From the NCBI RefSeq assembly GCF_964355755.1, contig NC_092677.1, forward strand, positions 4,734,101 to 4,798,100: 64,000 bases of DNA. The letters run 5' to 3'. Shown here in pieces: positions 1 through 64,000 of the stretch. Source of the DNA: Antedon mediterranea (taxonomy: Eukaryota; Animalia; Echinodermata). The notes under the pieces are model-generated. The model had not been told where the DNA came from and did no database searches. It worked only from the letters and a program-made list of their open reading frames with translations. A program made the translations under genes and the position numbers. Every line of letters begins with the position of its first letter. Within the stretch, counting starts at the first letter, position 1.

Positions 1-2664
1 AGCAGGCATGACATATCCCTCGTCATCTTCAATATCCGAGTTTGCTGAAACTTTCAATTCTTGGTAGTGATGGTCTTGACATTCTCTCTGTTAATACAAT
101 AGATGGTATTTATTTAATCAAGTTTAGTTTTTGTGTGAAATAAGAAAATGTAAATGAACTGTAATTATTTGTTGAGTTTAAATTTTGTTACTTGAATTTA
201 CTCTCCACTTTTGAGATACATACTTCTTTATCAGACGTAGGCCTAACATATTCCTCGTCATCATTGTCAACATCAGTGTTTGCCGAAACTTGTAAATCTT
301 CATATTGGTGACTTTGACGTTCTATTTCTCTTACTTCTCTCTGTTAAACAATAGAGACGGTATTTTGTAGTAAACATACTTTTAAGGTCAATTTAAACAG
401 ACGAGCTTAACTTAAATTTTACCCGTATTCCTGTCCTGGATCTTTGTTTATTTGTCGTCCCGGTAACAGCAGACTCCATGGGTTCTTTCTTTAGCCATTT
501 GTAATCCTCAGAATTTGAAGAAAATTGCAATGCTTGATACTGAGACTTTTGGCACTTGGAAAGGATTTTTTTTATTTGTTTAACCTTATAAAAGAGAAAA
601 GTAACGATAACTCATAACAAATTACCTCCGCCAAAGTTATATTTTCACCCATGATTGTGTATGTTAATGTGTTTAATTTTCAAATCTCACCAAACTCGGA
701 GACAAAGATCTACAGGTATGACTAAAAGGTACAAAGTAACATGTTGAAATTGACCTCTGCATTCACCAGCATACACCAACACTCATACATTCAAACAATG
801 AACAAGCGCTGTATCCCAAATGTATCAAACCACCGTGTGCATAAAAAAATACTAAATGTTATCTTTTCGACCACTACAACCCTAAGTTAAAATATATATT
901 ATGCATTTTCTATAATCTAATTCTTTCTTGGTTAAATACATTTGATGACATGCTCTTAAGTCAAATTACCTGCGTTACAGTTCTCTAGAATAGCTGTATT
1001 ACTCATTTTTTCATTCTCTGCATAACATGTAAGACTTGACTGACATATCTCATCATTAATGCCCAAGGTTACTGAATTTTCTCCTTTTATAACCAATTCT
1101 CCATCTTGTAAGATCAATATTGTTGTTGAAAGTTTGGGATACCAACCATTTTTAGGTTTAAATGTCACAGTGATATCTAAACAAGTTAGAATAGAAATGT
1201 AGCTTATTAATTGTGGGACAACTCTCTGGAATTGAAAAACAAGTTGTATACCTGCTTGTATTCATTAAAAAACTGCTTATTTAAACCATCATAAAAAGCC
1301 TGATAAAGCTTCGGAAGGCAATTAAAATGTAGACAACCAATGCAAACAAACATTCTGAACCGTTTATCTTTTATCGAAAGCATCAAAAGCTTCGAATCAA
1401 TGCTTAATAGGTTGGCAGGACCAAGGAAGAGTGAAGTTGTAATCACTCTTACCTGGCAAAACATTTTAGGCCTATTGAAGATTGTACATTTACATACGGT
1501 ATATATCCAATTGTTTTTCAACACTTGTTTTAGCATCATCTCCTTTAAACTGATCACTTTCTGCTTTACATGTATATCTCCCACCGTCTTCTTCAGTAGC
1601 TGATTTAATCTTAAGAACTGACACTGTACTGTTATTTGTAATGTTTATATCTAGATGGGTTGATATTTATTCTGCATCCATCTTTATACCACGTTAGGTC
1701 AGGAATAGGGTCTCCATCAGGTTTACTGTATGTAAATGTTACTGTTTCGTTTTTGAAGGTATTGGATGCGGAAGCACGAATAAGAGGTTTCTCTAAGTCT
1801 GAGAAAACAGATGGAAGAGACTACAATATTAGAGATAGTATAATTGGTTGTTTGCCTAATGTCTAGCAGATTGTCTATTTAGTTATTGTGCGCATGATTT
1901 TTATAATCTGTTTAAACCATAAATTATTGTAGGTCTATTTAATGATTTTGGTACTCACAATACACAGTTAGAACAGAGGGATTAGATAAGTGATCTAATC
2001 CATATGTTGTTTGTATCTCGCACCGAAATCTTCACTGAGAATCATTTCTCGTTGGCTGTAACATCACCAAGTTAGCTCTCACAGATGTTATGTTCAATTT
2101 AAAACGACCATTTTCTAACACCTTATCATTAACAAAACCAGGAGTAGTGACTACGCCATCTTCATTTAATTCATCCCATTGTACTGTATTAGATGTAGTA
2201 GAAGTAAATTGTGAATAATCACAAGTTATCACCACTTCAGCATCACCTTCTTTAGCTATCTGGTCAGATGTTGTCACCGAATGACCATGTGATTCTAAAG
2301 ATAAGGATACTATACTTATTTATTCAGTAAAACATAGGATATTAATTATGGAAAACTATTGCAACCGGATTGAGCCTTTATATTTCAATTGCACTATTAT
2401 TGTATAGATATTTTTTTTAATTGTCTCTTAATAAGTTAAGTTGGAGATAACGTGTCTTGGTAGTAAAGGAAAGAATCAAGAAGTAGTAACAGGCGTCTAC
2501 TTGCGTCTTTTTTCGATTTAAAATGTCTTTGTCTTTTATTTAAACAGATACAAGTTTTAATGCATCTAGCATGCAGAACATATATATTATTACTTAAAAA
2601 CTACCAATAGGTAGGTTGTTACTAAATTGGTTTACCGAGTTTACAGCGGCAACCATAACACCAT
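1..2664 (-). pseudogene. IgSF ITAM-receptor paralogue 1, pseudogene (3' end runs off the window)
   Basis: Exons homologous to the intact paralogues: signal peptide 2636-2664 (deletion gives MVLWLPL*); V-Ig 1959-2294 (TGA at 2032-2034 where paralogues have Arg); I-Ig 1498-1798 (301 nt, +1 frameshift near 1645, B-strand Cys>Tyr); D3 970-1176 (first Cys deleted); no recognisable TM exon; ITAM exon 423-584 (YQALQFSSNSEDYKWL); Tyr-module exons 224-340 and 1-87. Confidence 0.85.
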
Positions 2665-2912
2665 ATCTGAAAAAAATTAAGGATTTTTACATTCAATAGA
2701 TTAATTAATATCTACCGTTGATGTTGTTATAATCAACACTTAGTTCATTCACGGCCTAAAAATGTCATTATATCAACATTTCTGTCGTTGTCTTGTTGTT
2801 GCCAACCTCACATCGCCATTGATAACGTAATAACCGTAATAAAAGAATGAGATGATTCTAAATCACCGACTTCTTCTGCGCATTTCGAAGTAATGGCAAC
2901 ATGCTCCTGCTC

Positions 2913-3094
2913 ATGAGACCAATTCAGACAGCTTCGTACGATGAGTCGTCTCGTCGGGAGAAAATAAACATGTTTGAATTTCTCCTGACACGCCGGGCAA
3001 GACGACTCGTCTCGTCGGGATTCAACTCAGACAGCACCGACGAGTCAAGAAGTTTCGTGGGGCCTCGTCGTACAACGCTGTCTGAGTTGGCCTT
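2913..3094. mobile_element. Palindromic MITE, possibly PIF/Harbinger-like
   Basis: Terminal inverted repeats of about 30 bp (gaccaattcagacagcttcgtacga / tcgtacaacgctgtctgagttggcc); GC-rich relative to flanks. Confidence 0.7.
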
Positions 3095-3757
3095 ACACGT
3101 TTACACATAAATATAATATATGGATTACAGTCATTGTCGAACACCAATCAACAAGGGCTTAAAAACTTTTATAAATTTTATTTAAATCATATTTATTACT
3201 CACCTCTATCTCTAGGCCTATACATGCTTATCAGCGTTTTCGATTTTTACGTATAAATAAGATATAAAGACAATATTTGATATATATGTAATTTATTTTT
3301 TCAGAACAATTGATGATGCTAAGAAGCTAAGCGTTAGTTTCAATTATGTTATATCTAAATCTACAAACTTCTTTGTACAGTACAGTAGACTCTCGAATCA
3401 GATTGACTGATGTCTTGTTCCCCGAAAACATGAAAAATGAAGATTAATATAAAAAAAATCAGACTTTCCATTTGGCATTTCAAATAAAGTTATTCACTTC
3501 CGTAGACAAAAAACGAACATAAATAATGATTTCACACAAAAAAACGGATAGGCCTATATTTCAGGTAAATAATTAGTGAATAAAAAATATGTGAAATTAA
3601 AATGGCATTTTCAACAAATCAATGTGTTTTAAATATATTTTCTAAGGAGACAATATGCCTATCTTTAATCAAAACTGTAGTAAAAATACAATAAATACGC
3701 AATTTTCCTTGCTAATTTAGTTTCTTTAAAGTTAAAATAAATGTACGTGAAAACGAC

Positions 3758-3955
3758 TTATGTATTCCGAATGTTAGAATAATGTGATTCTCCTCCTAAA
3801 ACGTTTCCCTTATTTGACAACGTACTGACAACACATTTCCCCTCACTTAGGTTCGGCTCTTCGTAAATGGCAAGACTTTCCGAATCTTTCACTTCTTGGT
3901 ATTGATTGTTACTTTCGATTTCTATTACCCGTCTCTGCACCCGTCTATGCGCCTG
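3758..3955 (-). other. Duplicate copy of the paralogue 2 terminal coding exon
   Basis: Nearly identical to 5852-6049, with acceptor and stop intact. Confidence 0.85.
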
Positions 3956-4181
3956 CTTGAAACAAATATGTATTTATATATTAACAATGATAAAGATATG
4001 CACACTGAATTTGTTATTAAAAGAATACCGTATATAAATAAAGAACATAAATATAGAAATAAAGATGCAACCTGTCCCGATCTATCATAGATAGGGAAAT
4101 GATAATATTTACATTCAATAGCATAAATTAATCTTGAAGTTCACATATATCATTGATGTAGTGTATGCCTTATCTGTTTCA

Positions 4182-4743
4182 CTATCATTAACAAAACCAG
4201 GAGTAGTGACTACGCCATCTTCATTTAATTCATCCCATTGTACTGTATTAGATGTAGTAGAAGTAAATTGTGAATAATAACAAGTTATCACCACTTCAGC
4301 ATCACCTTCTTTAGCTATCTGGTCAGATGTTGTCACCGAATGACCATGTGATTCTAAAGATAAGGATACTATACTTATTTATTCAGTAAAACATAGGATA
4401 TTAATTATGGAAAACTATTGCCAACCGGATTGAGCCTTTAAATTTCAATTGCACTATTATTGTATAGATATTTTTTTTAATTGTCTCTTAATAAGTTAAG
4501 TGTGAGATAACGTGTCTTGGTGGTAAAGGAAAGAATCAAAAAGTAGTAACAGGCGTCTACTTGTGTCTTTTTTCGATTTAAAATGTCTTTGTCTTTTATT
4601 TAAACAGATACAAGTTGTAATGCATCTAGCATGCAGAACATATATATATTATTACTTAAAAACTACCAATAGGTAGTGTGTTACTAAATCGGTTTACCGA
4701 GTAAAGAGTGTATAACAACTAACAGCGGCAACCATAACACCAT
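4182..4743 (-). pseudogene. Truncated duplicate of paralogue 1 5' end (intact SP exon plus half V exon)
   Basis: SP exon 4698-4743 encodes MVLWLPLLVVIHSLL. The V exon starting at 4353 breaks after PGFVND at the duplication junction. Confidence 0.85.
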
Positions 4744-4991
4744 ATCTGAAAAAAATAAGGATTTTTACATTCAATAGATTAATTAATATCTACCGTTGAT
4801 GTTGTTATAATCAACACTTAGTTCATTCACGGCCTAAAAATGTCATTATATCAACATTTCTGTCGTTGTCTTGTTGTTGCCAACCTCACATCGCCATTGA
4901 TAACCTAATAACCGTAATAAAAGAATGAGATGATTCTAAATCACCGACTTCTTCTGCGCATTTCGAAGTAATGGCAACATGCTCCTGCTCA

Positions 4992-5173
4992 TAAGACCAA
5001 TTCAGACAGCTTCGTACGACGAGTCGTCTCGTTGGGAGAAAATAAACATGTTTGAATTTCTCCCGACACACCAGGCAAGACGACTCGTCTCGTCGGAATT
5101 CAACTCAGACAGCACCGACGAGTCAAGAAGTTTCGTGGGGCCTCGTCGTACAACGCTGTCTGAGTTGGCCTTA
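4992..5173. mobile_element. Second copy of the palindromic MITE, carried by the tandem duplication
   Basis: Same TIRs, flanked by taa/tta. Confidence 0.7.
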
Positions 5174-5851
5174 CACGTTTACACATAAATATAATATATG
5201 GATTACAGTCATCGTCGAACACCAATCAACAAGGGCTTAAAAACTTATGATTTTATAAATTTTATTTAAATTATATTTATTACTCACCTCTATCTCTAGG
5301 CCTATACCTGCTTATCTGCGTTTTCGATTTGTACGTATAAATAAGATATAAAGACAATATTTGATATATATGTAATTTATTTTTTCAGAACAATTGATGA
5401 TGCTAAAAAGCTAAGCGTTAGTTTCAATTATGTTATATCTAAATCTACAAACTTCTTTGTACAGTACAGTAGACTCTCGAATCAGATCGACTGATTTGTT
5501 GTTCCCCGAAAACATGAAAAATGAAGATTAATAATAAAAAAAATCAGACTTTCCATTTGGCATTTCAAATAAAGTTATTCACTTCCGTAGACAAACGAAC
5601 ATAAATAATGATTTTACTTATGAAAATACAATAAAAAACGGCTAGGCCTATATTTCAGGTAAATAATTAGTGAATAAAAAATATGTGAAATTAAAATGGC
5701 ATTTTTAACAAAACAATGTGTTTTAAATATATTTTCTAAGGAGACAATATGCCTATCTTTAATCAAAACTGTAGTAAAAATACAATAAATACGCAATTTT
5801 CCTTGCTAATTTATTTTCTTTAAAGTTAAAATAAATGTACGTGAAAACGAC

Positions 5852-8800
5852 TTATGTATTCCGAATGTTAGAATAATGTGATTCTCCTCCTAAAACGTTT
5901 CCCTTATTTGACAACGTACTGACAACACATTTCCCCTCACTTAGGTTCGGCTCTTCGTAAATGGCAGCACTTTCCGAATCTTTCACTTCTTGATATTGAT
6001 TGTTACTTTCGATTTCTATTACCCGTCTCTGCACCCGACGATGCGCCTGCTTGAAACAAATATGTATTTATATATTAACAATGATAAAGATATGCACACT
6101 GAATTTGTTACTAAAGGAATACCGTATTAATAAAAACATAAATATAGAAATAAAGATGCAACCTGTCCCGATCTATCATAGGGATAACCGGTATGGTTCA
6201 CTAAAATATTTATATTTCTAGTTTCTGTAGAAGCAACCACACGTTTTATTATCAGTGTTGCTTCTGATCACACATCTTTGTTTATGGAGGACGTAAGCGT
6301 AACGTAAAGCTCTGTCTATTCTAACAAACTTCATGTGACAACAAAATGTGATGTACCCTTATGGACACGATGATGTCATATCACTACCATATTTGAGCAT
6401 ATCACTACCATATTTGGGCACATCACATATTTTTTGCCAAACTAGTTTGATGGCGTAGATAGAGCTTAAGTGATTTGACCAATCACAAGCGATGGATTAT
6501 TCCAACTTTCGCTTGTCTTTGATCATGCGTTGCGTCTAAACAAAAGAAGTTAAACGAGGGTTAATCAAAGATTACATGAAATAGTAGTTTATTGGTACCT
6601 CGTGTTCTTTAGAAGATGCTTTACGTGACGTAGTTCTGGCCCTGCGTCCATCATTTACTGAAGTATCTTTGCTGAGTTCTTGGTAAACACCAGAACCACT
6701 TGATGCAAACTGCAGTGCTTGATACTGAGAATGTTGACATTTTGATTTCATTTCTCGTATTCGTCTTTCCTAAAGAAACAATAGCAAGATACCATTGGGT
6801 GACATTCTATTTGAAATATTAATATTAGATATTTATACATTTAGTATGGTTTTTAAATCATGTGACTGTGTACAAATCCTAAAATAATGGGTTTAAATAG
6901 CGACTCTATTATAGACCACACCAAGATTGTACTCGTGTGAATAGGCTTAAGAAGAATATAAATATGAGACTTAACGACCTTCCTATATGTTGTAATTGTC
7001 GAAACGAAATAATTAAAATACTAATTTAAATCACATTAAAGGAAATAATAAAGACAACATTTTAATAATCTGACCTACTGTATGTTGGTACCGTATATAA
7101 TAAGATCTTTAAACAAATTAATTCCTCCCGTATTATCTGTATTTTAAATTTATAATCAATTACATTTGTTAAATGTCGTTAAATTATATGTCTGTGTGTT
7201 CGTAGAGTTTATACTTACATAAATATAACGGGTTGTAATAAAGGTAGGAACAGAGCCGAGGAAAAGCGCAGTTACTATAATTGCTACAGTTAGTACTGTA
7301 AATGTTGGACACGATTCACCTGGAAATATAATAATTGTCAACATATGAATACTATTATTACAATGTTCAGGCCATACCCTCCCCTATGTCAAAATCTTCA
7401 CCCGCCACCCTGCTATGCTTGTTATACACCAAATAGAAACATAGCTTGCAATTATTGTATTGGTGATTTGATAAGAAAACTTTATGTTACATTGATCATA
7501 GTTCATAGATTTATTTGTTATTATTTCCAATCGATTAAAAGACCTCTTTTACATCCCAAACAATGCTCGTGTGCGTGGTCCTACTTTTAAAACAAGAAAT
7601 TAAATAAAATAAACTATACGCTATGCATACTGGACAATTATATCAAGGCCTATACCTGCTTTACAGTTCAAAAGTGTTGCTGTTTTATTTAGCTTTCCAT
7701 TCTCTGCATAACATGTAAGATTTGGTTTACATATCTCATCATTAATTTCTATAGTTGCTGTATTTTCTCCTTTCTCAACCACTTCTCCATCTTGTAATAT
7801 CAATATTGATAATGGCTTGGGATGGCCCTCTGCTGTACATGTTGCAATACCATCTTCATATGTAAAAGTAACATGAATAGCTAAAAAAAAAAAAAATAAT
7901 ACAATCAGCATTATAGGCTACGGTTGATGCAACTCGATTCGTAATGACCATTTGTTTTTAGCATTTGGGTAAAATAAATTAGCTTTTTAAGAAGAATTGT
8001 AGAGGGAGGAGGGGTGAAAGCGGAGTGGTGGTGATGATGATGGTAGTGGTGAGTACGGGAGGGAGTTTATAAATGTTTATTTTACATACTATAAACAAGT
8101 ATGTTCATCTGTTTTCCAACACTTGTTTTAGCATCCTCTCCTTTAAACTGATCACTTTCTGCTTTACATGTATAATTCCCACCATCTTCTTCAGTAGCTG
8201 ATATAATCTTAAGAACTGACTCTGTACTGTTATTTGCAATCTCATATCTAGAAGGGTTGTTGGTGTTGACTGTCTGTCCATCTTTATACCAAGTAATGTA
8301 AGGAATAGGATCACCATAAGTTTTACTACAGGTAAAAGTCACTGATTGACCTTCGTATACAGTGCTTTCTGAGGTAGAAAGAAGTGGTTGATCTAAATCT
8401 GAAGAAAAATAATACGATAGATTACTGTGCTTGCTACATTCAACGATGTTGTGTCGAGATCTGTGATCATCAACAAGAAAACTAAAAACGTAAGATCCTT
8501 TTGCAGATTCTTCGCTATTTTAGAAAATTGTTGTTATATAATAAGTTATTGAAATTGAATCTGTGTTACTCACAGTATACAGTTAGAATAGATAGATTTG
8601 ATCTTGCAATATATCCATCTGTTGTTCGTATCACACACCTAAATATTCGTTGAGAATCATTTCTCATTGGCTGTGACATCACCAAGTCAGCTTTCCCAGG
8701 TTTTATGTTTAATTTAAAACGTACATTTTGTATCTTCTTATCATCTACAAGGTTTATTTTAGATCTATCTTTATACAGTTCATCCCATTGTATTTGAGGT

Positions 8801-9272
8801 GTAGTACTAGTAGTAATTACTTGTGAATAATCACAAGTTATCACCACTTCAGCATCACCCTCCTTGGCTGTCTGGTCAGATGTTGTCACTAATTGGCATC
8901 GTGATTCTATAAAGAGTATCAAACGTCTAGTCTTTATTAGACAGTAATAGGCTATTAATTGAAAACTGTATATAAGTTGTTTTTTTTTTAAACTTCAATT
9001 GAAATTATTTATGAATTCATTCATATATTTAAAAAAATATATTTTGAGATAAAGTTTCTTGATAAAGCAATAATCATACATAACAACATTAAAACGTCCA
9101 CGTGTTCTTTTTTTGGATTTAACATTCATTTGTCTGTAATTTTAAACAGATACAAATTATAATGCCTTTATCAGACCATATTCTATCGCTTAAAAACTAT
9201 CATTAGTTAGTACTGAATTAGTTTACCGAATAAAGAGTGTATAACAATTAACAGCACCAACCATACAGTCAT
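5852..9272 (-). CDS. IgSF type I membrane receptor paralogue 2 (SP-V-I-short Ig-TM-ITAM-like-tail), about 460 aa
   Basis: Seven phase-compatible GT-AG exons: 9227-9272 (MTVWLVLLIVIHSLF), 8574-8906 (V), 8090-8398 (I-type), 7656-7880 (D3), 7219-7319 (TM), 6599-6769 (YQALQFASSGSGVYQEL), 5852-6049 (ends SHYSNIRNT*). Frame open throughout. Confidence 0.85.
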
Positions 9273-10984
9273 ATCTGAGGGAAAATAATAATATTTACAT
9301 TAAATAGGCTTAATTAATCTTTAAGTTCTTATCTATCATGGATGTAGTGTATGCCTTATCTGTTTCACTATTTCACTATCAATAGGCCTAAACAAAAATA
9401 AATACAACAGGTATCAGCATCGTCGTTTTTGTCTTCCGCGGCTCACGTAATAATTTCACTACGGTAACTTATCATCATTGATAACGTCTTTAAAAATATA
9501 AATGTCGACAACGCGCTCCTCCGTTCCTCTTTCACATAAACAAAATTTAGATTACAATTTTTCATTAGAAACCAATCAATAAGCGCCTAAAACCATTATT
9601 ACTATTTGAAATTATTTCACCTGAGTTCTACGTGCCATCATAATTAAACCAGTCGACTACTTTAATCGAATTTCAAAGAGTTTTTCAAAGTTAACAAGTA
9701 TTTTTATCGTCATCGTCATCATCAATCACCATCAGTTTATCAACGTTATTATCAAGATAGCAATCATAATCAAATCACACCTTTTGTTATTTGCTGATCC
9801 CTTTGTCGTCAACATCAGAATGTTATTATGGTCATATTGTAAATTACATTAATTACTCACCTCTATCTCTGTATACTAGTCCTGCATGTCTGCGTTTTAA
9901 CTTTTTACGTAATAAGTTAATAATTACATATACAATCTTTGATATGTAATTTATTTGTTTCGATCTCGTGAAGAAGATAGTTTCAATTATGCTATATCGT
10001 ATTATCACTGATTTGATTTAATTGGTTACCACACAAAAATAACAACTTTTGTAAACAGTAAACAATAATAGTCTTTATTTATCAAGTCATTTTAATCTTG
10101 CTTTGAAACTAACATTTATGAGACAGGTTACTAAGTTCGATCACATAACTCGTTTCCATATATTATATATATATTTCTTCTACCCGAAAAGAGTATTGTT
10201 ATAAGTTTATTGCTTAAATAGTAGATGGAAAAGAAACTCACTCCACAATTATTGTTGATGGTCTATATACTTGGGTAGGCCTGCGATTCTACAACATGCT
10301 TCTGCTTATGTATTATATTTTATACAGCAATATGTGTGTTATGAAATGATAAATACTATAAATAAACTTTATTTCAGCAATAAACACCAACAACTAAAAA
10401 GTTATATACCTTTAACATTACAGTCTTTAAAAATGTCTCTCCATATAAAACATTTGTATACAAAAGGGATCTCATTGGCTAATTTGAACTATCCCTTTGG
10501 CTTTACTGTTTGTGCTTATATTAAATAAAAATCGTGTAGCACAAAAATAATCCTATATTATGAAACACAAGGGAACTATTGATTGGTTATTATTATATAT
10601 ATATATATTATATATATATATTTTTTTGCTGTACATGGCCTTTAAACTACGCAAGAAAAACAGTACAATTGAGAATAAACTACTTATGTCTACCTATTTT
10701 ACAATACTCTAATTCCATTAGTAGGCCTAGTCTATAGATGATAATAACGAGAATAAACAAAACATATTTTATACATAAATTACGCTTAAGCAGCTTTCAA
10801 TTGTTATTGTACTGTAGTCCTATATTATACTTTTGTTTTCGTTATGACTCTCATATAATTGGATACACTCTCGATTAGAGCAAGGTTGCATTTCCTAGTT
10901 TAGCATCTATTTTATGTTTTTGTTATTAATTTCAGTCGTGCAGAATAATATAACAATTTGTGTTTGTATTTATTAAGTTATATT

Positions 10985-13900
10985 TTAGTTATAGAACTTT
11001 TGAGAATAATGTGGTTCTTGAGTCTTTCTTTTTTGTGACGTACTAGTAACACTATCACGTGACATATGTCCTTCGTACTGGGGATTTTGAGATTCTATTT
11101 CAATCCTTTCTCCTCTTTTCTGAAAACAATAACATTATTGATTATTATTTTGATTAATTGATTTTTAAGTCAAAGCAAATAAGTAAAAATCTTGACAGTA
11201 TATAAAATAAAATATCAATTTCATTTCATCAAACCCAAAAGACATTTACAATCAATTAATTGTTAAATCAGTTAGTATCACACTCCAATTACTGTAGGCC
11301 CACCTCGTCGTTTCAGAATTATTAATTTATAGTGAAATTAAAAATGTTAACCTCTAGTTTGCGCACTTCTTTCTTTGACGCCTTAACGTGTTTATCTTTT
11401 TTTCTGTGTTTATTAGAAACTCCATGCAGTCCTTGGTATTGAGGATTTTTTACTTCTATTTCCTAAAAAAATAAGTTAACGTTAGTTGTTTCTGAATATT
11501 TTAGGTGATGATGGTGAGGTTAACTTAAATTCGTATTACCCCTATGAAATGAAATACATAATATCCCAATTTATTTATTTTTTAATACATACTACTTTAT
11601 TAGACGTAGGCTTGGTATATCCATCATCGTCCACGCAAGAGCTTGCTGACTCTTTCACACCTTGGTACTGAGGATTTTTGCATTCGATTTCTATGACTTC
11701 TTTTTCCTAAAAAATTAGTTCCTAATCGTTAATTATAAAGGTATTGTTAAATATGTGGCGATGCCCAGTGACGTTATGGTTCGTTTAAAATGTTTAATTG
11801 TACTTTTGAAATACATACTATTTTAGACGTAGGCTTGACATATCCCTCGTCATCTATGTCAACACCAGGGACTGCTGAAACTTGCAGTCCTTGGTACTGA
11901 TGATGTTGACTTTTGAATTCTCTTTCTCTCTGTTAAACAATAGATGGTCATGATCGTTAGGCCCAAACATAAATAATTTGTATATTTTGCTTTCAAAGGT
12001 GTATCTTCTTAAAAGTGTCTTAGAAATACGAAAATAACTAAACTAAATTTTAACTTGACTTGGTTAAAGTTAGGAACTCACTATTGACCTTAACTACGAT
12101 TCTGATTTCAACTCACTCAACTACACATCAATTTGTAGCCAGGGAATGGTAACCATTTTCGTTGATCACCCATGTTTCTATTAGTGACTTTTCGATACAT
12201 ACTACCTTATTAGACGTGGGTCTAACATATCCCTCGTCATCTAAGTCGACATCATTGTTTCCCGAATTAACTTGCAGATCTTGGTACTGATGACGTTCAG
12301 GCTCGCTTAATCCTCTCTGATAAATAAATGGTTTGTGTTAGTATTATTGATGTTTAGTTGTGGTATTTGTATATATAATTATGAGGAAAAAAAATTTAAA
12401 TAGCACAATTGACTTTAAGATACAATTTTACTTCCCGCTCTCATTTACACATACTGTAACTTTTTCTGTAACGCTTTGATCGGTCATGTGGATATTAGGG
12501 ACTATAAGTTGAAATAGTGTCACTTAAGTACTAAAACGCTGTGATGATACCTCAATGGCCTTGGTGTATCCTTCGTCATCTATGTCGACATCACAGTTTG
12601 CCGAAACCTGCAGATCTTTGTACTGATGGTGTTGAAGTTCGATTTCTCTTACCTCTTTCTGTTAAACAATAGATGTTGCTTGTGTAAATATTGATGTTTA
12701 GTTTTATATACTCTGCATGACATGTATATGGAATAATAAGTAACTAAACTAGTGAACGTGACTTCACAAAAGCTATCAAATGGGTTGTTTGTTGTTAGGC
12801 CTACATAGAAAGTTTACCTGTATTCTTGTCCTGGATCTTGCTTTATTTGACGTCCTGGCAGCACTAGCCTCCACTGTAGGACCTTTGTTGAGCTCTTTGT
12901 AATCTCCAGAATTTGCAGAAAATTGCAATGCTTGATATTGTTGAGGAATTTGAGATTTTGAAAGGATGTCTTCTTTTATTCGTTTTAGCTATACAAATAT
13001 CGGTAAACACAGATACTATCTAATTAAAGTTTATCTGTGCTTTCAATTATTATAAGTTTCAAGAAAGTATTTCATAAAAATTTAAAAGTACTTACATAGA
13101 TATATCGGGTTATTATAAACGTAGGCACAGAGCAAAGAATTGCAGTTATTGCTAAAGTTATCAATATACTAATTGCATACGAACAACCACCTGTAAATGT
13201 CAATGTAAAATTTTGAAATAATGTTATCCACCAAAAAATGTTATACTTCAGAAACAATTACAAACGAAATCACACAATTTCATACATGCAACGTGCATCA
13301 ACGTGCACAATATTCATCTAAAGTAATTTAATATTAAATTAAAACATTATTCTTCAACGAAGCAAGTGGGAGTTAGAGTTTGTCATATTGTTATTACTTT
13401 CGTCGTGGTCGTCGGCGTGTTGTCATTAACAAAGAAATTACACTCGATAGGGTGTGTTGTAATTAAAATTACCTGCTGTGTTTTTTTCATTTTCTGCATA
13501 AAATGTAAAACTTGTTTGACATATTTTATTAGTTCCTAAAGATGATGAATTTTGTATTATCAGTACTGCTGGCGGTTTCGGATAGTCCTCTGCTGTACAT
13601 GTTACAAGATCATCTTCAGGTTTAAATGTTACAATGATATCTAAACAAAACGAGTAATATAACCTTGAGTACTGTTAATGTTCTTTATTCTTTATTTAGG
13701 GTCCCAAAAATATATTATTGAATTATTGTATATTTTATGAACTTTATATACCATATATATACAACTGTCTTCCTTCACTTGTTTTAGCATCATCTCCTTT
13801 AAACTGATCACTTTCTGCTTTACATGTATATCTGCCACCATCTTCTTCAGTAGCTGATTTAATCTTAAGAACTGACTCTGTACTGTTATTTGCAATATCA

Positions 13901-16221
13901 TATCTAGAAGGGTTGTTGGTGTTGACTGTATGTCCATCTTTATACCAAGTAATGTAAGGAATAGGATCACCATCATGTTTAATACAGGTAAAGGTCACTG
14001 ATTGACATTCATTGATGACATTTGCTGACGCAGAAAGAAGTGGTTGATCCAAGTCTGAGAAAAATTTAATAAAGTATCCATGTTACAAACTTGTTCTAAA
14101 TGTTTGTAACAATATACTTACTTATTTGTTTCTAGTTTTACATATCTTCGATCTTACTTTTTACATACAATATATACCGTAATTTTAGAAATAAATACAT
14201 GTATCTATATGATAATTTGGGTTTGTTATTGTAAAACTCGTTAGTGGGTGAATGGATGACGCCCTATAAATATCACAATGTGTATTAGATGTAGTTCCAT
14301 GTAAACCTTTTGATTTCGTTTTTAAAGCGGTTTTAATTTTTCTATAAAATACATTTTACAAAATACAAATTAATGAATGAGCTCACGCTATTCCACCTGG
14401 TATAGTACATTCTTCCGGCAAGAGAGACACGTTCGACAATCATTCAACGTTCAGTCCGTAAGTACCACCATTGTTCAATGCTTATTTCTGATATCACAAT
14501 TAACCCTACCCCTCCCCACCTCCTGTTTTATGTGTAACACTTTAAATAAGATTCATGCACGGTTTTATTAGGTTATAGAATTGTAATGTAGGCCTACTAT
14601 AGGTAGTAGAAACTCTCGTTACAAGTTACATCGGCACGCCTTCTCCCCCTAATTGAATTTTGTGCCAATTTCTGATATACAACAAATCCGCAACGCTTGT
14701 TTAATGTTACAAACGATAGACCTAGATTCGCGTAGGCCTACTGTATTAATATTAGGCTTTTGGGTAACAAATGTCAGCACCCAAATCCAAGTATTCGAGT
14801 CATGTGAAAGTTACTGGTACTGGTAGCGAATTGTGTACATATTTCTTTAAGGTACACTTTTTATAACAACATTCATGTACTGCATACAGTATTCTTACTT
14901 TTACAACAGAAGCCATGGCCTAGGCTCAATCAGACACGATTGTCATTGCATCCAAATCCACTTTCAATTTGGGTAATTATACTGGCACTTCACCATATTC
15001 AACTTTGTGCATATTTTAAAAATATATATAACCCGCCTCATTTGTGTGTAACAATTTATTAACATTCATGTACAATAAAAGTATAAATATATAAATTATG
15101 TACTAAATTGTGTATTTTTTTCTATCATTAATCAGACAGAAATGACAAACGAAAATCAAGCTAGAATTGATAAGGCAATAAAGGATTTCGGAAATGTGTC
15201 GAGATACAACAACATGTACTAAACAAAATCTCATATAACCAAGAAAAAATGTTCCCTTTTTAAAACTCTTTATACTCTCTCCAATCCAATGATTCCTCTT
15301 AACTGATTGAAACATTGTAGGCCTAGATTCAGTACTGAATTACTTATAATAAATAATAAGTATATGTAGTTGGCATATTTGATTTGTGTTAATAAAAAAC
15401 CATCATTATGTTTTTCATTGTACAATAATAATAAAAATACTGTATATATAATATATATATTTTTTTAATGTATATATTTATATGTAAAGAATTGATTATA
15501 TTCTACTAAATTTATAATATAATAAGGATTGAGGGAGATACTCGTTGTGCATTATTCATATAAAGGAAGTTATGTGTTAACTTACAATATACAGTTAGTA
15601 TAGATGGATTTGATCTTTTAATTTCACCATCTATTGTTTGTATCTCGCACTGAAATGTTCGTTGAGAATCATCTCTGATTGGTAGTGACATCACTAAGTC
15701 TGCTTTCCCAGGTTTTATGTTTAATTTAAAACGCCCATTTACTAGCTTCTTATCATTCACAAGGTTATATGTAGATCCATCTTCATCTAATGCATCCCAT
15801 TGTATTGCAGCAGGTGTAGGAGTAACTCTTGAATGATTACAACTTAATACCACTTTAGTATCACCTTCTTTGGCTTCCTGGTTAGATGTCAGTTGACCAT
15901 GTGATTCTAACAAAATAAATTGTGTTTATTATTGTTTTGGTCCGTTTATGCGAACTACAAACATACCACGATGGTATCATTTTAAGTTGAAATTCATTCT
16001 CATTCATTCGTTCGTTCTTGTCGTCTCACATTATAAGTGGTCAACGTAATGAAGATAACGTTTTCTGGCATATGCACAACTTTACCTACCAGTTTGTCAT
16101 GGTTAAAATTAATTAATTACAATTAATAAATAGGCATATCAATACATTTAGCGTTTTATACTATAATTAATTTACCGTCAAATGAATGTATAACAATTAG
16201 CAGCGTCAACCATAATGTCAT
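10985..16221 (-). CDS. IgSF ITAM receptor paralogue 3 with five tandem Tyr-module exons, about 598 aa
   Basis: Exons: 16176-16221 (SP), 15586-15906 (V), 13752-14054 (I), 13473-13640 (shortened D3), 13096-13190 (TM), 12818-12988 (ITAM YQALQFSANSGDYKEL), then phase-0 exons 12551-12658, 12203-12316, 11819-11929, 11593-11706, 11352-11462, and terminal exon 10985-11119. All GT-AG and in frame. Confidence 0.85.
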
Positions 16222-17266
16222 TTGAAAAAAATGACGATCTGAAAATCTGAAACGATGTCTACCCTCCTTCCAACCTTTTACTTAACACCCTCCTCATCTC
16301 TTCTGTTTCCCAACTGAGCTCTTAACAGCCCCCGCTAAACGTTATTTCTTCAAATTGGCTGCTTTGCCTACCAAACTTCCACCAATGCCGTTCCTGATAA
16401 TATCAGTTGTATATTGTCAGAACTCAGCACGGAGGTGGTCTATGAAATACGCGATTTTCTACTAAAGGTAAGGACAATTAAATTATTTTGTTCCTCGACC
16501 TTTCTTTCAATTTTTAAACAATGTTATAGTTAGAAAGCGCCTACGTTTACTTTAACAAAATTCCCAATTACATAATATGTTATGTTGATATGTATAAACT
16601 CTTTTAAATTAAACTTCAACTCAAACGATTTATTGCTAGTAGATAGGCCTAAATAAGTTTTTTTTTTACCATTTTAACGATTTTATTTTATTTTTTATTT
16701 GAACAATATTTAATTTATACACTTAACTTGTTCTGAATATTCATATTTTATGTGTTTGTATTTATATGTTTTATGGAGAGTCCTTAATGAAAAATTCCTT
16801 TACTAGAACTGGATAGGCTACCCTCATTAAAGATGGTAATAGATAAGTAAATGCAAATAATGAAAGGACGTGTCTGTAATAGTAATAATAAAAGAAATAG
16901 GCTAAACAAGACGAATGATGGCTTACATACCCTTTATAAAATAAGAATAAAAAACAACTTACATTCTTGGTCTAGGCGCAACCTATGTCTATAGCTATCA
17001 TCAATTGCTTTATTATTCAACAGAGACTAGAACTTGATGTCGATCAGCTTTTCGGTGAAAACAAGTGGAAATTACTGAAATTTATAGAGGGCAGCAACCA
17101 AAAGTATGATCATTATTTTGAGAGAGGTATATCAAAGAACTTATAACACAAGAATCTCCTGTTCTTCAATTTGCATTCAAAACACAGTATCGGAAGTACA
17201 GGGTTAAAAGGTCAAACTGGGCGACGCCTTTTCACAGCATGGAGCAGCGCCCCCTCCAAACTAGGA

Positions 17267-17437
17267 AGTCAATTACTCTACCCCCACTAGAGTATTAGCA
17301 GATCCCCTCTATGATTTTGACTTTCTAATTTGATGCGGGCGCCCTACTCCTCAGTCAATTACTCTATCCCCCCTAGAGCATTAGCAGATCCCCTCTATGA
17401 TTTTGACTTTCTAATTTGATGCGGGCGCCCTACTCCA
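17267..17437. repeat. Two-copy tandem repeat, unit about 85 bp
   Basis: agtcaattactcta...gatgcgggcgccctactcc occurs twice head to tail. Confidence 0.9.
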
Positions 17438-17954
17438 TGGCTCACATCAATGGCGCCACCCATAGCTCTATTCTATCCCACAATGCCTTTCGAAATTGTT
17501 ACGCGCTTCGGACGAACAGGAGATTCTTGTGTTATAAGTTCTTTGGGTATATTCAAAGATATTCAAAGCGTCATTTCGACGACACCGCCACACCCCTTAG
17601 TTACGCTTCCCTGCACACAGCATTGTTTTGTATGATTCAACAATGATCGAAAGATGTCTTCCATTTGGTGAAAAAGGCGTCTGCTAGCTAGGATATTATG
17701 GCAGTAATTGGTAGTAGTAGGAGGCAGCCTTGGTCTAGGTATAAAGTGAGTGGATTATTGAACATCATCATCATTTTATCTTTTTAGGGTGCTAGGCCAA
17801 AAACAGGATCTCCTAAAAACATTCTGCGCGACGGTCGGCGGTGATGATGAGAGGCGACCATGCAGAACCTCTGTTTGATAGTAGGCCTAGGCCTAGTCTA
17901 GATTAGGCCTTCTACTAGTACTAGGGCTAGGCTTAGCTACGTACTAGGCTAATA

Positions 17955-20940
17955 GAGGGTGTGTGACCAAAACGGCCGCCGACTGCAACGGCCGCCAACT
18001 GCAACGGCCGCCAACATTTTCTATGGGACGCCAATCAATACCGCCTGGCCTATCTATACTAACTGTATGACCGGTTGGGCCGCCGACAGGTTGAGCCGCC
18101 GCTAGTTTCTATGAAACGCCCAACGCGTCTTTTACTATGGCCTATATAATGCAATGATTACAAATACAAACGTGCAAAAAAGTAACGTATAACATTTGGC
18201 GCCTAACATTTTATTGTTTTTCAAGGTTTTAACAGTTAATCTAATACAATCTAAATGTATAATTACATACTGTAGGCCTACTTCATTTTGTTGTTTTTAT
18301 CAAAGTAACGTATACAAGTTTATTGTTTTTACCAGTTAATCTAATACAATAAAATATATAAAATTATGTAATTAATGTACAATTTCGTTTTTTTATCATA
18401 GCAAAGTAAGTATACAATTTACAAAAAGGTTCAAATAGTTAATCTACAATCAAATACATAACTACTTAACCTACAATTGTGTTGTTTTTATCATAGAATA
18501 ATATAAATTTATTATAAATACTGTAATGATGATATATTATTTTTCACAATTTCTTATTTTCTAGCTACAGTACTTTAATCATACATACAAGTTTTACACA
18601 AGTTCAAGACCTGAAGATTTGTTGTGGTATCGGTGGTACTTTAACATGTTCCAACATTTCAATTTACAAAAGAATTGCTTTACCTGATTAGGGAACCCTA
18701 ACCCTATATTGTATTTTATATATATAAACATTATTTCAATTTTAATTTTATTTCCACAATATAATAAAATACATAGATAAATGCAATGAAGTGATTATGT
18801 GGGTGAGTCATATAACAACTTTAAGTTTGACCCACCCCGAAATATAACATTGAATACGAAAAAGAAAAAAAATATACATAAACTAATAATAAATAAAAGA
18901 AAACAAAACTACAATTTCTATTTAAACCATATTATTCAATCTTAACTGGTATATTTATTTATTTATGGTGGGATAGAGACTGAAAATTCATCATTAAAAC
19001 ATAAAAATTCTTGACTTAAATCATAATCAACATTATTGTAAATATAATTAATTACATAAAACAAAGATAATTACATTGATATTGTTAATTGTTATAAAAA
19101 TGTTTCAGGCAACCCCCTATCCTATGTCCCGATCGTACATCTTCAATTTTATGATCGCTGTATATATTTGATAACAGGACTTTTGTTATCGAAAATATTG
19201 TAAAAAGTTAGTTAATCATGATTTCATGCGATTATATTCTTCGAAATACATCTCTACATAAAAATCTCAAACTTTAAAGTTTTTGTTTGGAAAAAGCTTG
19301 TCCCGCAGTTTTGTGTCATTTCCGTCACATAATTTAAATGTGCCCCGTCTACAGTTTAATGAACGGCGGGGAAAAACTTGACTGTGCATTGTAAACATGC
19401 GAAGATATTGAAATAAAACTAGCAGCACATCATTTTCAATAAAAGAGGAAAAAAGCTAATAAAACGAGGTTTTAGAAAAATTACAGTTGCGTACCTTTAT
19501 TGAATGTCATATCCGAACGGTATAGAACTCATTAAATAATTATAATTTCTGGTTTTTTTTCAACTGGAAGTACAAGTTATTCATGGTATCTAGAAGTATG
19601 CAATCCGTCTCCGCTGTCAGACATGCCTACGATGTGATCCTAGGCTGTCCAATGCTAAATACATCATCTCCGTCACGGTCAGCTCCGTCACATTTCCCAA
19701 TGTTTCGTTGTGACGGAGATGACGGCCCGTGACGGATATGACTTTTTGTTATTGCCAGGGCCTTTTTTGTTGTACATTTGTTTTGTATATCTTTGTTATG
19801 TTATTACATTGTATATCTATGTGACTCTGGTCAATAAACATAATCAAATCATATCTTAAAGTCATCTCCTTCACATGATTTTTTAAGTTCGTCATATCCG
19901 TCACGGTTTCATCTCCGTCACATGGATATTTTATCCTTTTAAATCCTGAAATATTTAAGTAATGAACGCAATTATGTGGTATATTGAAATATAAACAATA
20001 TTCTTCTACTATGTCAATGGATAGTAATATTAGTTCAACAGAATTTTGTAAAACATCAGTGACAGTCATACTATTTTTTGAAAATTATTATTTTTTGGAA
20101 TAGTAAATGGTTTTGAACGTATAACATCATACTAATAAATGTTAAAACAATCATTTTGTTATTAATAGAGACAAAAATAATATATAGTATCAAAGAATTA
20201 ATAATGGAAATAATTTTATATTTCCTAAACCGTTATTTTTTCTATCTTTGTATATTCCATAAATGTGACGGAAATGACAGTAACATTGAACCATGTATTT
20301 ATAAATACGAATAAAATACGAAATATATAATAAAGATTGCGCCAAACACACGCTTGCCATGTAATACATGTTCATTTATCTAAATAAACTTTAAAAATTT
20401 AAAAAATGCAAATTTTAAAATCGATTTTTTATAAACCTGAAATTAGACACTTACTGAAGAATGACCCATATAGGCCCTATATATATATAAATTATCTATT
20501 ATCTTATTTACAGAATTAAAATTAAATTTAATATTTATAAATATAATGAAACAATCACGATTTTTAATCCCGTTATTTAATTTTGGTTACACAGTATTAT
20601 TTAAAAAAAAATATCTCTGTACTATATATACCGTAGTACAGGGATTTATTTATATGACAAACATTAGTATTTCAATGACACAAGTTTAAGAATATTTAAT
20701 TTTAACAATTAGACAGACCTACTTTACATACAGTACTTTCACAATGTGTCGAACATCACTATTAAACTTGTTAGGTCGTAAATTATAATATAAAACAACG
20801 AGCACCGCCGATAGCGCGCAATTGGCGTTTCATAGAAAATAATGTTTTTCTGGCGGCAGCTCAACTTGGTGGCAGCTCAACTTGGTGGCGGCTCAACTTG
20901 GCCTAATCCGTTTGTAGGCCTTGGCCCTAAGGCCCACCCT
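17955..20940. mobile_element. Putative 3-kb non-autonomous DNA transposon with repeated subterminal inverted motifs
   Basis: Left-end gttgagccgcc and tttctatgaaacgcc are mirrored by right-end ggcgtttcatagaaa and ggcggctcaac arrays. AT-rich non-coding interior with a ccgtcac-rich block. Confidence 0.55.
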
Positions 20941-21897
20941 AGAGTGTAATCTAGGCCTGCACTACGGTACTACAAAATTACTACAAGGGCTGGCCTATAG
21001 AAACGTGTAAACTGACTAATTTTTGCAGATTAATAATTCAATAAAACTGTTCTATTTCAGTGTTTTGTAGCTGTGTATTATTTTGTAATCTATTTTGCTA
21101 CGGTAAATGGTAAGATCATGATTGTTATTAAAAATTTTTATTTTTTTTTTAATTTCTTTTGTTTTATTTAGAAAAAAATGCGTATTATCTATTTATCGTC
21201 ACCGTCCTATACTAGTGTAAACAGGCATTTACAAAGAATTTTGTTTCAAAATTGCATGAAACAAATAGTTTATAGTCAACTCTATTATACACAGTAGTTA
21301 AAAAACATCCGTTAGGCAAAAACAGCTTGATGTCCGACAACCATTTTTAATGTATATAATGTATATATATCTAAATTACAGACTTCTAAGGCATTTTTTC
21401 TTCAGGTTACAGTACGCCATTTATTAGTATATTTTTGTATTAAAAATAAGTGCAATTTCCATGAACCTAGCATGGTGGGTCTGAGGTAAACACCCCATCA
21501 CACCTCCAAATATTTATGATACTTTCCAAAACTGCGTGATTCGTGAACAGATTTCTACTAGAATGTAATTTACAATAAAAAAAACAAATACCGGTAGCTA
21601 AAAACTCATTTTTCACAAGCATTTTTTCATTTATTTTCAAAAAGTAAAAATGACTTTGCATGCATAATAAGTTAAAACAGGCCAACAAAACCCAACTACA
21701 GTAATAATTAATAGTGGGTGTGCAAAATTTGTCCAGTTTGAATGAGCATTTTTTTTACTCTAAATTAATCATAATTCTTTGCTGTTCCTAACTGTATTTT
21801 CACTCTAATTATTATTTAACATACCATGTACAGTAGGCAAGCCCATCAACCATCTAGAAGTGTATTGTTAAATAAACTCATGATTTGGTATTTTCAG

Positions 21898-24800
21898 AAG
21901 CTCATGGTCAGTTGGTGACAACTTCTGACCAGATAGCCAAGGAAGGTGATGCTGAAGTAGTGATAACTTGTGATTATTCACAATTTACTTCTACTGCACC
22001 ACTTGCAGTACAATGGGATGAACTAGATGAAAATGGAACAAGCACTAACATTGTAAATTATCTGAAGATAGAAAATGGCCGTTTTAAATTAAACAAAACA
22101 CATGAGAAAGCCGAATTGCTGATCTCACAGCCAATGCGATCTGATTCTAAACGAATATTTAAGTGCGAAGTACAAGAAAAATATGGGAATATTGAACCAT
22201 CAAATCCAGCAACTCTAACTGTATATTGTGAGTTTAACAGGTTAAATTTATATACTCGTACATTAATGACACCTATGCTTGTTTTTTAATTGGTTGATTT
22301 TTTGTCTTTTTATTTTAATGTTAATTTTAGTTCCATTCTAATAGAAAAATTATCTTCAATACTTCTATCCAACATAAGCATAGAGAGCATACTCTTCATT
22401 GCTTTGTTCCATTGCCAAAATCTAAAATCTTTTGCATACATTAATTATGAGGAAATACCTCGTATAAATTTTCTTTATACATTTCATTCAGCACATACAT
22501 ACTGAATGTGAGTATTTATCTGGTGTTAGACTCAAACTAAATCACTGTTGAAGTTACTGTAACAAAATAATGTATTATTTTTAACTTAAAGTTAAATAGC
22601 CTGTGAAAAACACTATATTCACAGTCGGCCACAAACAGTACATGGCATTTTGTGTATGATATCTTGCAAGGATGAATATGTCTTTTACACGTTCATTTAT
22701 GTACAATGTTTTTCTCAGACTTAGGGCGCGTTTATACAACACACTATTACACGCATATTCAACATGCCTACGAGAAGTGTGTTGTATAACACCGAAGAGA
22801 TTCCGTGTAATGAGATTTTAATTGCAAAAAAGGCTACTTGGCTGAATCCTAAAATGTTGTGGATTCTCGGTTGTTGTTGGCGTGTTGGAAGTGTCCTCAG
22901 TGTATTGTTTTGACCTCTCGTTAAATATAAGTATGTGCTGTGAAAATGTTGACCAAATCTAGTAGATAATTGTGCTTTTTTTGCATTTTAACTGATTTAG
23001 CACTTAAAGCCCCATTCCCTACGTTTTTTAGATTTAATTTAAGATCACAAACTATATTTAATGTAAAAATAATACTATATGGTCCTATTGCGATAACTTT
23101 TTTCGTCTTTAAACGGTTAAAAATGTGAAAAATAAGTCGATTCTAATAATTATAGCGGCCCGCTATAAATCCCAAAATGCATTGCGCGCGGATTGATATT
23201 TTTGTTTTTCACCTGTAATTCGCCCACTTTTCGATCGATCGTGAGGCCAAAACAAATGGAAGACTCCTAACTTTTCAGCGAAAATACCGGGTTTTCCCCA
23301 ATTTGTATCAACGGAGTCTGGCAAAAATAGAAAGACAATTAATGCAGCAACTATACAACGTCAGGCTAGGTATATAGCTAGCGTACGATGTTCGTACGTT
23401 ACCGATGTTTACCAGCTAGGCCTACAAAACTAAGCCTAGCTAGGCTAGGCCTAAGACCGTCCACGAGAGGTCGATCGCCGCGAGCTACTTAGGTAGTGCA
23501 TTGTTTTTCACTTTTTATCATAATTTACCATAAAACGTACATTTAAGACAAGGAATGACATGGTTTAATGTTTTTAAAGTGATATATATGTATTATTTTC
23601 CAAAAAACGTCCAAAATTGCAGGGAAGGGGTCTTTAACATTAACGCTAATTAATGTTGGCATAATTTGGAAAAATGTAGTTTTATCCTAATTCTAAAACA
23701 TTATTTTTTTTATTTCAAAAGCAGATTTAAAAAATCAATAACTGAATAAACTGAATTTTAAACGAAATCATCCATTTTATTAAAATCCTTAATAAACTAA
23801 TATTAATTCATTTTGCATGCGATTATCTACATATAAATTTACGTAAGGGCAAAATTCGGTAAATCTCGGTTTATTTCTAGAATTTCTACTCGATGGTATA
23901 TAAAGTTGGTTCATACTTTCGGTACTGATTTTAACCATCTGATGTAACCCTGTTTACTAATTAAATTGAGTTAGGTAATTAGTTATTGACGATTAAAACG
24001 AATTTAGGTTCAACGATTTGCCCCAAATAGGGGTGTTTTCCGATCGTGGTATACACTGTCTAATGGATGTCCATCTTGAAAAATACCCGCCACAAAAATA
24101 CGAGGAGGCTTCGCATTTTCCTATCTCCTCCTACGATAATTGTTTTTAATAGCTGAAAACTGGTTGAACAGCTAGAGTACAGCATCATAATGTTGAAGAC
24201 AGGCCGATTTTCTTAAAAAAATACTATTTTGATAGATATAATATACGATTATACAAATGTATTGATTTGCGATGAATGGAACATTCCAATCTCTGTTTCA
24301 CAAGTGTCTATTCCCTCAGGCGTCGTAAAGGCAAGTACAGCACTGTATACTCGAAATTCGATCCATTTTTGTTTTCAATCTGTGCTGCAGAGGTTGGATA
24401 TAATTTTTTTTAAACGGATAATGAGCTAGCGTTTTCACTCGCCGTATATTATGTACAAATCTTTATTATTGCAGTTAAACCACCCACATCATCACCTTTC
24501 CCTCACTGGCATGAGTAGCGTTGTAAAACCAGTAGAGAATAGGCCTACGGTACATCACATGCCCTAAACGCAGAACAACTTTGGTGGGTAGGGTAGGAAC
24601 CAACTTAAGTATGAATTGGCTCTAAGAAACAATTGAAAACCATTAGGCCTACTAATTAAGTTGAGTTAGATAATTTAATATTTATTGACGATTAAATCGA
24701 ATTTATGATTTTCCCCGAGTAGAGGTGGTTTTCACAAATTGTTTTACATTATATTATAAACATATACACGTCGTAGTGATGTATCGTTACATGTGCTGTA

Positions 24801-27800
24801 CTATTTCAATCGACTAGGACGGTGATAGTTTCAACAAAGTATTACATCGCAATGTTTTACTGTGTTTAGTGGTATATTATTTGTAAAACATGAAAGCAAT
24901 TAATATTTCGTTACTAAATGGATAAAGAATATATTTTAACATTGTTCCTCTTTGCACCCATCCTCTTCCCCATCCCTCAACCCTAATGTTACATACAAAA
25001 CACAAATTAAGTTTGTTTAAATTTGACTTAAACAATTGGTCTTATTTTGTGACAAGTTTCTCTTTCGGAAGTAATAGGGTGCTAATTTTAGTTGAGTACA
25101 TAAATCACAGTGTCTATTTATTCGTTCCTGTACACGACATGTATTATTGTCCTGCGGTACGTACATTTGAAATCGCCAGTTTTTTAACGCTGAAATTATT
25201 ATGTATTCGAGAACCATCTGTGGGCACGACCTAGATGGTACGCGAGCGTACCATCTAGTATATACAACTTAGGATTATGGTATAACACGGTATTACGATT
25301 TAATGTATTACTGCAAGGTTTTTGTGGGGTTGACCTTGGCCCGTGCAACACGCTAAAAATTAAAGACGTGTTCAAATTGAGGGTGTTGTATAAACACAGC
25401 CTTAGAGGATCCGAGTCTGTTTGCCTCAACAAGCACTGTCTATGAAGGTCAATCAGTGACCTTTACCTGTAGTAAATCTGCATAAAAGAATAAATATATA
25501 CATACAATGATTTAAAAACATGAATTTCACTTAATATGGTCAAATACAAAATTTGGCAAAATTCTTCCATAAAAACCAGGAAGACTTTTTTCAGTAGTTA
25601 GGTAGTTAACCTAATGTAATAACATGTTGGTGACTCCCTAGATGGTGAAAAAAGATGGTGGATATATGGTGGAGAATTTTTGCTATAGCATGAAAATAAA
25701 AATCTGAAGTTGAATAAAAATATCAGAAATGTAATATTCAAGTTATATTACCTATATTTAGTCATCTGATAACATTTTTTACCACACCGTTTATTTTTCA
25801 TAGCTTTTTAAAATGCCTCTCTATTTACAAAATGTGTGCACAAACGAATAGAGATTTTACTGTGTAATTTGAACTATCCCCCCACTGATAAGAAAGTGCT
25901 TATTTTCAACAAACTTGTGTAACACAAATAAAATCCCAAACATTATGAAACATAGGGGAAACTATAGATCGATAATTATTGGAATGTATGATCAATAGAA
26001 ATTTTTTGCCCGCACCTGGCCTTTAACAACATTTATGATTTTTACTCTGGAAAATCTATTCTTAAAATACAATTTATATTTTCTTCCTTTTAATAATCAG
26101 ACTTGGATCAACCACTTCTTGATGCCTCAGCAAGTACTGTCTATGAAGGTCAATCAGTGACCTTTACCTGTAGTATACCTGATGGTGATCCTATTCCTCA
26201 CATTACTTGGTATATAGATGGACAGACAGTCAACACCAACAACCCTTCTAGATATGAGATTACCAATAATAGTACAGGGTCAATTCTTAAGATTAAATCA
26301 GTTACTGGAGAGGATGATGCAGGGAGATATACATGTAAAGCAGAAAGTGATCAGTTTAAAGGAGAGGATGCTAAAACAAGTGGAGGAAAAGGCTTGAATA
26401 TAATTGTATATTGTATGTACAAAGTTAACTTTGGAGAATAAATCAATAATTTATCAATATTAAATCAATATTATTTTCATATGAATGATACACACATGCA
26501 TTATGTGGTCAATATTACTACAAAAAATGGTTTTATGACAACATTGTTATCATATCTAGTGTCTGCTATAAAACAATCATTCAATCAATGTAAAATTGTT
26601 TAATTTATGTCTTTTTTAGATATTAATGTTACATATGAATATAAAAGTGGATTTGCAACCTGTACAGCAGAGGGCCATCCTAAGCCATCATCAGTATTGA
26701 TATTACAAGATGGAGAAGAGGTTAAGAAAGAAAATAACACAGCAACTATAGAAATTAATGATGAGATATGTCAATCAAATCTTACATGTTATGCAGAGAA
26801 TGGAAATCTTAATAAAACAATGACACTAGAGAACTGTACAGAAGGTATACCAATTGTTTTACAGATAGTTTAGATATTTACTTTATTAATGTTCCTCAAT
26901 TTAAAAACTGAGACTTTGACTCATAGCATCTTTTAAATTCTTCTGCAAATAAGCTTCCGTCTAGGTTCAAATTTAGATCTAAGTAATCTTTTTGCACTGA
27001 TAAAGTCCCATAACATTAGGGCTTGACATAATGTGTAATTCTGTTGATTCAAATATTTGTGTTAAATCATCAAATGGCAATCTAACATGGTTGACAACAG
27101 TTTAGCTGGTGGTGTAATATATGTAGCATAGTAAAATTACTTTATAGTAGTTTAAGGGAGGAAGATGTTAAAAATATTATTACCAAGCTTCCTAACAAGA
27201 CCAGTCCCTTAGATCCCATTCCCACATGGATATTAAAGAGTTGTTCTGACGTTTTATTGCCGGTCATCAACTCTTTTGTAAATAATTATTTAAGTAAAGG
27301 GCCATTTCCAAAAATTCTTTGATTAAGAAATCAAAATTAAATCCAATGTTTTAAAGAATTATCGTCCAGTCTCTAACCTTCCTACCTTATGTAAGATTAT
27401 AGAGTATCCAGCCATTTCCTGCTTTATATGAGACGCATTGTGCCTCGATGGTGGAATTGCCTACATGATTGGGTTCGTGAGGCTTCTATTTTTGCAATAT
27501 TTTAGGAAACAACTTAAAACGCATCTTTTTCCAAAACTTTTGTAATTACCTCCGCCAAGGAGGTTATGTTTTCACCCCTGTATGTTTGGGTGTGTGTGTC
27601 TGTGAACAGCCTGGAGGCCACAGTTTTCATCCGAATCTGGCCAAATTTGGCCTCAACAGCTCGGACGAGTTCTATTGTGAAGGGGAAAGGTCATAGTTCA
27701 AGGTCACAGTTCAAGGTCACAACTAACAAAAACTATTTTACTGCCTAGAGACCACAGTTTTTATCCGATTCTCACCAAACTTAGCCACAATCATCAATGA

Positions 27801-30800
27801 CTCATCATATAACTGTAGTTAAACTGTGAAGGGTCAGGGTCAAAGATCAAGGTCCACAAAAAAAAACGAAAAAAAAGAAATAAAAAAAAAAAACCTCAGC
27901 AGGACTTGAACCAGCGATCTCAACTGTGAGAGGCTGGATAAATTACCATTGCACCAAACTCTCATCCACTTATTTGTAGTGTGCAGTTAGCCTATTTACA
28001 CTTAAAACTAAAAAAAAAATATTAAAAAATATATATTTTTTCCGGGGACATTTTATGTAGGGGAATTTTACAGTAGCGGAGGTTTGTACTCTCGGAGTAC
28101 CCTCTAGTTTGCAGATATATTAGACACACCCTAGGAAAATAATTTTAACCAGTGTCTATAAAAATCATATTGCTAGACTGTATGAGAGTATGTTTTTAGA
28201 AATATCATATCTAATTCAGTTACAATTTGAATAATGGTTTTTTTAAATTCAAGCAATAGTTTACTTCCAAAGAAACATTTCTTATACAACTTTAATGAAT
28301 ATAATAATGGAAGTGTAAATCATTTTATTAGGTATTTCAGAAGATTCAGGATCATTGTACATCATCCTAGTTGTTTTGATTGTTTGTCTGTTACTATGGA
28401 TACTGCTTCTTGTTTGTAAGTAAAATATCTTATCCCTAAATTATTATTTTAATTAGTTTACGTCTTTTTGAATAGCAAAGACAAATTCCATGGTATTCAA
28501 ATGTAAATTTATTATATTTTTAATTGCCCTTTACATTACTTTTTATGAATGTTGCTTCTCCTCTTAGAAAACATAAGACTATGTGTAAGGATAGAAGATA
28601 CAGATTATAATTTGATATGTAATTTATTTTTAGATTTTATGTATTACAAGAATATTGAGTGGAACAATACAGATATTAATACAGTGACAGTTGAAGGTGG
28701 TGAACCAGTTATGATGAGTTGGAAATACCGTCCAAGTATTGCAAGATTCAAGACTTTTGAAATAACAAAAGAAGACAAAGTGCTTGGTTCAAATCAAAAG
28801 CAATTCAGTAGTTGTAAAACCGTCTGTCAGTTTGTCTGTTATTGCTGTGCTTACTTTTGTGGATTCTTTTGTATTGAATACTGTGACAAATCATGTAAGT
28901 TATTACATATTTTTTATTTATCCTAAAGAAAGTATATTATTATTATTATATCATACCATTTTATTTGATGGGGTTTTTTTTCCATCATCATTTGAATAAT
29001 GTAATTATTAGTTTTTATTGTAATTGTTTTGACAATAATAAGATGTAATTTGTAAATAATGATTTTATATTCAATTTTCAATTAATTTAATTATTTTCCT
29101 TTTTAATGAAATGTTTTAGGTACAGTTTATACAATTCACTTTGTAGTAACATCTAGGGCATTTTAACAACGAGAGAAAATTGATTTGATTCTTAAAAACC
29201 CCAGCTGTATTTGTCCGATTTAATATATTCTATTAATAGTTAATACATTATACTCTTTTGTTTCATGTCATAGTTGAATACAACATTAAAGATAAAATGA
29301 AACATTTAAGCAGGTGAGTTTAGGTTTTTTCACCATTGTAACATGATGATAAGAAGTTGGTTTTCCAAGTGGTTAGGACACTTGACTGTCATATAGAGAG
29401 ACCTGGGTTCAATTCCCGACAACTCCCAGTTTACTCAGCTGTAAATGAGTACCTGGTTGAAAATACTAGAGAGGATAAGGCGGCGTGGAAAGAAACTGGC
29501 CACCCTACCACATAATGCCGAGGCTTAGTAAAATGAGCTCCTAACAGCTCATTCTTCTACGTTCAGAACCAAATACTGAACTTACCTTTTACCTAACATG
29601 ATTACATACATTATTTTTACTTTTTTAAATCTTAATATGAAAAAATCTCACAATATAGTATCAGATGAATGAAAGAGAATGTGCAGAAGTCTTGTAGTTT
29701 AATATTATTATCTTGTATTTCGTTCCCTATAGCAGTGGAAGTGGGGAAGAGTATTGGATGATGGTCACTGAAAGAGAACGTCCTGATGGTGCAGAGGTCC
29801 CTGCTGTTGTAATCAAATCAAGTTTACCTAAGCAGACTGCAGGAACTGAAGAAACTGCTGCACTTCCTAAATCTGGAGAGATAACAAAGGTTGGTAATAT
29901 GAGAGTAGTATAAAACTATTATTTGATTTTCAACTAACTTGAAAAGAATGAATAATTATCTATTGCATATCATATTGGTATATCTATCGTATATAAATAT
30001 CTACTTCCAAACTGTACTCTTAATTAAAATGCCATTATGTTGAAAAACAGTATATTAATATATCATAAATATAGCATTATCAAGTGCTTAAAAGTTTATG
30101 CCTAGCTATCTTGTCATGTACATTACATTTTCTGAATGTACAATTAGTCAAATTATCAAATTGGAACAACTGCCAAGGCAAGAAATTACCTACCACATGA
30201 TACAACCAACAATCAATATTTAAATTCTATGTATTTTACTGGGTTATTTATACATTATTTTAAAACATTCTTAAATGTAAAATCTGTTTCAATTTTGTTT
30301 TCAAAGACAAATACTGTTGATGAAGGTAGTGAACTTTTAGCAGAACATCAAGAAACATCTGGTGGGTATAAACTTTGCTATTTATTTATTCTCGTGATTA
30401 CTTCAGGTGGAACATGAATAGTTTATTTTTTACTTGATATGCATTCCAAAAAGTCCTGTTTCAGTAGAATTGAATGTATATCTCTTACTTCAATCAATCA
30501 ATCAATCAACTTAATTAATTTGTTTAGGTTGGTCTTACTCTTTTGTAGAATTTGTTTTTAATTGATTGTTACAGTAAACATTAACATTAACTATTCTGTC
30601 TCGGAAATTAAATTATTGTATTGTTGAAATTGCTAATGAAGTACAGGTTTATTTATTTTTTTATTTATTAGAAGTTATTAAGTTATTAATATTACAATAT
30701 CTATGTTGTTCTATCTTTATTTAAGGAGGACACTTCAACATCGGTCATACAGTAAGAATCTTTATTTAAAAACTTTAAAAGCGCAGTAGCATGCACAAAA

Positions 30801-33800
30801 AAATGTTTGAATATTGTTATAGCTATTAAGTTATGCAATCACAATTTCTATGACAATAATTGTGTAAAGACATATACATCAATTCTGAAGCATTTATAGA
30901 AAATATAATCTGTGTCTATCTAGATTCCAGTATTAAAATTAAGTTTTTAAACATGTGAATATAATAATCCAAGCAATGTTGATTGAAGTGGTTATGGGCT
31001 GAGTGTAAGGCCGGTGTGCCGCAAAATAAAATATGTTCTTCATTGGTAAGAATTAGTCTTCTTGGACTGGATGTCCTGTTTACAAACCTGGTTTGTGAGA
31101 ACCCAGTGCATCCCAGTAGTGGTTACCCCATTGTACTTGGCCATCTACCCCTGTTTCACTTGTACACAATTTAGCCCAGTTACGCTGCAAGCTGGTATTT
31201 AGCACTTAGAGGTTTCATGACATCAGGCGCTTTATTAGTCCAGGATATTATTAAAATTTATTAAAAAGTCCCTCCAACCAAGATTTGAACCCGGACTACT
31301 GGGGCTTTTATGGTATTGTTCAAACCCCATTGGATAGCGACTCTTTCACTCTTGGTGTGGTACAGCCGAACAGCACTAGTCCTTAAATTGTACTCACCAG
31401 AGATCAAATTGATATTCCCTCATCTTTCAGTATTTTAAAGCAGGAACAATTTTTTTTTTCATTTTTGTTCTATATAATTTTGGAGATCATATGATGCTAA
31501 TGTGTTTTCTCTTAATTTTCAGCTTTTTACTTTTAAACCTATTTCTGTTGTGCAAGCTGGCTATAGTGATTCATACAGATGAACTAATATTGAATTTGTA
31601 TTATTATATAGTCTGTTTTAATCATTTGTTTGTGATCAACACTTTCATGAAAACATTTACAGTTATAGTACTCTTTATGGTTCTATATTTTCTAAAGGTT
31701 GTTGATTGATTGATTGAACAAAAATGTAATGTTGGCATAGAAGAAGTATCAATATTGTATAAACATAAATTTATAATATTTTTATTTATAAATTAAGATT
31801 ACGTATGTATTAGGTATAGTTAAAACAAAGACAATGACCACTCAAACTCCAAACTGTACAGTATAGTTTTGTTTTTTGCTATACCATCATCACAGCTGTA
31901 TTGTCTAAGTGTTGTATTATTTTTCACTGTTATGATGAATTTTCATAAAAAATTGACTTTATAAATGGGAAGACCGACTAAAATTACATCAGAAGTATAA
32001 TTTTACAAAAGTAATTGATATGGTTAATGATAACGAGTCGTCGGAAGATGGACCATTTCACGAATTTCCTATTTTGTAACCACAGTGTGATTTTGCCGTA
32101 GCTGCACTTGTAATCTGGCCTGATTTCACAGCCTTCTTTCTGCTTCACTGGGCGCTTATATTAATTGAAACTTTTACCGTTAAAGAGACAAACAAATATA
32201 TTTTACATTTTTAACTATTCATTTTAAACCCGGAACCCCCCTTTAAGTGTTGTATTATTTTTTATTTAATGTTCTAGCTAAAGACTTGAATGAAAGGTAA
32301 TGTTTTTCGGTATTTGATATTTATTTATTGGGATTTTTTTATGTTAAAGATATGTACTGCCAGCAAATCTCTTTTTTTGTCCATTTACCCATTATTATGC
32401 AAAATTACACAAATAACCTTTCACTAACATATAAAACTTCATTTATTATATGAAGTATTTCATGCTATGTGACCAAAGATTTACTACAGCCATTTCTATT
32501 TCTTTCACTAATTTAAAACCTCTCTGGGTATGTACAACACATCTACATCCATGCAAAGCTAGTGAAATGCTCATAGTTTTTTTCCTCTATGAGAATTGCC
32601 ACAACCTTACATGACACCAAACCCTTTTATAATTTACAAGCCATGAATAATGGAGAATTTCAGATTCTTCAGATCAGCAAAAAAAACCCCAAAATAACAT
32701 AATGTGAATAAGATTCTTCTATGCTTAATTCATGTGCATGCTTTTTTACAAAACATTTTATGCGCCAATGTTGAAGAACAGCCAATGAGCAACCTTTTTT
32801 TCTCTTCTTTGGCAAACAATTGTGTTTAGTTTTTTAGTTGTTTTTGTTTTTTTGTGGCAATTTATCTTTATCGGTTTTAGGGTTTGCCTGACTAATTTGG
32901 TAGTTTACCTTTTTCCTTTAATTTTCAACTGTTGCTAATAATATTTTACATACTTGGTTTGCTATATACTTACCATAGATTATATACTGTCCTTACTGTA
33001 TATCCTGTCTGTGTTTGTGCTTTGGTTGCAGTCTTAATCTACAAAATACACAATTTGTTTACATTGATAGAGTATACACATTGCCATTCACTTGCTTCAT
33101 TCTGCCCTTTTATATTACTTCTAATATGATTAATTGTCATATTCAGAATCATGTATTATCATATACATTTCTTCAGTAGTTTGCCATTATCTGTATCTGT
33201 TATATTATTTGATTCAAAACTCATTACCATATTATTACATTGAATATTATTTTATATTACATTTTTTTTATAACTTTAATTGGGTATTGCTAGCTTGGTG
33301 CATCTTATTTTCTTCTGTATTTTAAACACAAACTTTGCTTTTATTGTATAAAACCTCATTAAAATAGTATCTACAGTATATATACATTTACATAAGGGCA
33401 AAATTAGTATACAAATAATGTTTATGAATGGGGAGAATTTCTTGTATCGCATGTTAAACTAAATAGATAATTTTGAAATAAATAATTATATTTCATTTTT
33501 CACTTTATTAAAGATAAAATGTGTATGATTTCAAGTTGTCATCCATTAATTGGACAAGCAAAAAGAAATATAATTAAATTATTCTTTTATTTACACCTTT
33601 CTTGAAAGCTGTTATATGTACATTTATATGTCAAAAGATCAACTTATATCATTTATTATAATTGTAATTTGCAATTTAAATTGTTCAAAATTACCTGTTA
33701 TATGACCACAACAGAAATGAATAAATAATACATTTTTATTCCTTATTTTACATAATCATTGGTTTAATTTGTAACTTTCGACTGATTGATAGAATTAGTC

Positions 33801-36800
33801 AAATTTACATACATAGAAATTATTTAGTTTAAAAGTTATATATATAGTAGATCATATCACTACTTTCACTGTCAGTCCATTTAGCTGAAACTTTTTTTTT
33901 CATAAAATGTTAATGTTAACATTCATTGTGACTTTTAAAAAAAATATTATTTATTCAATTATGTAGTCTACTTAATGTGTAACATTTATCATTACAAATA
34001 ATAATAAATCAGTTAGATTGTAGAGTGAAAGATCAATGAACTCGTTTCAGCATCATTTCTAAATCCTATATTTTTCCCTGATTTATTATAATGTGTATTT
34101 GGTTTTTTTTCAGATCTAAAACTTCTTACTCAGGTAAGTAACATTATTTTTTTTTTAATGCAATTTTGTTTTACTATTGTACAATACTAGATTTACCTTC
34201 ATTGTGACACTACTTCATTTACATAATGCATATGCCCAAAGTAATTATTAAATACACAAATTAGATGCATTTAAATGAATTATTTGTTTTTTCAAAAAAA
34301 ATAAATTAAAAAATGTTTTCTATTAAAGTAATATTTCTGAAAGCCATCATATTAATGAACTTACTTTTAGAAGAGAAATTATAAAATGAAACTCTTGACA
34401 CACTGAAGGGCCATTCATACAATTTCAGTGAAATGGTGAATGTACTGATGTATAGACAACATCAATTAACCATTTTTTTTTTTTACTTTTACAATTAAAA
34501 GTACTAAAATGAAGAAATTAAATTTTAGATGACTTTATTTAATGATATTTTGTTTGTTTTTGTGTTTTTTAAGTGGCTACAAATGGTAGAGGAAGAATCA
34601 GCCTAACGGTTTCAAATCCTGTGAGATCTGATTCAGGAGAGTACAACTGCAATATAGAGGGCAGTAGACAGCAGTATACAGGTGTCAACAATTTATCTGT
34701 TTATTGTAAGTTTTATTTTGAATTTAAATTAAATAGGTTTTTTTTTTCATTGAGATCCAGCTACTGATACAGCGTTGTCAATTTTGTTTAGTAATTTGCC
34801 TGTGTATTTATTGTATTAGTAGGCTATACATAATATAAATTAACACGCACAGAATAAATCTTAAACTGCCTGGTGAAAATTTAATTAATTTGAAAAGATA
34901 AAGATGAGAAAATCTGTAATAATAAGAAAAATGTTGCCCCAACCGTAGTACAACAGGCCCGTAGCCGGGGGGGGGGGGGGGGGGGGGGGGGGGTTTGATA
35001 GTTCGGGCGAACCCTCTTTTACAGAGAACTCCCTTAAACCGACTACGAACCCCCATCCCCAACATGCCCAATACACCCATCTCTGAAAATCCTCCAAATA
35101 CGTGCCCCACTGTACAAAAGGTTATTTGTAAATTAAAAAATTTGTAAACTCGTTCGTGAATAACTCGTACCTCCTTCTGTATGAGTATATGTCGATCGAG
35201 CGATACGTGTCTCCAAATTTCAATTTTTTTTATTTTTTTTTTTACCTGAAAAATAAATATGAATTTTCTGTCACTGGATACAACGAGCTAGGCCATGAAC
35301 GATTCGTACAATTTCACCACCAAAAAACCGCGTACCTATTGTTTAGATTACTGGCAGTCAGCATGCATAAAGTATATAGCCTTCCGACGTACATCAAAAT
35401 GCTGCGGTTAGCTACAGTATTTGTGTGTGGCTATGAAGTATAGTGTGTCATCATCAACTATATCAATACCACCTCTTTACATTGATATATTTAATTTCCG
35501 CAACAAATTGCTGTAAATAAATATAGCTAGAGCTGTGCATTGAATGCCTTCTTACCCAAAATGTTCTTTTTCAGAGCTTCCCCTAGATGCATTGACTGGA
35601 AAAAAATACAGAGTGAACGATCAAACAATCTGACCAACAATCGGCGGTTCCACACAGAACACATGCATCCAACATACGGCAACAAAATGTTATCGTCCAT
35701 GCTATGTTGCATGAGAGTGTCCAATTATCATGAATTTTATGTGCAAAAGAGTACCATTTTTGGCCATCTAGGGGTGTCATGTAACAAAATTCGCTAAGTG
35801 ACCCAAATACTTAGTGTCCGAATCCCCCCCCCCCCCCCACCTTGACAGATCCTCGCTACGGCCCTGTACAACATTATATTATACTTGTCATATTCATTAA
35901 ATTAATATTTGTACTATATATATTTTTTAAGGGATTGAGATGGTAGCTCCCAAGTACTCAACAAAACGTGATGTCAGTAATGTTGAAATGAAGTGCAGAT
36001 ATGGACCATCAGATATGCCATTAATATGTTACAAGTGGAAGAAGATTAGGAAAGATGGCACAACAGAGATTGAGGATTGTGAAAAAGATTCTAGATTTGA
36101 AGTAACAAGTTGCCAAAATAACATTCTGTCTTTGAAGATAAAGAATGTTATACTTGGTGATGCTGGGATGTATCAATGTGAAGTGAAGCCAGTTAATGGA
36201 GGACAAATACTGAAAGATACTACACATCTGACAGTGAAGGAAGGTAATTTGTGTTTATTTACATTTACCACAGCCTCCCAATTTTGTGTGTGAATTAAAT
36301 TGTTCAGTTAAAATGATAAGTTAGTTAATGTTACAATTTTACCATCATTTCAAACATCTAAGGGTGTGTGTGAAAAAATAAAAGAATTTTTTCAGGTATC
36401 CAAATGTTTCTTGGGTTGGTGCAAAATTGAGATTTTTGAGTAGAAGTTCCATGTGTAGAAGGCTTTGCATGTGGGTGTCCCAGTCCACCTCCACACAGGG
36501 CAGTAAAACTGATCACTTGTTTTAATCAATAGAAAAGTACACATATTTTTGAGAATCTTTATTTTTATTAATCTACTTTTATTATAAACAATTGCTTTTG
36601 AAGAATTATTATCTCTGTCTTGTTTTTATAGATGCCATCAAAATTGACATTCCTGATGTTATTACCAATGAAAGTTTGAATGTTAAATTATTCTTAAACC
36701 TAACATATGTTGATGATTCTGCTGCAATATCCAATGTCACGTGGTATAAGCATTTTGAGGATGAAGCAAAGGAGCGGCTGACATCATTACAGCCACCATA

Positions 36801-39800
36801 TTCAACACCACGCTGTCAAAGCGCATATGAGGACAAGAGTAAGGTGTACCTTAAGATCAACAATGTTGAATCTGAAGATGCAAGAAAATACACATGCGAA
36901 GTGCAAGTTGAAGGAAGACAGAAAATATACAAGTGTTTTGGGAGGTTAGAAGTTCAAGGTAATATACTACAATATTATCATTATTGTAACTGCCCTAAAA
37001 ATAATGCGAGTGATATTCGTTATTCAAGTCCAACACCCAAGGTGCTCCTTTATTCCTGTTTCTTGAATGTGAACCAGATTACTAAAACAAAACATAACAA
37101 CGACCTATAAATGCATGTCTAGCAATATATGTGGCTCCTCAAGCGTCAAACTGAAAAGTTTTGTATTTAAGTTAAAACAAACAATATAAAAGACGATCCC
37201 TTAAACTAATTAAAAATGCAAAACCGTGTCGTCATAGCAACGGATAACAAAATCCTTGCGGTTAACTCCTCCTACAACGACGCGACACCTACATGCTAAA
37301 AACATTGCCATTGTACAGCTATACGTAAATCAATTAAAATGATCACATGAACTATAAAGTTTTGCGAAGATTATCATAACTATAGTATCCAGGTGCTTAA
37401 TGCAATGCAGTAACTTTAACAATGAATTATTAATACTAATACTTAGTAAATGATTAAATTAAGATACAACAGGTCAAAGCCATATCTCATCAATATATAT
37501 ACAGTAGGCCTAGGCCTAGCTAGGTAACATAACCGAAATTAATGGCGTCTCAATAGAACTTTGCCTAATAACATTAAATCTGTATGAGTTATTGATCAAT
37601 AAATGTAGCGGAATGCAGCTTACCAAAAATAGCAAAGTCACCCGCTATCTGCAGTACATAAACAATTCAGGTAAATATCAAAATTTAAACAATGTATGTC
37701 AATATCCTATAATTAAAGTCACTAGCTGTGATCATACATCCTCTGCTCTCTAATGCAAGATACCTCCTCACATGGTCCTAAAATGACGTCATTTTCTTAA
37801 TAATGCGCCCTCTCTAAATATTTAAAACTAGTTTGGGACCAAACATCCCGGCCCCTCTATTGCTATACTGAATTAAGGCATTAGCAAACATAGTTAACAA
37901 TTTAACAATAAATAAATTAATGTAACAACAATTTAACAATCTATTAAACAGCATCTGAACTACTGACTCTGCCTCCAGAATCACAACCAACTTCGTGATG
38001 GGCCGTACCAGTTCAGCGCTTGCAGTTCTCAGCTTAACCGATCTCACCAGTCCTCTTGCATCCTTATAAACTTCCAACACTCTTGCCATTGGCCACTGTC
38101 CTCTTGAGGAATTCTCCGCAATTATAACAATGTCTTCTACATCCACATTTCTACGCTCTTTAAACCATTTCTGACGCTCCATCAATGTTGCCAAATACTC
38201 CTTCCTCCATCTTTTCCAGAATACATTAACTCAGGTATTGCGCCTGTCTCCATCTCTTACGATATACATCTGCCTCACTGAATATACCTGGAGCAGGTAT
38301 ATAATCTGCTTGTGCCAGTAACAGGTGATTCGGCGTTAGTGGGCGATCTTCCTTAGGATCATCAGACAGCATTGTCAATGGCCGTCCGTTAACAATCGCC
38401 TCCACCTCACAAAACAATGTCCTCAGACCTTCATCATTTAGTTTTATTGTCTGCTCCTTTAACAATCCATATAACACCTTTCTTTTATCGATCTGATCAT
38501 TCTTTCCCAGACTCCCCCTTGGTGGGAGGCAGCTGGAGGATTAAATCTCCAATCTATTCCGTCTCGTCTTAATACTGTGTGAATCTGTGTGTTGTTCCAT
38601 TCTTTCATTCCCTTTCTTAGCTCCTTGTCGGCTCCTACTAAATTGGTTCTGTTGTCCGACAGCATGTATCTTACAGCACCTCGTCTGGCAATAAATCGCC
38701 TTACAGCATTTATACAGGAGTCCGTATCTAGCGAATCAGCCATTTCTAGATGAATCGCTCGTGTATTGAATTGAAGCATGTGAACACAACTCCGTACCGT
38801 TTTAAGACTGTCCTTCCTCTTTTGATTTCTATTGGACCAAAGTAGTCAACTCCAGATCTGGTAAACGGCTTCTCTCCGCTCATTAATCTTAAGCTTTGGT
38901 AATTCAGACATTTTCTGGGTCTCCAAACGTCCATTATACCTACGACAAGTAACACACCTTGAGAGAATACTCTTTGTCAACTTAAGTGCTCTTGTCACCC
39001 AATACTTCTCTCTGAATCTTGCTAGTACGGCATTCCTTCCTACATGACCCATGCGTTGGTGAATATCATTGATTATTATACCAGCAACTATGGATGTTTT
39101 TAGAAGCAATATTGGGTGTTTAGCTTCTAATGGTATAGATGCTCCTGCTATTCTTCCACCCACTCTGATGATTCCCTTTTCATCCTTAAAGGGGTCCAAC
39201 TTAAATGTGTCTTTGCCCATAGGTAGTTTTGAAGTTTCCAACTGCAGATATCTTATTATTTCTGTCTCAGCGGCATCAAGCTCTGAGCTTGTTATTGGCT
39301 CAATCCTTCTTACTCTTCCCTTTGGTGGTGTACGGGTTTTGCAACGTTGCATTAAATTACCCTTGACTCGAAGCATCCAAGCGACAAACACCTTTAACCG
39401 GCTCCAACTAGAAAATCTTCCAAACAATGATTCAATATAATGACATGAATTAACTGTTGCTGCTGCTGCATATTTTACATCTGGGTCACTTATTGACAGC
39501 AAAGCCATTCCTAGGTTTCCCTTGTCTTCTTGGTTTCTTAAGAACACCGGCCCCTTTAGCCACATTTCAACCTCCACCTTCTTGCTTAAGTGCATACCTC
39601 GTGAAGCTATGTCTGCAGGATTATTTGCAGTATCCACGTGTCTCCACTGCTCGCACTCACTTCCTTCGTGAATGATTGATCACCTATTTGCTGCAAAGGT
39701 GCTAAATCTTGTTTTGTTGTTTCTTATGTAGTTTATAACTAGCATGCTATCGGTCCAGAATATTACTCTTTTGAATGTGGTGTCAACTTCTTCTCGAACT

Positions 39801-41920
39801 AGACTTGCACATTTAACTGCTAGAGTTGCAGCGGTTAATTCTAGTCTGGGAATCGTCATCTTCTTAAGAGGTGCCACTCTTGATCGTCCATAAAGTATGT
39901 TACTGTCGATCGTTTCTCCTACCTGCGACCGCACATATATAGCAACTCCATAACCATTTTCGCTTGCGTCCGCAAACACGTGAAGTTCTTGGTCGGTTCT
40001 AAGTTTACATGTAATAAACCTGGGCACACGCAATTCCTCAACTAGAGGTAAGCTCTCTAGCCAGCGTTTCCACCTACGTAATTCATTTCCCTCCAACTGG
40101 ATTATTCCAATTCTTGCCTTTCTTGATTAGTTCTTGAAGAAGAATCTTAGGTGTTAACATCACGGGCGATGCCAGTCCCATAGGATCAAACACCGAGCTT
40201 ATTGTAGATAATATGCCCCTTCGGGTACATGGCTGCTCTGTGATACTGGAAAGCTGATAACATAGACAGTCACTCATTGGGTCCCATTGCACTCCAAGTG
40301 CCCTTTCGCTTGGAATTCCTTCTTCCTTAAATGCTAGGGCTTGTAGTTCCTTTGATCTGTTCTCTACTGGAACAGAGTTGATGACATCTCGTCTGTTACT
40401 GGTCCATTTACCTAGATTAAACCCGCCTTTTGCACAGAGTTCCTTAAGGTTTTTTACCATATTTATACCATCAGATGTTGATCCAACTGACTTTAAGCAA
40501 TCATCAACATAGAAGTTGCGTAGTAACGTCTGCGAGACTTCATCTTCTGTACTTGGTCTATTGTCTAAAGCTGTTTGTCTTAAAAACAATATATTGGCGC
40601 AAGCAGGAGAAGACGCTGCTCCAAACAAATGTGCTGTCTTTCTATACTCCACTGGTTGCTGGTTGACATCTCCTTCTGCCACCAGAAAAATCTCATATAG
40701 TCTCTATCTTTCACTGGCACCTTCACTTGGTGAAACATGGCCTCAATGTCGGCCATTATAGCGACTGGGTCTTCTCGAAACCTCAGTAAGACTCCTACTA
40801 AACTGTTTGTCATATTAGGTCCTGGGAGTAATAGATTGTTGAGAGATGTTCCCTGAAATTCGGCTGCACAATCGAAGACAACACGTATCTTCCCTGGTTT
40901 GTGTGGGTTATATACTCCATGATGTGGTATGTACCAGGTCTTTCCTATCGTCGGTTCGATATTGTCTACCTTTTCAGCAAATCCTTTCTGTATAAGTTTT
41001 CTCATAAACTCTTGGTAGTCGTATTGGAACTCCTGGTTTCGACGCAGTTTTTTTTTCAAGCATTCCAGTCTCTTAACTGCCATAAACCTATTATTGAGAA
41101 GTATTGGCGTTTCTTCTCTAAATGGCAGATCGATGTGGTAGTGTCCATTAATGAGACGGATGCTATTGTTGACCTTTGAAACGAACAACTTATCCTCTCT
41201 CGACGGTTGTTTTGCAGGAAAATCTAGTTCAGTGTCCTGAGGGGCGGATCCAGACATTTTTGAGAGGGGGGGGGGGGGGGTCCGCCGATAAAAAGGGCAC
41301 ATCAGATATTGAGTATTTGAGCCACAGCCCCCCCCCCCCATGGTGGGGGTTGTGGCGAAGCGAATTTTGTTACAGGACACACTATGGCGCAATTTGTTTA
41401 CAACGTTCGTGGCTAAAAACGATCATTTTCGGAAATGTTTTAGACCCTATATTTCGAAAACTACAAGTCAGATTTTCGTAATTCTTTCTTTATTGGAATA
41501 TTGAAACAAAATACCAACAGATAATGTTTAAATTGGTTGAAAAATAACAACTTTTAATTTTGCATCGTTATCCCTGCTAATAAAGTGTCATTTCCGGCGA
41601 ACTAGAAAGGTGCCATTTATCATAGATTTTGCGTGCGAGAGTGCCATTTCCGGCCATCTAAGTGTATCTGGTGGGTGAAAATCTGTGATAATACCATACA
41701 TGGCTCTGTGGTCTAGTGGTATGATACTCGCCCTGTAAGCGAGAGGTTGCAGGTTCGAATCCAGCCAGAGACATTTTTTCATACAACTAAAAAATATGGA
41801 ACTTTCGCCAATGAGCTATGCTCGACGCGATTATGAGATCATGTTCCGAATATGAGCACTGTTTCTATAATTTACAGTATGATTTATATATAATTTACAC
41901 AGTGCTACGCAACATCATTG

Positions 41921-41954
<34 letters not shown>

Positions 41955-44900
41955 TTTCAGTATATTTGATCTGAATATTCTAGCTTTACAAGTGTGCAAA
42001 AAAAAAAATGTAGAGGCTCTCTACTTGAAACGCTGTTTATATATTACAGGTCCAGTTTTAACAATGGAAAATAAAGAACTGCACACTGTTGAAGGAGGAA
42101 ATGCAAGAATTCCTTTTTATGTCTCGCCAATACAAAAACAAATTAACAAATTTATTTTTTATAAATTTGAAAAGGAAATTGCTGATAGTCTTACAATTTT
42201 TCGGAGATTTAAAATTAAATATAGTGAGGACAAGCTGACAGGTTTCCTTGAAATTTCTAATGTTAAATCTTCTGATGCTGGTGACTACCGTTGCAAATGT
42301 GTGATAGAAGGAAAGGATGTTTACTCTACAAAAAGCAGGTTGGAAGTTACCAAAGCCTGTAAGTATATAATATTAGGCCAAACAAAGATTTGTTTGCCCA
42401 CCATTCTTGAAAATTGTTCAAAGGATTGGTTGGGGAGGGGGAATTTTTTCTCCGTAATTGAGGACTTCTCATAAATTGTCAAACAAAATAAACATAAATA
42501 AATAAATAAATCATTTTGTTTGACAAATCCAAAAGAAATTACTCACATTCTTTAGCTTTCACCATCTTGGCTGATGGCTTGATCATCATCATAATTCATC
42601 AGTTCAGTCTGTCGTTCTGTGCTGTGTACACATGGGTAAGAGTGAAGTGATGGATCAATTGCGACTGACATGTAAGCGTTTCAGAATCAAAATATGAGAA
42701 GCGTACTGAATATTTCTAATCAATGCAATTCTTTATAGACCTAATAATATTATTCTGGCCCTTGACTTTCTGTGTGTGTGCGTGTGTGTGTGAATAGAAG
42801 TAGGGGGTGGTTCCAAATGAGTTATAAAGAATTAGCATCACCTTGCTTTATCTTGTGTTTTCTTCAAAGTATGAAATCTTTTACCAAAATTCATAATCAG
42901 AAATTAAAAACATTTTATACTACGGTATATCTTTATTGTTAATTTGTTTAATTTATTGCACTATAGCAGCACCTATGATATGCTAAGTACGTTAAGTTTG
43001 TTTTTAGTCAACTGAAGTTCTGTATTTTAAATAATGAAATACATCTTTACATCTTGCATGCCCGGTACAAAAAGACATTATTACCTGATAAACTTCTTTT
43101 TTGTCTGAAAATAATATTAATTCATATATTTTAATCACCAATAAGAAATACACATTCAAATATTACTTTTATATCATGATATTTGTTTTTGTTTTTTTCT
43201 GTTGAAATGTTTTGGTACTATTGTATAATATTATTGTGATAGTAATTCCATCTAAAATATACTATTTCTACTTTTAGATATAAGACTCAATGATGGTCTT
43301 GTGATGAATGGGGAAAAGGCAGTTTTAACTTGCAAGTATGGACTTGACAATCAAGTGAAATATGTCAATTGGTATAAAAAGACTGGTGATGAATCTCAAG
43401 AGGAGAAGATAGAAAAAGTACCAGAAAGATGTAAAGTAACTCATGATAGGCTTAATCAAACAAGCTTAGAGTTCCAAGAAGTGACATTGGCTGATGCTGG
43501 GGAGTACATATGTGAACTTACAACTGCTACAGAAATAACCAAAGGCAAACTTTCAGAAACACATACATCATCTGCACACCTGCATGTACAGTGTAAGTAA
43601 AAATTGTGTATTTAAGCTGGTTATTAAACAATCGAATTGTGTAAAGCAGGTAGTAGTTTCACCTAATATAGTGTAATTGGCTTTTCTCTATGCTTTGGTA
43701 ATATCAGGGAAGAATACAGTATATTCAATTTTCTTAAATACCCAAACGATAGTCGGCCTACAGGAACTATTTTGTTTGGATATTCCATAATGAATATTGT
43801 CATATGATTTCAAACTGTTAATAAATTCATTGTATAATATTGTTACCGTATGTGTATATTGTAAACTGATTTCATCAAAACACCTTTAGATATTAAACTG
43901 AATGATTGTCTTGCGACACATGGAGATAAAGCTGTTTTAACTTGCAAGTATGGAATTGAAAATCAAGTAAAATATGTCAATTGGTATAAGAAGACTGCTG
44001 ATCAAGACATAATGATATTTACTTCTGATAAGTCTCAAGAGAAGAAGATAAAAAAAGCACCAGAAGGATGTAAAGCAATTTTTAAAGAAAATGAATCAAG
44101 CTTAGTGTTTGAGCAAGTTTCGTTAGCTGATGCTGGAGAGTACATGTGTAAAGTGAAGGAAAAACTTCCATCACATACAGCATCAGCACACTTGCATGTA
44201 CAGTGTAAGTTGATTTCTACATAATATGCATTTTAAAATTGATATTAAAACAATTGATTGACTTGATGAATATAGTTAAAAATACCTATGTTGATCTGAA
44301 GGAAATATGATATCTCTCAGATGAATTACTGTAATTGTAGGGTATAGTTTGATTAATTGAATGTTGTTTCCAACTTTGATGTACTGTATAATCCACAGTT
44401 AATTGTAAAGACTTGAAAAAAGTTATCATGTTGGACGTCAACCTTCAGATCACTAACCTGGAACTCGTACCTTTAGCTCACATAGCTTGCACATATAATC
44501 ATTGTTTATGAGTTGTCAAAATAATTTACTTTATTCAAGTAGGGAGTTGTAATTACAATTTAATAATGATTTTTGTGATGTTTTCAAGAGGGGGTCGAAC
44601 ATGATTTAATTCCATGATTCAAGGAAATATATACATTATTTTAGTAGATTTAATTGTTATTCAATTAATGTTGAAAGCTAGGCTGATGCAACATTTGGTA
44701 CTTTCTTTTCGACTGGTGGAGTAGGAAAATTGAACTGGGTTAGTATTGGAATTCATAACAAATTATGACACCTAGCTTGTATTTCATTTTCATTCCCTTA
44801 TTTTTATAGGCGATGTGTTTACTGAACAAGTTAAAACAAGGTAAATTGATTTCCATTCAAAAAAAAAAAATGTTTTTCTATTTTAATTTTGAAAGTCAAG

Positions 44901-47668
44901 GTTTGAATTTGACTTTAAAATAACTTCTTGAGTTGAGAGAATTATCTTGAAATTGTACTGAAATTTATCTTTTTAGACACCCTGCGGTAGTCTTTATAAA
45001 TTCTCACTTTATCATCTTTTGTGAAGAAAACAACTCAGATGTGATAATGAGAAGAGGAAAATTGAATGGCAAGAGTTTGATTGAATGGAAAAAAGCAAAA
45101 ATAATTTTTAATGAAAAGGAGACATGGTAATTAGTATTGTGTTGACCGACATTGGCAAACATTGTTTGCTGGTTATAATGTTTCTAGTACATTTAGATAA
45201 GTAATCAATTATTCATTTTGTTTCATTTTCTATGATATTACCATTGACATTAATATCAAAGAACATTTGTAAATTGTATTTAGAAACAATGACGGTACAA
45301 AAGATGTCTCCAAAAAGTGGACAAAGTTGATTGTAAAAATGTAAAACATTTTTTTAATAATTCTACAAATTTACTATACAGCTTTCAGAATCTAGTACCA
45401 ATTGTGACAGATAAGGAAAATGGAAAAATGACTCTAATGTGTGTTAGACAAAATAACAACACAAAAGAGAGGAAGATAATAAGGATGAAATCTGATGATA
45501 ATGGAGTCAACTGGACAGAACCAGAAGATGTACAATTGGATTTGAAAGGCTTACCCATATATTTTATAAGTTAGTATAAGTTAATTAGTTTTTATTGAAG
45601 TTGATATTAAATATCTGAGCTGTACATCATGGTTTTGAATATGAATTAGTCATATTCAAAACCATTATGTTAGTTTTTTCTGTTATTTAAATTTTTTCTA
45701 ATGTCAGTACAAGTATTACCATTTACATTATAAACCCATTTACTGATACCATACACAAGAAGCAACAATTTAAACAACCAATTTTACACAAATGTTTTAT
45801 GTACTTACCAAAATACTGATTTGTTATAGGGTTTTTTTTTGTTTAAAGTTTTTTAATAAACATTTGTATAAAGAAAATGTTTACTTTTATCTATCTTGAT
45901 TTTAATATATATATGTTTTACTTTATGTAGTAAACAGTATAAATGTACTGCAGTAATCAATGTGTAATTATATGTATAAATTGTTTTTCAGGCCTTGGTG
46001 ATGGTGTATGCTTACATTCAGGAAAATTGGTTGTTGCAGGAGTTTGGACGCTAAAGGATAATGAAAGCATAGAAAGTAATTTATTTAAATGATCTTTATA
46101 GAATTAAGAAGGTGCTCAAATATTTATTATGTACATAAGGTGATCGTTCGGTTCCTTAAATGAATATATTTGTTTTGGATATGTCAAAGATCTTTGAACT
46201 CCTCAAGTCTCTCACTTGAATTGTGTCATATGTGAACCATGCATTAAATCTTAATTTGAATTCAATAAAAATGCATCACAATGACCCAAGAACAGCAGTT
46301 GATCTAAACATTTGTTTCTGTTTATAAAGTCCAGTACTATAGCAATCTGCATGGGGAGATAATAGCTAACTAAAATGCGTTTTTCATGTTTATGGTTTCA
46401 AGTTGGCCATGTTATTTTTATTGTTAATATTTGTTTATTTTTCAGAAAAACTGTTTGTGATGACTGGTACTAATGATGGTGACACCTGGGATATTGTTAC
46501 TGCTGTTAAATCACCCTATGCTACTTTAGGAGGACACACACAAGTAAGAAACTTATAAATGCCCAGGGTTTCATTTCTAATGATCATATTTCAGTGCCAT
46601 TTTGTCATACAGTAATGTAATTTGTTTATTAGGTTTTTGAATATGCAAATGACAATGTTTACATCAGCTGTTCATTGGAGGACTGTAAACAACGTTTCCG
46701 TGTGTACGGTGATGAAGGATTTAGAACGTTTAATGTCAAGACTGAGGATGCACAATTAGAGACAAATCCAGAGTGCCAGGTATTCTCTACAATATAATTT
46801 TTTTTTTATTTGTTGAAGTGTTGAATGTTCTTGAGTTGTAAACTCGGCCCTAAGGCCGTTTTTGACTTACTTTAGTATCCACATATAAACAAACTAAATT
46901 GTATCAAAGTTTTTTATATGATTTCTTATCTTATATGGAATAATGAAATAAGTAAAAAAAAGAATATTTCATGAGTTGAAAGATTGAATGTTCTATTGAA
47001 CAAAGCGGAGCTGAGATATAAACAAATACAAAATATTCATTATTTGTTTTATATTAACACCTTTGGCCAGGATATAGGCCATTAAAAAAAGTGCTCCAAT
47101 TATTGAGGTAATTTGATTCCCATGATGAAAATTCTGTTCTATTCTACATAAGTATTAGCTTCATGTGTGCGACAGGTAGAGTATCACACTGTTTGCCTTG
47201 TGTGTAATTAAAAATTGTTTTTATGCCGAAGTGGGAAATTACTCTAGAGAATATGCGAAACAAACATACCCCTAGTTATTTTAACATTGTTTAAAAGATG
47301 TTTAAATTGCAATACTTGCAATTATTTGATGTGTTGGTTTAACTCTATTTGCTTATATTATTATCTAGGGTGGTATTGTACGTTTACCAACAAAGACAAA
47401 TCAGTTCTACCAAATAGCAATGGCAAGTCATGGAAATGAAACAAAGGATCTTACACTTCACTTAAGTGAAGATGGTTGTAAAACCTGGTGTCAGTTTAAC
47501 ACACTAGGTGCAGTGAATGCAGAAGAATCTGACCTAGCTTACTACAGTGTAAAAGAAGGGAAAGAAGAAGCAAAAGGAATAGTGTGTGTTTACAGTTATA
47601 GTTCAGAAACAGAGGGTTATAAGATTGGAATGCAGCTGATTTCTAACAAAGAAATTATGTTAATGTAA
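21898..47668 (+). CDS. Chimeric IgSF receptor paralogue 4: V-I-Ig ectodomain, TM, six further Ig domains, C-terminal degenerate sialidase (NEU-like) propeller, about 1400 aa
   Basis: Phase-compatible exon chain: 21898-22227, 26101-26412, 26620-26844, TM 28332-28415, 28634-28894, 29274-29313, 29733-29889, 30307-30361, 32278-32296, 34114-34133, 34574-34705, 35932-36243, 36632-36958, 42050-42358, 43278-43592, 43890-44204, 44810-44840, 44977-45126, 45382-45569, 45992-46075, 46446-46543, 46633-46779, 47369-47668. No stop until 47668. The signal-peptide exon is uncertain (candidate 21061-21102) and the micro-exon choice is provisional. Confidence 0.7.
23008..23633. mobile_element. TTAA-flanked MITE (Kolobok-like)
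   Basis: ttaa|agccccattccctacgtttt ... aaaattgcagggaaggggtct|ttaa: imperfect TIRs with a TTAA target duplication. Confidence 0.65.
25400..25480 (+). pseudogene. Orphan 5' fragment of an I-type Ig (D2) exon
   Basis: gcctcaacaagcactgtctatgaaggtcaatcagtgacctttacctgtagta is nearly identical to 26124-26175 and is followed by an interspersed repeat. Confidence 0.7.
25510..26025 (+). repeat. Interspersed repeat of about 520 bp, copy 1
   Basis: Highly similar to 49072-49587; a more diverged partial copy lies at about 10370-10590. Confidence 0.85.
27160..27540 (+). mobile_element. Degenerate LINE (L2/CR1-group) ORF2 fragment
   Basis: Translates to [18 protein letters not shown]...[17 protein letters not shown], the conserved pre-RT region of non-LTR elements. 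Confidence 0.75.
27545..28109 (+). mobile_element. Non-autonomous Helitron/Helentron-like element
   Basis: 5' tacctccgcc and 3' gcggaggt subterminal inverted motifs, a 3' hairpin (gtactctcggagtac) and a CTAGT end. Embedded minus-strand tRNA-like segment at about 27895-27960. A related 5' end occurs at about 620-650. Confidence 0.55.
28332..28415 (+). CDS. Transmembrane exon of paralogue 4
   Basis: tag|...|gtaagt, 84 nt, phase 1-1, encodes [28 protein letters not shown]. Not homologous to the TM exon of the other paralogues. Confidence 0.75.
29355..29595 (+). mobile_element. tRNA-derived SINE
   Basis: A/B-box-like head (agtggttagg...gggttcaattccc), a ctcagctgtaaatgagtacc core and an (acctt)n-like tail. 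Confidence 0.65.
34955..35865. mobile_element. MITE with G/C-tract subterminal repeats
   Basis: TIRs aggcccgtagc / gctacggccct, poly-G and poly-C just inside the ends, and a 7-bp direct repeat gtacaac at 34948-34954 and 35866-35872. Confidence 0.75.
35932..44204 (+). CDS. Five single-exon Ig domains of paralogue 4
   Basis: Phase 1-1 exons of 309-327 nt, each with a D-A-[GR]-x-Y-x-C F-strand motif (DAGMYQC, DARKYTC, DAGDYRC, DAGEYIC, DAGEYMC). The last two are a tandem duplicate pair. Confidence 0.85.
36985..41238 (-). mobile_element. BEL/Pao LTR retrotransposon, 5'-truncated and frameshifted, in an intron of paralogue 4
   Basis: Broken pol ORFs: RT ([28 protein letters not shown]), RNase H region ([14 protein letters not shown]), integrase (H-H-C-C zinc finger, GVDYFGP, GGVWERM) and C-terminal WPMARV. 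Purine tract at 37846-37857 abuts a candidate 3' LTR, 36985-37845, bounded TG...CA. Confidence 0.93.
41702..41773 (+). other. tRNA-like sequence (tRNA pseudogene or SINE head, nominal TGT anticodon)
   Basis: Foldable as a cloverleaf: A box tggtctagtgg, anticodon stem ctcgc/gcgag, B box ggttcgaatcc. Mismatches in the acceptor and T stems. Confidence 0.5.
44810..47668 (+). CDS. Sialidase-like (GH33, NEU2/3/4-type) beta-propeller, predicted catalytically inactive
   Basis: Seven exons give RHPAVVF (RIP motif), FIIFCEE..DVIMRRG..IEW, Asp-boxes SDDNGVNW and SEDGCKTW, degenerate [21 protein letters not shown] (GPGHG motif), CQGGIV and EESDL (AYSDL motif), in the order known for animal sialidases. 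Confidence 0.8.
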
Positions 47669-49071
47669 TTATGAATAAGCTGATTTACATTGCTACACTC
47701 TTTGATGGTTTAATAATTCTGATGTTTTATATATAATAATATACAGTAATGTATGTTGCGCTTGTTATTTTTACTTTCACTTTTTCTATATTTTTGCTTA
47801 TACAATTTTAAAACACCAATTCAGTTGGAAATTGGCTGAATCATTGGCAGAATACATAAGAATTGCAACATAAATTTTAAAAGATAAATTTACAGTTACA
47901 ATACATTACCTTTACAAAACCTTTATACACATTAAATTTGAATAAACATAATAATACCTTGATTTTGACATTAAAATAAAATATTTTAAAGTAAAAGATT
48001 AAACAAAAAATTATTGTTTATGCAAAATACCAATTGTACATGGCTCAGTACAAGGCTCAGTACAACAGAATAGCATATAAGATGATAAAAAATGTTTCAC
48101 ATTAAACACACCAATTAATATCTTGGATAGTATTATTTATTTATACAATATCCCACATTACTATACGCCTTTTGTATTTTAGCCAAAATTTAACAAGAGC
48201 CAAATTGGTTTCTTTTATAGTTTTATAGCGCTGAATCTTCTAAGTATCGTTTTATTAAATCTATTAGTAAATAAGGTAGGATATACTAATAGACCATACA
48301 ATCTGTATAAAGTTGCTTAGGTGATTGAATCAGGAATACTAATTAAATACTCGGACGTTTATAAAATAATATAGTTGTTAAAAGTCATAAAAAATATATG
48401 GGTGCATACTATGACATTTCTGATAGTACTGTTATTTTAGACTTTAGATCTACTACTTTTAAAACATTGCAACAAATTTAATTCTGAATAATACTAGTTT
48501 TGAAGTTTTACTGTTATTTTAGAAACAAAGATATAATATTTTAAAAAGATTTTACCAAAAGCTGGATAGAAAAAAAGTACTTACATGAAAAAATGTAATT
48601 TAAAACAAAAAATACAGTACTTAAATGACTGCCGGACAGTGGTATTTTTGTGTGTTTTTATAAGTGAAATAATTATTTTTTTAGAGTTTCCTCTGCCTGT
48701 CATACGCATTAACTGTATGTATTTAAAACAATCTTTCAAGTTCTTTATTATTGCAGTAATATAGACATTGTTTTATTTGAAATCAGCAATGTATAAAACA
48801 TTTAAATCAATATACTATTTTAAAATTAGCAAACTATGATGTTATCGTTGTTTATAGTATTTAATAATATGTATAAAATTAAATGTGTTTCCTGCCTGCA
48901 AGTGGTGGATACAGGGGATTGTAAATCATGTCCACAGTGGTTACAAAGTGCAGTTAAATATAATATGTAAGGCCTACATAGTAGGCCTTAGAACTGAGGT
49001 ACATGTATTTTAAATATAATATCGGGTTAATTGTACATAAATCAAATATTTGTAATAGAAATCAAGACGAA

Positions 49072-49587
49072 AAAAACATGAATTTCCCTTAAAATTGTCA
49101 AATACAAAAATTGGCAAAATTCTGTTATATAAACCAGGAAGACTTTTTTTCAGTAGTTAGATAGTTTAACCTAATGTAATAACATGTCTGGTGACTCCCT
49201 AGAAGGTGAAAAAAGATGGTGGATATATGGTGGATATTGTTCTATAGCATGATAAAAATAAAACTCTGAAGTTGAATAAAAATACTACAAACGTAAAATT
49301 CAAGTTTATTACCTATATTATAGTCATCTGATAACATTATTTACCACACTGTTTATTTTTCATAGTTTTTTAAAAATGGCTCTCAATACAACTTTTTTGT
49401 GTACAAAAGAATAGAGATTTTACTGTGTAATTTGAACTATCCCCCACTGATAAGAAAGTGCTTATTTTCAACAAGCTCGTGTAACACAAATAAAATCCCC
49501 AAAATTATGAAACATAGGGGAAACTATAGATCAATATTTATTGGAATGTATGATCAATAGAAATGTTTTGCCCGCACCTGACCTTTA
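49072..49587 (+). repeat. Interspersed repeat of about 520 bp, copy 2
   Basis: Matches 25510-26025, e.g. ggtgactccctaga..ggtgaaaaaagatggtggatatatggtgga and ttttgcccgcacctg. Confidence 0.85.
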
Positions 49588-50249
49588 CCATATCGTATCA
49601 AAGCAGGGAGTTGTAACTCCCTGATCTTCGATAATGGTACAGACTATTAACGAAACTTAACTATTGCTATTGTATTGTTTGCATAATATTATTGTTTTCG
49701 TGTGACTCTCGTATACAGTAAAAAATTTCTATTAGTTTACAGGTTTCTACAATTTTCTCTACCGATTTGCAAACATCTTTATTTGGAAATAAGAAATATT
49801 TCCTCTACGATTATTACATGATATATGTAATGTAATTGGCAAATCTAAAAACATTTCTCTGCATGTAAATCGTCCTACTACCTTAATACCTAATTACTAT
49901 GGCCAATTGATGTTTTCAACTGCTTTCGTTCTACCTACTAGGCCTATTATTTATCTTGTTGTTTTGCATAATGGATAACTTTAACTGCATTGTACTACAA
50001 TTAAACTTTTTGGAAACCTCTTAAAATGTATACTTCTTAATTATAGACATTCTTCATGTTCAGAGTCCTGTCTAATCAGTGCATTTGGTACCGCCGTGAC
50101 CTCTCGTAAGCGAACATCTGCCAAATCCTTTTACTGACATTGCCCTTTAATGTACAATTGCATTTTTTGTTTGATTTACCTCACGTTGGCGGAAACATGG
50201 AAATATGTTCAACTGCTCGATGCATATCTGTTGAGCATGAATATTAGTA

Positions 50250-53200
50250 CTATATGCCTAACTGTTGACAATAATGCGATTCTGCAACTTTTCCTTTATT
50301 CGACGTACTACTAACATCATGATGAGGCTCTTCGTAGCTTACACTATTTGTCGAAATCAGTCCTTGGTTTTGAGGTTCCATTTTAATTCCTTCTCTTGTT
50401 TCCTGGAGAAACAATAATATTTATCATTGATCATGAGGAAACTTTTGTTTAAACAAAAAACTTAATTTGAACTTGACTTAGTTAGCAACTCCCTATTGAA
50501 CTTAGCTAAATGTTGGTTTCAAGTCGCTCAAAATTCAAAATTAGATTCTTCTTGCTGGAACTGTTTGTTGGGACTAATCAATTGTTGATTTTAATTCGTG
50601 TAACTTGAGTATAATGACATTGTTACTTTTGCGATACATACCACTTTGTTAGAGGTGGGTCTAACATATCCCTCATTATCTAAGTCGACATCATTGTTTG
50701 CAGAATTAACTTGCAGATCTTGGTACTGATGACGTTGACGTTCATGCCCTCTTACTCCTGTCTGAAAAAAGAAATAGTGTTTGTTAGTAACATTGATGTT
50801 GTTGTGGTACTTGTATATATTATCAGAAGAAGAAAAAATTAAGCTAGCACAATTGACTTTAAGATACGATTTTATTTCCCGCTGTTAATTAGACGTGCTG
50901 TATCTTCTTCTGTAACGCTTTGGTCGGTCATGTGGATATTAGGGACTATACGTTAAAATAGTGTCACTTGAGTATACTAATATGTTTAACCCGGCGGTCC
51001 CTCCAATCAACTTTGTGATACATAGTACTACGTCATTATACCTCAATGGCCTTGGCATATCCCTCGTCATCTATGGCGATATCAGAGTTTTCCGAAACCT
51101 GCAGATCTTGGTACTGATGATGGTGAAGTTCGATTTCTCTTACTTCTCTCTGTTAAACAATAGATGATGATTGTGTAAATATTGATGTTCTTGTAGCTAA
51201 ATAGTAACCATTTTCGTTGATCACCTATTTTTATATAATTAGGAACTAATCAATTGCTGAGTATCGTGTAACTTGAGTATACTAAAATTGTTACTTTTGC
51301 GATACTGTACATACCACTTTATTAGACGTGGGTCTAACATAGCCCTCGTCATCTAAGTCGACATCATTGTTTGCCGAATTAACTTGCAGATCTTGGTACT
51401 GATGACGTTGTCGTTCAGGCTCTATTACTCCTCTCTATCAAACAAAATGGTGTTAACATTACGTTAGTAACATTTTTAGTTTATTTCGTTTATTCAATAA
51501 ATTATGCACAAATATATATAAAAAACATATGATAATAATTACATTAACAAGTTCAATAGTACTTTAAAATATATTATGTGGAAGGAAGCTAATAAGCTAA
51601 ATAGTGTAATTAACTTTACGCCTAGGCTATCAGAAACAAGCGAATTACAATAATAAAATGTTGGGCAGAAAAAGATACAACATAATACTATACGATATAT
51701 TATTATTAAAAATAAATTGATGTTTAGTTGTGTAACTTGTATAATATATTTTAGGTAACGCTTAAACTTTCCGCTCTCAATTACACATAACTTTAAGCTA
51801 CTAAAAAGAGGTATAACGCTTTCATCGGTCATATAATAGTGTCCCGTATACACACAAGTTTAACCTCCCGTCTCCCAATATTGTGATACACACTGAACTA
51901 CTTCATTATACCTCAATTGGCTTGACATATCCCTTGTCATCTATGGTGACATCCGAAACTTGTAGATCTTGGTACTGATAGCGTTGACCATCGATTTCCC
52001 TTACTTCTCTCTGTTAAACAATATGGTGTTTTATATAGTTTGTATCTCTTTAAAATAATAAATAAATATTGCTTTAATCTTTACTTAAATTAGAAAGAAT
52101 GGTAAAACTTAAGTTTGAATTGTTACACACGAGTAGAGATTTTTTTTTTAAATGTCTCGGAAAAGGTTTACCTGTATTCTGGTCATTGATCTTGCTTTAG
52201 TTGACGTCCTGGTAGCACTAGCCTCCATCGTAGGACCTATGTTGAGATCTTTGTATTCTCCAGTATTTGAAGACAATTGCAAGGCTTGATATTGAGGATT
52301 TAGGCACTTTGAAGTTATTTCTTGTATTCGTTTTAGCTTAATAGAAACAATAATAAACAATATAAAGTAGATCTAATAAAAGTTTAAGTCTACTTACTTA
52401 TTTAATTTTAAGTTGTAAAAAAAGGTCAACATCTTGTTTATTTAAAATTACTTACATAAATATAACGAGTTATTATAAACATCGGAACCAGGCAAAGAAT
52501 TGCAGTAATTGCTATAGTTATCAATATACTTATTGCATACGAACAACCACCTATAAATTATAAATATACAATGTTAAATATTGAAATATACATTGCTGTA
52601 CTACATTATACTAAACACTATTCTACAGTATAAAATGTGTTCCAGAAACAAGTCAGGGGTGAAATTTACCTATATTACATGTACAGTTTTGTAGAGTATC
52701 TGTATTGCTACGCTTTTCATTCTCTGCCCAACATGTAAGATTTGATTGACATATCTCATCATCAATTTCTATAGCTGCGATGTTTTCTCCTTTCTTAACC
52801 ACTTCTCCATCTTGTAATATCAATACTGATGAGGGCTTGGGATGACCATCTGCTGTGCATGTTGCTACACCATCCTCAGATGTAAAAGTAGCAGTGATAT
52901 CTAAACAAAAATATGATACTAGTAATACTGATGTGGCATATTTATAAATTATTTTGTGAAATTTGAACATTTTTCTTGAGCATTATGTTATGAAACTTGT
53001 ATTGCCTATTAAAATTAGTATTATCAAAACATTGTCACGTGCCATTTCTGAATGGAGATTAATTATGTACAGTATATAGAAAACATTTTCTCTAGAAAGT
53101 GATTTTACAAAATTCAATTTTTGATCTGTTATTCTTTATTATGTCATCATTCAGCTGCATATAAATAATAAATATATGTGTTATAGATTTATTACTTTAA

Positions 53201-54630
53201 AATTCAATTTGGACATACAATATCCAATTATGGTTAGCTGTCTTCCAACACTTGTTTTAGCATCCTCTCCTTTAAACTGGTCACTTTCTGCTTTACATGC
53301 ATATCTCCCACCATCTTCTTCAGTAGCTGATTTAATTACAAGCACTGACTCTACATTGTTATTTGCTGTTACGTATTTAGAAGTTTCATTTATATTGACT
53401 GTCTGTCCATCTTTATACCACGTAATGTCAGGAATAGGGTCACCATCATGTTTACTACATGTAAAGGTCACGGAATGACACTTATATGCAGAACCTGATG
53501 ACACATTAAGAAGAGGTTGATCCAAGTCTGTAAAAACATAATAAAATAGTAATGAAATGTGACAGTTAATAAATAAAGAATGATATTTATTATTATTTCA
53601 ATTTAGTCGGACATTTACTGATAGCAATCTTTTGGTGAATGTCAGAGGGGATTTCAGATATATAGCTACTAATCGTGTAGCGTAATGTACCGATGACATG
53701 CAGTGCCGGCATCTGCATGAACCACCGAAGTAGATTTCCAGGCCGAGAATAATTGTCTTCATACATTTCAGATATTATTTATTTACAAATGAAAGAAAAA
53801 AACAATTTTGTTAGAATAATGACATTAATTTTACTTACAATATACAGTTAGTAACGATTGGTTTGACATTTCAATGTTCCCATTTTTTGCTCGGATCTTG
53901 CATTGAAATTCTCGTTTAGAATCACCTCTGGTTGGCTGTGACATCACCAAGTCAGCTCTACCAGGTGTTATGTTTAACTTAAAACGATCATTTTCCATCT
54001 TGTTCTTATTAACAAAACCAGGATTAATGATTACCCCTTCATCTAGTTCATCCCATTGTATTACATCAGGTGTAGTAGACATAACTTGAGAATAATCACA
54101 AATTATTACACCTACAGAGTCACCCTCTTTGGCTTTTTGGTCAGATGTTGTCACCGACTGTCCATGTGATTCTAACAAAAAGAAAGAAATACCAAAAATA
54201 CTAATACATGATATACTAAGGTGTTTTGATAAGCAACATTAATCGTAAAATCAGATTAAAACATTTATGAATTTTTATTTTTCAATGACGTTTAAATTGG
54301 ACTTGGAAACATTTCATTAAGACACGAAAACTGTTCTAATTGTTTTTCTGTAGAAACAATCTAAACGGCTAATATGTTGTCCTTATATCGTCCTTATAAA
54401 CATGTTTTTGTGTGTCTACTATCTATCTACTCCCTGCTGTTGTAATTTCAACCATAACACGCATTTATTTTAACTATTTAACTATACAGTATGTCTGTCT
54501 GTTATACGACAGCACCAACTAATAATAAAACTAATAGAATTACGATATTAGAAATACCACTAGTGTATATATATACTTTACCGAATAAAGAATGCTGTAT
54601 AACAATTAGCAACGTCAACCATAACGCCAT
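50250..54630 (-). CDS. IgSF ITAM receptor paralogue 5 with four tandem Tyr-module exons, about 593 aa
   Basis: Exons: 54582-54630 (MALWLTLLIVIQHSLF), 53839-54171 (V), 53219-53527 (I), 52670-52900 (D3), 52456-52550 (TM), 52172-52336 (ITAM YQALQLSSNTGEYKDL), 51912-52010, 51315-51434, 51042-51149, 50642-50761, terminal 50250-50402. In frame. Confidence 0.87.
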
Positions 54631-56399
54631 ATCTATAAGAAATAAAAATAGGCCATCTGTGAGCATGAATGTTGTAATTATGAACACATTTACAATTGAT
54701 CAGTTTCTTAATGTAAACAATGATTTTCTTTGTTTTGATCGAAATAACAATCATTGACAATCGGGGTCTTCACCGGTCGTGGTTTCGATCGTTATCGGCA
54801 TACTTTATTGCTTTGCAATTTCAGATATAACCACGTAGGCCTATATTAATAATAACAAATACATACAAAAATGGTTTCAGCATGAGTTATTATAGGGACT
54901 GTGATTTATGAATCATTCGATTTTCTAAAATGTTGGGTTAAACTTTAATAAAAAGCCTATTTGCTTTATCGAATAAAAATAATCATTTTCACCCTTTTTC
55001 TTAAATTTTACTCCAAAAATATTTTTATTTTAAACATAGTAGGCCTATAAACTGACTCCAAATAACGCCACCATGACATAATTAATCAAACTAATAAATG
55101 AAACAAATTATAATTTAAAACATTTGATTTAAAAAAAAAAAATGTGTGGGGAGGAGCTATAGGTACTTTTTACTTTATGTTATGACAGTGTGAAGCGCCG
55201 CTGATTATGAGTTTTTCCATAGAAATGGGTGCTATCATCCCTATCAGGGAAGAGTTAAATTACAAAAGTTTATTGTAATTTAAATCTTTATATAATGTTA
55301 ATGCATCGCCTATCATGCCTACTAATATATGTAAAAAAAGTACGATATTCGATTCTTGCGAACAACCTTCGCCGGGAACCATGCTAAAACACCCCCAAAC
55401 TAAAATAAACAAACTCTGGCTGTTAATTGTTATGTTATCAAAGTTCAAAGTGTAGTAGGTTCTTTAATGTTATGTATAAGTTTAAGTTACCGTTTTACTA
55501 GCCTAGGCCTAGAGGGTAGAGCTATATTAATAATGAGTGTGGGAAACAGTAGACCGAGACATAAAGTAAGCAGAATTTAGCATACAGTATTATGTATTTA
55601 ATGTAGTTTTTGCATTCACTGCAAACTTCGACTACTTCGTTTTTGAATCGAATTTGAAGTAATAGCTCGAACTACGACTTTTTCAAGTCGAACTTCGAAC
55701 TACGACTAAAGTCCGGTTTAAGAATACGGGCGTGAGAATGAGTTGTTCTCGCCCGGGTAGGACTAACAGGTGATCCTTCTTGAATAAGTACTAGGGGGCC
55801 CATAAATAAGTGTTATAAATAGGGCGGTTCTAGGGCCTAGAAACTAACCTATCTATTTTAAAAAGGTATATTTCTATTTTATTCACACTCGAGACGGACG
55901 CCCACTTATACAGAATGGTCTTTTTTTGTTCGTTTTATTTTTTGTCTTGGCATTGTTTGATTAATCAAAATTAATGATTGTCATACGAAATAAATTAATA
56001 AAAGTTTGAAAGATTCCATGGGAAAATCAATATGTTGATATAAAGTTTGCAGTACGGTAGGCCTACACCATATGTAAAATTGTCATTATTGGGTACAAGG
56101 ATGAAGCCGGTGTAAGATTGAATTGTGTCCAGCATTCAAAAGTGTCCGGGTGGACACTTTTCAGCATTGGATAGTGTCCAGTTGCATGTTTCAACGGGTT
56201 CGTGGGCGTTTTTCAACAATTTAATGCTGTCCGGCCCGTTTAATAATGTCTGACCCATGGATTGAAATGCGTCCACTATTAAATACTGTATCATACCGTA
56301 CGTTTTATGATAGGTGGTTGTTTTTATCACGCCTACACTTGTCTTGTCTTCTTTTAATAACCAATAATACTTAATGATGCCAAACAAATTTTTTTTTTT

Positions 56400-57607
56400 C
56401 TAATTAAAGATCGCTTTGCCTAAACACCTCCAATTAGGGACCATTATATTATATGGTATGTGAAAAGACAAGAAGAATAAATAATTGTTAAGTATGTGAC
56501 AAAAACAAGTGAATGAAGTGTTCCTCTTCCAATTAAAAATCACTTTACCTAAAACACCTCCAATTAGCGACCATTATATTATTTAGTATTAATAAAGCAA
56601 GAAGAATATATAGTTATTAATTATGTGACAAAAAACAAGTAATTGTACTGGACCTCTTTCAATAAAGGACCACTTTACTTAAAACACCTCCAATTAGCGA
56701 CCATTTTATAAATTAGTATGAGTAAAGACAATAATAATTAATAGTTTTAATTATGTGACAAAATTAAGTAACTGTACTGACTGGTTCGCTTCCAATTAAA
56801 GATCACTTTACTTTAAGACACCTCTAATTAGTGACCATTTTTATTAATTGGTATGAGTAAAGGCAAGAATAATTAATAGTTTAATTATGTGACAAAATTA
56901 AGTAAATGTACTGGTCCGCTTCCAATTAAAGGTCACTTTACTTTAAGACACCTCTAATTAGCGACCATTTTATTAATTGGTAGAAGTAAATACAAGAAGA
57001 ATACATAGTTTTAATTATGATAGTGACATAATTAAGTAACTGTACTAGTCCTCTTCCAGTTATAGATCACTTTACTTAAAGAAACCTCCAATTAGCGACC
57101 ATTATATTATTTAGTATTAATAAAGCAAGAAGAATATATAGTTATTAATTATGTGACAAAAAACAAGTAATTGTACTGGTCCTCTTTCAATAAAGGACCA
57201 CTTTACTTAAAACACCTCCAATTAGCGACCATTTTATTAATTGGTATGAGTAAAGACAATAATAATTAATAGTTTTAATTATGTGACAAAATTAAGTAAC
57301 TGTACTGACTGGTCCGCTTCCAATTAAAGATCACTTTACTTTAAGACACCTCTAATTAGTGACCATTTTTATTAATTGGTATGAGTAAAGGCAAGAATAA
57401 TTAATAGTTTAATTATGTGACAAAATTAAGTAAATGTACTGGTCCGCTTCCAATTAAAGGTCACTTTACTTTAAGACACCTTTAATTAGCGACCATTTTA
57501 TTAATTGGTAGGAGTAAATACAAGAAGAATACATAGTTTTAATTATGATAGTGACAAAATTAAGTAACTGTACTAGTCCTCTTCCAGTTATAGATCACTT
57601 TACTTAA
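56400..57607. repeat. Satellite array, monomer about 130 bp, left part
   Basis: acacctccaattagcgaccatt recurs at about 56423, 56553, 56683, 56818, 56948, 57083, 57212, 57346 and 57476. Confidence 0.95.
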
Positions 57608-60600
57608 AGATGTATTGTCCCCCAAAAAATGAAAAAGAAAGATGAAAAAAATCAAATTTTGAATAGACTGTTTTGTAGTTAACATAATGTTATTCACTTC
57701 CACCGAAAAAAAATCCGAAAAAAATATTGATTTCGCTTATAAAAAAATCAAAATAAGTTTACCATTTTTTCGAACTCATCGGCTCAGAAATTAGGCCGGT
57801 AGAGCTAACTCATACATATGCATGATATGTTAATGAGCATCCACACAGCAGAGATCTGATCTAACAATGGACGATGCACGTTGTATGTACAACAACACCA
57901 CCAGAGATCGACGCGACTCGACTGTGGGTTTCCCTGGCCTGATCGTATAAATATGTAAAGCTGAGCTGTTAATTTGTCGGTAAGTAGGCCTAGACGGTTA
58001 TTTTAAATATAATAATATATATAACGCAATAATAACAGGAAGGTAAATTAATTAACTGAGCCTGGGATTTTTTCCGTTCAAGGCTAGGCCTAGAATAATT
58101 AATACATGCTGCTGCATATTACTAGGCTAGTAGCAAGCAGACTGTGACAATCGGGTCCCTGCAGAAGATGCCCAGCTAGGCCCTATACATTGTACTCTTC
58201 ATAGACTGGCCTAGGCTATATGTCATCAATCTTAGCTACATTCCGAAAATACAGCCAGCTTGCTGTACCATATATATATACAGTTGAAGCTTGTTTAACT
58301 AATTTTTATGATAAAAATAAAACAAACATTTTTCAGGGAAAATGGTTGCAATACAAGCCTGAAATTGAGAACCTTACAGCAGCACTGTACAAGTAGACAG
58401 AGGGGAAAAGCCAGCTTAGCCATTTTACAACACAAACAAATGTTCTCTGTACTGTAGTAAGTCAAATATTTATTTTCTCTTTTTATAAGTTATAACATTA
58501 TAAGTAATGTGTTTTAATTACCATAGAAAGGTAGTATACTTATTTGACTATGTCAAAGTAAGCAATTTCACTAGCCCAATTTTGCACTAAATATGCATGA
58601 TCTATTTTTTCCAGATTTTCATACTTTGCTTTTACTTTTTTTAAAGACGTTGAGCTGATGAAGACTGGAACAGAGGTCACCCAAAGACAACAATGATAGA
58701 CTCGGTATTGGAATATGAATGGATATTGCAGGAAAAATATTTCTGACTCTCCTGCTGCATTCGGCCAATATGTTCTTGTCCAGCTTGTAAAATATTGTAT
58801 ATTTTTTTTGTATTATATGTACAGTATATTATTTTGTAAACATAACATTCAATAAATAATAAAAAACTACTTTTATTTATTTATTTATTTTATTTATTCA
58901 TTTCCCAACCAACAGTGAGCTCATGGTTCACCACTTACAGGAGGGAACACAGACAAACACGTACATATACAAACAAACATTAAACTAAACTACTAACAAT
59001 GTTACGAAACTTACGGAAATTATTACTAAAAATATCTAACTCAGGGTTTCTTAAAGTAAAAGAATTGTAAGTTTGACTTAATCTACTAATAAAACCATTT
59101 TTTAAAACATTTACTCTACTAAAAGGAATATGAAAAGTAGTATTTCTTCTAAGACGACGACTAGGGACTCTAAGATAAAAATTGCTAACTAAGTTACAGT
59201 CAAATAAAGAATTAATACATTTATACAAAAAAACAAGATCAAAAAAGGTTCTACGAGACTCAGGAGATCGGACATGGAAATGAAAGTCAGGATTCTGGTT
59301 GTGGCTGATGTAGCGTAAAAAACGGTTATGCAGACGCTGAATGCGCGTAGACTGAGTTTCCGAAATAGAATTAAAAATAACAGAACAGAAGTTGAGAATG
59401 GGATGGATAATTGAATAATAAAGGTGGATTTTGGTTTGCCTGTCAAAATGTTTACAATTACGCCACATCAGCCCAAGCAGTCTATTGCACTTGCCAACAA
59501 GATAATCAATATGAAAGGAAAAACAAAGGGAACTATCAATAAAAACACCAAGATCTTTTTGCGATTGCACCCTATTAATGGGATTGTCATTAATTAAATA
59601 ATTATAAAATAAAATGTTCTTTTTCAAAGTAATAGTTAAAATATTGCACTTTACTGGATTGAGGGACATTCCCCATAAAGCAGCCCAATAACATAGCTTG
59701 TCCAAATCCACCTGAAGCCTGTCAGCATCCTCAACACTACCAATAATTCTGTATAGCTTAACATCATCAGCAAACATAAGACATCTGGAGTACAACAGTA
59801 CACAGGATAAATTCTTCAAATTTACTTGCACTTCATAATTTTACTGTAAATATTACAGTGCAAAAGGAGTTAATAAAATATATATATACAGTATATCTTA
59901 TTGAATTCCTGTATTGTTTTTTGTGTCAATTTGTCTACTAATTATCAATGTGTTGATTGTGGCAGTAATTACGACAGCTATAGTCTTCTAAGATCGCTCA
60001 CATCCATTACAAAGTGTCATTTTAATAGTAAGAAACGTTTCAATAAATTGTGAATGTTGCCACTGTACGATACATTTTATGTTTCTCACTACTTGCTCTT
60101 ATTGTTCAATCAATCAACCTAAAAAAAAAAGAAATTTGTGTCAAAATATCTGCATAAAATGTTTATTTGCGGAATGTTAATTTGAACCTATTGCATTTGA
60201 TACAGAAAATATTTTTAAAATATTGCATCAGTAAAACATCCAAAACAATATTTAGATTTTCTTTTTTTTTTTATTTTCACTGCCGAATAGATAGTTGAAA
60301 TCTTTAAAAATTAAACCAATTCATCATGATTAAAACAAAAATACATCCCTTCTGGTGGTGGTCTACTGTAGCCCTAGCTAGCAGTGTACTGCCTAGGCCT
60401 ACTACACTCTACTTCTAGAGACAGAAGTAGGCAGCAGTTAGGCTACTCGAGACTGTCAGTGCTAGTAGTAGTAGTAAATCCGACTAGTAGTACAGTAGCA
60501 GCAAATTCGGGCCTAGGCCTAGCTAGGCCTCTCCTGTTAGCGAAACAAAAACTCACCTAAATGAACAAGATTCAACATCAAAGTTACCAACTTCAATTCT

Positions 60601-60984
60601 AACTTAGCATTCTGCTAGCTATAGTTTTCGTGTTTTCTTCAAGATTCGTCTCGCATCACTACTCGACTCTCTCGCACGCATGCATTGCTATCGTTGTTGG
60701 CTGTTGATTTGGAAAGCATCATCATCCACACGATGTATCCATACAATATGAATATTTATGAGCTAACTCAGGTCAAGGGTTAAATTAAACCGGAACACAT
60801 TTGTCTTCCAGACAAATAGCTTCCGGTTGGTTAATTTTTGCATTAAATTGCGATTTTCCCGTGTAAAAAAATATTTTTTTCAATCCAAATTGAGGTCAAA
60901 GTGAATAACTTTTATGTGCAATTAAAATGGCCTATTCAACAAAAATATTGAAAAAAAAAAATTTTTCAGGGGGACAATACATCT
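57608..60984. mobile_element. TTAA-targeting non-autonomous DNA transposon (Kolobok-like) inserted in the satellite
   Basis: Perfect TIRs agatgtattgtccccc / gggggacaatacatct, each flanked by TTAA. The satellite monomer resumes exactly after the element. Confidence 0.85.
58870..59800 (-). mobile_element. 5'-truncated LINE (CR1/Jockey-group) RT C-terminus with (TAAA)n tail
   Basis: ORF 58980-59831 contains FADDVK, LQVDLD, KDLGVFID and a typical LINE C-terminus; 3' taaa repeats at 58870-58900. Confidence 0.9.
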
Positions 60985-61785
60985 TTAAAGAAACCTCCAA
61001 TTAGCGACCATTATATTATTTAGTATGAATAAAGACAAAAAGAATAAATAATTGTTAAGTATGTGACAAAACCAAGTAAATGAAGTATGAAGTGGTCCTC
61101 TTCCATTTAAAATCACTTTACCTAAAACACCTCCAATTAGCGACCATTATATTAATTGGTATGAGTAAAGACAATAATAATTAATAGTTTTAGTTATGTG
61201 ACAAAATTAAGTAACTGTACTGGTCCGCTTCCAATTAAAGATCACTTTACTTTAAGACACCTCTAATTAGTGACCATTTTTATTAATTGGTATGAGTAAA
61301 GGCAAGAATAATTAATAGTTTAATTATGTGACAAAATTAAGTAAATGTACTGGTCCTCTTCCAATTAAAGATCACTTCAGTTTAAGACACTTCCAATTAG
61401 CGACCGTTATATTATTTTGTATGAATAAAGACAAGAAGAAGAAATAGTTTATAATCATGTGATAAAAAACAAGTAATTGTACTGGTCCTCTTCCAATTAA
61501 AGATCACTTCAATTTAAACACTTCCATTTAGCGACCGTTTTATTATTTTGTATGAGTACAGACAAGAGGAATAAATAGTTTATAATCATGTGATAAAAAA
61601 CAAGTAATTGTACTGGTCCTCTTCCAATTATAGATCACTTTACTTTAAGACACTTCCAATTAGCGACCGTTTTATTATTTTGTACGAGCACAGACAAGAG
61701 GAATAAATAGTTTATAATCATGTGATTAAAAACAAGTAATTGTACTGGTCCTCTTCCAATTAAAGATCACTTTACTGTAAGACAG
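60985..61785. repeat. Satellite array, monomer about 130 bp, right part
   Basis: About six more monomers of the same family; the distal ones are more diverged. Confidence 0.93.
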
Positions 61786-62349
61786 ACACGACTAAAAGGT
61801 GAAATAATAATAACAAATAATAATAACAGGATTTTTATAGCGCACATACCACAGAGTGCTCAAGGCGCATTAAAAAAAAAAATACTAATAAAAACAAATC
61901 ATACAACTCTCCCGGTCCCGAGAGCCGCTGTTTTGAGGTTGACCTGACAATTGTGGCAATTACCAATTGGGACATTACCCTTGCTGGACATCTGGTAAAA
62001 ATAAATACTGATTATGCTGCCACTTTAGTACACAAAACGATAAATAAAAAAACAATACAACTTGTAGCATTCCATTTAAACTAATACAGTAGGCTCTGTT
62101 CAAAACTGCTAGTGTAGAAAAGTCAAATCCACCCATATAATAAAACCTAGAACTAGCTAATGATGTAGAAACACCAACAGCTTATTTATCAAATAAAAAT
62201 CAACATTATACTACTGTACAACTCAACAGGTAATGTAGTAACGAAAATTGCCTCACAGCTAATGTAGTTAATATCGCCAGCTAATAAAATATTATATATT
62301 TTACAAACCTAAATGTCTAAATCATGTGCAAATGTATTTCTCTACTTGC

Positions 62350-62670
62350 CGTCAGTCTATCCACCTCTCGTAAGTGATCGGCTTTCAAAACTTAGCACTC
62401 TGATCGTAAGCAACCACCCTTGTTAGCGACCACCTTTAATATTTAAAAGGGACTACCTCTGTTAAAGGACCGCTTCTCACAATGGACAACCTCCTGAAGG
62501 GGTAACCACCTCTCATAACGGACTGCTTTCATAAACTACCACCGCTCGTAGACGACCACTTCTTTTACCGACTACACCTCCCGTAAGTGACCACCTCAAT
62601 AGAGGTGGTAATTAGCGAAAGGTGGTCGTTACGGAATTATGAGAAGTGGTCCCTTAGGAGAGGTGGACGT
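62350..62670. repeat. Degenerate MITE-like block of gcgaccacct-type motifs
   Basis: Repeated accacct motifs followed by inverted aggtggtc motifs. Confidence 0.45.
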
Positions 62671-64000
62671 TTTTTTTTTAGAGATTATTCGAAAAAAACA
62701 AAAAACCGAAATACCCTTGAGTGAACGAATAATTATGATGCGCAATTAAGGTGTTTATTTTGCCATATAAAATATAAAAAAAATAAATATTTTTTGGTAA
62801 TATGCATCAACAATATTTTTCAAATGTATTTTAGATAAATAAATAAATAATGTAAAATCTCTAGAAACAAAAAAAATATTGTGACTAACCAATTCAATGT
62901 TTTATTAAATAAAACCAAAAATCAGGCATCTGTGAAAAAAAATATAATGAAAAAGAACTCACTTTAACAATGACGAACTTACTTGTTTAAAGCACTTTTG
63001 TTATCAGTTAATATTATTAAATTAGTAACAGTATTATGAATATTACAAAATAATATTTTGAGAACTGAAAAATATTTTGAGGGAACAAATATATTTAGGG
63101 AGAACAAAATAAGATTTCAAGAACTGAACAATATAAAAAGCGAATTACTACTTCGAGACAAGGAATGATCGAGAGAACGAAATAATTTCGAGGGAAATTA
63201 TTTCGTTCTCTCGCGAATTAGTAATTCGAATTCCAATGAAATAATATTTCGAGAGAACGAAAATAGGTAGGCCCTATGCCTATATGATTTAGTGATATTC
63301 ATTCCCTAGAAATAATAATACAGTACCGGTAGGCTATATATTTTTTCAAGTTGTCGATTTACTTCAAATTGACAACAGGTTGTATATACTCAATCAAAAA
63401 CAAACAATTTAATTTGATTAGACTATATGTCTCCAGATATAATAATAGTAATATTTATTTCAATCGACTTGATATTTTGCGATTCAAGTTGGTATTCTAA
63501 GGAATTATAATTACCCTAACGGGAGTTGGTGACCGTCCAGTGCCCTAGTTTTTACGGGGTTAATATGATGTCGATGGTCCTACTTTTTTATCGATGAAAG
63601 CTGCCCGGGTGGTTGCAGCCATTTTCAACAGCTGGTATTACACTATTCAATGCTGAAAATTGTCCAGTGGACACTTTCAAACACCGGACACATTTAAATC
63701 TTACACCGGCTTTACTGACAATCGTTTTGAGTCACCATTGCCAGATGAATCTTTTACGATTGTATTTGTGGGGAGGTCCAACCACAATGCAGTTCTCTTG
63801 ATGCATGTTCTCCAAACACAAGTGGCCTAGACTGAGAAAACTTTCGTTGACAAATTTCTCAATTATAAATTATTATTGTTTAGTATATAAATCTTGTTAT
63901 TTTCAGTCTCTTGCAGGCCTGTTTTTGTTTGTAGTATTGTTGGATAATACTAAAAACAGTAAGTTTAATTGTATGGTCTAACTTATAACTTGCTTCATTT

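What the first reader, a model, noticed from the sequence alone, without database searches (positions are those of the whole stretch)
1..54630. Clustered, diversifying family of invertebrate Ig receptors with ITAM tails and interchangeable intracellular modules
Seen: five paralogues share one ectodomain plan (SP-V-I-short Ig) with identical exon phases but differ in cytoplasmic output. One has an ITAM-like motif plus an ITIM-like end, two have an ITAM plus 4-5 Tyr modules, and one has an Ig/pseudo-sialidase tail. A pseudogene and partial duplicates lie among them. Known: this birth-and-death pattern typifies immune and allorecognition receptor complexes (vertebrate LILR/SIRP/NITR, Hydractinia Alr). 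Inference: an invertebrate immune or self/non-self receptor complex that I do not recognise as a named family.
Basis: partly seen in the sequence, partly recalled or inferred. Interest (0 to 1): 0.88.

Follow-up and report, generated by a model that had tools for sequence, protein, structure and literature searches.

The report
Feather-star receptors with swappable signalling tails
This stretch of feather-star (crinoid) DNA holds four intact genes and one broken gene of an unnamed cell-surface receptor family that share one antibody-like outer part but end in very different tails: three carry tyrosine motifs that likely switch on immune-type signalling, and one carries a row of antibody-like domains and a predicted dead sugar-cutting enzyme, likely inside the cell.

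Summary
Confirmed and extended. The window is from the crinoid Antedon mediterranea (two NCBI models map onto it almost residue for residue). Four intact genes (B, C, D, E) and a pseudogene (A) share a V-I-short-Ig ectodomain with phase-1 exons. B, C and E carry an ITAM (YxxL-x8/9-YxxL). The same ITAM and a terminal ITIM-like motif persist in relatives only 30-38% alike, one from a second crinoid, Anneissia. D (1435 aa, 25 exons) has, after its membrane helix, a likely split Ig domain holding a conserved cysteine string, five more Ig domains and a NEU2-like propeller that has lost the catalytic tyrosine. At least 16 Antedon models and 9 Anneissia proteins belong to the family; other members have optional ITIM exons or a possible TRADD-N/DED end. 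Antedon V domains form one clade while tail types look older, which points to ectodomain-tail swapping. Immune function is inferred only: expression, ligand and polymorphism are untested, and dN/dS nowhere clearly exceeds 1. It works like Hydractinia Alr or Botryllus FcoR but is a member of neither. New variant of a known kind; the D architecture had no precedent in my searches.

The parts
1..2666 (-). Gene A, pseudogene: shortened signal-peptide exon, V exon with a stop, I exon with a frameshift, short Ig, no membrane exon found, intact ITAM exon (585-422, YQAL-x8-YKWL) and two tyrosine modules; runs off the window start
2124..6181 (-). 2-kb tandem duplication (2124-4090 = 4183-6181, 95.6%): second copy of B's last exon (3952-3758), extra signal-peptide exon near 4740 and a truncated V exon (4357-4183)
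5852..9272 (-). Gene B, 7 coding exons, 459 aa: SP-V-I-short Ig-TM, ITAM exon 6769-6599, last exon ending in an ITIM-like motif
   Evidence: own model, no database model of it was returned
10985..16221 (-). Gene C, 12 coding exons, 597 aa: degenerate short Ig, TM, ITAM exon 12988-12818, five tyrosine-module exons and a last exon; equals NCBI XP_071958823.1 apart from the first exon
17698..47668 (+). Gene D, 25 coding exons, 1435 aa; equals NCBI XP_071958824.1
21061..28415 (+). D ectodomain and membrane helix: SP 21061-21109, V 21898-22227, I 26101-26412, short Ig 26620-26844, TM 28332-28415
28634..34705 (+). D likely split Ig domain: first half plus cysteine string (exon 28634-28894, 8 Cys in 27 aa), low-complexity linker on five small exons, second half (exon 34574-34705)
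35932..44204 (+). D five further Ig domains, one exon each, lysine-rich; two lack the B-strand cysteine
44810..47668 (+). D sialidase-like (BNR/Asp-box) beta-propeller on 7 exons, predicted inactive
25416..25479 (+). Orphan fragment of an I-domain exon in a D intron
37814..41422 (-). Broken BEL/Pao-type retroelement in the intron between D's Ig exons at 36958 and 42050; coding region in seven separate frames
50250..54630 (-). Gene E, 11 coding exons, 593 aa: SP-V-I-short Ig-TM, ITAM exon 52336-52172, four tyrosine-module exons and a last exon
   Evidence: own model, no database model of it was returned

Best explanation
The window is part of a tandem cluster of crinoid Ig-superfamily receptor genes that share a V-I-short-Ig outer part and differ in their tails, and that likely act as a mixed activating and inhibitory recognition system of the innate immune or self-recognition type. 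Shown: gene structures, shared ectodomain, ITAM in B, C, E, tyrosine modules, D's domain order, family size, crinoid range. Inferred steps: (1) the V domain, whose outer loops vary most, binds a cell-surface ligand; (2) in B, C and E a Src-type kinase phosphorylates the ITAM, which recruits a Syk/Shark kinase directly, with no adaptor chain; the repeated modules (YxxL, then acidic-YxxP) add docking sites for SH2 adaptors, their number set by exon duplication; (3) terminal or optional ITIMs (B; a paralogue's isoform) recruit SHP-type phosphatases and damp the signal; (4) in D everything after the single membrane helix is cytosolic, the cysteine string plus basic cluster is fatty-acylated and pins the chain to the inner leaflet, and the Ig row and dead sialidase propeller serve as a binding scaffold; (5) unequal crossing-over and gene conversion move ectodomain exons between tail types.
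For: Two NCBI models match the window almost exactly (1428 of 1435 and 585 of 587 residues); D has 19- and 20-nt exons and two paralogues have several annotated isoforms, which in my knowledge of NCBI's pipeline implies transcript support. ITAM above chance and kept in 6 of 9 members with this membrane/tail type, including P0032 (Antedon) and P0033 (Anneissia), whose V domains are 30-38% alike to the window's and which also end in ITIM-like motifs. Isoform P0008 adds 81 aa with two strict ITIMs (0.5% of shuffles) absent from isoform P0007. At least 16 Antedon models carry the ectodomain, 15 on one 28.6-Mb contig. 12 of 12 Antedon V domains form one clade (95/85) apart from 8 Anneissia ones, yet the ITAM tail occurs in the outgroup pair and a D-like tail motif in Anneissia P0023. 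D and P0001 are 99% alike in V but 74-86% after the membrane. V loops pN/pS 0.99 (0.68-1.56) against 0.46 (0.28-0.71) elsewhere. Cytosolic topology of D: glycosylation sequons enriched in 4 of 6 ectodomains and 0 of 6 post-membrane parts; cysteine string far less favourable for insertion than the true helix (+0.7 to +1.8 against -6.5 to -7.8, recalled scale); a basic cluster follows it; the two Ig halves flank it; P0006 has the same Ig type after one helix and a basic stop-transfer; best fold match is cytosolic NEU2, Z 15.6, rmsd 4.0, 199 aligned, NEU1 12.5.
Against: No immune expression, ligand or phosphorylation has been tested. 0 of 24 pairwise dN/dS intervals lie wholly above 1 (estimates 0.14-1.09); the loop value near 1 fits relaxed constraint as well, and the loop set was chosen after seeing the alignment. 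Tail types are unclustered on the V and I trees but one origin each is not rejected (p 0.17-0.29). The ITAM is lost in 3 of 9 members of its type (P0022, P0069, P0071). Three of D's post-membrane Ig domains keep the canonical cysteine pair and no basic cluster follows D's membrane helix, as would suit a luminal place. The split-Ig gain is modest (24 against 17 bits; above all 20 shuffles in 5 of 5 proteins with one profile, 4 of 5 with another) and AlphaFold did not fold that region (pLDDT under 50). The D-like match in P0023 is a 13-residue motif plus lysine-rich Ig domains, in a partial model without a membrane helix.
Confidence: 0.62

Rival explanations
1. The family serves cell adhesion, tissue identity, neural wiring, regeneration or gamete contact; the tyrosine motifs drive cytoskeletal or engulfment signalling (Draper-like) and not defence.
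For: V plus I ectodomain resembles JAM/CTX/nectin adhesion proteins and NCBI's automatic names say so; purifying selection dominates; Alr1 and Alr2 are adhesive too (passages of 10.1101/2022.03.04.482883).
Against: Species-specific expansion, pseudogenes, partial duplicates and near-identical recent copies; both ITAM and ITIM forms; a possible TRADD-N/DED tail (atlas score 0.85, a lead only), a domain pair tied to immune and death proteins in passages of PMC8195603.
Confidence: 0.2
2. D-type proteins cross the membrane twice: the cysteine string is a second helix, so the Ig row and dead sialidase lie outside as a sialic-acid-binding lectin arm.
For: The string is hydrophobic (Kyte-Doolittle 1.75-2.0) and the most conserved part of D-type proteins (81-92%); three Ig domains keep the cysteine pair; a glycan binder makes more sense outside.
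Against: Basic cluster and optional ITIMs lie after the string; Ig halves lie on both sides of it; no sequon enrichment after it; insertion estimate unfavourable; P0006 has the same Ig type without any second helix.
Confidence: 0.15
3. D's long tail is an annotation fusion of a short receptor gene with a separate downstream gene for a soluble Ig/sialidase-like protein.
For: Four NCBI models hold the sialidase-like part without a membrane helix (P0013-P0016); I saw no spliced read across the junction.
Against: The same membrane-to-tail junction is in 5 separate genes on two contigs, two with several isoforms; D's 25 exons form one open frame with canonical sites and no stop or signal-peptide exon between.
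Confidence: 0.07

Closest known systems
Hydractinia Alr family (10.1101/2022.03.04.482883, passages read)
   Same: Clustered single-pass V-set plus I-set receptors, one domain per exon, pseudogenes, exon shuffling, tails more varied than ectodomains, ITAMs and ITIMs in the tail itself.
   Different: No Fn3-like spacer found here (third domain is a short Ig-like unit); no Alr was among the 20 hits I named; Alr tails are described as motif-bearing, whereas D-type tails hold folded Ig and propeller domains; allorecognition is not shown here.
Botryllus FcoR co-receptors (PMC12582321, passages read)
   Same: Ig receptors with ITIM, hemITAM and other tyrosine motifs, ectodomain-tail recombination, motif switching by alternative splicing (as P0007/P0008), birth and death in clusters.
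   Different: No Sushi domain; full two-tyrosine ITAM; no separate motif-less partner family seen.
Vertebrate paired Ig receptors (LILR, KIR, SIRP, NITR, CD300; recalled)
   Same: Similar ectodomains coupled to activating or inhibitory output in fast-evolving clusters.
   Different: Activating forms there mostly use a charged membrane residue and an ITAM adaptor; here the helix core is uncharged and the ITAM is in the same chain; V domains are a crinoid radiation.
Human cytosolic sialidase NEU2 / GH33
   Same: Beta-propeller with Asp boxes and the first arginine motif; top fold match Z 15.6 on a low-confidence model.
   Different: Catalytic tyrosine and two of three arginines not kept; fused at the end of a membrane receptor.
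Bivalve membrane proteins with DED plus TRADD-N and variable C-terminal modules (PMC8195603, passages read)
   Same: Lineage-expanded membrane proteins with a constant outer part and variable inner modules; paralogue P0006 may end in TRADD-N plus DED.
   Different: Outer part there is cysteine-rich, not V-I Ig; the P0006 assignment is a lead only and lies outside the window.

Membership tests
Hydractinia Alr | Single-pass protein with V-set then I-set domains, one exon each | tested here: met
Hydractinia Alr | Fn3-like extracellular spacer before the membrane | tested here: not met
   third domain is 55-76 aa with weak Ig matches (E 0.006) and no Fn3 match
Hydractinia Alr | Sequence homology to Alr proteins | tested here: inconclusive
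   no cnidarian among 20 of 61 new hits named; 41 not looked up
Hydractinia Alr | Allele-specific binding that controls allorecognition | not testable with these tools
   needs binding and genetic tests
Botryllus FcoR | Sushi domain in the ectodomain | tested here: not met
   no Sushi match in Pfam scans of exons or whole proteins
Botryllus FcoR | Tyrosine motifs switched by alternative splicing | tested here: met
   paralogue isoforms P0007/P0008 differ by an 81-aa piece with two ITIMs; no such exon found in D
Vertebrate paired Ig receptors (recalled definition) | Activating and inhibitory members with similar ectodomains in a cluster | tested here: met
   motif level only
Vertebrate paired Ig receptors (recalled definition) | Charged membrane residue that couples to an ITAM adaptor | tested here: not met
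   helix cores of B, C, D, E are uncharged
Vertebrate paired Ig receptors (recalled definition) | Expression on immune cells | not testable with these tools
   no expression data could be laid
JAM/CTX/nectin adhesion proteins (NCBI automatic names) | Conserved low-copy orthologue across animals | tested here: not met
   whole-domain V matches named are crinoid; Antedon copies form a species clade
JAM/CTX/nectin adhesion proteins (NCBI automatic names) | C-terminal PDZ-binding motif (recalled) | tested here: inconclusive
   E ends in a hydrophobic-x-hydrophobic triplet, B and C do not
GH33 sialidase | Beta-propeller with Asp boxes | tested here: met
   Pfam BNR_2 E 1.4e-13, 51.3 bits over cut-off 31.4; atlas 0.96; fold Z 15.6
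GH33 sialidase | Arginine triad | tested here: not met
   first Arg kept as RHP or RRP in 5 of 5 sequences that reach it; second aligns to a Cys/Ser stretch; third aligns to Lys (paralogue P0013; spacing from PMC3031224)
GH33 sialidase | Tyr nucleophile with its Glu partner | tested here: not met
   Glu stands at the expected Tyr place (ESDL) in 7 of 7, placed by spacing from the last Asp box and NEU2 Y334/D336 numbering, not by a printed alignment; partner Glu kept in 5 of 7 but lost in D
GH33 sialidase | Enzyme activity | not testable with these tools
   needs assay

The most novel reading that the evidence does not exclude
This is an echinoderm counterpart of the leukocyte receptor complex in which one recognition ectodomain is recombined not only with ITAM and ITIM tails but with folded cytosolic effector or decoy modules: a fatty-acylated, split Ig domain, rows of intracellular Ig domains, a pseudo-sialidase, and in another member a TRADD-N/DED death module. 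That would be a class of animal surface receptor with integrated, swappable intracellular domains, comparable to integrated domains in plant immune receptors.
Probability: 0.33. Interest if true: 0.9.

Novelty: new variant of a known kind. Interest (0 to 1): 0.75.

Why it matters
Echinoderm immunity is described mainly through TLR, NLR, scavenger-receptor and SpTransformer expansions (passages of PMC13428168). A clustered Ig receptor family with ITAM and ITIM outputs would fill the gap between cnidarian Alr and chordate FcoR and vertebrate paired receptors, and give named candidates for allorecognition or pathogen sensing in the earliest-branching echinoderm class. Independently of function, a single-pass receptor with cytosolic Ig domains, an Ig domain split by a cysteine string and a dead sialidase is an architecture I could not find in print, and it is directly testable.

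Tried and rejected
No whole genome was held, so no genome-wide count. Sequencing runs: no RNA holder listed; the three runs laid behaved as DNA, with intron cover and no splice joints shown, so they say nothing on expression. Summed contig depth was far higher on exons than on unique introns and about threefold or more higher on C's introns than B's, but the tool states it is no copy number; run X1 had no cover in 4 of 30 bins over C, including its V exon, which proves nothing. Complex prediction of the two Ig halves: no verdict (0.17, mark 0.34). AlphaFold of P0005 was poor overall (mean pLDDT 44.9) and of D's propeller moderate (51.1). Search with C's tail found 0 of 2247 candidates, although P0069 and P0071 later showed such tails, so that blank is not informative. 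Pfam found nothing in P0006's last 317 aa or, beyond a weak DUF599 match, in the cysteine-string exon. No ITIM exon like P0008's was found in D's introns. V and I profiles do not match each other. The last sialidase exon alone found no sialidase in the PDB. Three look-ups of earlier findings were empty. Rast 2006 could not be read and Hibino 2006 was not read; from memory they mention V-type Ig genes in the sea urchin, which may bear on novelty. Rejected: chance origin of the ITAM; orthology to a single JAM, lachesin or neogenin gene; active sialidase; bacterial origin of the propeller (atlas neighbours are bacterial, but the gene has seven exons and NEU2 is the best fold match).
Full report
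Source and gene models. The window is 32% G+C animal DNA with repeated exon-sized similarities over 1-54.6 kb. I built splice models by hand and checked them by script: B 459 aa, C 597 aa, E 593 aa, all on the minus strand with AG/GT ends. A profile of four V exons returned 12 proteins, all named Antedon mediterranea, 11 on a 28.6-Mb contig. P0002 (XP_071958824.1) maps on the plus strand over 1428 of 1435 residues and is gene D; P0019 (XP_071958823.1) maps over 585 of 587 and agrees with my model of C except at the first exon. A search over AG/GT ends gave one 25-exon solution for D. No database model of B or E was returned. Gene A has a stop in V, a frameshift in I and no membrane exon, but an intact ITAM exon. 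A 2-kb duplication carries B's last exon and A's first exons twice.

Ectodomain. V, I and short-Ig exons are phase 1-1 in all four intact genes. Pfam sees I strongly (E about 1e-17), V weakly or not at all (best 1.3e-4; 0 families for B) and the short domain weakly; AlphaFold gives V an Ig-like strand order at pLDDT 60-86 in paralogue P0005. Among window genes V is 57-68% and I 67-81% alike; 0 of 24 pairwise dN/dS intervals lie wholly above 1. Variation is highest in the CC' and FG loops; the loop set has pN/pS 0.99 (0.68-1.56) against 0.46 (0.28-0.71) for the rest (set chosen after seeing the alignment). This shows uneven constraint, not positive selection.

Tyrosine tails. B, C and E each have YxxL-x8/9-YxxL in the first cytoplasmic exon, within the consensus quoted for Alr; chance 0.01-0.24% per exon. 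C and E add 5 and 4 phase-0 exons of the form YxxL, then acidic-Y-x-x-P or A. The full HMMER search gave 68 hits. Of 61 new ids I named 20: 9 Anneissia japonica, 3 Antedon, 6 bony fish (repeated or partial generic Ig matches), 2 without name. P0032 (Antedon) and P0033 (Anneissia) have V domains 30-38% alike to the main Antedon set, yet keep the ITAM and end in ITIM-like motifs, as B does. The ITAM is in 6 of 9 members with this membrane type and lost in 3 (P0071 judged by eye). Isoform P0008 carries two strict ITIMs missing from P0007.

Gene D tail. After one strong helix comes an exon with half an Ig domain and a string of 8 cysteines in 27 residues, a linker on five small exons, the other Ig half, five Ig exons and a propeller. 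Joined in a script, the halves align in order along a profile of the family's intact post-membrane Ig domains (24 bits against 17 for the second half; above all 20 shuffles in 5 of 5 proteins, 4 of 5 with a wider profile); support is modest. The string is the best-kept part of D-type proteins (81-92%). Sequon statistics, the insertion estimate, the basic cluster after the string, the ITIM isoform and P0006 all favour a cytosolic tail; kept cysteine pairs in three domains and the lack of a basic cluster after the helix speak against. The propeller passes Pfam BNR_2, matches sialidases by profile (E 4.5e-7) and by fold, NEU2 first. The nucleophile place holds Glu in 7 of 7 sequences, two triad arginines are not kept, and D also lacks the partner Glu (reference positions from passages of PMC3031224 and PMC5669518), so it is predicted inactive. 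Paralogue P0006 has another tail, Ig domains of D's type and an end resembling TRADD-N plus DED (score 0.85, lead only; Pfam blank).

Family history. At least 16 Antedon models carry the ectodomain, 15 on one contig, besides A, B and E. On Antedon-only trees tail type is no more clustered than shuffled labels, but single origins are not rejected. With Anneissia and the P0032/P0033 pair as outgroup, 12 of 12 Antedon V domains form a clade (95/85), while the ITAM tail is in the outgroup and a D-like motif is in Anneissia P0023. D and P0001 are 99% alike in V and 74-86% in the tail. Together these point to ectodomains being homogenised or swapped over older tails; the profile was built from Antedon sequences, which may bias the sample.

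Comparison and literature. I read passages, not whole texts, of 10.1101/2022.03.04.482883, PMC12582321, PMC8195603, PMC3031224, PMC5669518, PMC13428168 and PMC9505182; no supplements. Ten searches (listings and abstract starts only) showed no description of this family, of echinoderm ITAM-bearing Ig receptors, or of a receptor with cytosolic Ig domains and a pseudo-sialidase; most subscription papers are not held. The cluster works like Alr and FcoR in layout and motifs but fails their domain tests.

Verdict. Observation confirmed; interpretation plausible but unproven (0.62). New variant of a known kind, with one architecture that may be unprecedented. Interest 0.75.

Noticed in passing
window 16221-17698: ITAM-type gene C and cysteine-string gene D lie head to head, start codons 1476 bases apart, so they may share a promoter, as paired Botryllus FF/FcoR genes are arranged.
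   Followed up: no
window 4094-4185: The junction of the 2-kb duplication holds 92 bases matching the region just before B's signal-peptide exon (9280-9371, 88%), a likely trace of unequal crossing-over between paralogues.
   Followed up: partly
P0003 (XP_071958841.1): A second NCBI model differs from gene C's ectodomain at one residue and ends without a membrane helix; a near-identical recent copy, possibly secreted or incomplete.
   Followed up: partly
P0006 (XP_071958835.1), residues 965-1285: Family member whose tail ends in a region resembling TRADD-N plus DED.
   Followed up: partly
P0009 (XP_071947494.1): D-type member on another contig with only the V domain outside, three isoforms and no sialidase-like end.
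   Followed up: no
P0013-P0016: Four models hold the pseudo-sialidase with 0-3 Ig domains and no membrane helix; free cytosolic forms or partial models.
   Followed up: no
window 37814-41422: Broken BEL/Pao-type retroelement in a D intron.
   Followed up: partly
window 41701-41774: tRNA-Thr(TGT)-like sequence in a D intron within a high-copy stretch; probably a tRNA-derived repeat.
   Followed up: no
window 56398-57610 and 60983-61784: Two arrays of a 130-132-base tandem repeat (9 and 6 copies) flanking a LINE-like reverse transcriptase fragment at 58980-59840.
   Followed up: no
window 25514-26028 and 49072-49590: A 520-base dispersed repeat (90% alike), with a partial inverted copy at 10426-10645.
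   Followed up: no

Follow-up and report, generated by a model that had tools for sequence, protein, structure and literature searches.

The DNA analysed here, a 64,000-nucleotide stretch of Antedon mediterranea (the window), encodes on its plus strand a receptor with immunoglobulin (Ig) domains on both sides of a transmembrane (TM) helix and a degenerate sialidase propeller at its C-terminus. By our estimate, the chance is slightly better than even that this single-TM receptor, with its split Ig domain, five further Ig domains and stripped propeller, provides a likely cytosolic, non-activating scaffold counterpart to neighbouring receptors that carry ITAM motifs.

Twenty-five exons form one reading frame

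Homologue searches with the last exon and with exon 7 each returned the same RefSeq protein of Antedon mediterranea at 100% (XP_071958824.1, here P0001; 1435 aa). Spliced by coordinate, the 25 window exons (17698-47668, plus strand) gave a single stop-free frame of 1435 aa that was letter-identical to XP_071958824.1, with GT..AG at 24 of 24 introns. The encoded protein runs from a signal-like leader through V-set, I-set and short Ig domains to a TM helix, followed by ~1085 residues. An earlier reading made from the letters alone (the sequence-only reading) had proposed in-frame splicing from the ectodomain through a TM exon to an Ig array and a propeller, and the 1435-aa frame bears this out; its gene span, however, started at 21898 and overlooked two coding leader exons. 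The coding part of exon 1 (17698-17745; donor at the 98th percentile), which matches the N-terminus of P0001, holds the ATG and the basic start of the signal peptide (aa 1-16), and exon 2 (21061-21109), read by eye, holds the hydrophobic core of the predicted signal peptide (aa 17-32).

Three exons make up the family ectodomain: exon 3 (21898-22227, aa 33-142), a V-set Ig (Pfam V-set, E 1.3e-4); exon 4 (26101-26412, aa 143-246), an I-set Ig (Pfam Ig_3, E 1.7e-17); and exon 5 (26620-26844, aa 247-321), a short third Ig (Pfam Ig_2, E 0.0036). Exon 6 (28332-28415), of 84 nt and phase 1-1, encodes an uncharged TM helix (aa 331-349), which is also a helix in the predicted model of the paralogue P0008. 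Exon 7 (28634-28894) encodes the first half of a split Ig lacking the B-strand Cys, then a Cys-rich hydrophobic stretch (28819-28884, aa 412-433). Exons 8-12 (29274-29313, 29733-29889, 30307-30361, 32278-32296 and 34114-34133; aa 437-533) form a low-complexity insert, first basic and then acidic, and exon 13 (34574-34705, aa 534-577) supplies the second half of the split Ig. A candidate exon at 30726-30751 was rejected, as it breaks the frame and lies outside the RefSeq path.

The intact tail Ig domains follow. Exon 14 (35932-36243; Pfam V-set, E 3.8e-8) has both canonical Cys; exon 15 (36632-36958; matched by Pfam) and exon 16 (42050-42358; Pfam V-set, E 7e-7) lack the B-strand Cys; and exons 17 and 18 (43278-43592 and 43890-44204; Pfam V-set, E ~6e-11) are a duplicated pair. 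Intron 15 contains a broken Pao-type retroelement. Exons 19-25 (44810-44840, 44977-45126, 45382-45569, 45992-46075, 46446-46543, 46633-46779 and 47369-47668) encode the propeller (aa 1104-1435) and the stop codon, 3' of which lie candidate poly(A) signals ATTAAA and AATAAA (47931-47946).

Pfam thus placed Ig families in three ectodomain exons and six tail exons, on both sides of the TM helix; in the tail, the five intact exons and exon 13 match V-set or I-set and carry the DxGxYxC F-strand motif. The absence of the B-strand Cys from three tail Igs (MMSWKY, KLFLNL, RIPFYV) was as the sequence-only reading had described, and both canonical Cys are kept in the other three. Its count of six post-TM Ig domains also holds, except that the first is not one exon, being divided between 28634-28894 and 34574-34705.

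Ectodomain and tail probably share one transcript

The fusion is a family trait rather than a one-off. A TM helix stands directly before the exon-7 sequence in all seven Antedon gene models that contain that sequence (P0001, P0005, P0006, P0012, P0010/15, P0008/9/13 and P0011/16/17; a single automatic annotation of a single genome). Six of these models lie on one 28.6-Mb contig and one on a 36.2-Mb contig, and five of the seven end in the propeller. The recurrence of this TM-to-tail order makes it more than chance. At the critical junction, the donor after exon 6 ranks at the 96th percentile of local GT/AG sites and the acceptor before exon 7 at the 99th, and AATAAA is absent from the 218-nt intron between them; the splice sites of exons 12-14 are likewise strong.

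We also compared splice joints in a presumed RNA run (X1), aligned at 88% likeness, so that paralogues contribute. X1 contained GT..AG joints at three introns of the model (28894>29274, 43592>43890 and 46075>46446), all missing from the DNA-type run X2, and one of the three had at least 31 letters on its shorter side. Four further joints were of paralogue type (34132>34577, 34675>35932, 42355>43278 and 46539>46633), and another, 42355>36632, implies an exon order foreign to the 1435-aa gene. The joint 28415>28634 was not among the 15 of 131 X1 joints listed, and 26844>28332 lay outside the stretch compared.

We consider it unlikely that two transcription units, one for a receptor with a short tail (exons 1-12 at most) and one for a soluble Ig-pseudo-sialidase, have been joined by annotation or by occasional read-through. 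Related tail-only models (P0003, P0004, P0018 and P0021, the last from Anneissia) make an independent tail gene conceivable; the TM joints were not sighted among the X1 joints listed, and the link passes through tiny exons (19 and 20 nt) and introns of up to 1.9 kb. Yet a single exon order is shared by seven models with their isoforms, each side of the link holds half an Ig domain, the sites of exons 12-14 are strong, and X1 has the joints 34132>34577 and 34675>35932, of paralogue type. A separate tail gene without a signal peptide would in any case yield a cytosolic product too.

Exon 6 could be skipped in frame, given its length and phase; its acceptor stands at the 89th percentile and the donor of exon 5 at the 79th. 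Were skipping the rule, the main product would be either secreted or anchored through its Cys, with multiple Ig domains and the propeller outside the cell. This we regard as very improbable: a hydrophobic TM is present in seven of seven models, none of the models retrieved is a skipped isoform, and three tail Igs would enter the secretory pathway with an unpaired Cys. Our preferred reading remains a single gene; that the receptor gene is real as one unit is highly probable, and continuity of the ectodomain with the tail in one transcript is likely.

The first tail Ig is divided around a Cys-rich insert

Exon 7 alone gave no Pfam match at E 0.1. We therefore derived a family Ig profile from 33 rows of intact tail Igs, of which two overlap. 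Exon 7 matched positions 5-61 and exon 13 positions 66-103 of its 105 positions, and the two halves were complementary in seven of seven paralogues; exon 13 also matched positions 70-103 of 109 in Pfam V-set. The exon 7 match is weak at 8.2 bits, a score equalled or bettered by 2 of 2000 shuffles. Between the halves lie ~125 aa (exons 7-12) comprising the Cys-rich hydrophobic stretch, a basic patch and low-complexity sequence. In an AlphaFold model of the paralogue P0008 (11-row alignment), the ectodomain and TM were folded and the split Ig had pLDDT <50, and a complex prediction for the two halves gave a score of 0.22 and a mark of 0.34. From the profile matches, we infer that exons 7 and 13 may reassemble into one Ig fold.

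The tail is predicted to be cytosolic

The TM of exon 6 is the only strong hydrophobic helix in the protein (Kyte-Doolittle 3.45). The sequence-only reading had placed everything after it in the cytoplasm, which hydropathy, charge and the paralogues make probable, but it had overlooked the main threat to a single pass, namely the Cys-rich stretch in exon 7. This stretch reaches a Kyte-Doolittle value of 1.77 over 19 aa and has 6 Cys in 20 aa; its 19-mer Hessa sum is +1.8, that of the TM -7.2. It is conserved in six of seven paralogues. In P0012 it is missing and the frame continues, possibly through a model error. All six paralogues that have the stretch are net basic on both of its flanks, with 4-6 Lys/Arg following. 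The TM of P0001 has no basic stop-transfer cluster after it, with a net charge of -1 over the next 15 aa.

A two-pass protein, in which the Cys-rich stretch spans the membrane, leaves only ~60 aa in the cytosol and places the Ig array and propeller outside as a second ectodomain, seems to us quite improbable. In its favour are the hydropathy and conservation of the stretch, the 12 N-glycosylation sequons of the tail, the three tail Igs with both Cys and the N-terminal hydrophobic anchor of a hemichordate sialidase relative. However, sequons in P0001 exceed expectation in the ectodomain (9 versus 3.8 expected, p 0.006) and not clearly in the tail (12 versus 8.5, p 0.13), and across six proteins none of the tails was enriched, whereas ectodomain enrichment reached p<0.01 in two. 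If the stretch crossed the membrane, the halves of the split Ig would be on opposite sides; on the inner leaflet, it leaves both halves on the same side. The Lys/Arg residues behind the stretch and its absence from P0012 also speak against a crossing.

Two sets of relatives bear on the same question. Isoforms P0009 and P0013 carry extra sequence in the insert region, with VTYADL and IKYVDL downstream of the Cys stretch; both fit the ITIM consensus given in bioRxiv 10.1101/2022.03.04.482883, and a second crossing would place them outside the cell. The ITIM-bearing insert of P0013 had no significant match in the 64-kb window (best E 0.67), and its likeness to neighbour tail exons was too faint (E 0.91) and was dropped as support. 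The sibling P0159 (XP_071958835.1) has an ectodomain 60-73% identical to that of P0001, another TM, then RKRRSRR and four Ig domains. These are of the same type as tail exon 15, to which they are 41-59% identical, and no hydrophobic segment separates them from the single TM.

A single-pass protein with an anchored insert is the arrangement we prefer. Yeast CYSTM domains, formerly annotated as TM segments, are palmitoylated tethers (PMC10840359). CYSTM/CYSPD segments share with the Antedon stretch a length of ~20 aa, hydrophobicity, 5-7 Cys and a TM-like look, and differ in being C-terminal, whereas the Antedon stretch is internal, within an Ig insert; against Pfam CYSTM it gave no match at E 10. 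The comparison is an analogy; the stretch is likely a palmitoylated tether, less probably a second TM. Provided that the gene is one real unit, its sequence features make a cytosolic location of the tail highly probable.

The propeller is a degenerate sialidase

Pfam BNR_2 matched aa 1131-1389 above its cut-off (E 1.4e-13), with Asp-box/BNR repeats. Six residues are fully conserved in GH33 sialidases according to PMC3431349 (R21, D46, E218, R237, R304 and Y334 in NEU2 numbering). With these positions assigned via motif matches in P0092 rather than by direct alignment to NEU2, the Antedon propeller keeps one of the six (R21, as R1114). Of the others, D46 is lost with its loop, H1285 stands in place of E218, S1301 of R237 and E1389 of Y334, and R304 corresponds to a gap or Lys. 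A dead sialidase had been suspected from the letters, and with five of the six catalytic positions lost, this is upheld. Set beside the GH33 family as that source describes it, the propeller retains the Asp boxes, the first Arg of the FRIP motif, the BNR_2 match and a sister-group position, and differs in these losses and in its fusion to Ig domains and a receptor. By sequence, then, it is a member of the GH33 sialidase family and not an active sialidase. A role as a sialic-acid lectin is also improbable, because two of the three carboxylate-binding Arg are gone.

To place the propeller, we searched 1.84 billion representatives with the paralogue P0002, which gave 147 matches. After the Antedon copies came two Anneissia japonica proteins, one with Ig domains plus propeller (P0021, XP_033114275.1). 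Sialidase-2/3/4-like proteins of crinoids and hemichordates ranked next. A quick tree was computed from 65 rows: the 10 crinoid copies, 5 sialidases with names and 50 of 136 other matches, selected for a length of 330-430 aa, without NEU1 or vertebrate NEU2-4. It united the 10 crinoid copies (support 100) on a long branch of 1.41, sister to crinoid sialidase-3/4-like proteins (SH-aLRT 93) within an ambulacrarian clade (99). The nearest active relatives are Antedon XP_071940874.1 and the Anneissia sialidase-3/4-like protein. His and Ser at the E218 and R237 positions are common to all 10 crinoid copies, two of them from Anneissia, which dates both the inactivation and the Ig fusion before the Antedon-Anneissia split. 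Single-sequence PDB searches gave 0 matches for P0004 and a best E of 0.002 for P0002.

The resemblance to the non-secreted NEU2/3/4 class had been offered as an argument for a cytoplasmic tail. The sister position to sialidase-3/4-like proteins may point to the NEU5/NEU2-4 side of animal sialidases. As proof of location, the class argument is weaker than it was put: the nearest active-type Antedon relative, P0039, has no hydrophobic leader and Saccoglossus P0112 has one, so sialidase class alone leaves the location unfixed. The sequence-only reading had suggested looking for the same architecture in related genomes. The P0002 search recovered the dead Ig-fused propeller in Anneissia; a profile search for family members outside Antedon gave only generic Ig proteins at ~22% identity among 7987 scored candidates.

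The receptor sits among ITAM-bearing relatives with reshuffled tails

The ectodomain recurs in four genes on the minus strand of the window. Its exons are 53-80% identical (V domain 55-62%, I domain 58-80%), apart from the third Ig of one gene at 41%. Their tails differ, as does their TM where seen, and the exon 6 TM has no match in them. All four contain a YxxL-x8/9-YxxL motif (ITAM; at 539, 6724, 12937 and 52291), so the ITAM-bearing neighbours postulated earlier are real.

Among the paralogues, tails vary in the number and type of Ig domains and in the presence or absence of the propeller, and an exon-shuffled origin of the tail, which the sequence-only reading had inferred, is supported. 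The duplicated exons 17 and 18 differ with a dN/dS of 0.40 (ectodomain pairs, 0.45-0.57), which indicates that the tail is under coding constraint. The C-terminus of P0159 resembles TRADD-like_N plus DED (Atlas score 0.85, 165 shared features), which we treat as a lead only: the DED-like region had no Pfam or PDB match, and a single-sequence model of this C-terminus had pLDDT 33.6.

In the mechanism that we propose, the protein would have type I topology, with a signal peptide, a single TM and the tail inside the cell, and the Cys-rich stretch would be S-palmitoylated and lie on the inner leaflet rather than cross it. The receptor would share its type of ligand with the ITAM receptors and compete or co-cluster with them. 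It would then deliver a docking scaffold in place of a Syk-recruiting motif, and the signal of its ITAM neighbours would be damped or redirected. The propeller would act as a protein-binding surface rather than an enzyme. A modulating scaffold is, in our view, the probable function.

Alternatively, the protein could be an integrated sensor or decoy, its cytosolic Ig array and pseudo-sialidase serving as baits that mimic microbial-effector targets or capture a danger ligand in the cytosol, with the clustered ITAM receptors relaying the signal. Plant NLRs offer a parallel, in that unrelated and often inactive host domains are integrated into immune receptors encoded in paired clusters; the Antedon protein differs in being an animal membrane Ig receptor, and its bait role is hypothetical. 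Reshuffling of tails among paralogues, the TRADD-like_N/DED resemblance of P0159 and retention of the dead propeller in two crinoid genera are consistent with such a role. Against this, dN/dS is below 1 in the single tail pair compared, and the DED lead is without Pfam or PDB support; a sensor or decoy appears rather unlikely. The wider proposal, that the crinoid V-I-Ig ectodomain is fitted with interchangeable cytosolic modules (ITAM, ITIM, Ig arrays, pseudo-sialidase, TRADD-N/DED-like) and that the Ig-pseudo-sialidase tail is an intracellular microbial bait or sensor signalling through ITAM neighbours, is doubtful. We continue to favour the modulating scaffold.

Comparison with known receptor systems

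Beyond Hydractinia Alr, clusters of paired Ig-superfamily receptors whose tails bear ITAM/ITIM motifs include those of Botryllus, teleost NILT and LILR/PIR. The 1435-aa protein works like a member of such a cluster, yet itself has no ITAM or ITIM within the first 260 tail residues. A full-text literature search found no paper on this family, and no report of an architecture with Ig domains on either side of one membrane helix and a terminal dead enzyme; subscription papers and genome-paper supplements, which were beyond reach, may list the genes. The cluster represents an echinoderm paired-receptor system that diversifies inside the cell, beyond the ligand-binding end, and offers a direct test of ITAM-signalling balance in non-vertebrate deuterostomes. 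The pseudo-sialidase, kept in two crinoid genera with novel invariant residues where the active site used to be, would be a clean case of conversion from enzyme to scaffold.

The best structural analogue of the tail is integrin beta4, whose ~1000-aa cytoplasmic tail carries four fibronectin type III repeats and is palmitoylated at cysteines (PMC8394641). Its single pass, long beta-sandwich tail and palmitoylated Cys resemble what is predicted for the Antedon protein, and it differs in having fibronectin type III rather than Ig repeats, an integrin ectodomain, no pseudo-enzyme and a separate descent.

Judged by architecture, the Alr family of Hydractinia comes closest among the paired Ig receptors described in invertebrates. 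It has, according to bioRxiv 10.1101/2022.03.04.482883, a tandem cluster, V+I ectodomains, exon shuffling and ITAM/ITIM-like members, all of which recall the Antedon cluster. This likeness concerns architecture, and the two part at the membrane: Alr tails are short strings of motifs, whereas the Antedon tail comprises ~1085 residues of folded domains.

Divergence and splicing among the paralogues

The window's Ig receptor (P0001) and its Antedon paralogue P0005 are one residue apart in the N-terminal V domain, whereas their tails share about 80% identity, a pattern suggesting recent duplication or gene conversion of the ectodomain. In P0012 and P0015, one tail Ig domain is interrupted by SPDPTSVQ repeats, each eight residues long; this insert sits roughly in the loop that corresponds to the break in the split Ig, the first tail Ig of the family. 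Within the split Ig, an 80-aa block distinguishes the isoforms of a further paralogue, P0009/P0013 versus P0008. This block contains two ITIM-consensus motifs as well as TSYFEL, and splicing may toggle inhibitory motifs in this gene.

Repeats and mobile elements

The window carries a tandem duplication of about 2.0 kb (2124-6181, 95.6% identity), in which one tail exon has been copied together with a portion of a V exon. The I-set exon at 1502-1796 is frameshifted. A dispersed 525-nt repeat occurs at 25514-26028 and 49072-49590 (90% identity), and a fragment of an I-set exon is present at 25402-25473. Tandem arrays occupy 56397-57610 and 60985-61784; the two are related to each other, and their repeat unit measures about 131 nt.

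Intron 15 of the P0001 gene contains a broken Pao/BEL-type retroelement on the minus strand (37800-41420), with pieces of Peptidase_A17, integrase core, H2C2 zinc finger and DUF5641 spread over several frames; a search for a terminal repeat pair found none. On visual inspection, a minus-strand open frame of 286 codons (58983-59840) resembles the terminal part of a LINE reverse transcriptase, with no Pfam match at E 0.01.

Neighbouring and sibling receptors

Four minus-strand receptor genes (396-15925 and 50300-54700) combine a V-I-short Ig ectodomain with ITAM-consensus tails; in the one at 50-54 kb, a YQDL-bearing tail exon is present four times. The sibling receptor P0159 (XP_071958835.1) is encoded on the same contig as P0001. 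It consists of the family ectodomain, a polybasic juxtamembrane segment, a TIYSNV motif and four tail Ig domains, followed by a C-terminus that resembles TRADD-like_N plus DED in the Atlas feature-similarity resource (score 0.85), a lead without Pfam or PDB support. P0159 is possibly an Ig receptor coupled directly to death-fold signalling.
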